Shown: one piece after another, positions 1 to 64,000 of the stretch
Position numbering within the stretch: the first letter of the stretch is position 1
How the letters are laid out: each line of letters opens with the position of its first letter
From: Vermamoeba vermiformis
Taxonomy: Eukaryota
NCBI GenBank assembly: GCA_045837725.1
Contig: JBEWZL010000272.1
Coordinates: forward strand, 248,001 to 312,000
Reading direction: 5' to 3'
Length of the DNA: 64,000 nucleotides
The notes under the pieces: model-generated
The model's database searches: none
The model's input: the letters and a program-made list of their open reading frames with translations, nothing else
Told to the model about the DNA's origin: nothing
Program-made: the position numbers and the translations under genes

Positions 1-58
1 TTATTTGATAATGTTATCAAAAGCTGAAGATAGAGAGCTAATTATATAATATAAATAG

Positions 59-1747
59 ACTTCTCTTTGCAATCGCTCTACAATGAAGGTTTCGTCAATG
101 CTTGTCCTCTCGCCTCGCGCAGCACGATCTTCGTTGAGCCATCCAGCAACAACGCGTACTCGATCCAGCTTACTTCGTCTAACCAAGAGCTGCCTACTAC
201 TATTCCATGGAAGACCTTCGGTGATAAGGGCACTAAGGACTATATTCCCTTGCAGTACGTCACTTTGAAGCCACACATTGATCCCGTGGATGTGCAACTC
301 ACTTGGAAGGACCAAATGATTAATTACGGTACGTGCACTATCTATATACATAGTTGACGATGCATATATCATATTTTATATGAAGATTATATTTCGGAAC
401 GTGACCTATCTTCGTGTAACGGATCAGTTTACCTGGATCCGCTCACTTTTATTTTAGCCATATATTTGCAAAATTGACTTCTATAGTAACGCTTAATATA
501 CTAACCTATATTATCAGATGAATTGAACGCTCAAGTCGATATTTTGGCTCGTCGCTACGTTTCCGGATTTGGTCAACAACAAGGAGGTCTCGTCATGCAC
601 TTTGAAAATAAGAACAAGAAAGATATAGCCGTCTCTTATTATCAAGCTGTGCCCTGGTTCATGAAGCTCTATTTCCACACCTTGAAGATTGTTCAGAACG
701 GCGCGCAGATCAACCCTACAAACTGTAAGTCCTTTTTAACCCTTTAATTATAACTCCCTTTGAAATTATTATGAACAACTCATATAATATGATATACTTA
801 TGTTTATAGTTTATTTTTCTTTCGCTATTCGAACAAACAAAATGGATGCCGATCTGGCTAGATTTGGCTCGTGCTTTTTTTTCGAAAGGATTACTTAGAC
901 TAATATTATTGCATAGTCTTCTCGTTCAGAAGAATCGAACCAAGCGAAGACCGCAAAAGTCCAGCGATTATGGAGCTCGAATTCAAGTTGAAAGCCAACA
1001 CGACCACTTTCATCACGCTCGACTTTGACAAATGTTTCTTGCATTACACTGAACACCCGCCTGATGCTAATCGAGGATTTGATATTAGCGGTGCAGTCAT
1101 GACCATTCATTATGATCGAAACGCTGATGAAGGTAATTTCCTTTTATAGAAACCATCGCAAAGTTGCTGATCCGATCTGGATCTAACGCAAAAAAACATT
1201 CTCATTTTAACTTAAATTTTGTCTTATAATATGCTAATACGCGTACCATTACAATTGCATAATTATACTTTTGCAAATTGATATTTACGAAATCGAGATC
1301 TGACGTTGGATGTAACATTTTTCGTTTCAGTGAAAAAAGAAGGCATTCGCAGTTTGCACTACAACAATGGCCTCGAATGGTCTCCATTATTATACGATCG
1401 CAAACAATTGGCTGCAAATATTGCACCGAAGCAAGCGTCATTGCGCGTGTACACTGAAGGCATTTTAATGTCATTACCAACCCCTGATTTCAGTAAGAAA
1501 ATAACTTATATTATTATTACCATTTAAGGAAATGTCTTACTTAATTTTTCCTTATTTAGGCATGCCTTATAACGTTATTACATTGACTTGCACCGTTGTC
1601 GCTTTGTACTTTGGATCTGTCTTCAACACGTTAGAGCGCAGATACCGCGATGTGTTCATTGACAACGAGTTCGTGTCTGATAGACCGATATTCAAATTGT
1701 TGCGTAAGATTGGTGGTTTGTTCTCTGGAAAACAGAAGCAAAATTAA
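59..1747 (+). CDS. PIGT: GPI transamidase component PIG-T/Gpi16 (5'-partial, multi-exon)
   Basis: Spliced peptides YYQAVPWFMKLYFHTL, FLHYTEHPPDANRGFDI and VYTEGILMSLPTPDFS/MPYNVITLTCTVVALYFGS are hallmark PIG-T motifs; C-terminal TM helix; stop at 1745-1747. Confidence 0.93.
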
Positions 1748-1852
1748 TACACGAGATCTGATCCAACAAAAAACAATCGTTTAATTATTTTATAAATAAA
1801 TGTAAAAATTTTCCATAATTACAACACGCGGTATAAAAACACCTAGATTATA

Positions 1853-4800
1853 TTAGTGCGCGTAAGTTTTGCGTTTTTTCATCGCATTTCTCTCGACGTC
1901 ACTGTGCTTCTCTTCCTCGCCGTAAGATCGCTTCAATCTATTTGCAGGAGCTCTCAACGGCTGACCTCTCAACACACCTGGCACTTGGTGTCGTTGTGGG
2001 GACGGATAAGTTTGTTCTAAAGCTGCTACTTTCGTGTAATTTAGCGCGTAGTCGAGATACTCCTATATAAATAACTCATTAATTAGGATCAAACTGTTGA
2101 TTTTTTCCTTTTATGGCAAGTGCAATTTGATTGGTCAGAATGTTGGCACGTACCAATGCAGACGGAGTAATCCAGCGGAATTTCTGTTTGAGGTCATCGA
2201 GTGAAGTGCCCAACGCTTCTTTCAGCTCAATCAGAGTCAAGATGATTTGTGCTCTGAACGGATTCATGCTCGGGAACTTCGCTAAAAACAATTCGTGCTG
2301 CAAAAAAACATTGTCAGATCCAAATAAAAGATTTTCAGAACGTACTTTGCTCTCATCATCCAAGAGCCATTTCCGACTAGCCCATAACTCCAATGAACCA
2401 TTCCACTCAGTTGAGTTCTGCGCACAATGATGACACACGCGGCGGATCAGCTGTGCCAAATGTTTCACTGAAAATCCGTAGCGGATCTGCGTCTCGTTGG
2501 AGAAATAAACGGTCCACAACTGCATCTCTTGCAAGGCGGATTGATACTGTGGTCTGAAAGCAAGTTAATAAGTTCGTATTGCCTAATTAGGAAATGTTGT
2601 GCTTACTGCAGTATATCATCATCGACTTCTATTAATAGCCACACAGCGGGATATTTCAGGGCCAATTTGATGAGTTCTATTAATAGTTTTCGTTGTTCTT
2701 TTTCTTTGCCGTTATTCTGACCAGTCGAACTTGACGGAGGTTGCATTACCAAATTAGGCAATGTCGATAACTTTCTGATCACTACGCAAGTCTTATCGTC
2801 GATAATAATGTCTTCATTGAACGCCAATGTCCGTTCGATCAATTCAATGCGTTGTTTTTCTTGCAGTTCGCTCAACAAGTCTCTTCTTTGCAACAATTTC
2901 TCGCCAATGATCACTTTGATCGGAATCAATGCGCTCGGTGACTCTGGCCGTTCTGTGGCAGTGATGTCTGCCGTGATTGAAGACTCTGAAATTTCATTCA
3001 AATCCAACCCTGTACCACAAACAATAAGTTTTTTTGTTAAGGGCAAAATAAAGATGTCAAAAAACATTGAAAAACCCTGACTAAGAAAATATTCACGAGC
3101 TAATTGTTTACCTCCAATGTAGAGTGACTGAGGCCAGTTCATTTTTCCAGCGATGAACTCGGTGATGTTGATCGTGCGTACTTCAGAAAGCTTGTCGCTA
3201 TAGGATAATGCGGATCTGAAAAAAGCGTGTTAACGTCACTTGCCTTATTTGGTAATGAGAGATAGTACAAAGCCGTACCTTAATTTCTTAATCCAAGCCT
3301 CACACAGTCGCTCATTAGCCTCGTTTTGATGAACAGACTCGTCACGTGACGTGATCAATTTGACGTGTCTTGTAGCCCGATTGACTTTGTCACTGATGTC
3401 TAGGCCGTAGTCCTCGTACTCTATCACCCACGCAAAGTATGAGTACGGAAACTCCGAGTTCTTGGCTAGCGTCGTGACAGGCACGATCACAATGTCATTA
3501 GCGTGGACTAGGTTCGACCTGTCAAAAAACTTTGTTATAACCGATTTTCCTTATTTGGAAATAATGAGTAACTACGTACAACTGTGATTGGTTCATGTTG
3601 TCAGTCACGGTGCCGATCTCCAAATGAGTTTCGGGACTGCGATTCAATGCGACGATGATCTCACGGCCCAATTGCTCGTGTTCGATGACAATGAGACACT
3701 TGTTCTTTCTATTTGAAGTGGCGTCTTGCACCAATCGCGTGAAGAGGTTGATCTTTGGATGTGTCTGGAACAACCCCGCATCAATTTCTTGCTGACACCT
3801 CAACAGCTCCTCATGCAGGTCTTTCAACATTTCTGCACGAGAAATTAGTGCAAAGAACCACGTGGCATGTACACGAGTCTACTGACCTTGAATAGACTTG
3901 CCATATTTGGGATGTTGCATGGCTGAGGCGAGGCCGTGCACCGCTGACAAGATGCCGTAATGGACCAAGTATCCGTCGGCTTTGGCGAGTACGTAAGCGC
4001 ACACGAGTAGCTTCATGAGCTCGACTAGCATGGCACTCATGCCTTGTGATTGACCCGCAGGCACGTCTTTGATCGTTTGTGCGAGTTGATCGATCAAGTA
4101 CTTGGTCTGTGTTGCTGACAGCAGGACTCGATCTTCGGGCAATTCGATCACTGAAGTCTCTTTGATCTGCGAGATGAGCTCTTGTTGAAAGGCTGACACG
4201 ACATCCAGCATTCTGAATATTTCATCTAACGCAGTATTAGTCCTGTCGTATGCATAGAATGAAGTACACTTACCGCTCAATGGAACAAAAATCTTCTCCG
4301 CGAGACACGCGCTGCTCTTCACGTCCGCGTCAGTTTTCAATACACTAACAATTGAGTCTATTTTGAGGTCACGCAACACATGCAGGAAGACTTGGAATGA
4401 GCTCGGTGCAATTGACGAGTATAGGACGACTCGAGCTGACACGGGCAACAGCTTCATGAACTCCTTTGCCGTTGAGGTCGGCTGTTCCCAATTGACAGTG
4501 TTGTCGAGGAAGAGCATGTGTGCTGTTGAGAGCTGTTGTAATACACTGTCGCACGTGTCAAAACAATAATACTACGAGGTCAAGTCACGTTACCTTTTCT
4601 TCATGACAGTGCCTTGCACGGCTTGTTCGTTCACTATTAGCAACGCAGGCTCGCCTTGCTTTACAGTCGGTGCAGCGAATCCTTTTGACACAAGGTGCTG
4701 TTGTAACAACAGTTAACACGAGGTCAGGTCAATTACCAAATTAGGTAAGGGACGTACGACAGCCTCATTAAGCACAGGCTTTACCAAGGCCATGACGTTG

Positions 4801-7288
4801 TTGCTCTGTTCTTCGTCACTGCAGAGCCAAATGACGGGTGTTTTCATGACGGAAACAATGTTGTAGCACAGGTACAGAATGACTTGCGACAACGCAACGG
4901 ACTTTGGCGCCAATAGCACACTTTGTCCAGACAGTCTTATGACCTCCGCTAAGCTCGTCTACGGACCGTTAATTGTGCACAAATAAAACGAACTAGGACT
5001 ACTAACCTTGTATTCGTCGTAACTTCCTTCAGTCGGGGATTTGAGCCGATATTTTCTGTCCCAAATACTCTTTGGCAACGTGCTCTCCACGGACACACCA
5101 CGAAGTTTCATGTACTCTAGTAACGGGTCCTAGCAGGGTAACATTAATCTCTGATTGTTGTAACGGCTAGAGCGCAACATCACGTACCTCTTCCAAGATT
5201 GATGGTGTACGAGCCTGTTGTTTCGTCGTAGTCGCTGCTGAAGGTGCACTTGATCGCACTGGTGGTTGTGCAACAGGAGGTTTGGCAGGTCTAGGCGAGT
5301 TGTACTGAAGAGATCTGTTCATTGACACGTTTGTCACCGGTGTCACGGGTCCACTTCGCGTGTCACATCGTGAGATTGACTCGTGCAAGAAGCTCCTGTC
5401 GACACTATCTGGAGGCAGCAAGTTATCAAGGACTTGCGAGAACGTCATCACGCTCGGCAAAGACTCGACCATTGAGATATAGTTGTAGATCAGACCTGAA
5501 ATTCGGATCCGTTCAGCAAGTGCCCAAAACATTATGGCTCGTATCACTTACCCTTGCAATTATCGTTGTAATCAATACATGACTCGGTCTTATCTTTCAA
5601 TGACTTCAAGTATCGCGAGTCCTCCTATTCGTACGAATAGTTAGAGTCACGTGCCATTGGCTCATAAACTCACATCAGTATTCTCTTCCTTGATCTTATT
5701 CAACTGAAATTCTATGTAGGACACGTCGGTCTTATCTATTAAAATAGTTAATATCTGTATATGGCTCATTATTAAGACTATACCTCCAATCAGAGTGTTG
5801 GTGGAGAAGCCCGGTACGCGGTCAAAAACTTCGTTCAAATCCATCTCGGGCTCGTCGTTGTCAACATCCATGGTCTTATACTCTGTAGTATCGAACTCGA
5901 TGCTCGATCTATACTTATCGAGTCCTTCGCGTTGCCAGTAAGACTTCAGATCGAGTTCTAACTGCATCGTGTGCACGAGTTCAAAACGAACTTGGCGCAA
6001 CAGATCTCGAAGACGAAACGACCTCTTGCTATCGTCAGGTATAATAGGTGCTATAATATATTAGCGTACAATGCATAGTAAGGCACAACTTACCTTTGAG
6101 GGGCTTCACTGTTGGATCGTGGAACGCGATCTCGTCGTCCCAAAGTCTCGATTCGAACTCTTGCAGTATGCTTGCTGAACGCTCTTCAACCTCTCTGAAA
6201 GCATTGTCAAGCACTTTTAGTTCTTTCAGAACAAACTTGGAAACCACGTTGACCGGACAAATGCCCGCGAAAGTCTCGCACTGGTCCAAGTACGGAGCAT
6301 TGTTGAACTCTAAGGAGACATCTAATAGATCTGTCTCAGTAGTATGTGATAATGAGGCAGTATCTATTATCGCATCTTCGTCTTGAAGGAATGATATGTT
6401 GCATAGGTGCTCCGTGTAACGGCTTTCAAGTTGCGGAGACAGATCCACGATGGCACGCGGTCCGAGTAGCTTCTCAAGACTAGAGAAACCTTTCTTATGA
6501 TATTCCGCTGGATATTCGAAGACTTCTATCTCGTAAAAAGATTGAGAAGTATCTAATTTAGGGTAAATAAGAGTTTGAAAGCAGCAAGATCTTGGCGTAC
6601 CGAAGCCGAAATCCAATATTGCTGACGTATCACGAATAACCTGTGGCTCGTAAGACTTATAGGCCATATCTCCATAGATCTCACTATGAAAAAATGTCGG
6701 TTGAGATTTCGTATGCTCAATTATACCTTTCTGTAAAGGCCGGAAATTCTGCTTGGATGTGGATCGGTTTCAACTCATTCACAAACGATTCTGCTAGTGT
6801 ACGCGACAAACCATGTGTGTGTAGGTAATCTTTTGACTCTGCAACCTCCATTTCAGCGAAAGTAGGCTCTACCAAAATAATTAGATTCTCGCGTACTGGC
6901 AGCGAAATAATTATTATACCAATAGAAGCGTTCATAGAAACGCGTTCGTAATTAATAGGGAGTATATTATATCCATCTAAGCCAAATTGAAGCTTTTCCT
7001 CGTAAAGACACAACGCCTCGCGTAGTACAAGTGAATCTGTAAGATCGGATGCGCTGCGGTCCGTCAGCGGTTCCAGCAAGTCATATTGAGGTCTGTTCCT
7101 AGTTAAAGACTCGTCCTTATATCGGGGAATATTGTCTACATATGTGAGACGTACCTTATTGGCGAGTTTTCATCGCATCCAGGCAGGGACAAGTGCTGTC
7201 CTCGCGAGTTGACTTCAAGCCGATACTTCTCGCTCGCCTCTTTGTAATAATCCCTGAGTTTGTAGCGTACCTGCATCATTGACGCCAT
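1853..7288 (-). CDS. SHOC1: Shortage in chiasmata 1 (SHOC1/Zip2/MZIP2)-like meiotic crossover protein, multi-exon
   Basis: N-terminal VRYKLRDYY; helicase-remnant HPKINLF...CLIVIE; FPYSYFAWVIEY motif; XPF-like region IELIERTL...DIIIDDKTCVVI...LALKYPAVWLLIE; HhH-like ELFLAKFPSMNPFRAQIIL. ATG at 7288, TAA at 1853-1855. Confidence 0.8.
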
Positions 7289-7643
7289 ATTCGCAACAAA
7301 CTGAGCTGTTGTTGCGGCCTCGAGTAAAGTTCTGAAAATAGACACAAAAAAAGTTAGAAATAGCCGTTGTTAAATTAGTAATTAGTTTAGAAATAGCACT
7401 TACTGATTCGCCACTATTGCTTCGAGACTGCCATCAAGTTCCTGCTGCGTTGAGATGAAGTTGTTTGTGAGTCACATCCGCGCGTTTTCGTTTTAAATTC
7501 CTAGTGTACAACTATGAAGCTATTTATTATTTTGCTAATACTACAAACCGCAATCAACGCCTTTGAATTAAAAGACGTCAATACTGTTGTTAGAATTAAT
7601 TATTGCATTTTCTGAAATAATTAATTCAAAACTGTTGGATCTT

Positions 7644-8456
7644 TTACTCGTCGGCGGGAGTTTCCTTTTCCTCCTCGTGATGCTCCTCGTGGTGCTCCTC
7701 AGCAGCAGGCTCTTCGTGGTTGTGCTCTTCGTGGTGTTCTTCGTGGTGCTCCTCGTGGTGTTCTTGAGCGGGTTGTTCAGCGGCGGGTTCCTCGTGGTGC
7801 TCTTCGTGGTGGGATTCCAGTTGAGCGTGAGACTTGGGAGAAGAAGATCCGTTGTTGCCACTGCTAACTTCAACGGAGGCGCGTTTGCCGTCCTTATTAT
7901 CGGCTACGACCTTCTCAACACCAGAGAACTTGGTGGTTTGAGGAGCCCACTTCTTGGCGTGCTTTTCACCACCAAAACCTTCGTCATAATTGCCTAAAAA
8001 TAACGCGAATACAGTCAATATAAAGATCGTCGCGCGGAGAGTAAACTAAGCAAACAGATCACAAGATTCCTTTTGTTTGATCGGAAAACAAAAACGTTAC
8101 CTTTCAAGGCGAAAAGTTGCTTGAAGTGAGGCTTGCAATAGTAGACACCACCCATAGAAGCGTAATTTCCGGGAGATAAAGTCTTGCTGCAGTGAGTGCA
8201 CTTCAAGCATCCTATCCAACGGCTCGGTTAAAATTCATCTCGGATTAAATTTTAATTTTGCAAGTTTAATTACCAGTTTTGTGGAAAACTTTATCTTCTA
8301 CGGCGATCATTTCCATAGCCTGCATATTAACGACAAACGTTAGAAAGTCAAGCAACCAAAAAATATCATCGGCATCCGCGCACGTACGTAGACAGTTTTA
8401 CCGCAAGTGGCGCATTTGTTGTTAACGCTACCGGTTCTAGGCTTGACGGCGGCCAT
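7644..8456 (-). CDS. Single-LIM-domain protein with His/Glu-rich C-terminal tail (4 exons)
   Basis: Spliced: [70 protein letters not shown] (plant-LIM/EPLIN-type LIM domain), followed by EEHH repeats. Confidence 0.92.
7668..7812 (-). repeat. Coding 12-bp-unit repeat encoding (E)EHH tetrapeptides
   Basis: GTGGTG(C/T)TC(C/T)TC units recur on the + strand; translates as HHEEHHEE...[13 protein letters not shown]. Confidence 0.85.
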
Positions 8457-9604
8457 TTCTGATGTGTTTTGTGTGGTGAAGGTGGAGGAGGTTTAATAAA
8501 AAAGGCCATGCACGATTGAATTTGAATGCGGGGTGCCCTGGGAAAATTCAAACTGACGAATCATAGAGCTCCAATTTGTATCTCGATTCGGGAGATTCAT
8601 TGGTTACACGAGTTTGAATGCCCCTTAATGTAAATATAACGTAACGATCGTGCATCACGGACGTTGCTAACCGAGATCCAGCGACCCGTCAGCGAAAATG
8701 CAATTTCGGACTATTTTGCTACAGATCTTGCACTTTGTTCAAAACTTGACTATCTTCTACCGTCGAAATAGCACTTGATTCGAGCATTCGATTTTTTTTC
8801 TGAATTATTGGCAATTTTCTAACCGCATCTTCAGTGGACCAGCTCTGGACCCCACAATTTGCGTTGAATTTTGAAATCATCTAATACTACGGGTGTCAGA
8901 TTATAGGATTTAATCAATTTCGAGTTAATTAACGCATGCAAGCACAAGTTGAACTAAATTTTATTTTTACGACCTGCCATCTTGTCAGAAACACAATTGA
9001 TCCATTTCGCACACCTAACCTAGGCTCAATGCTAAGTAGATTCGCACCTATCTCGATTTACAATTTAGTTAAGCTTAAGGAAGGTGCTAGTTGAGCTAAC
9101 GAAATTTTTGGGCAATTGATCAACAATCGAAAAGGAACGCTTTATAATCCAAAATTGCGCAAAAATAGGTTAAAATTAGGTACTTGTAGCGTAATGGAAA
9201 CTTAAGTGGTTAGATCAGAAAAACATCCGCGTTATTGGCGGAACCATATTGGTGGTGTCCGAGTTGATAAATGATAAAAAGAAGAAAAAACAAAAAAGAC
9301 CATTTATTTTCCTAAAGAGGAAACACAACCACGAAGAGAGAGGGAGGAGGAGGAAAGTAAAGAACAGAAAAAAAAAAAAGATACGGACAAAAGGCATAGA
9401 ACAAAGAAAATTATGACCGCATATTCATCCGAGGAAGGGACCAATACGTCGAACGACAAAAGAAGGATTGAGGAGGGGGGAAAACCCCGAAGAAAGAATC
9501 AGAGGCGCGGACGCCGACCTCATGTCCTGGCCGCAGGGTTGCCTTTCAGCACCGCCTACCTTTCAATCCTCGGACGCTCTACCATCACTTTTAAACAATG
9601 GCTA

Positions 9605-10982
9605 ATGAAGAGCAACCGACCAACTGCTGATATCACCTTGTTGCTCGATCAGTTACTGGGAGTGACGGACGACGGATGCGTACGTATTAATTATATTCAT
9701 GTGCTTTATTTAAAGGGTCGTTTAGATGTCTTGGTTGGTTCGCTGGGCAATACACAATAATCCGCGAGGTCTCAGAAGAGCAATCGATAATTTCGTGTTC
9801 CCTACTGGCACCCACTGGGAAGTTGCTGCGGAACAAATCAGTCACGAACGACTTTACGTGTCTCAGTGCATTGCGTATGCTTATCTAGGTTACTTTTTTG
9901 GTTGTTCTGTCTTTCGGGTATGCTGATAATTCATTGATTGTTCTATTAGTTCTATGTAGGCTTTTAGTGACTTATTTTTTCAGGTTAAATATGGCCCTGC
10001 CTGGTTTGGTAAACTACGCTTCAATATTTCAAATTTTAAATTCATAAAACTAATCAATTTCTGCAGTGACTAGATTACGACTAAATTGCATCAAACTATT
10101 AGAATCCGAGGCGCATATTGACGAAGAAGAGCGGTATATTCTCGAGAGATTTATCGTACTTGGTTCAGCGTTCTTGGCAAATCCAACGCTGGGAGATCTA
10201 TGCCTATTCAACGCACCGTATTTCGATTTAAGAATACTGACCCGAGTTTTAAAAGATCCCAAATTCGTCATTCATGGCACCATATTTGATTTGCGAGCCA
10301 AACAATGGCCAAGCCTATTTGATCTAACGTACAGATTCACCTTGAATATTCCCGATAGTATCCCCAATGACGTTAGAGTTGCTTAGTATTTTGTAACTGT
10401 AGTAGTATTATGTTGTTAGGACTATATAAATTTCCTTGTACATAACGAGAGAAACAACATGTGCTTACAAATTTTTATCAGATCATTAACGAGCATGTCA
10501 GCAACACCAAACGTTCGATCAGCATTCACGAACAACGGCGCTCAAGTCGTGTTTGGAAATACATTAGAGGGTGATGCTAATCCTTTGCGAGAGCCCTTTG
10601 AATTCAATCAGAACGGACCTGTTGGATCGGTCATCTCGCAACTCGTTATTCATCGAGATCAAAGCAATGCAGAAATGACAAAATTATTAGATAAGCTTCG
10701 TGGTGAAGGTAAGTATAGTAGACTTAACGTCTCATATATCTCTTAAACTTCAGTTAAAAAATCTTACAAAATTCGCTAAAATTATTCTGAGCAATAATTA
10801 AACGTAAATAATGCAAAATATACTCAATAGAATTATTGTAATATTTTATAAGCATTTTTTGAATTTATTCGCTTCGTGTATTAAAAATTAGATCAGGTGC
10901 GCTTCCAAAAACCGCCAAGGTGAAAGAAGAGGATGAAGAAGCTGAAGAATACGAGTCTGATGAATCAGTTGGCGATGAATAG
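9605..10982 (+). CDS. Hypothetical protein, multi-exon, acidic C-terminus
   Basis: ORF segments 9605-, 9726-, 10066-, 10459- are bounded by GT-AG sites; last exon ends EEDEEAEEYESDESVGDE*. No domain recognised. Confidence 0.55.
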
Positions 10983-11220
10983 ATCAATATTGTGAATAGT
11001 CTTTAGAATATTAAAGTATTGTAAATTAGATCGAGATCTTCGACTTCAGCGGTTCAGCAATCACTACAACAACCCTTATTATTCATTAGAAGTAAGCACT
11101 ACTTACATCAGACGCGGTAATTATAACCGAATAATACCTTTGGTCTGACCAGATTCGATCGAATGGATTTGGTTTGCGCGTAATAATCAACGATTAATTA
11201 AAATAGCTTAGCAGGTAGGT

Positions 11221-14200
11221 TTATTTATTAGCAGGACATCCTTTAAGATAATGAATAGCTTCAAGCGCTACTACGTGCTCGCAATCATGCGGGGTCATAG
11301 CGATCAGAAGTGGCTTAGTGTAGCTGAATGACTTGTAGTTCAAATGAGGCAATCGGCACGTGGTCGAACCTTCCCCGCCTTTCTTTGCAGGAATTCGTCG
11401 GTACTCGGCCTTCTGATGCTTATTGACCTCCAATAATTCCGCTAAGATCTCTTTCGGCAATTCTTTTTCGGGCCATTCGCGTGGTCTGAATTGCGTTGGA
11501 ATTCCACAATTTGAACACAACGGAACAGCTTTGTAGCCTGTATTTTTCAACGGCTTCTTGCCAATGTTTCTCAACACGTTATTGATCTCCTCGATGACGG
11601 CAGGATTAAGTTGCAAAATTTCTTCAGGGATGGTCAATAACAACTCGTCTAGCTTGGCTAATATGAATCGCATGCACACTCGTTTGAGATTTAACGCGTT
11701 GAAAAAGCAGGCTGCGTCCAATAACGCACAAACATTCTCGCGAGCCACGCTCTTGAGCAACTCAGTCTCGCATCTGAAAACAGCATTAGACCTCATATTC
11801 ATAATAAAAGTATCACAGCCGCCGGTCTTATAATGAATCCTTAACGCGTTGCTTACCTCTTCTTCAGCTGTTCAAAATCGAAGATCGTAGTTTGACACAT
11901 CAAGTCAAACACTTTCTGCGTGTCATCAGCGTCAATCTGATCCGAGTAAGTATATCGCATGAGCTCTTTGAACAATTCAAAGTCAATTTCATCAACTGCG
12001 ATCTGTCGCTCTCGACTCTCACGGAATCGACCGCTGAACATGTTGTCGAAGTAGCTGCTGCGTGCTGCAATGACACAACGATGAGCGAACCACTTGTTGG
12101 TGCCTTCAATGATGATTTCAACATCTATCAACGCACATATTAGTACCAATTATATTACTTTTGTTTGGTGAAAGAAATTAGAAAGATTCAGTGACAGCGA
12201 ATTTTTCGAGTTGCTATATTAGGCAAAACTTACCGCTGAACAATGGATTGTTAATGCCCCACGACAAGTCGCTATTGAGAGTGGAGGTCGGGAAGACTAA
12301 GGTAGACCTATAATGATATGTTAATATTGCTATATTAGCGGATCTCATATGATGACTTACGTTGAAATGCCCGTGCAAATTCTAGCGAGTTGCGAGAGCT
12401 GGAAGTATTGTGCGAGAGGCAACAAGTTCATTGCATTTTGAGGCGTCAAAGTGACACGATCGGAGTACAAATACTCGAGCTGAAAAGAAAAGTGTCAGAT
12501 CCAGAATCAGTCAAAATATTTCCTTATTAGGAAAGTGCACGTTAAGAGTTACGTACCATTTGCTTGAAAGTGTTATAATCGAATTCTTCTAAATAAATAT
12601 CGCTGTGTTGATTCAAAAAGATTTTGTGCTCGTCTTTGTCTTTTTGTTCCTCTTCGATTTGTTTTTCTTCTTCAGTCATTTCTTTATTATTATTCTCTTC
12701 TTCATCTTTCAATAAATTTTCAACTTGATTTGCTTCGTTTTCATTTTGAGATTGATCGGGATTTTCATTATGTTTGTTGATAATTTCTTGGCTGGCTTTC
12801 AATTTATCCGCTGATCTTTGTTTGTACTCGCCAATAACTTCTTGCGTAATTCGGCGAATTTCTTGCGGGTCAGTAATATCTTTAATTCGCAAAAGAATTC
12901 TTCTGAACGGGATGGATCTCGCCGCCAAGACGATCTTGTGCGCATCGATCTTTTGGTTATCAGCAAAGTGCAAAGTGACATCACAGTATCGCTTATTATT
13001 CAATAAGCCCAACAATTCTTCACCGATCTTTGATGCGAATGTTTCTAAACGCAGTTAGAATTTTTTTTCCAAAAAAGGAAATTTCTTCGACTTGTTGCAC
13101 TTACCGGTGGATTTCAAGTTTCTCAGCACGTGGATGTCGCGTCTTTTAATGACTTCATTGCCTACCATAGTCTCGTCTTGCGTACCAACAGCTTTTTGTG
13201 TGGCCAAGAAGTAGATCTTGTCGTCAACCAAAGCCGAGCAATGTAGACCACTAATGTACTCGCTCTATGCATACCTCATCAATATCATATTCAATATAGA
13301 GTCTAGCTAGGCACTTACGACAACTTCTTCGTGATCTTCGACGTGTTTGACTTTAGGTTGGGTGACAATATTACCAGCAACACTGACACCATAAGCACGC
13401 TTAGAAACTGAAAAAAAGGTTAAAACGACATTAAATTAGCTTATTAAATGATATTACTTGGTTCAAGAATGAAGACAGTGTTCAAAGTAATGTTCTTGCT
13501 CATGCCACCGAAGATAAAAATGTTAGATCCGACCAAGTGCGCGGAGTGGTAGCTCATTGCAGGCAAGGTTCCCTTAACTATGTCATATATAATTGGTTAG
13601 TACTAGGCATCTATACGATTCATCATAACAAATCAAGTTCGTACTTTCGATTTGGCTCCAGGTAAAGTTCCTCATAGAGAAGGCCCAAATGTCATTCAAC
13701 TCGACGCCATCTTCGTGGACACCTCCGATAATAAACAGAGTCTATTATAGCGTTAATAGGTATGGACTATTGAAGAAGCACGTGGGACTTACGTCTAAAG
13801 CGGGATGATAAACGGCTGCGTGTGCGTGACGAGGGGCAGGTTTGACGGCGCCTTTACCTGGGATCTTGATCTCTTCGACGGACAAGTAAGTACCAGTATG
13901 ACGACGTCGAGGTAAAGACGGGTGAGTGGTGGCTAACAAAGAATACGTATTAGATAGGGCAACGGAAGAAATGATGTTCGAAAGCAGATTTGGATCGTAC
14001 TTTTTCGTTTCCACGTAATCTCGTACAAGGCATTAGATGAAGTGTGTTTGGTCATCTTTCCACCAAACACAATCATTCTAGTGCCCACATTAGTCGTCGT
14101 GTGATAGCTAAGGGCTGGCAAGGTGCCTTCAACTCGTTTGTCAGACCAGTGATCTTCCCAATACTGCATAATAACCTAAAAAATATTCGTTAAATACGAA

Positions 14201-15887
14201 TAGCATATATGGATCTAAAAGAGCGAAAAGTTAAGGGGAAGGTACCTTGTGTTTATCGGATGCGTATTTTCTGGGATCACATCCACACCAGTAGTCAGCT
14301 GGACGTTCGTTCTCATCCTTAGTTTGAACATGGACTATGATACGTGTTAACAATATGTCAATATATCATATTATAACGAATGAGCTTACAGTCGCCATCG
14401 CACGGTTCATACGGAAGTTGGTTGCCCCAGCGGTACAAATACATTGCCATAAATCGGTCCGTAGGAATGAATCGAGCATTTTTAGCGTGTAATTCTCCGA
14501 AACGCATTTTTTTGGGGCCAAGGTTAACTAATGAAGAAAGAGTTAGTTAGGGCTTCAATCTCGTAATAAATTTTGCCATACCGTCGCTTAAAACATGAAT
14601 CTCATTAAATCTCTTGCTATCGTTCGTGCCTCCAATAATAATAATGTTTTCGCCTTTGGGATCCAAAGTAGCCTTTTTTTTTGTTAGTACCGTTCAGTAT
14701 TTGTAGTTAATTATTGAATAGAACTTACTGTATGACCCCAGCGCTGAGAAATATTCACACCCTAATGTATTAAATGGTATAAATACGATGTTCAGAAAAA
14801 GTTTGGGATCTTCGAGATCTGCTGATCTAAGCACTTACAGCAATACGAGCATAGTCAATAACGTTCCTATCAAGGTCGATTACGAAAGCAGGCTGGTTCA
14901 AGACACCTCCCATAACTAAAGCATATCGCTTCTTTTTCAACGGGACGAGTTCTCGGTTCTTCATGTCGATGCCTTCCAATGACTCGACCTCTTCAAAGTA
15001 CGTAAAAGTAGCTCCTGTGCCGAGCTTGAAAGCCTTATCAACTAAGTCGAAACAATATAATTTAGTACTAGCGGGCAGCTATAGTAAGGTACATACGTTG
15101 TGGGTGTTCCCAAACGATGCCTGCTGCAGGTTCCAAAGGCTGAACTTCGACGGGCACATCCGACCTCAACAAACTTTCGATACGTTGATTAAGCTAAATT
15201 AAAGGGTTAATACTTGATAATAAATGTATATATTTCTTGAAGGAAAGTACGGTTAAAGTAGAAATGTGAATCGAGGGCAATTTGAGGTTAGAAGTACATC
15301 CACAAAAATAAATTACCTCGCGTTGTTTTCGTTCTTCCATTTCTCGTTTTCGTTCTTCAATGCCGAATAAATCATCATCGTCATCGATCTTCTGGTTACC
15401 GCGCACTTTCTTAACTTCACCTTGAGATCCGGCAGTTTTCTCGGGTTCGTTAGTATTGCTTATTTGTGGAATTGATGATTGCTTGGCTTTCAGAGATTCT
15501 AAATATTCTTCATATGATTGTGCAGGTTGTGCAGGTTCTTCCTCCTCGTATTCCTCATCATAGTACTCCTCGTCGTAATCCTCTTCGTCATAATCGTCCT
15601 TAATTTTTAAAATTAACAATCATCAAGTAAATAATATAAAGGCACTTACATCAGCGGGATACAGATGAGAATAAGGCTGTAAGAATTATAAAATAAGAAA
15701 TAAATTAATTTATGAAATTCGGATCGCGTTACAGAGCAATATTTTAGCAAATTTGTGGCAGAAATATTTGGGCAAAGTTGTAGTATAAGACAATTCCGAT
15801 TAAGAATTTGGTTTAAATCACGGTGCTAAGGATCTCGATCGTCTGTTTGTCCTTGCAGTGAGAATCAATTAATCTTACCTTGCTCAT
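11221..15887 (-). CDS. Kelch-repeat plus tandem BTB/POZ protein (LZTR1-like CUL3 adaptor)
   Basis: Kelch motifs (SYHTTTNVGTRMIVFGG, PAPRHAHAAV, SYHSAHLVGSNIFIFGG); two BTB domains (YCDVTL...IDAHKIVLAARS; WFAHRCVIAARSSYFDNMF...ELMRYTYSD); BACK-like segment; 5' micro-exons MSK and PYSHLYPAD. Confidence 0.85.
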
Positions 15888-16302
15888 CTTTAGATGTGCT
15901 TGATTGTACTATTTTTAATAATGACTGTTGTTACAGCCAAAAAATGGTTTAATTACCGGTTAATTACCCACAAATTTGTGGAGACGATATCAATCTTGAC
16001 CATTTCGCTACTATCTTGAAAATATAGTAATAATTATGATAATAGACCAAGATGGACCACACGGCAATGCCTTTCGAAGCGGTATAAGTGAATTCAATTT
16101 GTTGGATGAATTAAAATCGGATGGATTACCATTATATATGTAGTTAGTATTACGCATTCGTTTATGCACCTCGTAGCTCTATTCTTTCGCAAGTTTTTCC
16201 GAATTCCCAACGCGCCTTCTTTTTACACGTGAACTCCGCTTTTTCTATTTTATTGTATTCACGCCGTTCACCTCCATCAATGAACTAGTATAAAATCACA
16301 TA

Positions 16303-19300
16303 ATGGAGGAAGAAGAATCGAAGATACAGTACTGCATGATTGCTTCGATCCACAATTATGTGATCGTGGAAGCGTATTCGGATCCAATACCAAGACCTAG
16401 TAATATTGGTTCCATTTGCGCACAAATTATTGAAAAATTAGAAGGAAATGAAATGAATCAGTCTTATTCCTTTGATAAGTAAGTAAAGTAGTTGGCGGGC
16501 TGGAAAGATCCAATACCAGCGTTAATTAACTTTAATTTGCAACTTTAATATTTACTAATTTTTATGCGTAGCTACAATAGCAATAATTAATCTAATTCAA
16601 AACGCCACCATAAATTATTTTCAATTTTCCCATTTATTTTCGTTGTGATTTCATTGGAGGGACATCACCATTTTACCCACAAATGGCAATAAAATAAATC
16701 CTTTTGCTCAAATATTACTGTTTATTCGTGAAATAATGTATAAAAGCTCTTTTGGATCCCTGAATCCGCAACGTAACTAATCCGATCCTTTTTAGTCATA
16801 ACTTCAATGTGACTTTTTCAAACGATGTGTTCTACGTCTGCGTGTGCAATGACACGTTCTCAACAAGAACGGCGTTTAAATTCCTCAACGCGTTGCAGAG
16901 TTTGTTCGAAAAGTCGCACGATCCACCAACTGAATTTGCGGTTCGAAAGAAACTGGTACGAAAATAATCACTACAATAAGATAGACCTAACATATTATTC
17001 CTTAGCTTTATTTTAATTCCCTACCAAAAGAAAAATTTGTCGAAAAAGAGATCGATCAGGTCAAAGAATTGCTGCAAAGTAACATTGGTAAGCTCCTGCG
17101 TAGAATAAATAGACTATAGACTAACAAAATTACATGAAGATCATTACGATGGCCATAACAGGGACTTGACGGGCTTCAGAAGCGTAAGTTCGATCCAAAT
17201 CCCTTTTGCCGCGATCTAACGGAAGTCTTTAGGCCATTAAGAACAATGTTATTCCTCTGAATACGAATATTACATTTGATTCGATATTTGGAGACTATAC
17301 GTTCGAATTTGGTAATCCTCTTGAAGCTAATAGAACGGCCATCAATACGTTTTACCCGATCTGTTCTTGGGCAGTCAGCAAGGATCCATTGAATAAGCTA
17401 GCGGAGTTATTTATGGTCATCAGATTGAAGACTTATCCTAGAAACGTTAAATCAAGCAATATTAAGGTACAACTTAGGTCTCGCGAGATCGTGTACTGAC
17501 TTTATTTCAAAGCTTGTAATCTGCTTGGATATATCAGGTTCAATGTTTTCGCCTTTCCAAGACGAGGTTAAGCCTAAATTAGACGTCGCCAAAGAATGCA
17601 TATTAGGAATTTTAAAGCAACTTAGTCCAAGTAAGATCCGTGTTCATTCGTTTATTTAGAATCTGGCTAATGATCGCAGATGATTATGTTGGCCTAGTAG
17701 TATTCAACGATAATGCGCGAGTCGTATTCTCGCTCGAACAAGTGGCTCAATTGTCGATGGAGAAAATCAAGTACGAACTCGATATTTTGTCTGCTAAAGG
17801 CGCCACAAATATGGTACGAGTATTTTAAGATCGTTATTTAGTAAATATCTAACGATGAGGTTCGTATTATAGGAGGCTGGATTGAAACTCGCTGCTCAAC
17901 AGTTTTCAAAGAAAACCCAAATTGGTAAGTTTTTCTTTTTAGTGCTAATAAATAGCCAAAATTTTTATTAATTGCATTTTTTCTTTACAGATTTTCCAAA
18001 GCGTATTATTTTCCTGACGGACGCAACACCAAGTGAATACGAAGCGATAAGATTAGAAGAACAAACGATTTTGAATACGAACAGGTACCACTTTGATAAC
18101 GCTATCATCCAGCATAGGATAGGGACCTGTTATTAACAGTTTTATCAGAAATATTGCTACTTCGTTCATTGGAATTGGAGTCGAGTTCCCGCCATACTTA
18201 ACTGAAATTTTGACCTCGTTCAAGTCAGCGAACTATCACAGCGTTGACTCAGCACAAAAGTTCTTGAATACACTAGATACAGGTATCATTGATATACGAT
18301 GACTTACTCGGCACAAATGACACGAGATCCGGATCTGATGTCAAATGTCGGATTGTCAGATCTTAACTTCTTATTGTTTATATCCATCTAATAGTGTTTA
18401 TTTGTAGGTTTTACATGCTTAGTAACACCAGTGGTGCACAATTTGAGTTTGGAAATTACTTCGAAAGACTTGGGCGTTGATTGGATCGACGGCCCGCCTT
18501 TGAATATTGGCACGTTATTTGCCGTAGAAAACGATAAGAGGTGAGGCTGGGAATTGCCTAAAAAGGAAATGACTAACTTGTATTCTATAGGTTGCCGAAC
18601 TTGATCCGGTTAAAAACAACCAAAGCCGCTTTAGCCAATCCGAACCAATTGAGCAACTCTGAAATACAAATCACAGCTACATATGAAGACATTAAGGGCA
18701 CTGCAGCACAACAGACATTTTTGATGAAATTTCCGTTGTTCGCTACAAACTCGTTGCAACAGAACCACGATATTTCCGGCATTTATCAGAGCCCTGTCGT
18801 TCGCAAAGTGATTTTATTGCGAAGATATTTGAATTTGATATCAAATTGGTGCCATGATATGACGTTTCCTGAACGGCCGATCCACAAGTTGAAAAATGGA
18901 TTGACTGTCGTAACATCACGATCCACGGAAGAACTTGTGGATATCGAAGAAGAGTCGACATTATCGAGTATTACCCAAAAAAGCAAATCTAAGAGGAAAG
19001 AAGTTGCAAAAATTTACAAAGAATATTTTGCCAAGTTTTTCGAGCACTTTGAATCAGAAGTGGATGAAATTGACGACGTGAATTTATTACAAGAATTGGA
19101 AGTCCTTCAAGCACTCTTGGAATTCGACGAGAATAGTATTGTGGTCACGGATCAGCCTATTTCAATAGACGATAAATATCGGGCCTACAGAACAGCATCT
19201 CCCAATCGAGATACATTGAGCGGCTCGTCGAGTGATTCGCTCATTCGTAGCAACAGCAGTTACAGTGGCAACGAAAAAAAGAAGAAAAAACAACGAAGAT

Positions 19301-19311
19301 GCTGTTGCTAG
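16303..19311 (+). CDS. Longin domain + truncated R-SNARE start + vWA domain protein with polybasic-CCC tail
   Basis: Longin: IQYCMIAS...SYSFDNHNFNV...VFYVCVCNDTFSTRTAFKFLNAL. SNARE start: KEIDQVKELLQSNID. vWA MIDAS: LDISGSM, GATNM, IIFLTDA. Ends KKKKKQRRCCC*. The junctions I checked stay in frame. Confidence 0.75.
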
Positions 19312-19676
19312 AATTAACCCAGTTCATTCACAAGACGATGCCGTTCATGAACGAAACCTTCAAAATTCCGAGTATTGACTTGTCGAAGTTGGAGCTCATC
19401 TATAGTAAGTGATACATATGAGCAGTAGATGTCTGCAGAACCCGCCAAGCGTCCTCTGGAGTTACAACTTTGGTCCAGGAAGAGCTTGAACGTCGATCTA
19501 AATTAGCGCTAGCCGAGATCCGGTGGATTCATAACAACCACGATACGTGAAACAGGTCGCTAAAGAACAAAATAAAGCAAAAGATTTGATCGGAATTTTC
19601 AATTTTCTTCGATCAGATCCGCAACTGATAGCACTTAACGATGAATTCTTATTATTATTCGATATAAAATCTAGGT

Positions 19677-20830
19677 TTATTTGATATTGGTTGTATGTTT
19701 TTGACGCAAACGCTTCAGTACTTCAATGCACCGCTTCATTGTCGGTCTGTTGACTGGATTTACTTGACAACAATCGTGCACGAGCCTTCTGAACTCACTA
19801 TCGCTAGTCATAGTAGCTGACGAATCAAGCATCCCATTGATTTTGCTATGAAGTTCAGTTGAGTCTCTGGTCGTTGGCAAGTTTTTGCTGCTCGTGGCCA
19901 TTACAAGCAACACAATTCCGAATCTAGAGAGGTTAGATTAATTAGAATAGCTTCCTATTAACCTTATTTACGTACGAATAAACATCTACGGATTCATTGT
20001 AGCCGTCACCGTCCACTAGCTCGGGTGCGAAGTAGCCTAATGTGCCACCTTGAAAAGTCTTGGCCACGGAGTTCTTGTTCAGATATCCCGCGGCACCAAA
20101 ATCACCGATCTTCGCTCGTGCTTTATTGTGATATAACTGCAGAAAGTACATTAGTAACTAATCATAGGGCAATTTATGACACGTGTCAGTGACCACCTTA
20201 CCAATATATTAGCGCACTTGAGATCACGATGAATGATCTTCGGAGTGAGATTGTGCAAGTAGTTCAAGCCCTTAGCGACATCCAGGGCCAGTTGGATGAC
20301 TTGGTGACGGTCTAACTTGACATGGTGTTTGAAAAGTAGGTCTTGCAGTGACCCGTGCTTCATGTACTCCATCACGAGCATGATCTCCGTTGTATCTGGC
20401 TTCATCGTCGTGCCCATCGATAGCACCACGTGCTTGTGATGGAGTCGCCTGCCAAACCAAAATGTCAAATCAAGTGTCAAAATGTCATTCACTCGTGTCA
20501 TTCGAGATCGACTTACATCACAGTGCGTGCCTCGTGAATCAAGATGTCAAGCTTTCCAGTCTCAATGTCTGCGACTTTGATGCCCTTGACAGCAACGTTC
20601 TGGCCGTGCCACTGCGCTTTGAACACTTCGCCATAGCCTCCTGCACCAATGCTCTCTCCGATCGTCAGTTCATAGTACGGGATATCGGTGTTATTGTTCC
20701 GCTTTAACTTTTCGTTTTCTTCTTTGAGTCGCTTGATTTCTTCGTGCAACCGCTTATTTTCGTATCTAAACAAGGCATTTTGTTGCTTTAGCTTTTCATA
20801 AGGCTCGTTGTTCTGGTTTACTTCTTCCAT
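19677..20830 (-). CDS. Tyrosine-kinase-like (TKL) protein kinase with N-terminal coiled coil
   Basis: GAGGYGEV, VAVK, HRDLKCANIL, GDFG, GTLGYFAPE, DVYSFG and RPTM across 4 exons. Confidence 0.93.
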
Positions 20831-21190
20831 TCTTTACTCGTAATATGTCCACTAACGCGTTAACTAGTTTGTCAGCGTTAATTTATTTACGAAAAAAAAT
20901 TAGAAAATAACAATAGCGCGCTTCCAGGATATCCAACCAGCAAAATAATATCCAATATTAATATTGAATAAATTTAAAATGGGCAACAATATTAGCTATC
21001 GTGTTGAAAATTACTAACCTGCTCGAGTAAAATAAATACCAATGTTTGAGGATAATCTGAATATTACTTAGGCTAATAATTCACTTGTCCTGGTCTGCCA
21101 TTCTGCACGTCGAACAAAACGAGAATTTCAGTTTGACGTGCTTGACGTTTTGATCTCGTTAGTGCCAATTTTCATTTTTGAATGCTGTAA

Positions 21191-24100
21191 ATGGAGAACA
21201 CGGCAGACATTGGTTCTTGGCCCACTGAGGTCCTTTTCTCATTTTTTAGATCGTTGGACCCGCTCTCATTACGTAAGAAAGGGATCAACCCTTCCCGCTC
21301 AATTTCAAATCTGCCTTATCAATAATTCATTTGCTCAAACGCATAGAGCCATCACCTTATTTACGGAATGAATATTTTAAATAATATTGTAATTTTGTAG
21401 ACCAGTTCAGCGGAGTTTGTAAACGATGGAGCCAGATGAGCCTAGATAACGAGCTCTGGCGCCAATTCTGCGCTGAACGGTGGCAAAATATTCCAAAGGA
21501 ATCGGATTGTGTAAAGAATTGGCTAATACCCGTGCGTGAAGGAGGTAACCATAACCTTGATCGAGCTCAAATTCTTCGTATTAATCCAGTTAAATAGTTG
21601 GCAATAAGGAAAATAGAATTGATTGGCGTAAAGTATATTTAATAAGGTAATATTAAACAGAGCCTATTGGTAGAGTTAATTTAATTAATCCAATTTTTTT
21701 GATCTGCGTAGAGATTTGGCCGATTCTGCTACACTTGCTATGGTTAGAACAATGCCTAAGCCCTCTAAAAAGAAAGGCAGACAAGTTAAAGGAGCTCGTC
21801 AATCAGCTACAAAAGATTTTTTTGAGAAGGGTTGGATCGAGCTTAAAGATCTCCCAGCCTTAGAAGAATTCTTTGCAAAAAATACTAGAAATATCAGCGA
21901 GCCAGAAGATTATCTAGACGAAATGCTGCAAATAATGAATTTTCACTTGGAGTTTGAGTTATTGATGCTGAAGCAAGTCAACATTTCTCGTATGAAGCAT
22001 CTGGGCGTTGCAGCAAAATTCTTAGAAGATCTTGCTGATTTTCTTAAATCATTACATGATTATGCACCATATCGGTACGTAACGGTTCGTTGATCCACAA
22101 TTAAAATTTTTAATATTTTTTTTTGTCGATCCAGATTCATCGCAGTGTTAAATCAATACTTCGATCTTGCCGTGCAAAAAGAAGTACCCCTTGAAACAGC
22201 TGCAAAGTTAGTTGCTGCAATGACTAGCGTTATGAGTGCAATTGCAGGGGATTACGAAGGCAATATGACTGATCTACTCGAGGAGCTTAAAGACTTTTTT
22301 ATGCTTATTGTCCGATTTATCAACGAATATCCTTACGGAGATGCCTATGTAAGTTCAATACTGCAATATTTCATCTTACGAGTGTATTTTTAACGCGGAT
22401 CTGACCTTCAGAATCAATGGATCAGCACTGATTTTGCAGAAGACGAAACATCGCCGACGCATGAATTCGAAGAAAGCCTTAATGTGCTAGCCGTTACTAT
22501 GAGTAAGTTAAAGTGACTTTAAGTCTTAAAAACTCAATGCTGGATCTACGAAGTCCGAGATCGTAAAAAAAAAAATTATTAATTTTATTTTGCAGAGGAC
22601 ATTGACAGGGTCGATGAACTTTGGCAGGTCATGATAGAAAGTTTAAGCAAACTTAATCCAAGCACATCGTTACGAGCGTTCAATACTGTCTTAGCCATCA
22701 ATGGAGCTGTTACCGAAAGCGTCAAAGAACCTGTGCTTGCAAATTTGGATCAATTTGCCGCCACGTAAGTCATTTTCGGTGAAATTCCGCTACTGAGGTC
22801 TAAAAAATTTCCTTTTTAGGTATGTGCTTCCGTTCTTCCGGGTCGACCAATCAACTCCGATTGAAAAACTCGTTCCGATTAATTATTACTTCGCAACAAC
22901 GTTCTCGAACTTAGGCGTAAGTATAATATAAATTTGATATATTGGGCAAATTAATATTAATTTTGTCGGTAGTCTGCAATGCAAGTTAAATTTATGCATC
23001 AATTGATGCCGGGAATCATTACAATGGCTAGCGTTAATCACCCAAGGCAAGTATAAGACTTATTAATATTTCGTATTACTAATTAAATTGCTATAGAGTT
23101 CAATATCATGTCGGTCAAGTACTCTTAGGCTTTTGCGAACATTTAGTGGACGGCGAAGAAGGGTTTGGACAGTACTTGCCAGAATTGCTGAACAAATTGT
23201 ACGCGACTGTTATGACTTCTACGAACCAACTAGCACGAGAAAAAACGATTTTTGCTATTAGTTCTATTGTCATCACTTGCCGTAATAATTTTGCTGAGGT
23301 AATGCTGGATCCACATCTGGTTCGGATCTAAAACTCAAATTTATTAACGTTACTTAATTTAATGATAGGTCCGTGAAAGCGTGATGACAACCTTCAAGAA
23401 TTTGCTGGCTATAGGCAACAAGAAAGATCGTGAAGCCGTTATTGAAGCGTTAAGTCGAATTGGCGCTGGTGTTGGAGACCAGAAAGAGAGCATTGCCGGT
23501 GACGTGGAATCGCTTTACGCACAAGTTGTTGAAGATTTTAAGAACGACAGACCCGCCCACGAAGAGCTTTTGATAAAGTTGACGGAGTTTGGTGTCACTA
23601 CATTGGGCAAAAAGTTCAGCAAGTACCTCCCTCTCGTGTTCCCAGTCATTCATCAACACGCCGTTTCCGAAGTTCTTAATATCCCTGAAGGCCTTATGGG
23701 TGCTGGAGAACCTCTTCATGAAAATAATAACGATGCCGAGAATAACAATGAAGACGATGAAAATGACAACGAAGATAACGACGGCGAGAATGACGGTACA
23801 AAAAAATTATTATTTTTTCCAGGTAATTCTTAATTAATATTTCTTTTATACCAGATGAACCTGAGGACGAAATTGATTGGGATAATCCGAACTTATCAGT
23901 CGATGAAAAGCAAGTCTCATTGAAAACATCTTGCGTTGCTGCGTTAGGAAATTTAGTCGAAGATCTGGATCGCGCCGAGCTGTTGCCTTACTACGAGCAG
24001 ATCCACGAAGCACTTCGATTAAACGTAGGAGGTCAAGGCACTCTTGGTAAGTACTGTCATCTACTTGCCATTACATACAAACCTGACCTGTTTCTAAAAT

Positions 24101-25597
24101 TAGACTTGATCCTAATCGCCTCGGAAATTTACGTTTCGTTCGTCGCGAAATTTTTCCCGCATGGCATGGAGCCTGAATGGGTGCAAAAGATGAAGCCGTT
24201 CTTTATGGACATTACTGAAGCATTTCTTGGTGCCATTGAAACCGAAGAACTTGATTCTAAAGAACGAGTGTTGACTTCTTTTAATACGGTAAGTTATCGT
24301 GACAAATTATTAAATGACACGTGTCACTTTCCTGCATGACAGGTGTCATTTTTTTTAACGCAACCGTTCGTCAATGACTAAGGTCAGGTGCGGGGAAGAT
24401 ACAATCAAGACCGTCGTTATTAATCGTCTTATCAATCTTCTAGATGTTGGAAATTTTGATCAAAAATAGTCCTGCCAATCAACCGTTCGTGGACGAAGAT
24501 ATCACAAATGAGCTATTGCAAGCATGTCTCGCATGTATGGAACAACTTTACATGCTCCAAGACCTCGATATTGAAGATATTCATGACTACGGATACGAGG
24601 TAAAGGTTCAATAGCGGCATAATAATGTCCTAATGTTTATTCTTAGTGTGTTAATCTATTCGAGATTTGCGCTAAAAACACGGCGAACAAAAAAGAATTC
24701 ATTTTACGGACGGGAAATTTCCTCAGTTTCGTGATGAATCAGTGCACACAACAAGGTCCTAGTGTCAGTCGATGGGCTGATTTGTGCATTCTGACTACGA
24801 CCTTTGAATATTACGGGGAATATTTTGCTCAATACGGCATGGTAAGTGCTTATATGCAGTACGGCAGTTCGGACCGGATCCAAAAATTTTAACGATGTTA
24901 CTTTAGGGCGGTATTTTAGCCTTCTTATGGAGCTGCCGTAATGTCGATTCAAAGTATACTCAACAAGCAATCGCATATTATTTGTGTAAGTCACCACCAG
25001 AATGTCGGTCTTAAAACGTGACATTTTTGACACTTTGACACTTATAGCTGTCTATGCACGAAAGTACTCGAAAATGCTACCGCCTGACTTGCAGCGTAAG
25101 CTCATCATATTATATTACCATAAAAGGCAATTACTAAACTTACGAACAATTGCAGCAATTTTCGATTGGCTTAACACCCTGTTAATTGAAGAGTACCACC
25201 GCGACAGACCTTACGTCTACGACAATGCACTACGTATGCAATCGATAGTACTCGGCACCTATTATCTTACTAACTTATTATCAAAGTTGCATATGGCTAC
25301 TTAGTCGAGCGCACAACCCAAAAAGAGCTCTTCATGCAACGCATGCGAAACTACATTGCGTTGTTCCCGCCAACAGCAGATGGTGACACAGACGAAGGCA
25401 ACAAATGTTTGGAGACATTAGCGCGGTTATTGACTTCACCATTCGTCAGTGAATTGCTAGTAGGGGACAAAGACTTGATGGCACTGTTGCTCAAAAATGT
25501 GAAAGCGACACTAGCGCTCGGAGTCTACAACACTGAAATGAATCGCGGATTTTTAGATCCGATTATTGCGCTCCTCGAGGGCTATTTGGGCAAGTAA
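21191..25597 (+). CDS. F-box protein fused to importin-beta (importin-4/5-like) HEAT repeats
   Basis: F-box: WPTEVLFSFFRSLDPLSL/HQFSGVCKRWSQMSLDNELWRQFC. HEAT segments resembling importin-5/Pse1: HPRVQYHVGQVLLGFCE, QYLPELLNKL...LAREKTIFAISSI, TLGKKFSKYLPLVFPVI, an acidic loop, LKTSCVAALGNL. Confidence 0.75.
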
Positions 25598-25926
25598 TAA
25601 TAAACAACATATGTGATTCGTTGTCAAGTTACGATCTCCATTAGACGGCTGACCCAAAACCCTGAATAGCTTCCACCAGATATCGCACAAAGCTACTACA
25701 TTGAAAGCTTCCACGTCTTACTAACGCTTGACTTACCACATTGCACCGCCGTCCTTTCATTGGATCCAATTACGTTTCACAAAATTAAACTGCGGAGATT
25801 TCTACAGCGAGTAATACCAACAACAAAAAGAAATCAAGAAATAAAACAATCCATTTCATACAAAGTTAGCCACAACCAATCTCCCGACCGCAATTCTTTC
25901 TTCCTCAATTCCCGCAAAAGCAGCCA

Positions 25927-28490
25927 ATGTTCTTCGCTCATCACTTGGAACAAATCCAGCAGGCCAACAAAAATATTCAAAGCGCGCACAACAGTATATC
26001 GATTACGCCCATCATATTCATTAAACATGCCAAGGACGGCTGGAAAGTGAATGAAGAAGCGATCTCAATTCTTTCGAAAGTGAAGAAGCCCCTTAAAGTT
26101 CTTGCGGTTACACGTAAGGAAAATATAGTTGTCATGCAAAATCTAACCTCAATTAGAACGTTTCCACTCAGGATTCATCTCGCGTCATATTGCGAATAAA
26201 TTTTTGTCATTGCAAGGTGGATTTGATCTACAACACTACATAGTAAGTCCACTATTACGTTCAACACTATGCTAATTAATTAATTAAAGCGCTCAAGAGA
26301 TATTTGGATGTGGGGAAAAGATACGGGGAACGAGATCGAGCTAGTTCTTCATACGGAAGGATTCAACACAGATGACAACACTACTTTAGACGCTCAACTT
26401 CTTTCATTGGTTTTATTGCTTAGTTCACATGTTACGTTAAATATTCCCGTCATGCAATATAGACCAGCTGAGGTAACTGACCAAATAAGATTTCAAACGT
26501 ATTGCACTTAATTATAAATATTGATTTATGTCTCAAGATATGTCACAAAGTTGCCAAAGATCATTTTTGTTGAAGAAAGCAACGAAGATGAAGATGATGA
26601 AACTTTTTACAAAGAAATATTCCCACCTGTCATGTTTTTGGTGCAAGACTTTGCTGTTCCCTTAGAAGATGGGAAAACACTAGATGACTATTTAGCTGGA
26701 TTGTTAAAACAAAAACCTGGATTGTCCCAAGCTATTCGGGAGAGAAACAATATTCGAGATTGTATTTGTCAATATTTCTCAGAACTTGGTGCTATGGCTA
26801 TCCCACAGGTATAACCTGTACATATGAAAAAGTCAATAACTAAATTTGCTGTAGAGTGACCTCTTCTGTGAGAGAGCTGAAAGATTCCATGAAGCAGTTG
26901 ATGACACATGCTCTGTTCTTCATAAAAAATTGAAAACAAAGAAACTCAAATACATGAATGGCAGTGTTAGTATTGCTGATGGGGAAGGTTAGTCATCTCT
27001 TTATTCGTCCTGAATGTAGTGCATTAATCCATTCAACAGAGTATCTTGAATTGACCAAAGCCATAGTTGAATGTTTGAATGCAGAAGGAAAGATTGAAAT
27101 TCCAAAATTGGCCAGGGCTGTGCTGGGAAAGAAGCACATCAAACTCCTTGTGGATGAACCTCAAAAGAGTGGTTCCAACCATTCTTTTGCACAAGTTGAA
27201 GAGTTGGAAAAAATTATCAATGGCAGTAATTGGGATGAGCTAGCAAGGACTTTGCAACAGAATTGCAGCAAACAAGTGATCCCAGTTATATATCCCATCA
27301 ACCTCAGTTTGAGCACCAAGATGTATATTGACAACCTTGCCATCAATTCACTAAAAAGTTTGCTCCATGAAATTCATAAACAAAGATTGATATTAGAAGA
27401 GCAACTTGATGCTAACAATGTGACACTAGGAGCATTGCAGCATAGGGAAGATGAATTGATGCAACAACTCCTAGAGGTTCGAGCAAAGATTGAATTGGTA
27501 AAGAAGACAATTCAGAAGCAAACAAATAACCTAGGAGATAATGCTTATTTTGAAGATAATCTAAATGAAAATATTCAAAAATATCAAGAGACACTGAAGA
27601 AAAATGAGTTGGAGCTCAAAAAATGCCAAGAAACTTTTCAAACAGACATTTCAACCTGGACTATTGAAGATGTAGTGTTATTTTTGAAAGAGATTGATCT
27701 TGGGCAATATTTAGCTTCATTTATATCAAACAACATTGATGGCTCTGTGCTTCAACTACTTGAAACAAATGATTTGATCTCTGCTCTTGGGGTCTCATTC
27801 AAAGACACAAAGAAGTTATTAATGTACATTTACTTGATTCAAACCCATCAGGACATCTACACAATACCTCCAGGAGTGCTGCAATGGAACAATGAAACTT
27901 TGTGTACTTGGCTTGAAGATAACAAGTTTGGTCACTTAAGTACTGTCTTTAAGATGAATGAAGTAAGTGCTTACATGTTAGATATAAAGTATTAATTGTA
28001 ACTTTTGCAGATCACTGGAGCTGAGTTTGCTTTCTTGGAGAAATCTGATCTGATTGGTCAGCTGCAAATAAAAGCACTAAGTGACGTCATAAAACTCCAA
28101 AAAGAAATATTAAATCTCAAGAACTCAATTCAAAACGACAAGCAGCAAGCAGAAATCAAAAGAAGCAATAACAACAATTTATTGACCAGTCAACTTGAAC
28201 GTAAACTTGAGGAAGTAACAAGGTTCAACGAAGAGCTCAAAATAACTCTCAGGGAGCGAGGAGCAAAGGTACCAGAGGCATTTTTATGCCCTATTTCTCA
28301 GGATATAATGAACGACCCAGTAGTTGCCAGTGACGGCTTCACATACGAGAGGGATCAGATTGAAAAGTGGCTGAAGAACAATAACAGATCTCCTATGACT
28401 GGAGACCAATTATCGAGCAAGCAACTTACGCCATCGCACACGTTGAAGAGCATGATTCGAGAGTTCATTGACACAAACAAGAAGCAATAG
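25927..28490 (+). CDS. Degenerate guanylate-binding-protein (GBP)-like domain + coiled coil + 2 SAM + U-box E3 ligase
   Basis: GBP-like: VNEEAISILSKVKKPLKVLAV, DIWMWG, LHTEG, DAQLLSLVLLLSS, FPPVMFLVQDF, LDDYLAGLL...RDCICQYF. SAM: WTIEDVVLFL and WNNETLCTWL. U-box: PEAFLCPISQDIMNDPVVASDGFTYERDQIEKWL. The true start may lie further upstream. Confidence 0.85.
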
Positions 28491-28750
28491 TCAAAGGAAT
28501 TAAGAACAGCCAATCGTTGCTGTTGCAGCACTATAATTATTTCACTAGAATTAGTATCGAGTAATCAATCTAAATTACCTCTTAACGTTGACTACTCGTC
28601 AAATTTTGATAGTGGCTGTTTGCCGTTATTTCGCAACTCTTTGCTGAAGCATTCTATTTACATTTGCATCACATAAATAAGACGAAAGACATCGAAGTGC
28701 AGCGTCTATTTCTTTTCTCGTTCCTTCTACGACTTGTACTCGAAGTATTG

Positions 28751-29716
28751 TTATTCTTTGCCTTGGTGCGGTTTATCATCCAGTACCAATGTCTGCTGGT
28801 CCTCTTTCACATCAGTACCGCTCTTGTTGTTCAAGTACTCGTTGATCATTGGCTCGGCGACTTTTCTCAGCTCGACGTACATGTTATGCTTCACTTGCGC
28901 GACATTTTGCAGCAACTCGTCCCACGTCATCCAGTCTACTTTGTCAAATTCAATCTCGGCAGTACTAAAATACTATAATTAGGTACTTGAACTATTCATA
29001 AAATAAGCACTATCGGATATTCACGGATTCGTTAAATTGCAATTTTTTTGATAAGATCGGATCGGACGTTGCAAATTGAAAAAAGTTTGTAAGCGCATTA
29101 TAAGAGTATAATCATATGATGATACATTAATATAGTCTTACTTATCAAATTTGAGCTTCGACAAGTCAGGCTCGGGCCAATGAAAGATAAAGTAGCGGAT
29201 GGTCTGACCTCGTTGATTGGTGAGTCTGTTCACTTGCGCAAAATCATATGAAACATCAACACCCGTATCTAATAGATACATATTAACACTTGGAATCGAT
29301 TATAGGGTTAACAATAATCGTGGTACCTTTGACGAAAGTTAGTAGTTTGTGATCGAGCCCGAGTTCTTCTTGGACCTCGCGTTTGATGCCATCCATTAAT
29401 GATCCGTCCTTAGATGCTTCATATCCACCTTGAGGGAATTGCCACTAATGCAAAATAAATATTCGGCTGTTGAGATTTTATTTGAAATTGAAATTATTAC
29501 TGAGCAAAATTATTTAATGAAACCAAAGGGATAGGTAAGCATATTAGACCAGCATAATAATATAATTTGCGGTTTGATTAATTTTAAAAATTGTTAGAGC
29601 TGACTTACAGTTCCGACATCTGTTTTCTTTTCTGGCGCTCTTCGACCAACGAGCAATTTACCTTCGGAATTAAACACGATACCTCCGCAACCTGTCCTAT
29701 ATGTAGCGTTGCCCAT
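28751..29716 (-). CDS. Nudix hydrolase, RppH/NudH (Ap4A / RNA pyrophosphohydrolase)-like
   Basis: Spliced: TYRTGCGGIVFNSEGKLLVGRR...WQFPQGGYEASKDGSLMDGIKREVQEELGL...GQTIRYF...EFDKVDWMTWDELLQNVAQVKHNMY, collinear with bacterial RppH and plant NUDX25-27. Confidence 0.85.
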
Positions 29717-29963
29717 TGATTTGTGGATGTGTTGTCGGATCAAATTATTTATTAAAAAAACAAAGACTTTCGAAAACTGATTTTGGTGACCGAACCGTTT
29801 GGGACTGGGGACTGGTTGTGAATTGAACGAAAATTACTTGAAACGGCTAATTACCGTAATTAAAAGGTTCAGCCTACTCGACGCTCTCGTGGTTGAAAAT
29901 GATTATTTATGGTCAAAAGAGATCCAAAACTATTTACAATTGACAACGAGTATGAATATAGAC

Positions 29964-30859
29964 TTAATACACTAGGCGAACAGGTGTTATGTCTAATGAC
30001 GATGCGTCGAAGATATCGTGCCATGTATGATTGAATTTGGAGCAAGTCGAAGTTTTGTGGCCTGCTACGATCAATGGAATGCTGATCGGTAATAAGAGGA
30101 ACCAAGTCAAAGCATTGCCAGAAATTTTCAAGTCTCTTTTTCTGCGATTACTAATAAATAACAAATTGCGATTAGATCTTCCGTAAAAGGAAATTTGGCC
30201 AGAAATCTTACATAGCGCGCTCTTTCTTCTCGAATTTGGACGAAGAAGCATCGGTAAGTACTAAGAACAACAACTTTTGAGAATTGTTGGCCATTCCAAG
30301 CCTTTCCCAGAGATCTGCAGCGTGGTAGAGCTCAGTGTCTTTGAGATCGACCGTCAAGTAGTGCTTGCGAAGAGTAAGGACGCGTAACAACCTATGGTAT
30401 ATGCATGTCAATTACCGATTACAGTAATTGCTTCCTTCGCTCCTCCGTGAAGCGAAATTTCTATCGGAAAACCGGATGATTAATCGCAGATCTGATAACT
30501 TACATCATAGCCTCTTCATAGTTGACTGAAATCATAGCTGTTTTGCAAATCGGTTTATAGACAGGTCTGCGAACAAAGGTAGACCCGTTCCAAAACTAAC
30601 AAAGGATCAGCACCAAATCCGAACTTCACCAGAAAGGCAAATTGAAATTAGCCTACTTACTCTAATATAATGAGATAATTGCTTGCAATGCACGTTCACG
30701 ATCAAGCCATTATTAACGATTTCTTGAGCGGCTACTTCGTGCGGGATGTTCAAAGCTATTTTATTGAAGACAATCGTCTTCACCTATCCATCAAATATTA
30801 GAATCGAAGACATATAGTGGATCTAAATTAATGAGCGCTTACTTTAGTGCGGCAGGCAT
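29964..30859 (-). CDS. Hypothetical protein, multi-exon
   Basis: Short exons (MPAALK / VKTIVFNK / FWNGSTF / LLRVLTL / KRDLKIS...VRLVY*) separated by GT-AG introns; no domain recognised. Confidence 0.5.
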
Positions 30860-32072
30860 GAGTTTGCTCTAAAGTGATGCCGCCTCGAGAAACAATAGGA
30901 CCTTGCATTTTAGTCGAATTGAGCATTGCAAATGGATTGACGATATTAAGTTGTATATCTAAATGAAGATGACAACATCGTGTGTTTTATGGACGGTCGT
31001 CAGCAAAAACGAAAATAGATCAATTATCCGCTAGAATCACATGAAAATAAAAAATGCGGGTGATTGCAGTGCATTTTTCGATTTCTCGAATTTCTAAATG
31101 GTGGCACTTACAGTAAGATGATCAGTAAGCCATGGCTTCCTTTCACGCACCTTAGAGGATCCAAGTGTGACCTTCAAATTGATTCTAACCACCTAACCTA
31201 TCGACCAGATTAAAAGGTAAAGTTAAAAATGCGCAATTGATAATAAATGGCCAATATTCAAGCACAAAACGTGTTTATGTCTTGCAGCCTGACGTCCAGG
31301 GATTCAACACCGCAAGTTATTGTCATTAAGTAGTAACGAAGGTACCTCTACATTATGCAAGTAGAGAAGGATTGACTTCCGATATGTCTACGCATTGAAG
31401 ATATCACGCCACGTGTGATGAAAGTGCGAACAGCTCGAAGTTTTACTACCTGCACGCTGAGCAAGGGCACGCCAATTGGAAATAAGCATCTTATTATCAG
31501 AATACATTAAATGTAAGTGCTAATAATTCACGAGCAACAAAAGCAGGCTATTTCGCATAGAGATGGCCCGTATGCGTTCGACAAATGAATCGGCGGATGT
31601 GCCTTTCAAGCAAACAATCCTCTTCATTAGGTAACACCGCTCCAAATAATACACATTTTCTAATAATAAATATTCTAATCAAAAGGAGCGTAATTATGAA
31701 TTAATAATTGTTACATTTGGAGGATCTGCTGTATTTGTTTTTAGACGAAACACAAGAAATTAACTAAGGGTCTAAGGTTGAGTAACCGATTAAATAGGTG
31801 TTTAAATATAAACAGATTTGTACAAAAAGGGGTTACAAGTTCGCAGATGCCGATCGAGAGAAAAATATACAAAAAAATATGTACAGAAGGTGATATTGGC
31901 CGACCGACATCAAAAATGCGCCCATATTCGTATAATTGATAATCTATTTGCCATAATTGGCTCTAAATAATTTTGGCTATTAGTTTTCAATTTCATTTTT
32001 GGATCTGATCAAAAAACTTATTACGTACCCTTGCCAATTATGTTAAGACCATTTCTAGTTGAAATACGGAGC

Positions 32073-33285
32073 GCATGCAGATCTTACCATGCATTGACAT
32101 GCATAAATAAGACAAGATCGTCTGTTGTCGTTTCGAGAAAGAAGATTCGAGTTGATTTTAGCCTGCGAAAGCAGATTGAATACCAGGCTTATATCGTTGA
32201 AATATAGTTGTTGATTATTTGGGCAAGTTCTAGAAGTATACCGTTAGTATGTAAGCCAAAGAATAAGCAGATGCAGGTCGGAGAAATTCAGTACGAAAAC
32301 TCTACAAAATTGCGTAACGTTCTTCGCCAGTAATCAACCGACTACTTATTATAATTATACGCTTTCCATTCATGATTTAAAGCATAAGCAAATAAGTCTA
32401 AAAACGGTTCTTGAAAGTCCGATCAGAAAATAGAAAAAACAGACGAAATTAAGCTTGAAAGCGATAAGATATTCGAATAATATGGCTAAATCTATTATCT
32501 ATAATCGTTGTACTTACCAGGATCAGTCTTCTCGACTTGATTCTTCAACATTGCTAGGTCTTTCAGATGCGCGCCTTGCAGTGGATCAAGCTCGTCTTTC
32601 TGCAGTAAATGAGCGAAGAACTTCTCAGCATAGACTTGCCACCGTGTCTTCTGAATGTAGTAGTTGTTATTCGTCGTATTTACATTCGAAGGATTGATTT
32701 TGAGGTTGGTGGAGATGTAGCTTTTAGTAGATTCTTCCAGGCCTTCCCAGAACAAGGACAAATGCTCCGGACTGCTTATTCTCGATGTATAACTCTTTTC
32801 ACCTTCTCTGAGCTCGCACTATAAGGAAATAATTAGGAAAATGAGAACCGGAGAATGGATTTTGGACTTCTTGGCGTTTATTGAAAGATAATTAATTTTT
32901 ACGGTAGAAATTACTATTTTCAATGTTATTACGTATAATATATTCACGCCACAACCATAATCTTTGGTCGCAAAAGGAATTTTCTGACTTTTATAAAAGT
33001 TTGGCTGCATCGAAAATAATTAATTTCAATAAATAAAAATCTTTGGTTAACCTTGATTATCATATTTTTTACAATCATTACCTCGTGTCTCCAGAATTCT
33101 TTCAAATAATCTCGCATAATTCTTTGGAACTGGAACTGAGCCCAAAGAATCTGTTGGTTCCTGGCTTGCTCTTCTTGGAAAGCAGTAGGGTCTTGCTGCG
33201 AGGGCAATAGATATTCGGCCATAAGGTCTTTCAAGTCGTTATCGTGTTGATAACTGAAGACCGGAGAACGTTCAGGAGAAAGCAT
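32073..33285 (-). CDS. Hypothetical protein, multi-exon (3' end uncertain)
   Basis: ORFs 32944-33285 and 32495-32761 plus an exon near 32085-32230 with consensus splice sites; no domain recognised. Confidence 0.4.
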
Positions 33286-34945
33286 AATGATATTAGATGG
33301 AGTAGTAAATCCGTGGTATCTCCGTATTAGAGTTTAAACTTCGCCAATTTGATGAATTTTGTAATAATAAAGCGTGTTGGTTCGTGTAAGCGTTGAGGCG
33401 AGAATAAATAACCAACAAGATCGAGCAAAAAAAATGAGGCAAAAAACGGTGGAAAAATCACGAACAGGTCAAGTAGAACTCTCAATTCTTACAGAAACTG
33501 TATTAATTACCACAGTTACATGCGCTTTACAACCGCCTACGACTATGTTACGCTCTACAGACGAGGATCTTAGCCTCGCACTGTTTTCCAGATGACACGT
33601 GCCTCGAAAATCTAATGTCAAATAATTGTATTAAAGACATGGCTAATTATTATTAATTATTATTATTGGAGGAATCGTCATTGCGGAAGAATTGATTTGC
33701 TTGATCAAGATCGTTTTACGTAACGGATAGTTGCAAGAGTTTTTTCCTCCCTCAACTTCTTAAATTAGTATGATTTTAATGTGACATTATAGTAGATGAT
33801 AAGTCGTGTCTATGCTGTAATGTTTAACTAAAAGGCACGAGAGGCAAGTGAAAAGTGGCGCGCGAGATCTGCTCAGTTAATTTGCAAGCAATGAAAGCAC
33901 AACAACAGTCACCTTACAATATGGCAGCGGAGGTCAACTGTGGTAGTGAACAACATACACAAGCAAAGAATCGGTTGAGAAACAGCGCCGCGGAGGTTGG
34001 GGTACGTGTGATAGTTTTTTCTAGATTCATCCAAAATTTCAGTGTGCTGAAACGTTTTTAAAATACGTTTTAATTTATGTTAACCCGTTCTGATAATTCA
34101 CTGAACATCGTTTCATTCACTACTGAAATTATAGACGCTTATTCTATTTCGATATTCGGAACATGTTGCGGATTGATTTTTAAAAATAGTGGGGCGTTTC
34201 TATTAACTTAAAAATCATCCAAATAGTCATGTAATTTCTATTGTTAGTTTTTGCGCGTATATTTAGAAATTTAAGCTGCTGCTCAAGCAAGTAATTTTAG
34301 CGCCATCTTGATCCCAAGCTGAAAGTCAAAAATGGCCTCAATTTTTCCAATTTCGATCAGTATCGTTCTAACGTTAGTACTTATCGTCATTGCAATGGTC
34401 TAACCCGATGGCTCTGAACGTTCTTGTTCCCTTTATTTTTTGTAACGGTCAGATGCTGCTTTAGTACTCGCTAACAGGTATCGCAAGTTAGCAGCTGTTA
34501 TAGATGAAGCATATATACACTACCAATGCCAACGTGGTGGCATCCACTCGGCTAATTGAGCTGAGTACATTTCAAACAAAATTTACGGGATCAGTTATGC
34601 CCTAGTTTTCAATTTTTTGTCACTAATCGGACTCACCTCCGAATGTACGTATTATTTTAATTCAAGAAACGCCGTTCCGCTTTTTTATGTGCAACTTCTA
34701 AACAGCTCGAGCGAATTTTTCGGAGATTTCTTGTGGAACTGGATTGAATTGATCAAAGAACTGGTTTAAAAGGCCTTTGTGCTGGCCAAAATTGTTCATT
34801 CGATTCAATTTGATAGCGCGAGCAGCAACACAAGTCTCCCTGGTTCCATTTTTTTAATACATACTTTTTGCATCTGGATTACGCGGATCGTTCATAAGAA
34901 CTTTGAAGTTGCTACTCAACAACCAATATTATAACATCTACCAAG

Positions 34946-37900
34946 ATGCTAGCACGAAATATTATACTCGCTTTGTGCTTTTCAGCAGTGCTTTTTACTT
35001 CAGGTTCGTATTACTAAGCTGAACGCGATCTGCCTCATACTTGGTACTAATTTGCTTTATATAGTATATGCCATTAGAGAACAAGTCGACTTGAGCATTA
35101 GCGCAGCTATGCCTAGTCAGCAATGCCAAGCTACAGCTTACCAACGACCTTGCATTAAATTTGACGGATCTGCGGTGCCCGACTATTACCCGCCTGATTA
35201 TCCTTGCCCTTGCCCCGCTCTTGGTGACAATAGCGGTTCTTTTATTGGCCGCGGCAAGGGTACCACGCCCAATGCTTACAGCGACGAATTTCAAGACGTA
35301 GTTCTTGCCGACGGCTTCGATCGCCCGGTCAATGTGGCTTTCACTAAGGACGGCAAGTTCTTCGTCAATACTAAGGCTGGACAAGTCTGGAAGGTCGATA
35401 GAGCCACTGGCCAAAGGACTTTGTGGATGGATATTACCGTAAGTGATATTAAAGCTTTACAAAAATTAAACTTTTCAAAGACTTTACACGCCAGATCTCC
35501 AACACTTCTACAGTTATTTTTCCGAACATCTGTTTAACTTATACACATAGTATTAATATATCATGATAGGACGAAGTAAACAGCTCTGGTGATCGTGGAC
35601 TTTTGGGCATCGCTCTCGATCCGGATTACCCTAACACCCCTGAGATTTACTTCTGGTACACTTACGGTCAAGCTGGTACGTGCAACAAGTCTGAGTATAC
35701 ACATAGAAACAATTTCCGTTTTTAAAAGTGATATATTGCGATGTACAATACGGAGACTAATTTTGTTTCGTTGCGGATGTAGCTGGCGAAGAAGACTATT
35801 CCGCTACAATGACTCGTCTTATTCGTGTTACCGAGAAGGACGGTGTTGGTGATAGAGCTAACTACTTCATTCTCTTGGGCCACACTCCTGCTGACTCCAT
35901 TCCTGTCTGCTACAACACTCATGCAATCGGATCCGTCAAGTTTGGTCATGATGGCTCTCTTATCGCTTCTATTGGTGAAGGCGCTCATTGGGACTTCCCT
36001 AATGGTACGTATAAAGTATTCAAAGTGCAACCCAATCGAGTTTTCTCATAGATTTTGCTGCGCTAACTACAAACACATCCGCAGCTGAAAATAAGTTAGA
36101 AATCAGCCCTTTTTCACTATTATATTGTCGTGTAGTATATTAGGATCAAATTGAACAAAAATTTACGCCTTTCTTTCATGAAAATTGAGTTTGTTTTCTA
36201 ACGTGGATTTTGCAGGTGACTACGGTCAAGATGTTATTGCTACTGATCCCTCATGCGGCCAAATGTTCGGTGCTGTTGAAGATATTGGTAGCTTCCGCAG
36301 TCAATCTCTTAAATCTGGTGGTGGCAAGATCTTGCGTCTCGATCCTCGTACTGGCCAGGGAATCTGCGCTGGCAACGATAAATTCGCCGTGCCTAACCCC
36401 TTCTGCGACGGCAACCTCGACTCTTGGGCATCTAAGATTTGGGCTCTCGGTGCTCGTCAACCTTTCCGTATGATGGTTCGTCCTGCTTTTCCTGGAGACC
36501 AAATCCAAGGTCCTGGTACAATCTACTTTGGTGACGTTGGCGAGGGTGGCTACGAAGAGGTTAACGCAGTTACTGCTCCTGGTCTTAACTTTGGCTGGCC
36601 CTGCTGGGAAGGTAAGTTCGAATCCATTTCAATTTTCAATCTTTACGATCGAGATCTCGATGCATGTTGCTAAGCATGAATTAAAATTAGGTCCCTTGCC
36701 TATGGTCAAGCATCGTGATAGTCCTCTCAACACTGACCCGACCACTAATGTCTACAAACAAGATCCTAACCTTTTGTGCCCCTACATCTACAACAACGTT
36801 ACTACTACCACGCCTTTCTTCTTCTATTCTCGTTATGGTCCTGGTGATAGTTACGCCAACGTGCACGACAACGCATACCTCGGCCAAGGTTTCATTGGCA
36901 ACACAGTCACCGGTCTTGCTTTCTACACTGGATCGCAATACCCCGCTGCTTATCAAAATGCGTTGTTCGTGCTTGACTACGGTCAAATGTGGATCAGAGC
37001 CCTCAAGGTCGACACTACTGGTGGCAGCGATATTTACCGAGGCGTTATGGACTTTATGGTTATTGGCAAGCCGATCACGACTTTGGAGATCGAGCCTGAA
37101 GAAGGCAACTTGGTCTATATTACCTTATTAGACGGTGCTATTCGTATGATCAAGTACGTTGGTGTCAACAACCCTCCTGTTGCCCAAGTCAGCGCTTTCC
37201 CTTCATCCGGTGTTGCTCCTTTGACCGTCCAATTTACCTCCGACGGATCCATCGACAAATTAGGCAATAACGTCACTGCTCTCTGGGACTTCGGAGATGG
37301 CTCCGAGACTTCTCGCGAGTTCAACCCCGTTCACGTCTACCAAACTCCTGGTGTCTTCACCGCTGCCTTTTCCATCACCAACAGCAAGGGCATTACGACT
37401 TCTACGACCATCACTATCAACACTCAATATGCTGCCCCTGTAGTCAAGATCACCTCTCCGACCACCAACAACCAATTATGGCACTACGATGTCGGTCAAA
37501 CTGTCAATTTTGCCGCGACAGTTGAATCTACCGCTGCCCCAGCACAACTGCAGTACGTGTGGTCTGCAACACTCGCGCACGAAAATCACTTCCATCCTGA
37601 CGCGTACACGACCACTGCTCCTACTTTTTCAGCTGTTCTCAGCGACGTTGGTAGTGAAGTTCCTTCTCGAGAAGTCCGTGTCAATATGTTCGTCACATTG
37701 GCTGTCACTGACGTCAGATCTGGTCTCGTGGGCTACGACTCAATCTTCGTGGCTGAAACTCCGGGCGATTGGTTCGCAAACACACCTCCAAACCCTGCCT
37801 TCAGCATCACTTCTGGTGACCCTGTTCCCAACAAGCCGATCCAATTCGACGCTACTGGTACTTCGGATCACGAGTACGACTCGATTTTCTATACTTGGGA

Positions 37901-38282
37901 CTTTGGTGATGGTTTGCCTCCTGTTCGTTGGGGCATTGACGAAGGTTTCTTCAACCCCTTGTTCATCACGCACACCTACAATCAGACTGGCCTCTACACC
38001 GTTACTTTGACTACCACTGACAACTACTTGACAAGCAAGTCTATCTCCAAGGTGATTGGTATTGGTGTTGCTTCTCCTAGTGGACCGACTTCGCCTCAAA
38101 CTCCCGCATCCAACACTCCTCAAGTTCCAACCACTCCCATCAGCGATGGTGGAAACTCTCCTTCAGTCATACAAACTCCTATTAGCGATATTCAGCACAA
38201 TGGCCCTCAAGGCTCATCTGGTGCTACCCAAATTACAATCAACGCAATTTTGGCGATCTTGTCTATCGCTCTGCTTTTGTAA
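34946..38282 (+). CDS. Secreted, probably GPI-anchored glucose/sorbosone dehydrogenase-like (GSDH, PQQ-type) beta-propeller with PKD domains
   Basis: Signal peptide MLARNIILALCFSAVLFTSVYA. GSDH motifs: GDRGLLGIALDPDY, HAIGSVKFGHDGSLIASIGEG, GGKILRLDP, WALGARQPFR, YFGDVG..GYEEVN, NFGWPCWEG. Two PKD domains (WDFGDG). Ser/Pro/Thr stalk and hydrophobic C-terminus. Confidence 0.88.
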
Positions 38283-38475
38283 ATAATACGGACCAAATCG
38301 ATCTTCCTGAGGGATCTTCATACTTGTAAATATATTATAAAATAATTAATTATTTTTAAACATACAAACTTGCTATTTTCTTTTCGGGAGATCAACGCCA
38401 ATTTACTGGGCATTTGATTGTGGCTTACTAGATTGAACTGTAAAAGTTGAACTAATCTAGATCAAATAACCAATT

Positions 38476-40081
38476 TTATTGGTTATTATTATTATTATAG
38501 AGGAAATCAGTAGCGGCATGATAGCTCTGCAATGCATTTGCTGAATGATTGACGTACTTATATTCTTCTTGGCGTGGGATATCGGGGAAATCAATAGGCT
38601 CTATATGAACGAATAGTATCTCTTGGCTTAAGCCTGCTAGAATATAGGCTTGAATCTAATTATAAGATTGTTTAGCGAACGGCGATCTGGATGTACCGAA
38701 AAATCTAACGATTGTATTAATGATGATGCTCAGCGTACCTTATGGTGTCCATCGATCAAGAAGCAAACATTATCCATTTTAACTGTTAATACAGCTGGTC
38801 GAGCGTCTTGCTTGATCTGTTCTACGTAATAATCGACTCGGCTTTGATTTAATAAATCTGATGGTTGCGTAAAGTAAACTTGCAAGTGATCTGCATAGTT
38901 GTCTATACATCGATTAAAAGTTAAAACAGATCTGGTCAAACAAAAAAGTATAATTGAACCTACTTTCGACTTGATTCAAATCCGTTGAGGAAGTATAGTC
39001 GAATGTGCTTATCATATACTCTTCCCTTTCAACGGTAATTCTATAGGTGCCGCTCTGCATGCACTTCAAGAATGGCGTTAATTTTTCTGCCAGGACGCTT
39101 AGATCCAGAACTGGAGCATTCAAGTACGACTCTACGAAACGAGTAAATAACAAAATTTGTAAAAAAAAGTATCAAAATGCGTACCAACAGTTTGGGTAAT
39201 ATGACTGATTTCTTGTTTTGTCAGAATTTTGGATCGTACTAGACATCTGAAAACCGAACCAGCATTATCGTTAAACGATGCAACAATTGGCTACAAACAG
39301 GTTAAATCGTGTATTACATACGACTATACGTACTTTTCCATTAAGTTTAAGGCCTTGAATATTTCCTGACTCGAGTTCTAACAACCCTTCGCCGTCAACG
39401 ACATCCACTTGTTCGCCATAGCAGTTAGGTCTTCGTTTTAAGTACTTAGAGTATTCCAATCTCTTTAGGGATGCAAAATACGGAGCGGAAGAGTTGGAGT
39501 CTACTTCTGAAGACCAGATTCGATCTGAAGTTAGCTCTTTCAACCAAGATTTCGAAACAGTCGCTACTGAACTCGCTTCTTCGATAGTCAATCGCTTAAA
39601 TATCATATACATAAGAACCTCTTTTGGTATTATCGATAATTTGCCCAAGTCCGATTGAATATCAGATTGACGGATGCGTTGTGACACTTTCAGATCCTGT
39701 GCAATATTATTAAAGCGATCAGAAAAAATATAGAATAATAATATATATAATATATATATTACAGACTATTCCCTATTAATATCTATATTGCCTGTTACTT
39801 ACGTCGGGTAAGAATTGATAGTTTGCCAATGTTTCTAAAACACTTTGGCCCGTTTCGATTTTATATTCCCTAAGCTTTTCAATGCTAGTTCCAGGTAATT
39901 TTTTCTTAAGAAATGCTCGCAAAAGAGTTTCTTTTTCGACCGTCAGAGGATCTCCCTAATAAAGTTAGATTCGTTTAATCTAAATCACCTTTTTGTTATT
40001 ACTTACAAATCGGAGGTCCATGAATTTTGCTGTAATTGCTTCGTTCAGTTCTGACACTATTTCTTTGTACAAAGCCTCCAT
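38476..40081 (-). CDS. F-box protein with C-terminal ParB/sulfiredoxin-like domain
   Basis: F-box: LSIIPKEVLMYMIFKRLTIEEASSVATVSKSWLKELTSDRIW. C-terminus: TQPSDLLNQSRVDYYVEQIKQDARPAVLTV...FLIDGHHK/IQAY. First exon MEALYKE at 40081. Confidence 0.72.
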
Positions 40082-40387
40082 TGTGTTCGAACTTCGATCA
40101 GGACCACAAATTAAAAGATAGAGTCCTGTCCAATTTTTTTCTCTGCACAATAACAAAACAAGCACATATTATATATATTCAGTGGTTAGTAAGACATAAA
40201 GATTATCTCGCAATTATTGGAGGGATACAGATAGCCAAACGTTTTTACTTTAGAGAGGCACTAACATTTTTTAAACATAATCAGCCGAATGTAAGTGCAA
40301 TTTTATTAATTTTAATAGCAGAATTACCACAAATTTCTTTTTTCTAAATTAGATCAATTTCTTTTTTTTATTCGGATGCGTTTCAGC

Positions 40388-41682
40388 TCATTGAATTAAT
40401 ACAGCTACAATACAATATAACAAGATGCTAATTAGATTCGTATCCAATTTTATAGCACTGTTCACCGCAGTTCTTGCGCTAGGAGTTGACTTTACAGGCT
40501 CGCTGTTTGTGATTGGCCCATTCATCGGAACATCTCCGATAGGTACGTGATCAACATTTGGTTCCGAGATTGGAACGAGATTTGTTGGATGTGCTGCCGG
40601 TACGTGAACTGGAGTTGTTATTGGTTCGCTGATAGGCGTTACTGGAGGTACTATAATCTCTACAGGCACCTTTTCAATGCCTTTTATAACAAAATCTGGT
40701 CGCGTAACGAGCGTTGAAATTGCGCTGAATTGAGATCCGTCGTCTATTGTTTTGTAGATCGTCTTATCCAACGCAAATAGTACTGTCGTAGTGTTATCGC
40801 CGTTATCATAGAAAATTTGACTAGAGATAATATTATTGTTCGCATTCTCAGCAATGTTGTAAAGTTTGGTCCAAGATCCAGCCACAAATTTTAACTTGTA
40901 CAAAGTGTACGGGGATTCTTGCGATAAGTACGCGTATTTTTCTCCATTTTGTTCGAAGAATTTGATTGTGTCTGGAAACATGGTAATTTCTGAGCCCCAG
41001 ATCTGATTAATGTTCTGATTCGTTGTATTTACAGGAAGACCGGATCCGACTTGAGCCAAACCAAAGCCATTATCGTTGTAGTTCGTAACTAAGAGATTGC
41101 CTTCGTAAATATACACGTCTTGAATTTTCTGAACAGTGCCCAGCTCTATCCGGTCGTTTTGAGATCCACCAAACGGGATGTAGCTGATTGTGTAATCGCC
41201 AGCAATGTAAATATCGTCGCCGTCCTTGATAGATCGATACCAATATTTACCAGAAGGCATTTTAAACTGCGTAGACGTGTCTAAGTCTCCATTTTGGTTC
41301 AAGACTCCTACGGCGGATGTGAGTTGGTTGATGTCGGTTGTGACGCCATTTGGAATGTAACATGCAAAAGTTACATATTGACCGTCAGTAGACAAACGAG
41401 GTGCGCCTTGATACACATTCGAATTCGTTGAGCACGAGCTTGAAATCTCGATAGTTTGAACGGATGTGCCATCTGGCGTCAGTTCTTCGATAAATGTTGG
41501 GTAAATATCGGTGCTTGCGAGGTCTATACAGCAAAATTAGCACATATAAGCAGTTAAATATTATTCTTACCGTCATAACTTTCGTTTACATACGATATAA
41601 TAAAATTGCCTGGCGTAAACGGTGCTGCATTGATCGAAGCAAAAATTAACGCTACGAAGAAAATATAGGCTATAGGTGACAT
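40388..41682 (-). CDS. Secreted, probably GPI-anchored beta-propeller-like surface protein
   Basis: Signal peptide MSPIAYIFFVALIFASINA; APFTPGNFII...FIEELTPDGTSVQTI...LSTDGQYVTFACY; Pro/Thr stalk; hydrophobic C-terminal tail; one intron. Confidence 0.75.
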
Positions 41683-42211
41683 CTGCGTTGTGTCTATTCA
41701 GTCTGAAAAAAAAGCTATACTGACCGCTCGTACCGTTAGAAAATTTAAATTTCTATTTTTGGAAACTCATACTGTAACGCACAAGACAGTTTAAACTTTA
41801 AAGCCGACAAAAAGGTATATAAACAAGACCTCAAACTTTCAGTACTATAGGTTGCTATTTTACTTGAAGCCGAAACAGATTTTGGTACCTAATCGGATGT
41901 GGTTACGTTTGGTGGTTACATGCGCTTACATTTTGGACCAATGTGACCTTGTTGAGCTCAACGAGTGCTAGTACGACTTCATTTACGATTACGGCCTCAT
42001 CTATGATGAGTAGATCAATGACCAGTACGGATTGTTTCCTGGTAATGTTTCTACGAATTTTGTTGCCAAGTGCTCTTCATCTGGATTGAACAAAAACTTC
42101 TTAGCGTGTTGAACTAGCGCATCTAATTCCCCTAAAAATCAAATTTACCTCGTTAGTTGATCGAAAACTAAAGATCTCATAAACCGCTCGATCTGACGAA
42201 ATTTAAAATTC

Positions 42212-44316
42212 TTATAACTTACCAGAAAAAGGTCTATATATATGGGTAGGTATCTTATCTCGTTCCTCACGTCTATTCAATACTTTATCAACTCTTCCAA
42301 CGGCAATCGGTCGATGATTTTCCGCTAATAATACTTTGCCATCGTAATTCTTTTGAAATTCCGAAGCTTTGAACGGTTGTATGCATATTCGAGCATAAGG
42401 CCACATTATTCCGCTAAAAACTTTCAATTGTTTTGCGTCTTTTTTGTTTTGGTACTTTTTTTGCGGGAAGATCCAGATCAGTCTGCATTGAAATTTTAAC
42501 CCGGCGTAATATAGCTTATATGACCTCATCTCATTTAACATTGAGCTATCTAATACCACGAATTTGCATCGAAATGCAATGGTGTACGGTAGGTGCTTGA
42601 AATTATCGTGGATTATGGTCTCTTTGTTCGGATTGAATTTTTTTCTGAAGTGCCAATCACCGATGTCCTTTAATGTCAAGCCTATATAATCGCCTGCGAT
42701 AAGAAAATGATTAAAGCGGGATCCAAGGAAAAGAAAAAATTCTGGAACCACCCAACAACAATTACGAGCATTGTCTCGAATCAATTCATAGGTATTATTA
42801 ATAATGAAATATTAATAATGAAAAATTTGCTAGTTTGATAAAATTGATAAAATTGATAAAAAAAGATCGTACCTGCAACAGCGTGGTCCGTACTATTGTG
42901 CAGTATTTCGATTCTCTCAACAGTTGAATGTAGCGTATGGTGACTAAGAAATACTTTATCGTTGACTCGAACGTTGCCCGCTGTTACGATAAAAAAAATA
43001 AAAGTCAGCAGATCCGGATCTGAATTTTTTTTCGTTCGTAATTCAAAATATGCAAAAATCGTGAGTATAACGCATATGTTCTTATTAAATACCGATAGTG
43101 GTAATAAAGCACTTACACATGACTCGTCCGATATAAACGAATGAAGTATTTGCGACAGCTGGCCGTAATTTGTCGTAAAGATGAATCTGCAATTTTTCTT
43201 TTCTTAATTTTTCCACGAAATTCTCATCGTAATTTGTTCGATTTTGACTGGCACGCAACAACGTTAACAAACTATCGCCGTTGAACCAACCAAACTTTGC
43301 ACTTGTTCGCGTCAAGTTCGTGCCACGAATTGCATCCACGGGAATAATCTCGAAACAAGGTCCAATTGCCTTATTTAGTATTTCCGATAAGTAATTCCGC
43401 TTCTCGTAGAAAACTGAAAAAAATTCAAACCGTTAGATCCGGACCCAAAAAAATCGATATGAAGATACCGCTTAATTTCCAAATATGGTAAAAATGGTTA
43501 AAGCCGACGGCTATTACCTTTTTCAGCAGTTTTTGAAGTCGAATCTAAATTAATAGCAATAATAACGTCTCTTGAACTCATCATGTGACAGATCCCAACG
43601 ATTTTGTTAACATCGATGTTATCTTCAAACTTTTCATATGCACCATATACTAATACACATAAATCGGCCTATAATAAAGTCAATATCAATTTTAATGTGC
43701 CACATCCGCAACTTACCTGAAACGCGCGAACGAGGTACTCATGATGCCCTTCAAATAGGGTTATGGTCTGTGGTTTATTGCGCATTGAAAGCGTTGTATT
43801 TTTTATAATTAATTTTCTTTGGTATTTAGGCAATATTCGAGTCGGTTCTTCAGGTGGAGTTAACGCCATCCGAAACAAATTTTTCATGCACGAAGTAACG
43901 CCTACAAAAAATCAAAAATTAATAAAATAATTAATATAAATTAAGCAGTATTTAATTGAATTGACTTACCAGCCAGCGGACCTAATCCGCAAAAAAGTGC
44001 GTTCAAATGATCATCTACAAGCCGAATCTTTCGTTTATGTTCGAGAAGGTACTGGCAAACGTCTCGAAGTGATTTATTGGCTCGTGCAGCATATGCTAGT
44101 GATGTTCGTGATAAGTTGTAACAAATTGCGAACAAGATCTACGAAGGTCTTTAGAAAACAAAAATAAAATTTAAATTCAATAAATTCCAACGTGATAAAA
44201 AATGCAATATAATTGTTAAAAATAGTGTAGAAATAAATAATTAAGACCAGAATAATTTATAGCTCAATTTAACGTACGTCTGATGGCAAATCTGACAACA
44301 GCAACGTAGATTCCAT
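42212..44316 (-). CDS. F-box protein fused to a degenerate eEF1A/HBS1/eRF3-like translational GTPase
   Basis: F-box: LSDLPSD/ILFAICYNLSRTSLAYAARANKSLRDVC. eEF1A-collinear segments: HLNALFCGLGPLAGVTS, TITLFEGHHEYL, ADLCVLV...EKFE, VIIAINLD, IIPVDAIRGTNL...WFNGDSLL, AGDYIGLTLKDI, ICIQPF...GKVLLAENHRPIAVGRVDKV. Confidence 0.75.
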
Positions 44317-44584
44317 ATCAAGTCCTTTATTAATATGCCTTTCCTTAATGTTCAAGATTTACGCTAATAGTTGTGGTATTTGGTCTTGCGTATTGTTTAG
44401 AACAAACACATTTCACCCGCCAAATTTCCTTTGCCCGAAGGCTTAACGAAAGTTCATTAATGGATGGGATAGGCTCGTTATTAGTCCATGTTGTTATGCT
44501 TATTTTTAAATACTATAGCCGTTTCTTTACAATAATTTTTCTTTATTTTTACGTAGTGCAGCTATTTTTGGCCTCCTCCTTTTA

Positions 44585-46603
44585 TTACTGCAACGAATTC
44601 TCTTGGCCTTGAAATACTTGTTGTTTATAATATTGCGGCAATTCTTGCAATTCTTCTAGCGGTATCTCTTGAAAACTATTGTCTTTAATTTGTCCTTCAG
44701 ATCCGATCTCCGCACCCACGATCGGTGATTGGATAGCCAAATTTTGTAACTGTGACTCAATATGTGTAATGTGTTGATTGGCGTGCAGTGCGTGGTCGTG
44801 TGACTCGGTCCGTGTCGGAATTCGGTGGATTAAGCCGTAGCCCACATCACAGCCCAGCCTAGTAAAAAAACATTGATTAATTAAGAATATAGCACTTAAG
44901 AATGATCGATAATAAATAAATAAATATTATTATTTACGAATTTTTCAAATTTCTTTGTAATTAGCTAAAGGTGCGTTGGATCTGGTTCTAACAAACTAAA
45001 TTTCAAAACTCGACTTAATAATTCATAATTAAATTAGCTATCAGTAGTATATAACAATAAGATACTATTATTATATGACTCTTAAAGTTCCCTATTACTT
45101 ACACTCCATTTCCGCCCCAGTTCTCGCTGGGCACTAAGGTGACGAGTCTGACTGAGTCGGTCAACGAGGAATATATGTACAGTTGCAGTGGCTTGTCGAG
45201 GTGACTCTATTGGATAGTAATAATAAGGACATATTAGTATAGATTTTCACCCGATTTAAACAAATTTAAATTTGCAAAAATGAAGAAAAACGGATCTGCA
45301 TCCGGATCTTGTTAAATTTTGTTTTGAAGCAATAATTCGATTATATAACATTAATATTATATATATTATTTGTTATTGACGAGGCTAACGTACCTTGAGT
45401 AAGTTATGAAAATCAGTTTCGCTGTTGAACACGACTTCAGGACTGCCCACAATGTAATCAGTATGGGCCTCTAGTCCTGCCTGTGCTGCTGGTGACCCTT
45501 CTGGCACTTCCTAAACAGGAAATATTGCCATCGATCAGCAAACGGAACTTTGTGGCACGTGCGCACGCGACATTTCAACGACTTACCAGTACGTGCCACA
45601 CATTCTCCATGACTTTGCTGTAATCGCAGAACCTCACGCTGATGCCTATAAAAGGAAATAGTAAGAAATATTTGCAAAGTATACGTTTGAAGCTCGGTTA
45701 TTGAACCGGAGTTGGATGTACTTACCACCCAGTCCAAGACCACCCCACGAATCACTAGGCGTTAGTTGAGTATCTAATATATAATGATATATTAATTTAA
45801 TACTAAATATATATTTATAATGCTGCAAATAAAATTTTTTTAAGTGTTACGTACCTCGTATTGACTCGGTCTTAGAGTTGTATACTTTAAGTTCTATTGG
45901 CTTGCCTAAATTCGATTGTAATATCGTGGCAAATCTATTGTCTTCTTTATCCTATATTTTAATACCATTAACTCATTTGTCTTCAGTAAAGTAAGATCCA
46001 ACAACAGATTTGCCTCGTGCACATCCAAAATTTTCGTTTATATCGCGATTTGCATGAAACTTACTAATGGAGTTCCATTCGCTGATAATATAAAATCGAA
46101 AAATGGAGTGAGTCCTGCTTGTTCTCCTGGTGAGTTTGGCGAGACCTTGCGAAAAAACAATTAGATCGAGCTCTAACTCGCGCAAAAACATTTTAATTTA
46201 TTATAATAAAGAAATGTTTTGTATTTGCTAGGATTATGAATATGTTATACGGTCAGTTGTATTATTGCAAAATAATTGAAGGAAATTTAGAGTTTGTGTT
46301 CTGCGGATGTAGTCATACAAATTAATTTCAGCGCAAAAATACCATTACTAATAAATATAAATCCTGTAATTACGGTGATGGAATTTTGGCTCGTTCAAAA
46401 AAACAGAAAATTTTCAAAAATTGATAAAAGTGAATCTAACGCATTCTTACAGCGTACTTTATTCGTGTAAATAATAAAAATAATAAATTTATTTTTTTGC
46501 ATTATTGTCGAGTTCATGAACTGAATCCCTACTTGCGGGAATATAAGATCTGACTTACTTGGAGTACGTGATATCCAAGTTGCGCTGAATCTGTATTTCC
46601 CAT
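44585..46603 (-). CDS. GORASP: Golgi reassembly-stacking protein (GRASP55/65, GrpA)
   Basis: Spliced: [39 protein letters not shown]...LKVYNSK...WGGLGLGGISVRFC...[27 protein letters not shown]...WGGNGVLGCDVGYGLIHRIP. Two PDZ-like GRASP repeats and Gly2 for myristoylation. Confidence 0.95.
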
Positions 46604-47017
46604 ATTATAATAATCTAACTGTGCTGCTTATAAGGTGTTCTGCAGATCACGAATGAAAAGATTACGTCATCCACAAAATTGTATTTTATTTCTCCCACTC
46701 AATAGTGCACATAGGTTAAATAGTAATTTAGCGATTTAGTGCATACATCAAGATATTCAGCCAAATAACACCTATTGAAGAATGTTAGTTTGCGTTGTGC
46801 AGAATCTGCGTGGCTTGCGTGGATTTGCTATGCTAAGTATCGAATGAGAATATTCTATTATTTATTTTAATACTACTCACTAATTTTCGCTCGTAGAATT
46901 GTTATTTACTATTTACCGTTTCCAAGATTTGGATTAGCACCAATTTTTAGTCTTAAAATCTGGACTTTATTCATACAAGAGCTACAAATAATATTTTAAG
47001 ACAAAAATTAGACTAAT

Positions 47018-47875
47018 TTAAGGCCACGGGCATTCATCAGCGATGTGGCAGTTCTTCTTGAGCGGATATACATACTGCGGCAACGTGAAGTAATCGACGT
47101 AGGTTGCATTGTTCAAGTAGACAGCAGAGCAGTAGTCTCCAATCACAGTGTGATTGCCAAGGAAGGTTTCGACGTCAAAGTAGACGGGATCGGGTACGCC
47201 GGTCTTGATCTTCGTGGCTCTGAAGTGACCACCAACGGCACCCTTGAAGCGTTTGTTGGAGGTAGGATATCCAGCGACGTCCTTGGGAATCTCGCGGACT
47301 GTCTGGACGCCCAACACGACCACGCTGTTGGTGCAAGGCTTGACGAAAACAGTGGCAGGTTGAGGCAAGTAACACGAAGTAATGTCCGTGCTAACTCCTG
47401 CACCGTAGACGTCGACCAGACCGTACTGGTCATCCTTCATCGCGCCCATCTTGAACAAGAAGCTGTAGCCCCTGACTTGATCTGCGTAACCACCGTGGAT
47501 CACGTTGACATTGTCAGTGCCTACTTCCTTGATATACGTCACATTGGGCGTAATCAAGTAGTCGCCGGTGCCGAGCATCCAGCGTTGATGTTGCGTGGTC
47601 GCGTCGAAGGCCCAGTGCTGCGGAAATTTCACCGGAGGCACGTTAGGGTACGCGTAGAAGTAGTCACCTTCGCCGATGAAGGTGAAAGTAGCATTGAAGA
47701 CGAAAGGAGTGTTGAGAGGAATTCCATCACTGCATAGCTTGTCTGCATCGTAGTTGAAGAACTCCGAGCTGACATTGTAGCTATCAGGAATACCAGGGAA
47801 AGATCCGCGGACGAAGTCGATCTGGCAAGCAGAGAAGAGCAAGAGAACGGTGAGAGTGTAGAAGTACTTGGACAT
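47018..47875 (-). CDS. Intronless secreted protein, possibly ependymin-related/LolA-like fold
   Basis: Signal peptide MSKYFYTLTVLLLFSAC; N-glycosylation sequons; HWAFDATTQHQRW and TGVPDPVYFDV resemble ependymin-type motifs; strong C/G-ending codon bias. Confidence 0.6.
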   Translation of the reverse strand: MSKYFYTLTVLLLFSACQIDFVRGSFPGIPDSYNVSSEFFNYDADKLCSDGIPLNTPFVFNATFTFIGEGDYFYAYPNVPPVKFPQHWAFDATTQHQRWMLGTGDYLITPNVTYIKEVGTDNVNVIHGGYADQVRGYSFLFKMGAMKDDQYGLVDVYGAGVSTDITSCYLPQPATVFVKPCTNSVVVLGVQTVREIPKDVAGYPTSNKRFKGAVGGHFRATKIKTGVPDPVYFDVETFLGNHTVIGDYCSAVYLNNATYVDYFTLPQYVYPLKKNCHIADECPWP

Positions 47876-48810
47876 TATGAGTATATTAATATGCAAGTAG
47901 AGTTTGGTAGTCAGGTATGTTGCTTTACTAACTAAATTTGTTGGATGAATGAAATAGCGAAAAGCTGACCTTTTTATTATTTTTTCAGCTATTCTTTCGG
48001 AATATGGTACCACGTGAGCTACAAACACGCTATTGGTTGTTTCTATTCTGGGTAGGATTGAGAATGTGAGCCATAGTCAAGTTGCGGCGGATGCACAAAG
48101 AAATGCGGTCCCCGTGCTGAAATTCTGAATCGGCGGAGTTTGTAACCCAAGAATGATTCAAGATAATGCCTACGAATATCCAAGGTTATAATATCAAGCG
48201 GGGCCTATCCGTAAGTTTAGTATTTCTCGATTTAAAAATTTCGAAACCTGCAACAAAATTCATTTTCTACGGATAAATATTTGGGCAAATGAGATCGATA
48301 TTAAATTCTATTTTAAGGTATTTATTCCAGTCTAAGGATTTAAATAACAAGCCATAATCCTTATCGATGAATTTTACGATTCAGATCGAAAATGAATCAC
48401 TAATTCTTATCGAAGCGTGAATTTGCTTAAAGGCTATTATACTAACCCTAAGAATATAGAAAGCGAGCCTAACACGGCTAGGAAATGCGACAAAGAATGA
48501 AACCGTCCGCCGGAATAATAATACTTATCAACACGCCCCGAAAAATGACACGGCGTGACAATTCTTTTCTTTGTGGTTCCAGCGCGTAATTATTACCGAG
48601 ATATAGTAAGGATACGATATATTAACTTAGTTCTAAGTAGGTTTATCGTTGCGGCCTAAAGCTAAATATAGGTATGGTTTCAATATTTTGGGATCGACAT
48701 CCAGAACACGCAATCGACGGGATATCAATTCTGCATTACTTAATTTCTATTTATAATCACTATTTACAATTCTTTGTTATTCAATATCTTATAATATTAC
48801 AACTAATTTG

Positions 48811-50904
48811 TTAAACTTCAGACAAGGCTTGACCGCTTCTCGGACTAGCAATAGTGCCAGAATCGGTACCTGATTTCTTACCGGTCGTAGAACTTTGGCT
48901 ACCTTTAATAGCACGCGGGTTGAAGACGAGAATTTGACACATTGACACGCCGACGAAGGACAGCTCGCCCATAAAGTTGATTGCGAGCCAGCCAGGGACA
49001 CTGCCAGAGACTTCAGGGAACAAAAATATGACCACAGATACGACGCAGATCCAAAAACAAATGACGCTGCCTATGATGAGCCACGTTGTCTAAATAAGGA
49101 AAGTAAGTAAAGGACTGAAATTTCTCACATTTTGGTGACCGCTCTTTGACTCGAAAAATATAGCATATTATAGTTCCTGAGGCCTGCTTACTAATTTTAG
49201 ACTCTTAGTTCGTTTGTTGACGGCTTGGCTGTTTTTCATACGTCGTAAAAGCACGATGGACACGATCATGTAGAAGATGGACATGGCCAGAATTACAATG
49301 CAATAGACTACTGCTGTAATCTCGAAGGTGACACCGGCGCCAGCTATAAAAGGAAATTAACTTAAGTAAGTTTGGTCATAAGCTAAGCTAGAAATATCTT
49401 CGCTAACTTACCAACTTCAGTGGATCTGAGAATACCACACGTGATCTCAAGAGCACCGAGAACGACACTAAAGATGATAAATGGCTTCTTCATATTCTTA
49501 AGACCAGGATATACAGTCAACGAAGCGCTAGTCATCGCTTCAACCCTACGAGAATGGGCGATCAGATCCGGATTCTAAGAAGGTCTGAAACTTACCAATA
49601 GAGACTCATCAACAATGAAGCTACAATAGTGAAAGGAAATGATATCGTAAACATGATATTATCCGCGTAGTAAGTAATAAGATGACGTATTCCAAGCGGA
49701 TCGACGGTCATGTACACGAGTCGAACTGCAAAAAAAAGTTAGAAATTGAATTAATATTGCGTCATATTAATTAATGTTGTTCGTAGTATAGGGTGCATAT
49801 ATATTATGAAGGGTATAGAACTTACTCAAGTTGGCAACCAGATGCAGCGTCAAACAGGTCTGTGGAATGCCTTCTAATGTAGCCTTGCCTCGTGCTTTTG
49901 AAAATAATACTATTTTATAAATAGCAAAGCCCACGCAGAAGGCAGCGCCGAGTCCAACGACAACAGAAAAGGCCACATCAATGTCTGTAGAGCAGATTCG
50001 AATGTGAGTTAGAAATTTTATTCCTAAAATTAATTATATAGGTGTAAATATACTTACGCTGATCATAAATAACGAGCCAATAATTTCCTATTATGGAATA
50101 TTTTAGTACAAATCAAAAGGAAATTTCTGAAACCGAAAATCAACTATAATTTAGATCTGAGCCTGTGTTACCTGTAGATTCGATCGAAACAAGTACATAT
50201 GGCTGATCAGCTGTATATATTGTTGACAGCATTTCAGTGGGCACCGATCCGATTTCAAAAGCCGGGATGTGGATTCCTTGTCCTTTTGAACCGTCTGTTT
50301 CTAGAAAACTACGGCCAGGGTGCACTACGCAATATAGTAATTAATTATGCCATATATTTAAAAAATATACCGCAATTTTAATTAAACTTGTTAATTAAAC
50401 AAGAGGTGACACGCAGATGTCAAACGCCGCGGATGTCAGAATTGAGTTTTTTAATTTCGAAATTTAATTCTAGACTTACGAATGCTATCTTGTGCTAATA
50501 TAACCACTAGCGCGCCTTTTTGTTGCAATTTTCTGATGGTGGGCTCGATCGGGTTGACTGTTGGGGTTACAACGACTAGTCCCGTTATATTTACATTGTC
50601 GGTCACTTCTGGGATATATACAGATGTGTAATTAACAATAGGCTCGGCTAAAGACCCTGTATCTAAAATAATAAAAACATTAGTGTGGGAAATGATTTGG
50701 ATCTTACGCGTTTTCAATTTTAATTAATCTGACAAGTTTAATATACTAGTACTTACATTCAATAAGTAACTGCGCGACTTCAAAAGTCAATTCGCCGTCG
50801 CTTGTATAGAAAGTTATGTCGGAGTACGCTCCGTTGACTGTAAGCAGCAGTATCAAAATGAGGCTTAATCGCCTATAAGTTAGACTAATTAGAGCCTCGT
50901 ACAT
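48811..50904 (-). CDS. Seven-TM receptor-like protein with extracellular PA-like domain
   Basis: Signal peptide; PA-like IRKLQQKGALVVILA...IPAFEI; about seven hydrophobic segments across exons (e.g. IRLVYMTVDPLG, SFPFTIVASLLMSLYW); Ser/Thr-rich tail. Confidence 0.7.
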
Positions 50905-51703
50905 GCTGCTGTGGTATTTGATACTGAAGAAATAAGTTCTAATTATTTGTTATTTTCGCGCACGAAATCTTTGGAACCATTGCGAGGCTTTTTCATGCCA
51001 TAGCAATAATTTCGTCCAAGTATAGAAGTCTATATGCATCTTCGGCGATTATACTATGAGTTATAATGGCAAAAATGTTATAATACGGCCTTTCAATCAT
51101 AACATTTCAAGGTCATGACATTTACAGAGATTATTGTTCGTCCCAATCTCTTCAAATTACAAAAAATCTTAATTAAATACATTTGAAGTAGTAATTATCA
51201 TGTCTACGACTGTATATATCGATTTCAGGCCGTACTTATGGCGACATCCGGAAATTGACTCGGTTTTAAAACAGCTCTAAAAATATTTGAGTACGCAATT
51301 ATGACCTTGGAATGCAAGTATAATAAACTCTACATATTCAGTCCGGTTCATTTTATCCATCGCCGCGTTCAATCATTTAAAATGATTGCAACGCTCGTAA
51401 ACTGACTCACAATGTTACGGAAACAAAATCACATGTCAGTCCCGTCGTTCCTAAACTTTGTTAGCGGATAGTTCGCATTACAAATGCACTGGGTACCAAT
51501 CATCAACTACTTCCGCGGAAAGTAAGCCGATGATTGAAGAGGATCCGCACCGCGATCTGTAATCCTCTGTAATGACAATTATCTATCATAACGCCGTACT
51601 TATGTACTAGCTAGACTTGGCTAGTTGAGCAAAAAGCTTTGGCACTGCTAGTAAATCCGGATTTGCTTTTCAAATTGAACATTGTTTTGTAACTCTAATT
51701 TTC

Positions 51704-54700
51704 ATGGCCAACCTGAATACAATAATAACCGTACCAGCAGCTCAAACTGCTTTATTTAGTGCTTTATTTAGCAGGAATGCAGTAACTAATGCGTTTGATG
51801 GTCTGAAGAGCCTCAGAAGCACATCCAAAGAACTTTATCAAATTTTAAACGACGAATTTATTGTTAAATTATTTAGCAATAAAGCATTCGGTAAGAAGTA
51901 CGCATGATATTAATATCATGCTTTTTCTCGATAGTCTTTATTTATTTGACAGGATCTAACATCTGTATTTTCACAGCTGCATTGAACGCTCGATTTCAGC
52001 ATCTAAAAATTAATTATTTGATTATTAATAATTATTGGAGCAATTTTGAAGCGTGTAAGTCCCACTAATCGATAGTTAATGTTGCTAACAAATCAGCAGT
52101 TATTGAGCTGGTAGCAAGGCATAATGGAGCATATAGATGTAGAGAAATGGTCAAAAAACACTTGCTTTATGCAGTCAAGGTCGGATCCACAGACTTCGTT
52201 GCAAAGTTGTTGGCGATCAGAATCCAAAACAGCACTGTACAATTTCCAGCAAAAAATTTAATACGAGCATTTGAATATGCTTTAAATGCTAAGAAGAACG
52301 ATACCGCTATTACGTTACTATCTTTCTTACAACCGCGTTTGAATGAATCCGATCCCGAACACTTTTCAGTAAGTCATTTATTTGGCCTTTAAATATTACA
52401 ATTACTTATATATATGATAGAAACTAGAAAATGCGTTAAGAAACAACGAAGAATTCAATTTAAATGGCGATGTATTTTATCAAATTAAGAAGTTAAATTC
52501 CTCGCGAATTTTATTGGAGCTACTGACCGGTAAATTATTATAAAATACCAATAATTCGTATTCATGAATAATAATATACGTTTCATTCAGCTCCGAAGAA
52601 GAAGATCGTTATTCCTGAAGGTAGAACGAATGACGGATCATGTTCTTCTTTTAAATTCAGCGAACTAACGATTAAAATACAGGCGATTTATATACTTGCT
52701 TAAAAATTCCGGAGAATAGGACTTCCATTTACTTTGCCGAAATTTGGGGTAAGCCTTAACCAAACGAAATTAAGCCTAACGCTCATCTTTACTCTACTAG
52801 GCCACTCATATTACCAGTTTAATAAGTTACGCTATTATTCAAGTGCTCTTATGTGGTTAATTGGCACTGAATTTAAAAACTCATATAATATTTCTTATTA
52901 CGACAACAAAGCGATCAAACACGAATTTGAAATTCCGAAACAGAACGGAGTTTATACTTACGAAGGCATATCTACTTCAAACCTATACGAACTGATAGTC
53001 AAAACGAGTATGGGCTCTGAATTTCTAAGAACTTTTCCGCATCAGTTTGTAGCGGTTACAGATCAAGCCTTGGAACAGCCTCTTGAAGACCAACCTTGGT
53101 ATTTTGGCAATATTACAAATGAAGAAGCTCGAGAGATATTAATAGGTACGTAACTAACTGTTCAGTTCAAAACTGTTGTGATCCAGATCCAACGCGAGAG
53201 TCATTTTTGGCACATCTTTTGGACTTTTCCTAGTGCTTATTATAACTAATTATGATTGGTTTTTTATTAGGGGCGGCAAGCAACTCTTTTTTCTTAACTC
53301 TATCCCGTGGTTTGCAGTTTTTTGTTTGCTGGAGCGAACCGAAAAGAAGCAGTCAAACCCAATTCTTATCGTTGCCGTTCAATGGCTGCCAAGAACTGAA
53401 GAAATTAATCGAGAAGGCTATGGATAAATTCAGTTGTGTTCTGGGATTTTATAACGGTGGTTCACCTAAGAACATTGAAGTATTAAAATTTCATCGGATC
53501 CTTGCCGAATCTGATCCCGATCTTGGTATGAAAAGCCAATATGATCATTCAAAGGAATTCTAACATCTATTCTAGAGCACGCTAAGCATTGGGTTATTGA
53601 AAACAGTACGTCGGGCGTCTCACAATGTCAAATATTCATCGATTTTTTCTCAGAAATTCAAATTCCGCTGCAAGACCCTTCTCCTCTTTGGACCTATCTA
53701 CACAGTAGAAAAATAGAGGATGCAAGTTCAGATGGCGTACTAAAATGGTTAATAGGTGAAGGTGTCCGTTTGGACGGAAGGTAAGATCGATCTTTGATCG
53801 GATCGGATCGGATCTGACCACCTTTCTTTTTTCAGTGAGACTCCTTCGATAATGGCTCTGAGTATAAAAAAGGCAGGAGTTGAATATGCGAAGCATCTGT
53901 TAAGCCTTGGAGTTAAATGTGATACCTCAGCGTTGTTAGAATTGGTTGCAGCAATACCGCATCGTGACGAATTCAAAATATTCTGGGAAGCACGAAAAAG
54001 CGACATAGATTTATCGGAAATACTCGACAAATTGTTAGCACACGCTGAATTGTATAATTCTCGATGGGGCAATGGCGAGAAACGAAAGTTATTGATGTTA
54101 GCTTGGAAGTTCGGAAATGACGACAATTTATTTAAATTATTGCCGAAAGAAATATTGCAATTGATATTTCAATACGATATTGATGTACCCCATTGGTACA
54201 CCATCGGAGAAATTATTCTAGCAGAAACTCCACAAAGAAAAGTTGTTGCGACTTTGGTGTCAATAGACAGCATGCTATTTATTGCCAAATATAGAAATTT
54301 GTTTTATGAAAAAGTCATAACAGATTCCTTGTCTCGATTATGCGGCCTGCCGAATTATTTCCAAGACAAAAAACTACCACAGCTGTTCGGAAAGCTACGA
54401 CAGATGGATCCTAGTATGGTCTTTGCATACAAGCCTTACGCATTTCCTGGCATAGTAAGATATTGCACTTCGTCGACGGATGTGGATCTGTTGTCCGCGA
54501 TTTTGGAAACAAAAATAATCGATACGCAATATTTCTTGGAACAAAATCCAGTGCCGATGACCTGGCTGGCATGTAAAGAAAAAAACAAACCAGCCATTGA
54601 GGTGCTTACCAAGTACGGCTTGATCCCGCTCGACTTCAATTTTCTACATTATACACCACCAACGCTGCGGGAATGGCTGATAAGCCATCAAGTACATGAT

Positions 54701-54748
54701 ATTTATGAATACGTTGTGCAGTGCATTGAAAAGAATAAAAAGTTGTAG
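51704..54748 (+). CDS. Ankyrin-repeat protein with degenerate SH2-like domain and F-box-like motifs (one gene joining several ORFs)
   Basis: ANK-like: LLYAVKVGSTDFVAKLL, ETPSIMAL...AKHLLSLG, MTWLACKEKNKPAIEVLTKYG. SH2-like: QPWYFGNITNEEAREILIGAASNSFFLTLS. F-box-like: LFKLLPKEILQLIFQY. Introns ~53527-53575 and ~53781-53835 join the ORFs in frame. Confidence 0.6.
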
Positions 54749-55285
54749 TTGACCAAAGTTTGACCAAATTACTTTTAATGAAAATCTTTTTCAAGTCTAA
54801 TTTGTTGTCCCAGCCTATCAATGAAGCCATAATAGCCTTATGTATTAATAATCGTAACTGTTGCCGTACATGGCGTCGACAAGCAGTACTCGCCTTCCTG
54901 GGTAGGGGAGCAATTCCGATCTTAAGGTATAATAAGGAATGCAAATTAAGTCGCGAGATCAAAAATTTGAATTAATGCGAGTAATATAGTAAAAATTGCT
55001 CTCAATTTTTGGAGTAACTATCTTATGGTATTCATTTTGGCGCCAAAAGCAGGATGCAGGATCAGATCGTAGTAAAGACGATGCAAATGGCAACAAAAAC
55101 AAAGAGAGCGGGTCGTCCAATCCACGTTCCATATTAAAGAGGTAATTGCAGATAGCTTGTTTTGCGTTCACTTTCAAAACATTTCGTGCAGAAGCAATTT
55201 TCGGCTTGTTAACTTGATTTCCCGAAACAGGGGACATCGCTTTGCAACCACAACGAAAAAGAAAGCATTGCCAGTTCGCTTCGAT

Positions 55286-57659
55286 ATGTCTTCGGTTGAT
55301 TCCAAAGAAAATAAAGGTAGAGTTGGATCGTTTCTACCTTTGTTCAACTTCAATCTCGACAATGTTCCCAAAACTATTCTAATTTAATCGCATAAGTTTG
55401 GAGCATGATATTTAAATAATAACGACTCATCTCGTGACTAATTATTGAGCAATACTACTTTTACCTAATTTAGTAATTTTTTGTACTGACATGGTTTTAC
55501 AATAGCCGAGATGCAGATGCACGAGAAAGCTGTTCAATCACTGCGTACCTTATTACTGATGTGGGCAAAGCAGTCAGTCAAGTCCTCAAAGCCGGATCCG
55601 AAATACAAGAATCGGCTGATCGTCAACTTTCAACCTGGAATGACTCCACGTTACCTTAAATACCTCTTGACGTCATATACGGACAAAAGAGAGTTGGACG
55701 ATAAAACAATTACAAATGAGCAAGAGAAACATGCAGTTAAGGTGTTTGTCGAAGGCTTTTCAGATCGGATCAAAAAAATATTAATCGTCAATGACAACTC
55801 CTCACTAAACGATATAAGTACAAAGCTGAACGATACAACGCCTTCAATAATTATGCTCGAAGTTGAAGACTTGAAGAATGAGAATGCCAACTCTAAGCTC
55901 GGAGCATTTATCAAGCAACACATTGCTGGCCCGCACAGTTTGATAGTCTTCTCAAAACCGTTATGCGCCCTCAATTATCGGACTATAGAGCAGCAACTTA
56001 ACGTTAAAGTACGGCAGTTATGGTTGCCCAGACTGGAGCATCGGAAATAGTATGAATGACGAGATCCGTTGCGATCGGTCTCTTTCACTAACGTTGGCTT
56101 GTATTATAGTAATGGCACGGACTATGATTTTTTGCCAGAATATATTAACAAATGCTACGGCATCCCTAAAGTCATGGAGATCCACGAGAGGTCACATCAA
56201 TCGTCGAATGCTATCAAAGCGACTACCATCGAACTCATGGCGCTATGGAACTTGCCTGAATTTAAATCCTATTTAGGCTATTTTTATCGCCTGTTTAGCT
56301 TCACTAGTTCTGGCATTCAACTTTACACTAGATCCAAGTTGTCTGCCAAGATAAACACTCTCGATGCCGCCGCTTCTCTTGGCTTTGATATCATATCATT
56401 AGGAGATCAAAACAATTTCGATCTTAACCAGAAAGAGCTTTCTTCGAGTCAGTTAAATCAGGTACGATGGCTGGTGTGATTTTGGTATACGCTGTAACTC
56501 CGTTCCAGGATTCCATGAGATCTCCAGTGTATTCAATTACGGCTTTAACCCTGCTAGAAAACGAGTTTAATGGCCAAGTCCGCTCAGAATTTGATGCGTT
56601 CAAACTTGTTCGCGGCAATACTTTGAAGTGGTACGAAGCTGAACGAGCAGTTGTGCGTGCTCTTGTCGAGGGCAGTGCTCAAGGCAACAGCTTTGGTCGT
56701 CAATGGCCCTTCTTCGCTGGAACGTTCTTAGCCAATCTCAAGGCCAAACTTCAATTACAACCACAAGTCATTCCGCGAGTCTATTCCAACGGCAGTCCCC
56801 TTAACGAGGGCACTTTGGAGGCCTGGGAGAAAGGCAACAGAGAAGCTCCACCACAGGGCACTATGGACCATAATGGATGGGCACGATTAATGCCGTACCT
56901 TGATATCAACAGGCCCATCATTCCCGTGGAGATATCGCGGTCTCCTGATATCATGTTTGTGCTGCAGCAGGGCGCTACTGCGAACATTTTGTGCTTTCAA
57001 GTGAAGACTGGCGTACAGGATCTGTCACTGCCGTACATTCAAGCAGAAGTGGCTAAATCTCCATTTCTTAGCATTCGTCCATCGGGAGAGGTATAATTAT
57101 AGCACGACTTGAAAGATTATTAATTTCATTTAGATTATTCGAGTGAACGATGATCTTGGATACAAAATTACATTCGTCAACGTGGCGCCAGTGCACAGAG
57201 AAATTAAGAAAGAATTACTAAAAGAGGCGTTTGTGTGCGAAAAAGGACAAGAAGAACAGGCCAAGGCCGCAATCGTGACATTGTACGACGAATTTATTCA
57301 CGTCAAGTCTGGCAGCAAGATACTTTCCCTTCCACCGAATGTCGAGGTTATTATCTTATTGAAGCGAGGATTGGAAGCTTTATTTGGAACTGCTGACTAT
57401 CACTCAATACTTGATGCAAGTTGTGACTTGAAAGATCTTGGCGAAGATGAGATTTCACTAAAGCAAAAGACAGAAAAGCTTCCTAAGCCAGAAGCAGACG
57501 TGCGAGAACAAACGAGAAAATTAATTGCGTAAGAAAGAGAGCTCTTTAATAACCTCTAAAACCTAGTACTTAATGTAATTCAGGTTGGTCAAGCATGTTC
57601 CTGGCGCCAATAGAATTATCAAAGAGACGGTCGATTTGGAATTCGGGGACAGGAAATAA
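55286..57659 (+). CDS. Crinkler/RHS-type (CR) protein with degenerate NTPase and PD-(D/E)xK restriction-endonuclease-like domain
   Basis: Walker-B-like IIMLEVED, LWLPRL and CYGIPK motifs; REase-like SRSPDIMF...LCFQVKT...IQAEVAKS, then VEVIIL..GLEALFG. Introns 56050-56109 and ~56462-56508 restore the frame. Start uncertain. Confidence 0.55.
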
Positions 57660-57767
57660 GCTATTACATACATAAAATTTTGTAGATGCGATTTGGCTTA
57701 TTCGCTTTTGAGGGTACAATCATACAATAGCAGCTTTATTGATAAAATAACATTGCATAATACGCGC

Positions 57768-59250
57768 TTAGTAGCGAGTCGGTGAGACGTACTTCGCATC
57801 TGAGATCGAACAAAATTAGATCCCGTACAATAACGCAAAACATTTCGTGGCAAGACTTACCATCAAGTACTTCTCTAACGGCAGGGGATTGGCAACAGAC
57901 GTACACATCGTTGTTCATATTATTCTTAATCTTCTTATCAGCACCGCCCTTGAGCAACAACTTAACAGTGGAAATATGGCCACGACTGGCAGCTTTGATC
58001 AAAGGAGTATTACCTATAGGATAATTGTTAGCCATATGTACCTGAAAACTTTTAAAATAACGGCTCTGTATCGTCGCGTACTGGAAAATTTGACCGTCAA
58101 ATTTCAAATTTTGAGTGTCAAATATTTGTAGCCTACTTTGAATGTACAAACAGGCGATATAAGATTATTCCCATTTTATTAAAAACGGTACCACAAAAAT
58201 TTATCAGAAACTTTTTCGATAATTTTGGTAGCGGTGTTACTTTTGTCAAACACTCGCTAAATTGTTGGCTCTTGCTTCAGTTAGTAGGACTATGGAAATG
58301 CCCACTAATTCAGCAATAGCAATCGCGCAACTTGTCGTCTAAGAAAAGTTTGTGCGGTTCCAAATTATCAAAAAAATTTATGAAAAATTAGAAGTGGTGC
58401 CGTTTTTAGTAAAACGGGAATAATATTGTATTCAAATACTTTACCATCAGCATCTCTAGCGTTAATTTCGCACTTGGCGTCGTGGATCAACCAGCTTACG
58501 ACATCATCCTTTCCTGCAGAGTTAAGCACAATTAGGCTTATTATTCAAGGCACAATAAGTATATTATTTGCTAATTACCGTTAAATGCTGCAAGATGAAG
58601 AGGTCTAGAGCCAGCTGTATCAGCGAGCTCAAGATCTGCTCCTTTTTCCTTCATGAACTTAACCTACGCTCAAAATATTAGGAAAAATCCAATATATAGC
58701 TTCTTGTTGATGATTTGCACGTTGATTTTAAATTAAAGATTAAAATTAGATTGAGCGGCGATTATACATACAACTTCCAAGTGACCCCATTTAGCAGCCT
58801 CTGTTAAATTAACGCGTTATGACTCGTTTTTATAGTACAATAATATTAATGATGCTTACCACCAACAGCTGTCTTGCCTTGAACGTCTAATAACAAAAAA
58901 ACGATTAAGATATTTTTTTGGATTTTTTTGTTAGTATCTCAAAATAATATTTATAATTATTCTTGAACACGGGTACATCGTGCATTAATATTTTCGAGAG
59001 CACAAAGCAAATTTCCACGATGCCAAAATATTTTTAGTTTTACCTTGCGCGTTGATCTGTGTCCAAGTGTTGTCTAATCGCTTCTTTACCAAGTCCAAAT
59101 TGCCTATAAATTATGGTAAATATTTATTCGTTTAGATTTTTGTTGAAATGACACGAGTTGCTCGCATCAGCTGCTTAAAACAATTTTTCGCGAGATCAGC
59201 TTACCATCAGCGGCAGCATCCCACAGAGTAATTTTTCCCCACTGAGACAT
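57768..59250 (-). CDS. Small ankyrin-repeat protein (about 4 repeats, many small exons)
   Basis: Spliced: LWDAAADGNLDLVK, GKTAVGEAAKWGHLEVVKFMKEKGAD, GSRPLHLAAFNGKDDVVSWL, GNTPLIKAASRGHISTVKLLLKGGAD. Confidence 0.9.
58166..58422. mobile_element. MITE-like foldback element inside an intron of the ankyrin gene
   Basis: Left arm TTATTCCCATTTTATTAAAAACGGTACCAC versus reverse complement of right arm TTATTCCCGTTTTACTAAAAACGGCACCAC (27/30 identical); imperfect pairing continues inward almost to the centre; TA at both ends. Confidence 0.7.
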
Positions 59251-59351
59251 ATTTGTGCTGTTTAATACTACAAGTAATTGATTATTGGCAAAAAAGATTC
59301 TGACACGAAATTTTGACCGTTGCACAAAAAATTTTCGGATCAAATCATTTT

Positions 59352-61481
59352 TTATTTGTCTGCAGTAATTGCTTCAGGAATAGGTTCATATCCTCTTCGT
59401 CTTAATAAGCACTTATTTCTAGCACGCCTAATGACGTCGATAAGTACCACAGCCCACAAACCTATCGCGATCCAACCCGAGATCCACGACAACGCGAGGA
59501 ATTCTTGGCCGTATATTTGCAAAGCTATGAATATCAATGCTGTCACGCCCGTGTAGATGGCGAACCCTATCCACATCATGACCCCAGCTTGTGACCAGTA
59601 CTCTGCAAAGATAATAAACAAGAAGCGAAGTACGTTCCTCAGCGAGGTCAAACTACCAATGGTGACCAAGACTGCAAATAGCCACGATAAGATTGGATTG
59701 TACTGCACTTTGAAGAACGCCGTCATGAAGTTTTCTTGCTCGTATTCAACTTCGAAAGAGAAAAGTGGTGCGAAATCCAGCTCTGCGGATGTGGTCGCGC
59801 ACTCGGGCCAATTACTCTCGAATGTACCATCGAGAATTGTGCTATTGACCCTCCTCATATAATTCGAGGAGCCTACTTTAGCCTTTGAAAATAAATTTAG
59901 AGTTATTTACCGTCAATTTCAAAAAAATTAAATTTTGCTGGATCCGTACGTACTTGCAAGTAATAATCAGACGGCATATTCAAAAAGTGCAATAAAGGTC
60001 CTGCTTGCATTTGAATCCACGTCCATGTAAATCTCAACACTGGCACTAAATTTAGCCTAAATATAATCATTATTTTAAATTCTTATATCGGATCTGGATG
60101 TGTTCAAATTTCAAGCAAATACTACAAGCTATTATATATATCATATCGTTATGTAATACTTACGTAGCATCATTGCTAAACGGCACAGAGTGCGCTTGAT
60201 TCGTTGGCAAGAAAACCTCAGACGGAGGAATCGCCGTGAGTCTCGGATTGACAGGTGTCAACATGTCAATCACGTGCAGCGGTTTTCTTGTGTTATTTTT
60301 AGTCACGCACACTGTTGCGTACATTTCGCACGACTTGGCTCTGATTAGGCAAAAAAAAATTAAAATACGATACAAAAAATAATCTTTGTATTCGCATAGT
60401 GCCGTTAACAAATTATTACTAATTTAGGAAATATGATAGTACTAGTAGTATTTGCAAGTTAGCTTACTTTGATGATAAATTCATCAACTGACCCACATCC
60501 ACGATAATAAAATGGTGGTTTGAGCGGGTATTCGAGTAATCGATGTAACAAGAGGTCAATGCCTGCGTGCTATTCATTGCAGTATTTGACTTGGATATGA
60601 CGTTAATAGTAAGCATATTGCCGCGATTTCTCGGGACAACAAGACCAACAGATCCGTGGCCATCAATAATCGGGTAAAATCTATCCAAAAAATAAAATTA
60701 GCTATAAATATACATCAATAATATTATATGCTTGGTATTTAATGATATTATAGTATTTATACCTTGAATGCGCGTCAAAAGAGCTTTTTGCAGTGGTTAC
60801 GTTGCCAGTAGTAAAATATTGCATCAATAAAGTGCCAGCAAATACGCAAATAATAATAGCAATGATTACTACTGTCGCAAAACCACCTGCAGTCCGCTTA
60901 ATATGCACAAATACGGGCTTGGGAACAATAAGCTAAAGATCGAAGATCAGTGGATTCAGTAAATTCTTTAGTAATATTAATATTGGCATATGTCTAATAT
61001 CATTATGTAATTGTTGATATTATGACATATTTTGGCAATAAATTACCGGTAATTTATTGAGTTTAAGAGACTTTAAGTCACTTACGTGATCCAACGGTCC
61101 ACTATCTTGTGCCTTATTTAATCCATTAAAAAACGTATTATCTGGCTTTTTTTCAGTGACTTTGTCGATAATTTCCATCACATCCAAGTCCAGTTCTTTG
61201 ACGGCATGTCGTAACTTGCGGATCGGCAATAAAAATATTACAATCGCGAACTGGCACGCAAAAATTGTGATAGTGATCAATAATAATAATATTGACTCTG
61301 CCTTTTCTTGATTTAATTGGATCTGCTCGTAACCTGCGTAATTAAAAATTACCCGTTAAAAATAAATTTTATTAATATATATCGTTAATTACAACAGCGA
61401 TGATACTAAACTTAATCAATATGTGCATATTATAGTGAATTAATTACCCGTTGAATAATTGAAAGTCGGACAGATCTGCAT
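59352..61481 (-). CDS. Hypothetical multi-pass membrane protein
   Basis: Several exons with TM segments (TITIFACQFAIVIFLL, GGFATVVIIAIIICVFAG, C-terminal 3-TM block); start codon tentative. Confidence 0.55.
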
Positions 61482-61717
61482 CAGTTTTTTTTGTTTGTTG
61501 AACTTATTCTAACCACTAAATATCGCAGTATAATGCGTAATAAATATAATGCGCGTTGCGTGTCACCTCATAGTCACGTTGCAAATAATAACCGTCAGAT
61601 TTTCTTCCCGCTCGAAAAGCCCACGAGATTTTTTTCGATTTTGTTTCGATTATTTTTCGAGCGGCATGTAAATAGCAAACACCTTATTATATTTATTATT
61701 ATCTATATTATTAGCAT

Positions 61718-63901
61718 ATGGATATTGTGGCTGAAATTGCCTCAGCGGCGGTACGGCTTCCAGGCCAAAAAGGACATCTATCAGATGCGCAAGAAGAGAC
61801 GATAATAGCAATGCGAATAATATCCTCTATATTATCACTAATAGGCTCGGCATTTATGATATTTTCTATGATTTTTTTCAAACGGCTTGATAGGTAAATA
61901 ATTAATTTTTACGGCCAGTGAAAAAATTTAGTGCTTGCACCAAAATTTAAAATTTCAAAATATTCTTAAATATTCACTATACCATGTAATATAGCATATT
62001 TATGCAATTAGAGCAAATTAGGATCTGCTGTAAATATTAAATTCCGCAATTTACGGAAAATTTTAGTTGCCGTCCTCTATAGCGGCCTATACGGAATTGC
62101 AATATTTAGTACTCAATATAAATATTCTAATATTATTTATTTTTTTAGAATGCCGCAAAGGCTAATTTTTTACATGACGATCTGCGTTGCACTTGGTTGC
62201 ATTTCAAATTTGTTCTCTTTTACTACATACGATAAAGAAGAGGAATATCCAAGTAAGTATATATTTAGTTTGCTCATACGAACCATTTTCAAATAAAATC
62301 TAGTTAAAGTTCAAAAGATCCGGATCTTCCGCGGATCGAACCAAAAATTTGCTTAGAAGTGAATAAAATTGCAAAAATTAATTATGAGTTAATATAATAC
62401 GTATATTACCATATGATTACTATATTTCAAGAGTTCTAATCGCATTTTTTTCAGATCTTTGTTACGCGCAAGGATTTTTAGGCCAATTTTTTCTTCAAGC
62501 CACATTTCTATGGATGGTCTTTATAGCCCTCAATTTATACCTCGTAGTTGTGCAGCAACGACGAAATTTAGCGGGTGTTGAACGGGCTTATCATATTGCT
62601 ACGTGGTTTTTGGCTTCAATCGTAACAATTTTGCCAACGACGACCGGATCTTACGGACCAGGACCGATTTGGTACGCTACTAGTTACTATACTAGCACCA
62701 ATGCACTATTACATCGCATTATAATATATTTTAAAGCAAATTGTCGCTAATAACTCCGATTTAAAATTTCGGATCCCGCGCCGAAAAATTGCAGCTAGTT
62801 TGAGCCAAAATTATTATGTTATACAACTTAATCATCATTTAGAATTAGTAATATATATCGATCTTATAGAACCAGCTAATTGCTTGCTCTAAAGTTAATT
62901 GTTTAAGTGTCCTATATTTACCGTAGTATTTATACTGATTATACGTGGCAGGTGTTGGATTGACGAAGAATCAGCAGGCAAAGTGTGGCGCATAGTAGTG
63001 TATATTCCTATTTACATCTACCTCGTCATCATCATCGTGCTTTACTGGAAAATTATTAGCTCTGTACGCGCATCGCTGAAGGTACTTTATTTCATACTTT
63101 TATATATGCACTCGTAATATATATTATTATAACGTTATTTATGGCCAAATATTCGTTCTTGACGAAAGCAGATCCGTTACAAATTTCTTAAAAAGGAAAT
63201 TTCGAATTTTTTTCGATCTTTTGAAGAGATAGTGCTCGCAAAAAGAGTATTATATATATATAATAGCATCGCCATTAATAGGAGTACTAATTAAACTCTC
63301 TTTTTACTCAGAATCGTAAAGACAACCTTGATGAAGGAGAATTGAAAAGAGCTTCGAATATGTTAGCGCGATTACAGGCCTATCCGCTCATTATTGTCGT
63401 ATTGTATATTTTTCCGACGATTAATCGCATGAATTCTTGGTTTGGCGGCAGTGCTGTAAGTACTCTAAATAACTGAAAAACACTCCGGATCTAAAATTTC
63501 CTACTGCTTCATGTCGCTAGAAAATTCGTAGAATTAATAAGGATCCTTATTATTATTAAAGTATATGATTTTACAGCGATTTTAATCAAATTTTAATTCG
63601 ATGGATCTCGATTGAAAAGATCCGTTCTTAGAGGATGAGCTAATAAATACTAATTACTTTTTTTATCTCATAGTACTTTAGTCTGTACATATTGCACGTA
63701 GTCACTGCACCCATGCTCGGATTCGTGAATTCATTGGCCTACGGCTTCGATCAAGAAATGCGCACCAAGTACCAAGTTTGTTGGAAGAAAAATTGTTTGA
63801 AACAACAAGTCGAGGAGGAAGAAGAACATGGCATATCTGACCTTGAGACTGTCAATACGAAAGAAGGTGATAGTATTGACTCGGTGCAAACTGACTTTTG
63901 A
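61718..63901 (+). CDS. cAMP-receptor-like GPCR (Crl/GCR1/GPR157-type)
   Basis: SSILSLIGSAFMI, RLIFYMTI, LCYAQGFLGQFFLQATFLWMVFIALNLY, YGPGPIW/CWI, RLQAYPLIIVVLYIFPTINR, LGFVNSLAYG. Confidence 0.9.
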
Positions 63902-64000
63902 AAGGGCGAGCAGATCTGACCTGATCGGAACGATAAAATTTATTTATGTGAATAATAAAATTCAATTACAAAACCGCGTGTAATTACAATAATACGAAAC

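Follow-up and report, generated by a model that had tools for sequence, protein, structure and literature searches.

The receptor parts of F-box and U-box proteins are usually repeat domains such as WD40, LRR, Kelch or ARM. Hbs1, eRF3 and Ski7 are eEF1A paralogs that serve as adaptors, and RNF112 (neurolastin) of vertebrates carries a RING finger together with a GBP-type GTPase. Plant NLRs contain integrated decoys, and in nematodes the F-box and MATH-BTB families are expanded and have been proposed to target foreign proteins. In Dictyostelium, FbxB combines an F-box with ankyrin repeats and an SH2 domain and is listed with function unknown, and STATb has a leucine in place of a conserved arginine (PMC2906285). 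A study of the Dictyostelium Skp1 interactome (PMC9485057) describes many F-box-like proteins bearing domains without receptor character, which fits F-boxes that merely regulate the turnover of their own proteins.

We analysed a window (the whole 64,000-nucleotide stretch) of intron-rich, amoeba-like eukaryotic DNA from Vermamoeba vermiformis, in which five genes, g1–g5, had been described as each pairing an E3 module with a diverged copy of an unrelated conserved protein. Most, though not all, of that description held. An E3 module was detectable in four of the five (g1, g2, the relatives of g4 and, borderline, g3), and the F-box claimed for g5 was not found. Likeness to the named partner was seen in all five with very uneven support, strongest for g4, solid for g2 and limited to one motif and weak leads for the ParB/Srx part of g3. 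The loss of key residues claimed for the GBP, eEF1A and SH2 copies held: the G motifs are gone from g2, from g4 and from its relative P0007, and both SH2 arginines are gone from P0001, a relative of g5. Taken from sequence, the E3–partner fusions appear to be real and partly new, with g1 and g3 joined via predicted introns only.

Gene models and domain searches

Gene models were built with our own dynamic-programming exon chainer, so that all splicing is predicted, and the domain evidence was taken exon by exon or via relatives (Table 1). Between positions 20000 and 56000 there are 155 stop-to-stop ORFs with a length of at least 60 aa; the first Pfam scan covered 150 of them, and three of the other five were scanned afterwards. 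Because ∼300 ORFs were scanned against Pfam in total, E-values of ∼1e-3 are treated as borderline. The window additionally encodes a BTB-BTB-Kelch adaptor gene.

Table 1. Features of the five genes, in positions of the window
Gene	Feature	Position	Strand	Basis
g1	F-box + importin-5/Kap123-like HEAT, ∼1050 aa, ∼15 exons	21191..25597	+	exon-chainer model
g1	F-box	21191-21272 + 21401-21544	+	
g1	HEAT body; acidic insert ∼23700-23880	21714-25597	+	
g2	GBP-like pseudo-GTPase + helical/coiled-coil + two SAM + U-box, ∼718 aa, 6 exons	25927..28490	+	exon-chainer model + Pfam
g2	U-box	∼28269-28481	+	Pfam PF04564
g3	F-box-like + C-terminal domain, ∼400 aa	38476..40081	-	exon-chainer model, revised by reading
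g3	F-box	∼39511-39633	-	
g3	C-terminal domain with ParB/Srx-like DGHHK motif	38476-39131	-	by eye
g4	F-box + pseudo-eEF1A, ∼514 aa, 8 exons	42001..44316	-	exon-chainer model + relatives
g4	F-box, then degenerate P-loop strand	44316-44278 + 44138-43970	-	
g4	G-domain remnant	43901-43518	-	
g4	G-domain end + domain II	43413-42873	-	
g4	domains II/III	42693-42223	-	
g4	conserved C-terminal tail	42122-42001	-	
g5	∼800 aa, helical/ANK-like repeats; degenerate SH2-like part in one or two segments (52821-53525)	51704..54748	+	

The F-box and pseudo-eEF1A gene

The strongest of the five fusion cases is g4, and its description as an F-box joined to a pseudo-eEF1A was borne out by two collinear full-length relatives, P0007 and P0032, both of which repeat the architecture. 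P0007 is an uninterrupted ORF, and the Trinity transcript that encodes it carries the label Vermamoeba vermiformis. In blastp the spliced g4 model matched P0032 at E 7.6e-51 and P0007 at E 3.3e-48, with collinear alignments at 30.8 and 29.5% identity, respectively. Moreover, a single g4 exon encodes both the last part of the F-box and the strand of the degenerate P-loop. The F-box of P0007 was recognized by Pfam at E 3e-5 (24.1 bits against a cut-off of 20.5 for PF00646, and 25.6 against 24.3 for PF12937); the F-box exon of g4 itself matched only F-box_4, at E 0.016. GTP_EFTU_D2 was found in P0007 at E 1e-8 (35.7 bits, cut-off 30.3) and as a weak match on the g4 exons.

Structure searches pointed the same way. 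EF1A accounted for 13 of the 15 PDB matches of P0007 (best E 1.7e-25), and the top Foldseek matches were all translational GTPases (best 2.4e-12), with TM-scores of just 0.25–0.36 from a model of pLDDT 56. For the E5 exon of g4, 6 of 10 weak PDB matches belonged to the EF1A family, with Hbs1 at E 0.013 and aEF1A at E 0.021; the word-index homologue search returned no g4 match, and a PDB search of g4 ORFs containing intron sequence gave no useful one. Judged by these alignments, P0007 is a three-domain homologue of EF1A with which g4 is collinear. Like Hbs1, eRF3 and Ski7, g4 reuses the three-domain translational-GTPase fold outside elongation, and Hbs1 is the best PDB match of one of its exons. 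Unlike them, g4 and its relatives have an N-terminal F-box and are without the G1, G3 and G4 motifs, and P0007 is nearest to EF1A proper rather than to Hbs1 or eRF3.

GxxxxGK[ST], DxxG and NKxD motifs were not found in g4, and G3 and G4 are ruined in P0007. Aligned to EF1A, P0007 reads RPPNK at the DxPGH position and VDLHC at the NKxD position; in g4 the corresponding letters, read by eye, are FEGHH and NLDS, with GK[ST] absent. A 15-row family alignment showed conservation of domain III and the C-terminal tail, with 3 columns invariant and another 15 nearly so, and these conserved columns therefore argue for selection on a putative binding surface.

The family is narrow: out of 1.84 billion representatives, 18 proteins matched at E ≤1e-3, and one of these 18, a bacterial Cna_B protein, is unrelated. 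Conservation extends to several environmental sequences and to the transcriptome of at least one named amoeba, and P0007 found no match in the viral collection. It is also multicopy, a 608-kb contig bearing two members, and fast-evolving, g4 and P0007 sharing 30% identity. A literature search found no paper combining ‘F-box’ with ‘pseudoGTPase’, and the F-box–pseudo-eEF1A family appears to be undescribed.

The other four genes, their joins and their clustering

The pseudo-GBP and U-box of g2 are solid by Pfam. The U-box matched at E 1.4e-22 (80 bits against a cut-off of 21.4) over profile positions 1–72 of 73, and SAM_1, missing from the preliminary description, matched at E 6e-13 in two stretches. 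The GBP profile (PF02263) matched at E 9.6e-8 (31.9–34.5 bits, cut-off 21.1) over profile positions 127–215 of 264 only. GTPases of the GBP/atlastin type are marked by the G1 P-loop, the G3 DxxG and the G4 RD, and intact forms of these were not found in g2: by eye the G3 position reads HTEG and the G4 position LVQD, and GK[ST] is absent from every frame of the gap 26114–26299. The top PDB match of exon 1 was GBP5 (E 0.26), in an alignment that ends just before the P-loop; a PDB search of the second ORF gave no useful match, and the word-index search found no homologue of g2. Like RNF112, g2 fuses an E2-recruiting finger to a GBP/atlastin-type G domain. It differs in that its U-box is C-terminal, that two SAM domains are present and that its G domain has no P-loop, and the two fusions probably arose independently.

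For g5, described as F-box-like, ANK and degenerate SH2, the SH2-like part was recognized at a borderline level and no F-box was found. The word-index search gave one cluster, and the relative P0001, an uninterrupted ORF of 813 aa from another source, is collinear by tblastn over residues 1–809. SH2 (PF00017) matched g5 at E 7e-4 with 20.1 bits, under the cut-off of 21; P0001 matched the SYK SH2 domain in the PDB at E 1.4e-3 and gave no Pfam SH2 match at E ≤1. The SH2 arginines alphaA2 and betaB5, which bind phosphotyrosine, are those of the ISREE and FLIR motifs; in the P0001–SYK alignment the former is replaced by E and the latter by L, and by eye the corresponding letters of g5 are N and L. 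The SH2-like segments may be two in tandem. Ank_2 matched weakly (E 0.004). Candidate features are an F-box-like N-terminus and, in the last exon, an LPKEIL motif; Pfam found no F-box on the g5 exons at E ≤5 or on P0001 at E ≤1, and when the g5 termini were compared by hhalign with an F-box profile of five sequences, the probabilities were 0.3% and 6.8%. The AlphaFold model of P0001 (mean pLDDT 45.2) was too poor for use. As in FbxB (PMC2906285), helical or ankyrin-like repeats are joined to an SH2-like segment in g5 and P0001; unlike in FbxB, an F-box was not found by Pfam or hhalign and both phosphotyrosine-binding arginines are replaced, the comparison being one of architecture alone.

In g1, described as an F-box with an importin-5-like HEAT body, the F-box lies above the cut-off and the partner was recognized weakly, exon by exon. 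The second half-exon matched F-box-like at E 1e-5 (25.6 bits, cut-off 24.3), and the first half was placed in exon 1 by eye. One HEAT exon had Kap123 as its top PDB match (E 0.073); for the following exon, human Importin-5 provided the top three of eight PDB matches (E 0.0074, Importin-5 residues 553–629); and the third had atlas neighbours with Importin_rep_6 and TPR_IMB1 at scores of 0.95–0.96, recognition being just below the mark of the tool. These three consecutive exons weakly agree on a putative importin-beta3-type (Importin-5/Kap121/Kap123) HEAT body. IBN_N, the Ran-binding N-terminus, had no Pfam match at E ≤5 on the exons that follow the F-box, in an exon-level search that is insensitive.

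The F-box of g3 is borderline (F-box-like E 4.6e-4, 20.3 bits, under the cut-off of 24.3), and its claimed ParB/Srx likeness comes down to one motif, DGHHK, with weak leads from the atlas (ParB_N 0.89, DUF6551 0.90) and from PHROG (ParB-like, E 0.17–0.29). The C-terminal exon had no PDB match and no Pfam ParB match at E ≤5, and the g3 exon brought up no nucleotide orthologue when the metagenomes were scanned with it.

The join of F-box and HEAT body in g1 hangs on one predicted intron, 21545–21713. Some fusions may be artefacts of gene modelling, with the ‘cluster’ arising by chance in an F-box-rich genome. In g1 there would be an F-box-only gene at 21191–21597 followed by a separate HEAT gene from an ATG near 21742, and g3 would be split likewise. 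The first model pass did begin the HEAT gene at 21752, and exon 2 of g1 read unspliced reaches a stop at 21597; however, the gap between the two genes would then be only ∼145 bases, and the conserved-looking coding exons of g3 have no preceding in-frame ATG. Against artefacts there are also the uninterrupted ORFs of relatives, which support the fusions of g4 and g5, and an intron that, by eye in the predicted model, interrupts a SAM domain of g2. We judge this explanation decidedly unlikely.

As the preliminary description itself allowed, the clustering may simply mirror an F-box-rich genome; were E3-adaptor genes a few percent of all genes, chance would suffice to produce a window like this one. 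D. discoideum has ∼12,500 genes in total. The probability of at least three E3-adaptor genes among 13 is ∼2e-3 at a genome share of 2% and ∼2e-5 at 0.4%, values uncorrected for the many windows scanned; the lower share is the 54 F-box-like proteins given in PMC9485057 divided by the D. discoideum total. The five genes are neighbours, yet none of them is a recent copy of another. Recent tandem duplication was rejected because, in an alignment judged by eye, the F-box of g4 is nearer to those of P0007 and P0032 than to that of g1 or of g3. An integrated giant-virus segment was rejected as well, the genes having many spliceosomal introns and a local GC of 0.35–0.41 that matches the rest of the window. 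A metagenome scan with P0028 for synteny found none.

Candidate substrate receptors and competing readings

The best explanation, to which we give an even chance, is that g1–g5 encode ordinary SCF (cullin-RING) or U-box substrate receptors in which the target-binding part is a dead, anciently duplicated housekeeping copy. From the established behaviour of these families, the F-box would dock to Skp1–Cul1–Rbx1 and the U-box would recruit an E2. The dead paralog would retain the parental fold and probably some binding surfaces, having lost nucleotide cycling in the eEF1A-like and GBP-like copies and phosphotyrosine reading in the SH2-like copy, and the fixed set of cellular clients it holds would be ubiquitylated. 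For g4 these clients might be eEF1A partners, e.g. the exchange factor, charged tRNA or the ribosomal stalk; for g1, basic import cargo free of Ran control, given that no Ran-binding N-terminus was detected; and for g2, self-assembling or membrane-bound targets reached via the SAM domains. The ‘client proteins’ mentioned as an alternative in the preliminary description are close to this substrate-receptor reading.

The partner domain could instead be the working protein, with the F-box or U-box only controlling its own turnover or location or building a non-SCF Skp1 complex; none of these proteins would then be a substrate receptor. The Dictyostelium Skp1 interactome study deems non-receptor partner domains consistent with self-turnover (PMC9485057). 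Against this, catalytic motifs are lost from the partner domains, which makes an enzymatic role of their own unlikely, though they might still serve as scaffolds; we consider a working partner domain unlikely.

In another reading the copies are integrated decoys, dead mimics of pathogen or giant-virus targets that trap the attacking effectors and deliver them to the proteasome, which we hold to be very unlikely. Equally doubtful is its extension to the lineage, in which this group of amoebae would keep E3 receptors with dead-copy baits (eEF1A, importin, GBP) and the bound effectors or viral proteins would be ubiquitylated and destroyed. The parents eEF1A, the Ran/importin system and GBPs are known effector targets, and several such genes lie near one another and near the BTB-Kelch adaptor gene. 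The lineage-restricted, multicopy and divergent g4 family speaks for decoys too, and a narrow, multicopy and fast-evolving family would equally fit one driven by conflict. As in plant NLR decoys and the nematode F-box and MATH-BTB families, a host-protein-like domain would sit within a surveillance or degradation scaffold. Unlike in the NLRs, the output here would be an E3 ligase, and the copies have diverged far from the parent proteins, whereas plant integrated decoys keep a close resemblance to the real target; the g4 exons reach EF1A-family structures only at E ∼0.01. Moreover, the alignment of P0007 to EF1A starts only at EF1A residue 83, and thus the segment from P-loop to switch I, which we take to hold the residue modified by eEF1A-glucosylating effectors, is without detectable counterpart; this stretch also differs in length between members of the g4 family. 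The sequence evidence hence leans against close mimicry, the partner domains being of ancient origin and distant from the parent proteins.

The set comprises few genes, and their domain boundaries are clear. A dead-eEF1A receptor would offer a handle on how pseudoenzymes become binding modules, and on whether protists counter intracellular parasites with traps based on degradation. If true, the decoy reading would describe a degradation-based counterpart of plant integrated decoys, with the multicopy F-box–pseudo-eEF1A family as its clearest member.

The pseudo-eEF1A gene and its relatives

Gene models were the output of a purpose-written exon-chaining gene finder, and the domain tests for the five genes that pair an E3 module with a diverged copy of a conserved protein (g1 to g5) were made on single unspliced exons or database relatives rather than on spliced proteins. 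Short GT..AG introns are abundant in the window; in the 95 used for training, the donor resembles GTAAGT and the acceptor is T-rich with YAG at its end. An ORF survey of the window found no long bacterial-type ORFs, and GC in 2-kb steps across it was 0.34–0.48.

As read from its sequence, exon 2 of g4 (F-box and pseudo-eEF1A) alone encodes an F-box-like part plus a strand and loop matching the P-loop position of translational GTPases, and because this junction lies inside one exon, the fusion there is independent of any intron call. Exon-level Pfam matches were weak (F-box_4, E 0.016; GTP_EFTU_D2, E 0.009–0.25), and EF1A-family proteins made up six of the ten PDB matches at E up to 10 for the 98-aa exon at 43118–43411, the six being Hbs1 (0.013), archaeal EF1A (0.021), CysN (0.11) and three further EF1A. 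When the 156-aa exon at 42224–42691 served as the query of an exhaustive HMMER search, 18 proteins matched within E 1e-3, 11 of them within E 1e-10. Pfam on these 18 placed F-box and GTP_EFTU_D2 each above cut-off in P0007, detected GTP_EFTU_D2 in P0012 and gave weak GTP-eEF1A_C matches in P0003 and P0011; it also identified P0017 as an unrelated bacterial Cna_B protein.

P0007 (618 aa) is the ORF of a Trinity transcript labelled Vermamoeba vermiformis in EukProt, and P0032 (611 aa, JGI) is the second full-length relative, the others being fragments. The spliced g4 model is collinear with both, from the F-box through the conserved C-terminal tail (blastp E 7.6e-51 for P0032 and 3.3e-48 for P0007), at identities of 30.8% and 29.5%, and the two relatives are 55.5% identical to each other. 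EF1A accounted for 13 of the 15 PDB matches of P0007 (best E 1.7e-25), and the top Foldseek matches of its AlphaFold model (pLDDT 56) were translational GTPases only (best 2.4e-12, TM 0.25–0.36). Alignment to EF1A showed that the DxPGH and NKxD positions of P0007 are both replaced, and that P0007 has nothing detectable corresponding to the N-terminal part of the EF1A G domain. Moreover, two distinct family members, P0010 and P0019, share one 608,359-base metagenome contig, thus the family is multicopy within one genome. Another relative, P0018, is an NCBI entry under the cyanobacterium Brasilonema sp. (2954-base contig), and is most likely amoebal DNA within that assembly.

The GBP-like and SH2-like genes

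Pfam detected GBP (E 9.6e-8), SAM_1 in two stretches (6e-13) and U-box (1.4e-22) in g2. By eye, the intron at 27963–28010 falls within the second SAM, and since this domain continues across it, the U-box exon belongs with the rest of the gene. The two best PDB matches of exon 1 were GBP5 (E 0.26–0.37), with the alignment ending at the residue preceding the P-loop. The predicted first intron (26114–26196, plus strand) is open in frame for ~28 codons, and by eye its read-through looks like a ruined GBP P-loop plus the following helix; the stretch is either a decayed exon or a part of exon 1 that the model left out. Because of this resemblance, and because GK[ST] is absent from all frames of the 186-base gap between exon 1 and the next exon, g2 is predicted to be without a nucleotide site under either reading.

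For g5, a relative from a separate source, P0001, is an uninterrupted 813-aa ORF that is collinear over the entire locus and shares 46% identity with the g5 last exon (E 1e-77). SYK SH2 domains were the best PDB matches of P0001, six of nine (best E 1.4e-3), and in the alignment to SYK SH2 both phosphotyrosine-binding arginines are replaced. Pfam gave only weak ankyrin for P0001, and SH2 near cut-off for the g5 exon in the window. Neither Pfam on P0001 nor profile alignment of the g5 termini demonstrated an F-box; F-box, ankyrin and SH2 are the architecture described for Dictyostelium FbxB (PMC2906285).

The remaining pairs and the neighbourhood

In g1, an intron splits the F-box, whose second half alone scores E 1e-5 in Pfam, and three consecutive exons show a weak, mutually consistent likeness to the Importin-5/Kap123 type. 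Exon-level Pfam showed no Ran-binding N-terminal domain, and the F-box-to-HEAT join depends on a single predicted intron. In g3, the F-box-like score is under the Pfam cut-off, and the ParB/Srx resemblance consists of a DGHHK motif and weak leads. Of the E3–partner fusions put forward in the preliminary description, those of g2, g4 and g5 are real, the F-box of g5 being itself only a candidate, and those of g1 and g3 are likely.

The 21–55 kb region holds ~13 gene models, with an F-box in three to four and a U-box in one. The gene between g3 and g4 has no Pfam match, and the product of the dehydrogenase-like gene is probably secreted. The BTB-BTB-Kelch gene adds another substrate adaptor of the cullin type to the window.

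Features of the window, with strand and basis of assignment
Feature	Position	Strand	Basis
GPI transamidase Gpi16 gene exons	83-1747	plus	Pfam
LIM-domain exon	8018-8227	minus	Pfam
Two BTB domains (E 1e-16, 9e-10) and Kelch repeats	11221-14507	minus	Pfam
Tyrosine-kinase-like protein kinase gene, just upstream of g1	19677-20830	minus	PK_Tyr_Ser-Thr, E 5.6e-20
g1, F-box and importin-like HEAT	21191-25597	plus	Pfam and model
g2, GBP-like, SAM and U-box	25927-28490	plus	Pfam and model
Large gene, glucose/sorbosone-dehydrogenase-like part and two PKD domains, richer GC (0.48)	35109-38282	plus	Pfam
g3, F-box-like, candidate ParB/Srx part	40081-38476	minus	Model
Gene between g3 and g4, signal-peptide-like start	40388-41680	minus	Model
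g4, F-box and pseudo-eEF1A	44316-42001	minus	Exon-chaining model
g4 exon 1, F-box-like start	44316-44278	minus	Model
g4 exon 2, rest of F-box-like start and P-loop-equivalent strand/loop	44138-43970	minus	Model
GRASP55/65-like gene, weak PDZ-like match (E 0.0026), directly upstream of g4	44585-46191	minus	Pfam and model
g5, SH2-like gene	51704-54748	plus	Collinearity with P0001
Ankyrin-repeat exon	57739-58164	minus	Pfam
Exon like cAMP-receptor/secretin-type 7TM protein	62388-62747	plus	Pfam

Decoy or scaffold

The proposed loss of key residues from the partner copies is borne out by the replaced motifs of P0007, the replaced arginines of P0001 and the missing GK[ST] of g2. Our literature search found no paper in which the terms F-box and pseudoGTPase both occur, and the main text of the V. 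vermiformis genome paper mentions neither F-box nor elongation factor. In Dictyostelium, 54 predicted F-box-like proteins have been counted, and some F-box proteins may bear the F-box solely for their own turnover (PMC9485057). It had been suggested that the dead copies bait pathogen or viral effectors for the proteasome; such a conflict-driven role is kept alive for the g4 family by its being narrow, multicopy and fast-evolving, and we give it low odds. The great distance between copies and parents, and the lack of a counterpart to the N-terminal part of the EF1A G domain, fit a fixed binding scaffold better than a mimic. In our preferred reading, these genes may encode ordinary SCF/U-box substrate receptors built on dead paralog scaffolds.

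Follow-up and report, generated by a model that had tools for sequence, protein, structure and literature searches.

An F-box-like motif joined to an eEF1A-like body without canonical G motifs in an eight-exon gene of Vermamoeba vermiformis

Analysis of a 64,000-nucleotide stretch of Vermamoeba vermiformis DNA (the whole of it here referred to as the window) revealed an expressed eight-exon gene, which encodes an N-terminal F-box-like motif, a body collinear with the three domains of the elongation factor eEF1A, and a helical tail. The motifs by which eEF1A-type factors bind and hydrolyse GTP are degenerate in this body. We consider the protein probably a GTPase-dead substrate receptor of an SCF ubiquitin ligase with translation-linked substrates. 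The gene belongs to a small, undescribed family, and as far as public data show this family is confined to Vermamoeba-type amoebae, including V. vermiformis itself.

Gene structure, splicing and the F-box-like motif

The gene lies on the minus strand and consists of eight exons and seven introns, all of the latter GT..AG, with an open frame of 1551 nt or 516 amino acids. The exons, in order of translation, are the following.

Exon 1, 44316-44278, minus strand: ATG and the first half of the F-box (M..LSDLPSD); donor GTACGT, phase 0.
Exon 2, 44138-43970, minus strand: other half of the F-box, then the helix YLLEHKRKIR, which is specific to the family, and CGLGPLAG, the degenerate G1 region.
Exon 3, 43901-43717, minus strand: switch I remnant and degenerate G3, with TLFEGH opposite IIDAPGH in the alignment.
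Exon 4, 43668-43518, minus strand: G-domain core strand ADLCVLV and degenerate G4, with INLD opposite NKMD.
Exon 5, 43413-43117, minus strand: last part of the G-like domain (IPVDAIRGTNL..WFNGDSLL), followed by a linker particular to the family and by the first part of domain II.
Exon 6, 42980-42873, minus strand: middle of domain II, within the 40-bit match to the eEF1A HMM described below.
Exon 7, 42693-42223, minus strand: end of domain II and the whole of domain III, with the motifs AFR, WIFP, FQKNYDGKV and AVGRVDKV.
Exon 8, 42131-42001, minus strand: conserved C-terminal helical extension of 43 residues; stop codon TAG at 42003-42001.

An earlier note on this DNA had placed the feature at 42212-44316. 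Its start agrees with our model, whereas its end does not: 42212 is a TAA inside intron 7, in frame and three codons past the strong donor GTAAGT at 42222, and exon 8 was missed. A model that ends there has seven exons from 44316, with 476 codons open. The acceptor AG of exon 8 is at 42133-42132, in phase 1. We took this exon as genuine because relatives (designated here by P numbers) are conserved across the exon 7/8 junction. P0006, a 96-aa ORF in a public assembly, is 57% identical to model residues 421-514, which span the junction, and P0007, a 618-aa complete ORF in a V. vermiformis transcript assembly, is 35% identical over residues 412-506, also across it. Moreover, the tails of P0007, P0002, P0011 and P0004 align at exon 8. 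As for the surroundings of the gene, its neighbours include SAM/U-box, PKD, BTB, kinase and ankyrin genes and a second F-box-like ORF, with no functional link visible, and a tblastn search found no paralogue within the window.

For part of the gene, splicing was seen in a close relative. Run X1, which consists of Logan contigs tentatively taken as RNA, contains short contigs 95-99% identical to the window, that is, from a close relative. Two of them skip intron 4 (43414-43517, 104 nt) and intron 3 (48 nt) exactly, with CT..AC on the plus strand and exon 3 joined to exon 4, so the close relative makes the spliced form. A third contig covers 42246-42476 in exon 7; five of its six listed differences are synonymous third-position changes and the sixth is Met to Leu, which indicates that the frame is under purifying selection. 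The gene is thus intact, constrained and at least partly spliced. Among the runs examined, no reads covered introns 1, 2, 5, 6 or 7 at the locus. None of the runs listed as containing the sequence is recorded as RNA. Three raw-read RNA runs (X4-X6), which share the species label of one of those runs, gave 1, 1 and 0 reads there, too few to judge expression.

The F-box motif is divided by intron 1, with LSDLPSD in exon 1 and ILFAICYNL... in exon 2, and is complete only when spliced; exon 2 alone matches Pfam F-box_4 at E=0.016. The splicing of the F-box exons (introns 1 and 2) is indicated by homology only. Exon 2 aligns with the N-termini of four relatives, in which ILEHK.KIR is invariant. The relatives start with ME.. 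and carry LPNE directly before an intron sited as window intron 1. P0151, P0153, P0155 and P0166 begin with unrelated residues and then continue exactly with ...ILI..., just past the expected LPNE; since they resume at this very point, we regard them as unspliced forms that retain the intron corresponding to window intron 1. Of the evidence at hand, this shared position, along with an F-box-bearing member in every cluster (see below), argues most strongly for the F-box exon being part of the gene. Together with relatives that hold both parts in one ORF, it agrees with the earlier reading of an N-terminal F-box spliced in frame to an eEF1A-like body.

The strength of the F-box signal varies within the family. 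P0007 exceeds two Pfam cut-offs, with 24.1 bits for F-box (cut-off 20.5) and 25.6 bits for F-box-like (cut-off 24.3), and is the only near-full-length member to do so, while seven further relatives have sub-threshold F-box matches with E=1e-4 to 3.5e-3. The 12 near-full-length members fall into five clusters at 90% identity; eight of them have an F-box-type Pfam match at E<=0.01, and every one of the five clusters has an F-box-bearing member. The motif LPxEIL...L....V.K is kept in all five (5/5). When a profile built from the N-terminal regions of the family was searched against the PDB, no chain with an F-box came up at E<=1.

The eEF1A-like body and its degenerate G motifs

Whole-protein results on the window protein come from script computations on the joined exons and from the relatives. 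Against an HMM of 101 eEF1A sequences, the joined protein scored 40.5 bits (E=1.7e-12), where the best of 200 shuffles reached 0.7 bits; the match spans HMM positions 138-312 and protein residues 156-336. Single exons carry less signal. In searches against the PDB, exon 5 alone matched Schizosaccharomyces pombe Hbs1 (E=0.013), aEF1A (0.021) and CysN (0.11), each match falling at the collinear position towards the end of the G domain, while exons 3, 4 and 7 alone had no meaningful match there and their low-scoring rows are chance. Exon 6 alone matched GTP_EFTU_D2 at E=0.25, and apart from this and exon 2 the Pfam scan of single exons gave no match.

The relatives give a clearer picture of the individual domains. 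First, domain II (PF03144) lies above its cut-off of 30.3 bits in P0007 (35.7), P0011 (35.7), P0141 (36.3), P0020 (31.9) and P0162 (31.6), by which sequence signature the family is assigned a domain II of the EF-Tu/eEF1A type. Second, domain III stays sub-threshold by sequence (GTP-eEF1A_C in P0002, 17.6 bits against a cut-off of 27), and it is in predicted folds that a domain III (PF03143 / PF22594) is recognised. Of all members, the window copy has diverged furthest in domain II, where IGGIGTVPVGRV became ANTSFVYIGRV, and it may for that reason have lost the partners of the ancestral fold.

Two AF2 models were compared with known structures. The exon 7 model (156 aa, 37-row alignment) has a pLDDT of 77.3, and all 50 listed Foldseek matches, down to rank 50 and with duplicate chains omitted, are to domain III of EF-Tu-type factors, including eRF3, eEF1A and EF-Tu, with a best E of 4.6e-5. 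The P0007 model (40-row alignment; pLDDT 74.7, pTM 0.70) comprises three short N-terminal helices, a three-domain body, a long helix in a Lys-rich insert and a helical tail. Against the PDB, Foldseek placed aEF1A/eEF1A on top (7csl_A, E=7.9e-26), with target TM of 0.59-0.67 against these factors. The target TM was 0.63-0.67 against GTP-form or partner-bound structures (aEF1A-GTP-Pelota, ribosome-bound eEF1A and eRF3, apo Hbs1) and about 0.40 against GDP forms; a compact, GTP-like arrangement of the P0007 body is weakly suggested, and AF2 may favour such an arrangement. Because 16 rows of either alignment were eEF1A, part of the fold match was given beforehand, and the models lend support to the sequence result but are no independent test of it. 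Read in this way, the models recover the EF-Tu/eEF1A fold for P0007 and for window exon 7, a check that the earlier note had proposed, and its statement that the body is collinear with all three eEF1A domains is borne out by the alignment, the HMM match and the relatives.

The earlier note had described the body as collinear with the eEF1A/HBS1 domains. To compare possible parents, we searched a profile of six family proteins against the PDB, with the following scores.

aEF1A: 103.5 and 94.5 bits
Yeast eEF1A: 83 bits
Mammalian eEF1A: 74 bits
Archaeal SelB: 53.7 bits
EF-Tu: about 39 bits
eRF3: 37.9 bits
Hbs1l: 35.5 bits
CysN: 32.9 bits

From these profile scores the parent, among the factors compared, is of the eEF1A/aEF1A type. 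That one archaeal aEF1A outscored the eukaryotic eEF1As may be caused by longer local alignments. Hbs1 and eRF3 were rejected as parents, with 35.5 and 37.9 bits against 103.5 for aEF1A, which refines the earlier note on this point.

The G motifs were compared in an alignment that set the window protein and five of its relatives beside six eEF1A sequences, as given below.

G1: eEF1A GHVDAGKST; window CGL..GPLAGVTSC; relatives LVLTLPS..
G3: eEF1A DAPGH; window FE-GH; relatives RPPNK, EPPIE, TASNE
G4: eEF1A NKMD; window IN-LD (likewise in the HMM alignment); relatives VDLH, IDLS, IDMR

In fact, the G1 pattern GxxxxGK[ST] is found in none of the six family proteins, including the window model, as against 100 of 101 eEF1A sequences, and G3 (DxxG) and G4 ([NT]KxD) occur in 0/6 within the G region as against 101/101 each. 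None of the family members scanned gave a match to Pfam GTP_EFTU (PF00009). In the window copy, the stretch from G1 to G3 falls short of that in eEF1A by about 25 residues and is unalignable, and no counterpart of the Ser53 segment can be identified in it. Deletion of that segment, as the earlier note put it, is a fair description, and its reading of G1, G3 and G4 as degenerate holds in both the sequence and the HMM alignments, with no GxxxxGK[ST] anywhere in the protein. By its motifs the window protein does not qualify as a translational GTPase, and it probably does not bind nucleotide.

The window protein thus resembles eEF1A/aEF1A in that the two run collinear through all three domains, G, II and III. 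Unlike eEF1A, it lacks the P-loop, DxxG, NKxD and Pfam GTP_EFTU, and it has in addition an F-box-like motif at the N-terminus and, at the C-terminus, a helical tail of about 55 residues. Many family members also have a Lys-rich helical insert in domain III, which is found neither in eEF1A nor in the window copy. The protein cannot be a GTP-driven tRNA carrier.

A multi-copy family in Vermamoeba-type amoebae

An exhaustive phmmer search of exon 7 against 1.84 billion representatives gave 18 matches at E<=0.001, of which 17, P0007 among them, are related clusters (best E=1.2e-22). The remaining one, P0016, a bacterial Cna_B repeat protein with E=1.6e-4, was dropped as spurious after a Pfam check. 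Further members were added through cluster look-ups. By blastp, the joined window protein matches P0007 over residues 7-408 with 27% identity (E=4e-48) and, in a second match, over residues 412-506. P0007 itself gave E=1.7e-25 with Pyrococcus aEF1A and 5.9e-16 with its yeast counterpart eEF1A. A word-index search with P0007 brought up four further members of the family, followed by ordinary eEF1A at about 1e-16; the same kind of search with exon 7 for longer proteins gave no match. In a protein atlas exon 7 was without usable match, and the leads for P0007 were all below 0.9 and all of EF-Tu type. Relatives were confirmed neither in metagenome contigs (two scans, with queries A5 and P0137) nor in viral contigs (one scan).

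Pairwise identity among family members is 27-60%. Three different clusters are represented on the same JGI contigs (608,359 and 576,630 nt), from which it follows that the family is multi-copy within one genome. The most conserved motifs of the family are WIFP, FEKNYxGK and the C-terminal tail, and none of these is an eEF1A motif. In the genomic ORF calls P0004, P0012, P0013 and P0138, the intron that corresponds in position to window intron 6 is read through. One MAFFT alignment (A2) misplaced window exons 2, 3 and 6 and was excluded from all counts. Public pipelines label some of the members “translation elongation factor EF-1alpha” or “hypothetical protein”.

The combination of parts can be set beside several known designs. 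First, Hbs1, eRF3, Ski7 and GTPBP1/2 likewise consist of a duplicated eEF1A-type body with a new N-terminal module, and they are quality-control adaptors; they retain their G motifs, and none of their N-termini is an F-box. Second, like FBXO-type F-box proteins, the window protein begins with an F-box-like region of about 45 residues, and a separate, putative recognition domain comes directly after it, although here this domain has the fold of a translation factor. Third, in nucleotide-free pseudoGTPases the G-domain fold is kept and the nucleotide motifs are lost, and the domain serves as a protein-interaction module. The window family is like them in keeping the G-domain fold without its nucleotide-binding motifs, whereas the usual examples of pseudoGTPases are small Ras-like or Rho-like domains and the window protein corresponds to a three-domain translational GTPase.

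Possible role and significance

The course of events that we favour begins with an eEF1A/aEF1A-type factor that would have been duplicated and then fused to an F-box, giving rise to a multi-copy family. The F-box would dock on Skp1 of an SCF (Skp1-Cul1-Rbx1) ubiquitin ligase, and the nucleotide-free eEF1A fold, presumably locked in one conformation, would act as the substrate-recognition module. Components or clients of the translation machinery are the likeliest substrates, because, to our knowledge, all characterised eEF1A-family paralogues bind tRNA, a tRNA-shaped protein (eRF1, Pelota/Dom34) or the ribosome. A more specific proposal goes further: the dead body, locked in a compact, GTP-like form, may dock as eEF1A, eRF3 or Hbs1 do (at the ribosomal factor site, on eRF1 or on Pelota) and bring SCF to stalled or foreign translation complexes. 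We consider this proposal unlikely; if it were true, the multi-copy, fast-diverging family would represent amoebal surveillance or defence aimed at translation.

Other readings of the same data must be weighed against an SCF receptor. An unlikely one, which survives better than the rest, is that the F-box-like helices have a structural role, or engage Skp1 independently of a cullin ligase, and that the protein is a GTP-independent competitor or scaffold of translation, for example one occupying the sites of eEF1A partners. Some F-box proteins do function outside SCF, the F-box signal is weak in most members, and the P0007 model has a complete three-domain body of eEF1A type. Against it stand the LPxEIL...L....V.K motif conserved throughout the full-length clusters, the two Pfam F-box cut-offs passed by P0007, and the position of the motif at the extreme N-terminus, which is typical of F-box proteins.

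It is less likely still that the protein is a bait, an eEF1A mimic that captures eEF1A-targeting factors of intracellular bacteria or giant viruses for degradation by SCF. V. vermiformis is a host of both kinds of parasite, and a strongly diverged family with several paralogue clusters on the same contigs and a narrow lineage would suit such a conflict. A decoy should, however, preserve the surface of its model, and here the G motifs as well as the switch I/Ser53 segment have been lost or can no longer be aligned, while the best-conserved motifs of the family are foreign to eEF1A. Moreover, the scan of viral contigs brought no relative, and there is no evidence for positive selection.

A residual switch, in which nucleotide is still bound through non-canonical residues and the F-box function is regulated by GTP, is very improbable. 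The G-like domain does retain its core strands and overall fold, and the window copy retains the His from DxxGH and, from NKxD, both N and D, but the complete loss of the P-loop, DxxG and NKxD from the G region of the six members and of PF00009 from all those scanned is difficult to reconcile with it. The remaining reading, a decaying eEF1A duplicate beside an unrelated F-box exon with an accidental joined frame, could appeal to the lack of similarity of exons 3 and 4 alone, to introns 1 and 2 without reads and to the nearly empty RNA runs, and it is the least likely of all, being largely refuted by 516 codons open over eight exons with canonical splice sites, the same architecture in single ORFs of transcript-derived relatives, the conserved intron within the F-box, the mostly synonymous differences from the close relative and the spliced contigs for introns 3 and 4.

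The earlier note knew of no described fusion of an F-box with a translational GTPase, and we likewise found no description of such a protein in full-text literature searches, including searches for Vermamoeba and Amoebozoa, as far as the texts covered by these searches go. The text of a 2015 survey of translational GTPases (PMC4342817) makes no mention of “F-box”, and its supplementary tables may list such sequences. The same text lists no pseudo-enzyme branch of the eEF1A family, and it describes the duplications in the EF1 family as specialising in the binding of tRNAs or tRNA mimics, e.g. eRF1 and Dom34 (PMC4342817).

F-box proteins and eEF1A paralogues are both well-studied adaptor designs, and no account of their combination was found in the literature searched. 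With the present family, a pseudo-enzyme branch is added to the eEF1A family. Should it indeed serve as an SCF receptor, the protein would be the first ubiquitin ligase with a translational-GTPase fold as its substrate-binding module, and it would offer a natural, nucleotide-independent eEF1A scaffold for probing what this fold can recognise. For the amoebae themselves, a family that is multi-copy and fast-diverging makes a role in translation surveillance or in host-parasite conflict worth considering.

Ubiquitin-ligase-type genes in the window

Two features of the window have ubiquitin-ligase-type domain matches, one of them sub-threshold, apart from the F-box/eEF1A-like gene under study:

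39271-39765, minus strand: second F-box-like ORF (Pfam F-box-like, 20.5 bits, E=4.2e-4, under the cut-off)
26958-28490, plus strand: SAM/U-box gene (SAM, 52.7 bits; U-box, 80 bits)

The F-box-like ORF is located two genes downstream of the F-box/eEF1A-like gene, and outside its F-box-like part it bears no relation to that gene. The SAM/U-box gene is a further gene of the E3-ligase type. Its SAM domain and U-box lie on two successive ORFs separated by a few bases, a gap that is probably a short intron, and the closest relatives found in the database search are just 58% identical.

Remaining gene content and base composition

Four more ORFs were recognized by their domains:

12542-13054, minus strand: BTB-domain ORF
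20151-20546, minus strand: protein-kinase-domain ORF
36000-38300, plus strand: long PKD ORF encoding a pair of PKD domains (97.6 bits)
57736-58164, minus strand: ankyrin-repeat ORF

The BTB, protein-kinase and ankyrin ORFs are unremarkable eukaryotic genes. The PKD ORF has a tail rich in Ser, Thr and Pro, and the stretch holding it forms the G+C peak of the window (0.479 versus about 0.38 elsewhere).

Family members beyond the window

In the alignments, domain III, a beta-barrel, contains a Lys/Glu-rich insert of 60-90 residues in many relatives of the window copy, including P0007, P0019, P0141 and P0020; the window copy itself, P0001-P0003 and P0021 lack it. The insert is predicted to form a single long helix, corresponding to residues 460-495 of P0007, a Vermamoeba vermiformis transcript product.

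Another relative, P0017 (161 aa), has an NCBI nr entry that assigns it, under the label hypothetical protein, to the cyanobacterium Brasilonema sp. CT11. Its source is a 2,954-nt contig of that assembly, most likely eukaryotic (amoebal) sequence included there.

Members of three different family clusters (P0160/P0161, P0009/P0169 and P0018) share JGI contigs of 608,359 and 576,630 nt. Therefore, several F-box/eEF1A-like paralogues are present within one genome, and those sharing contigs possibly lie close to one another.
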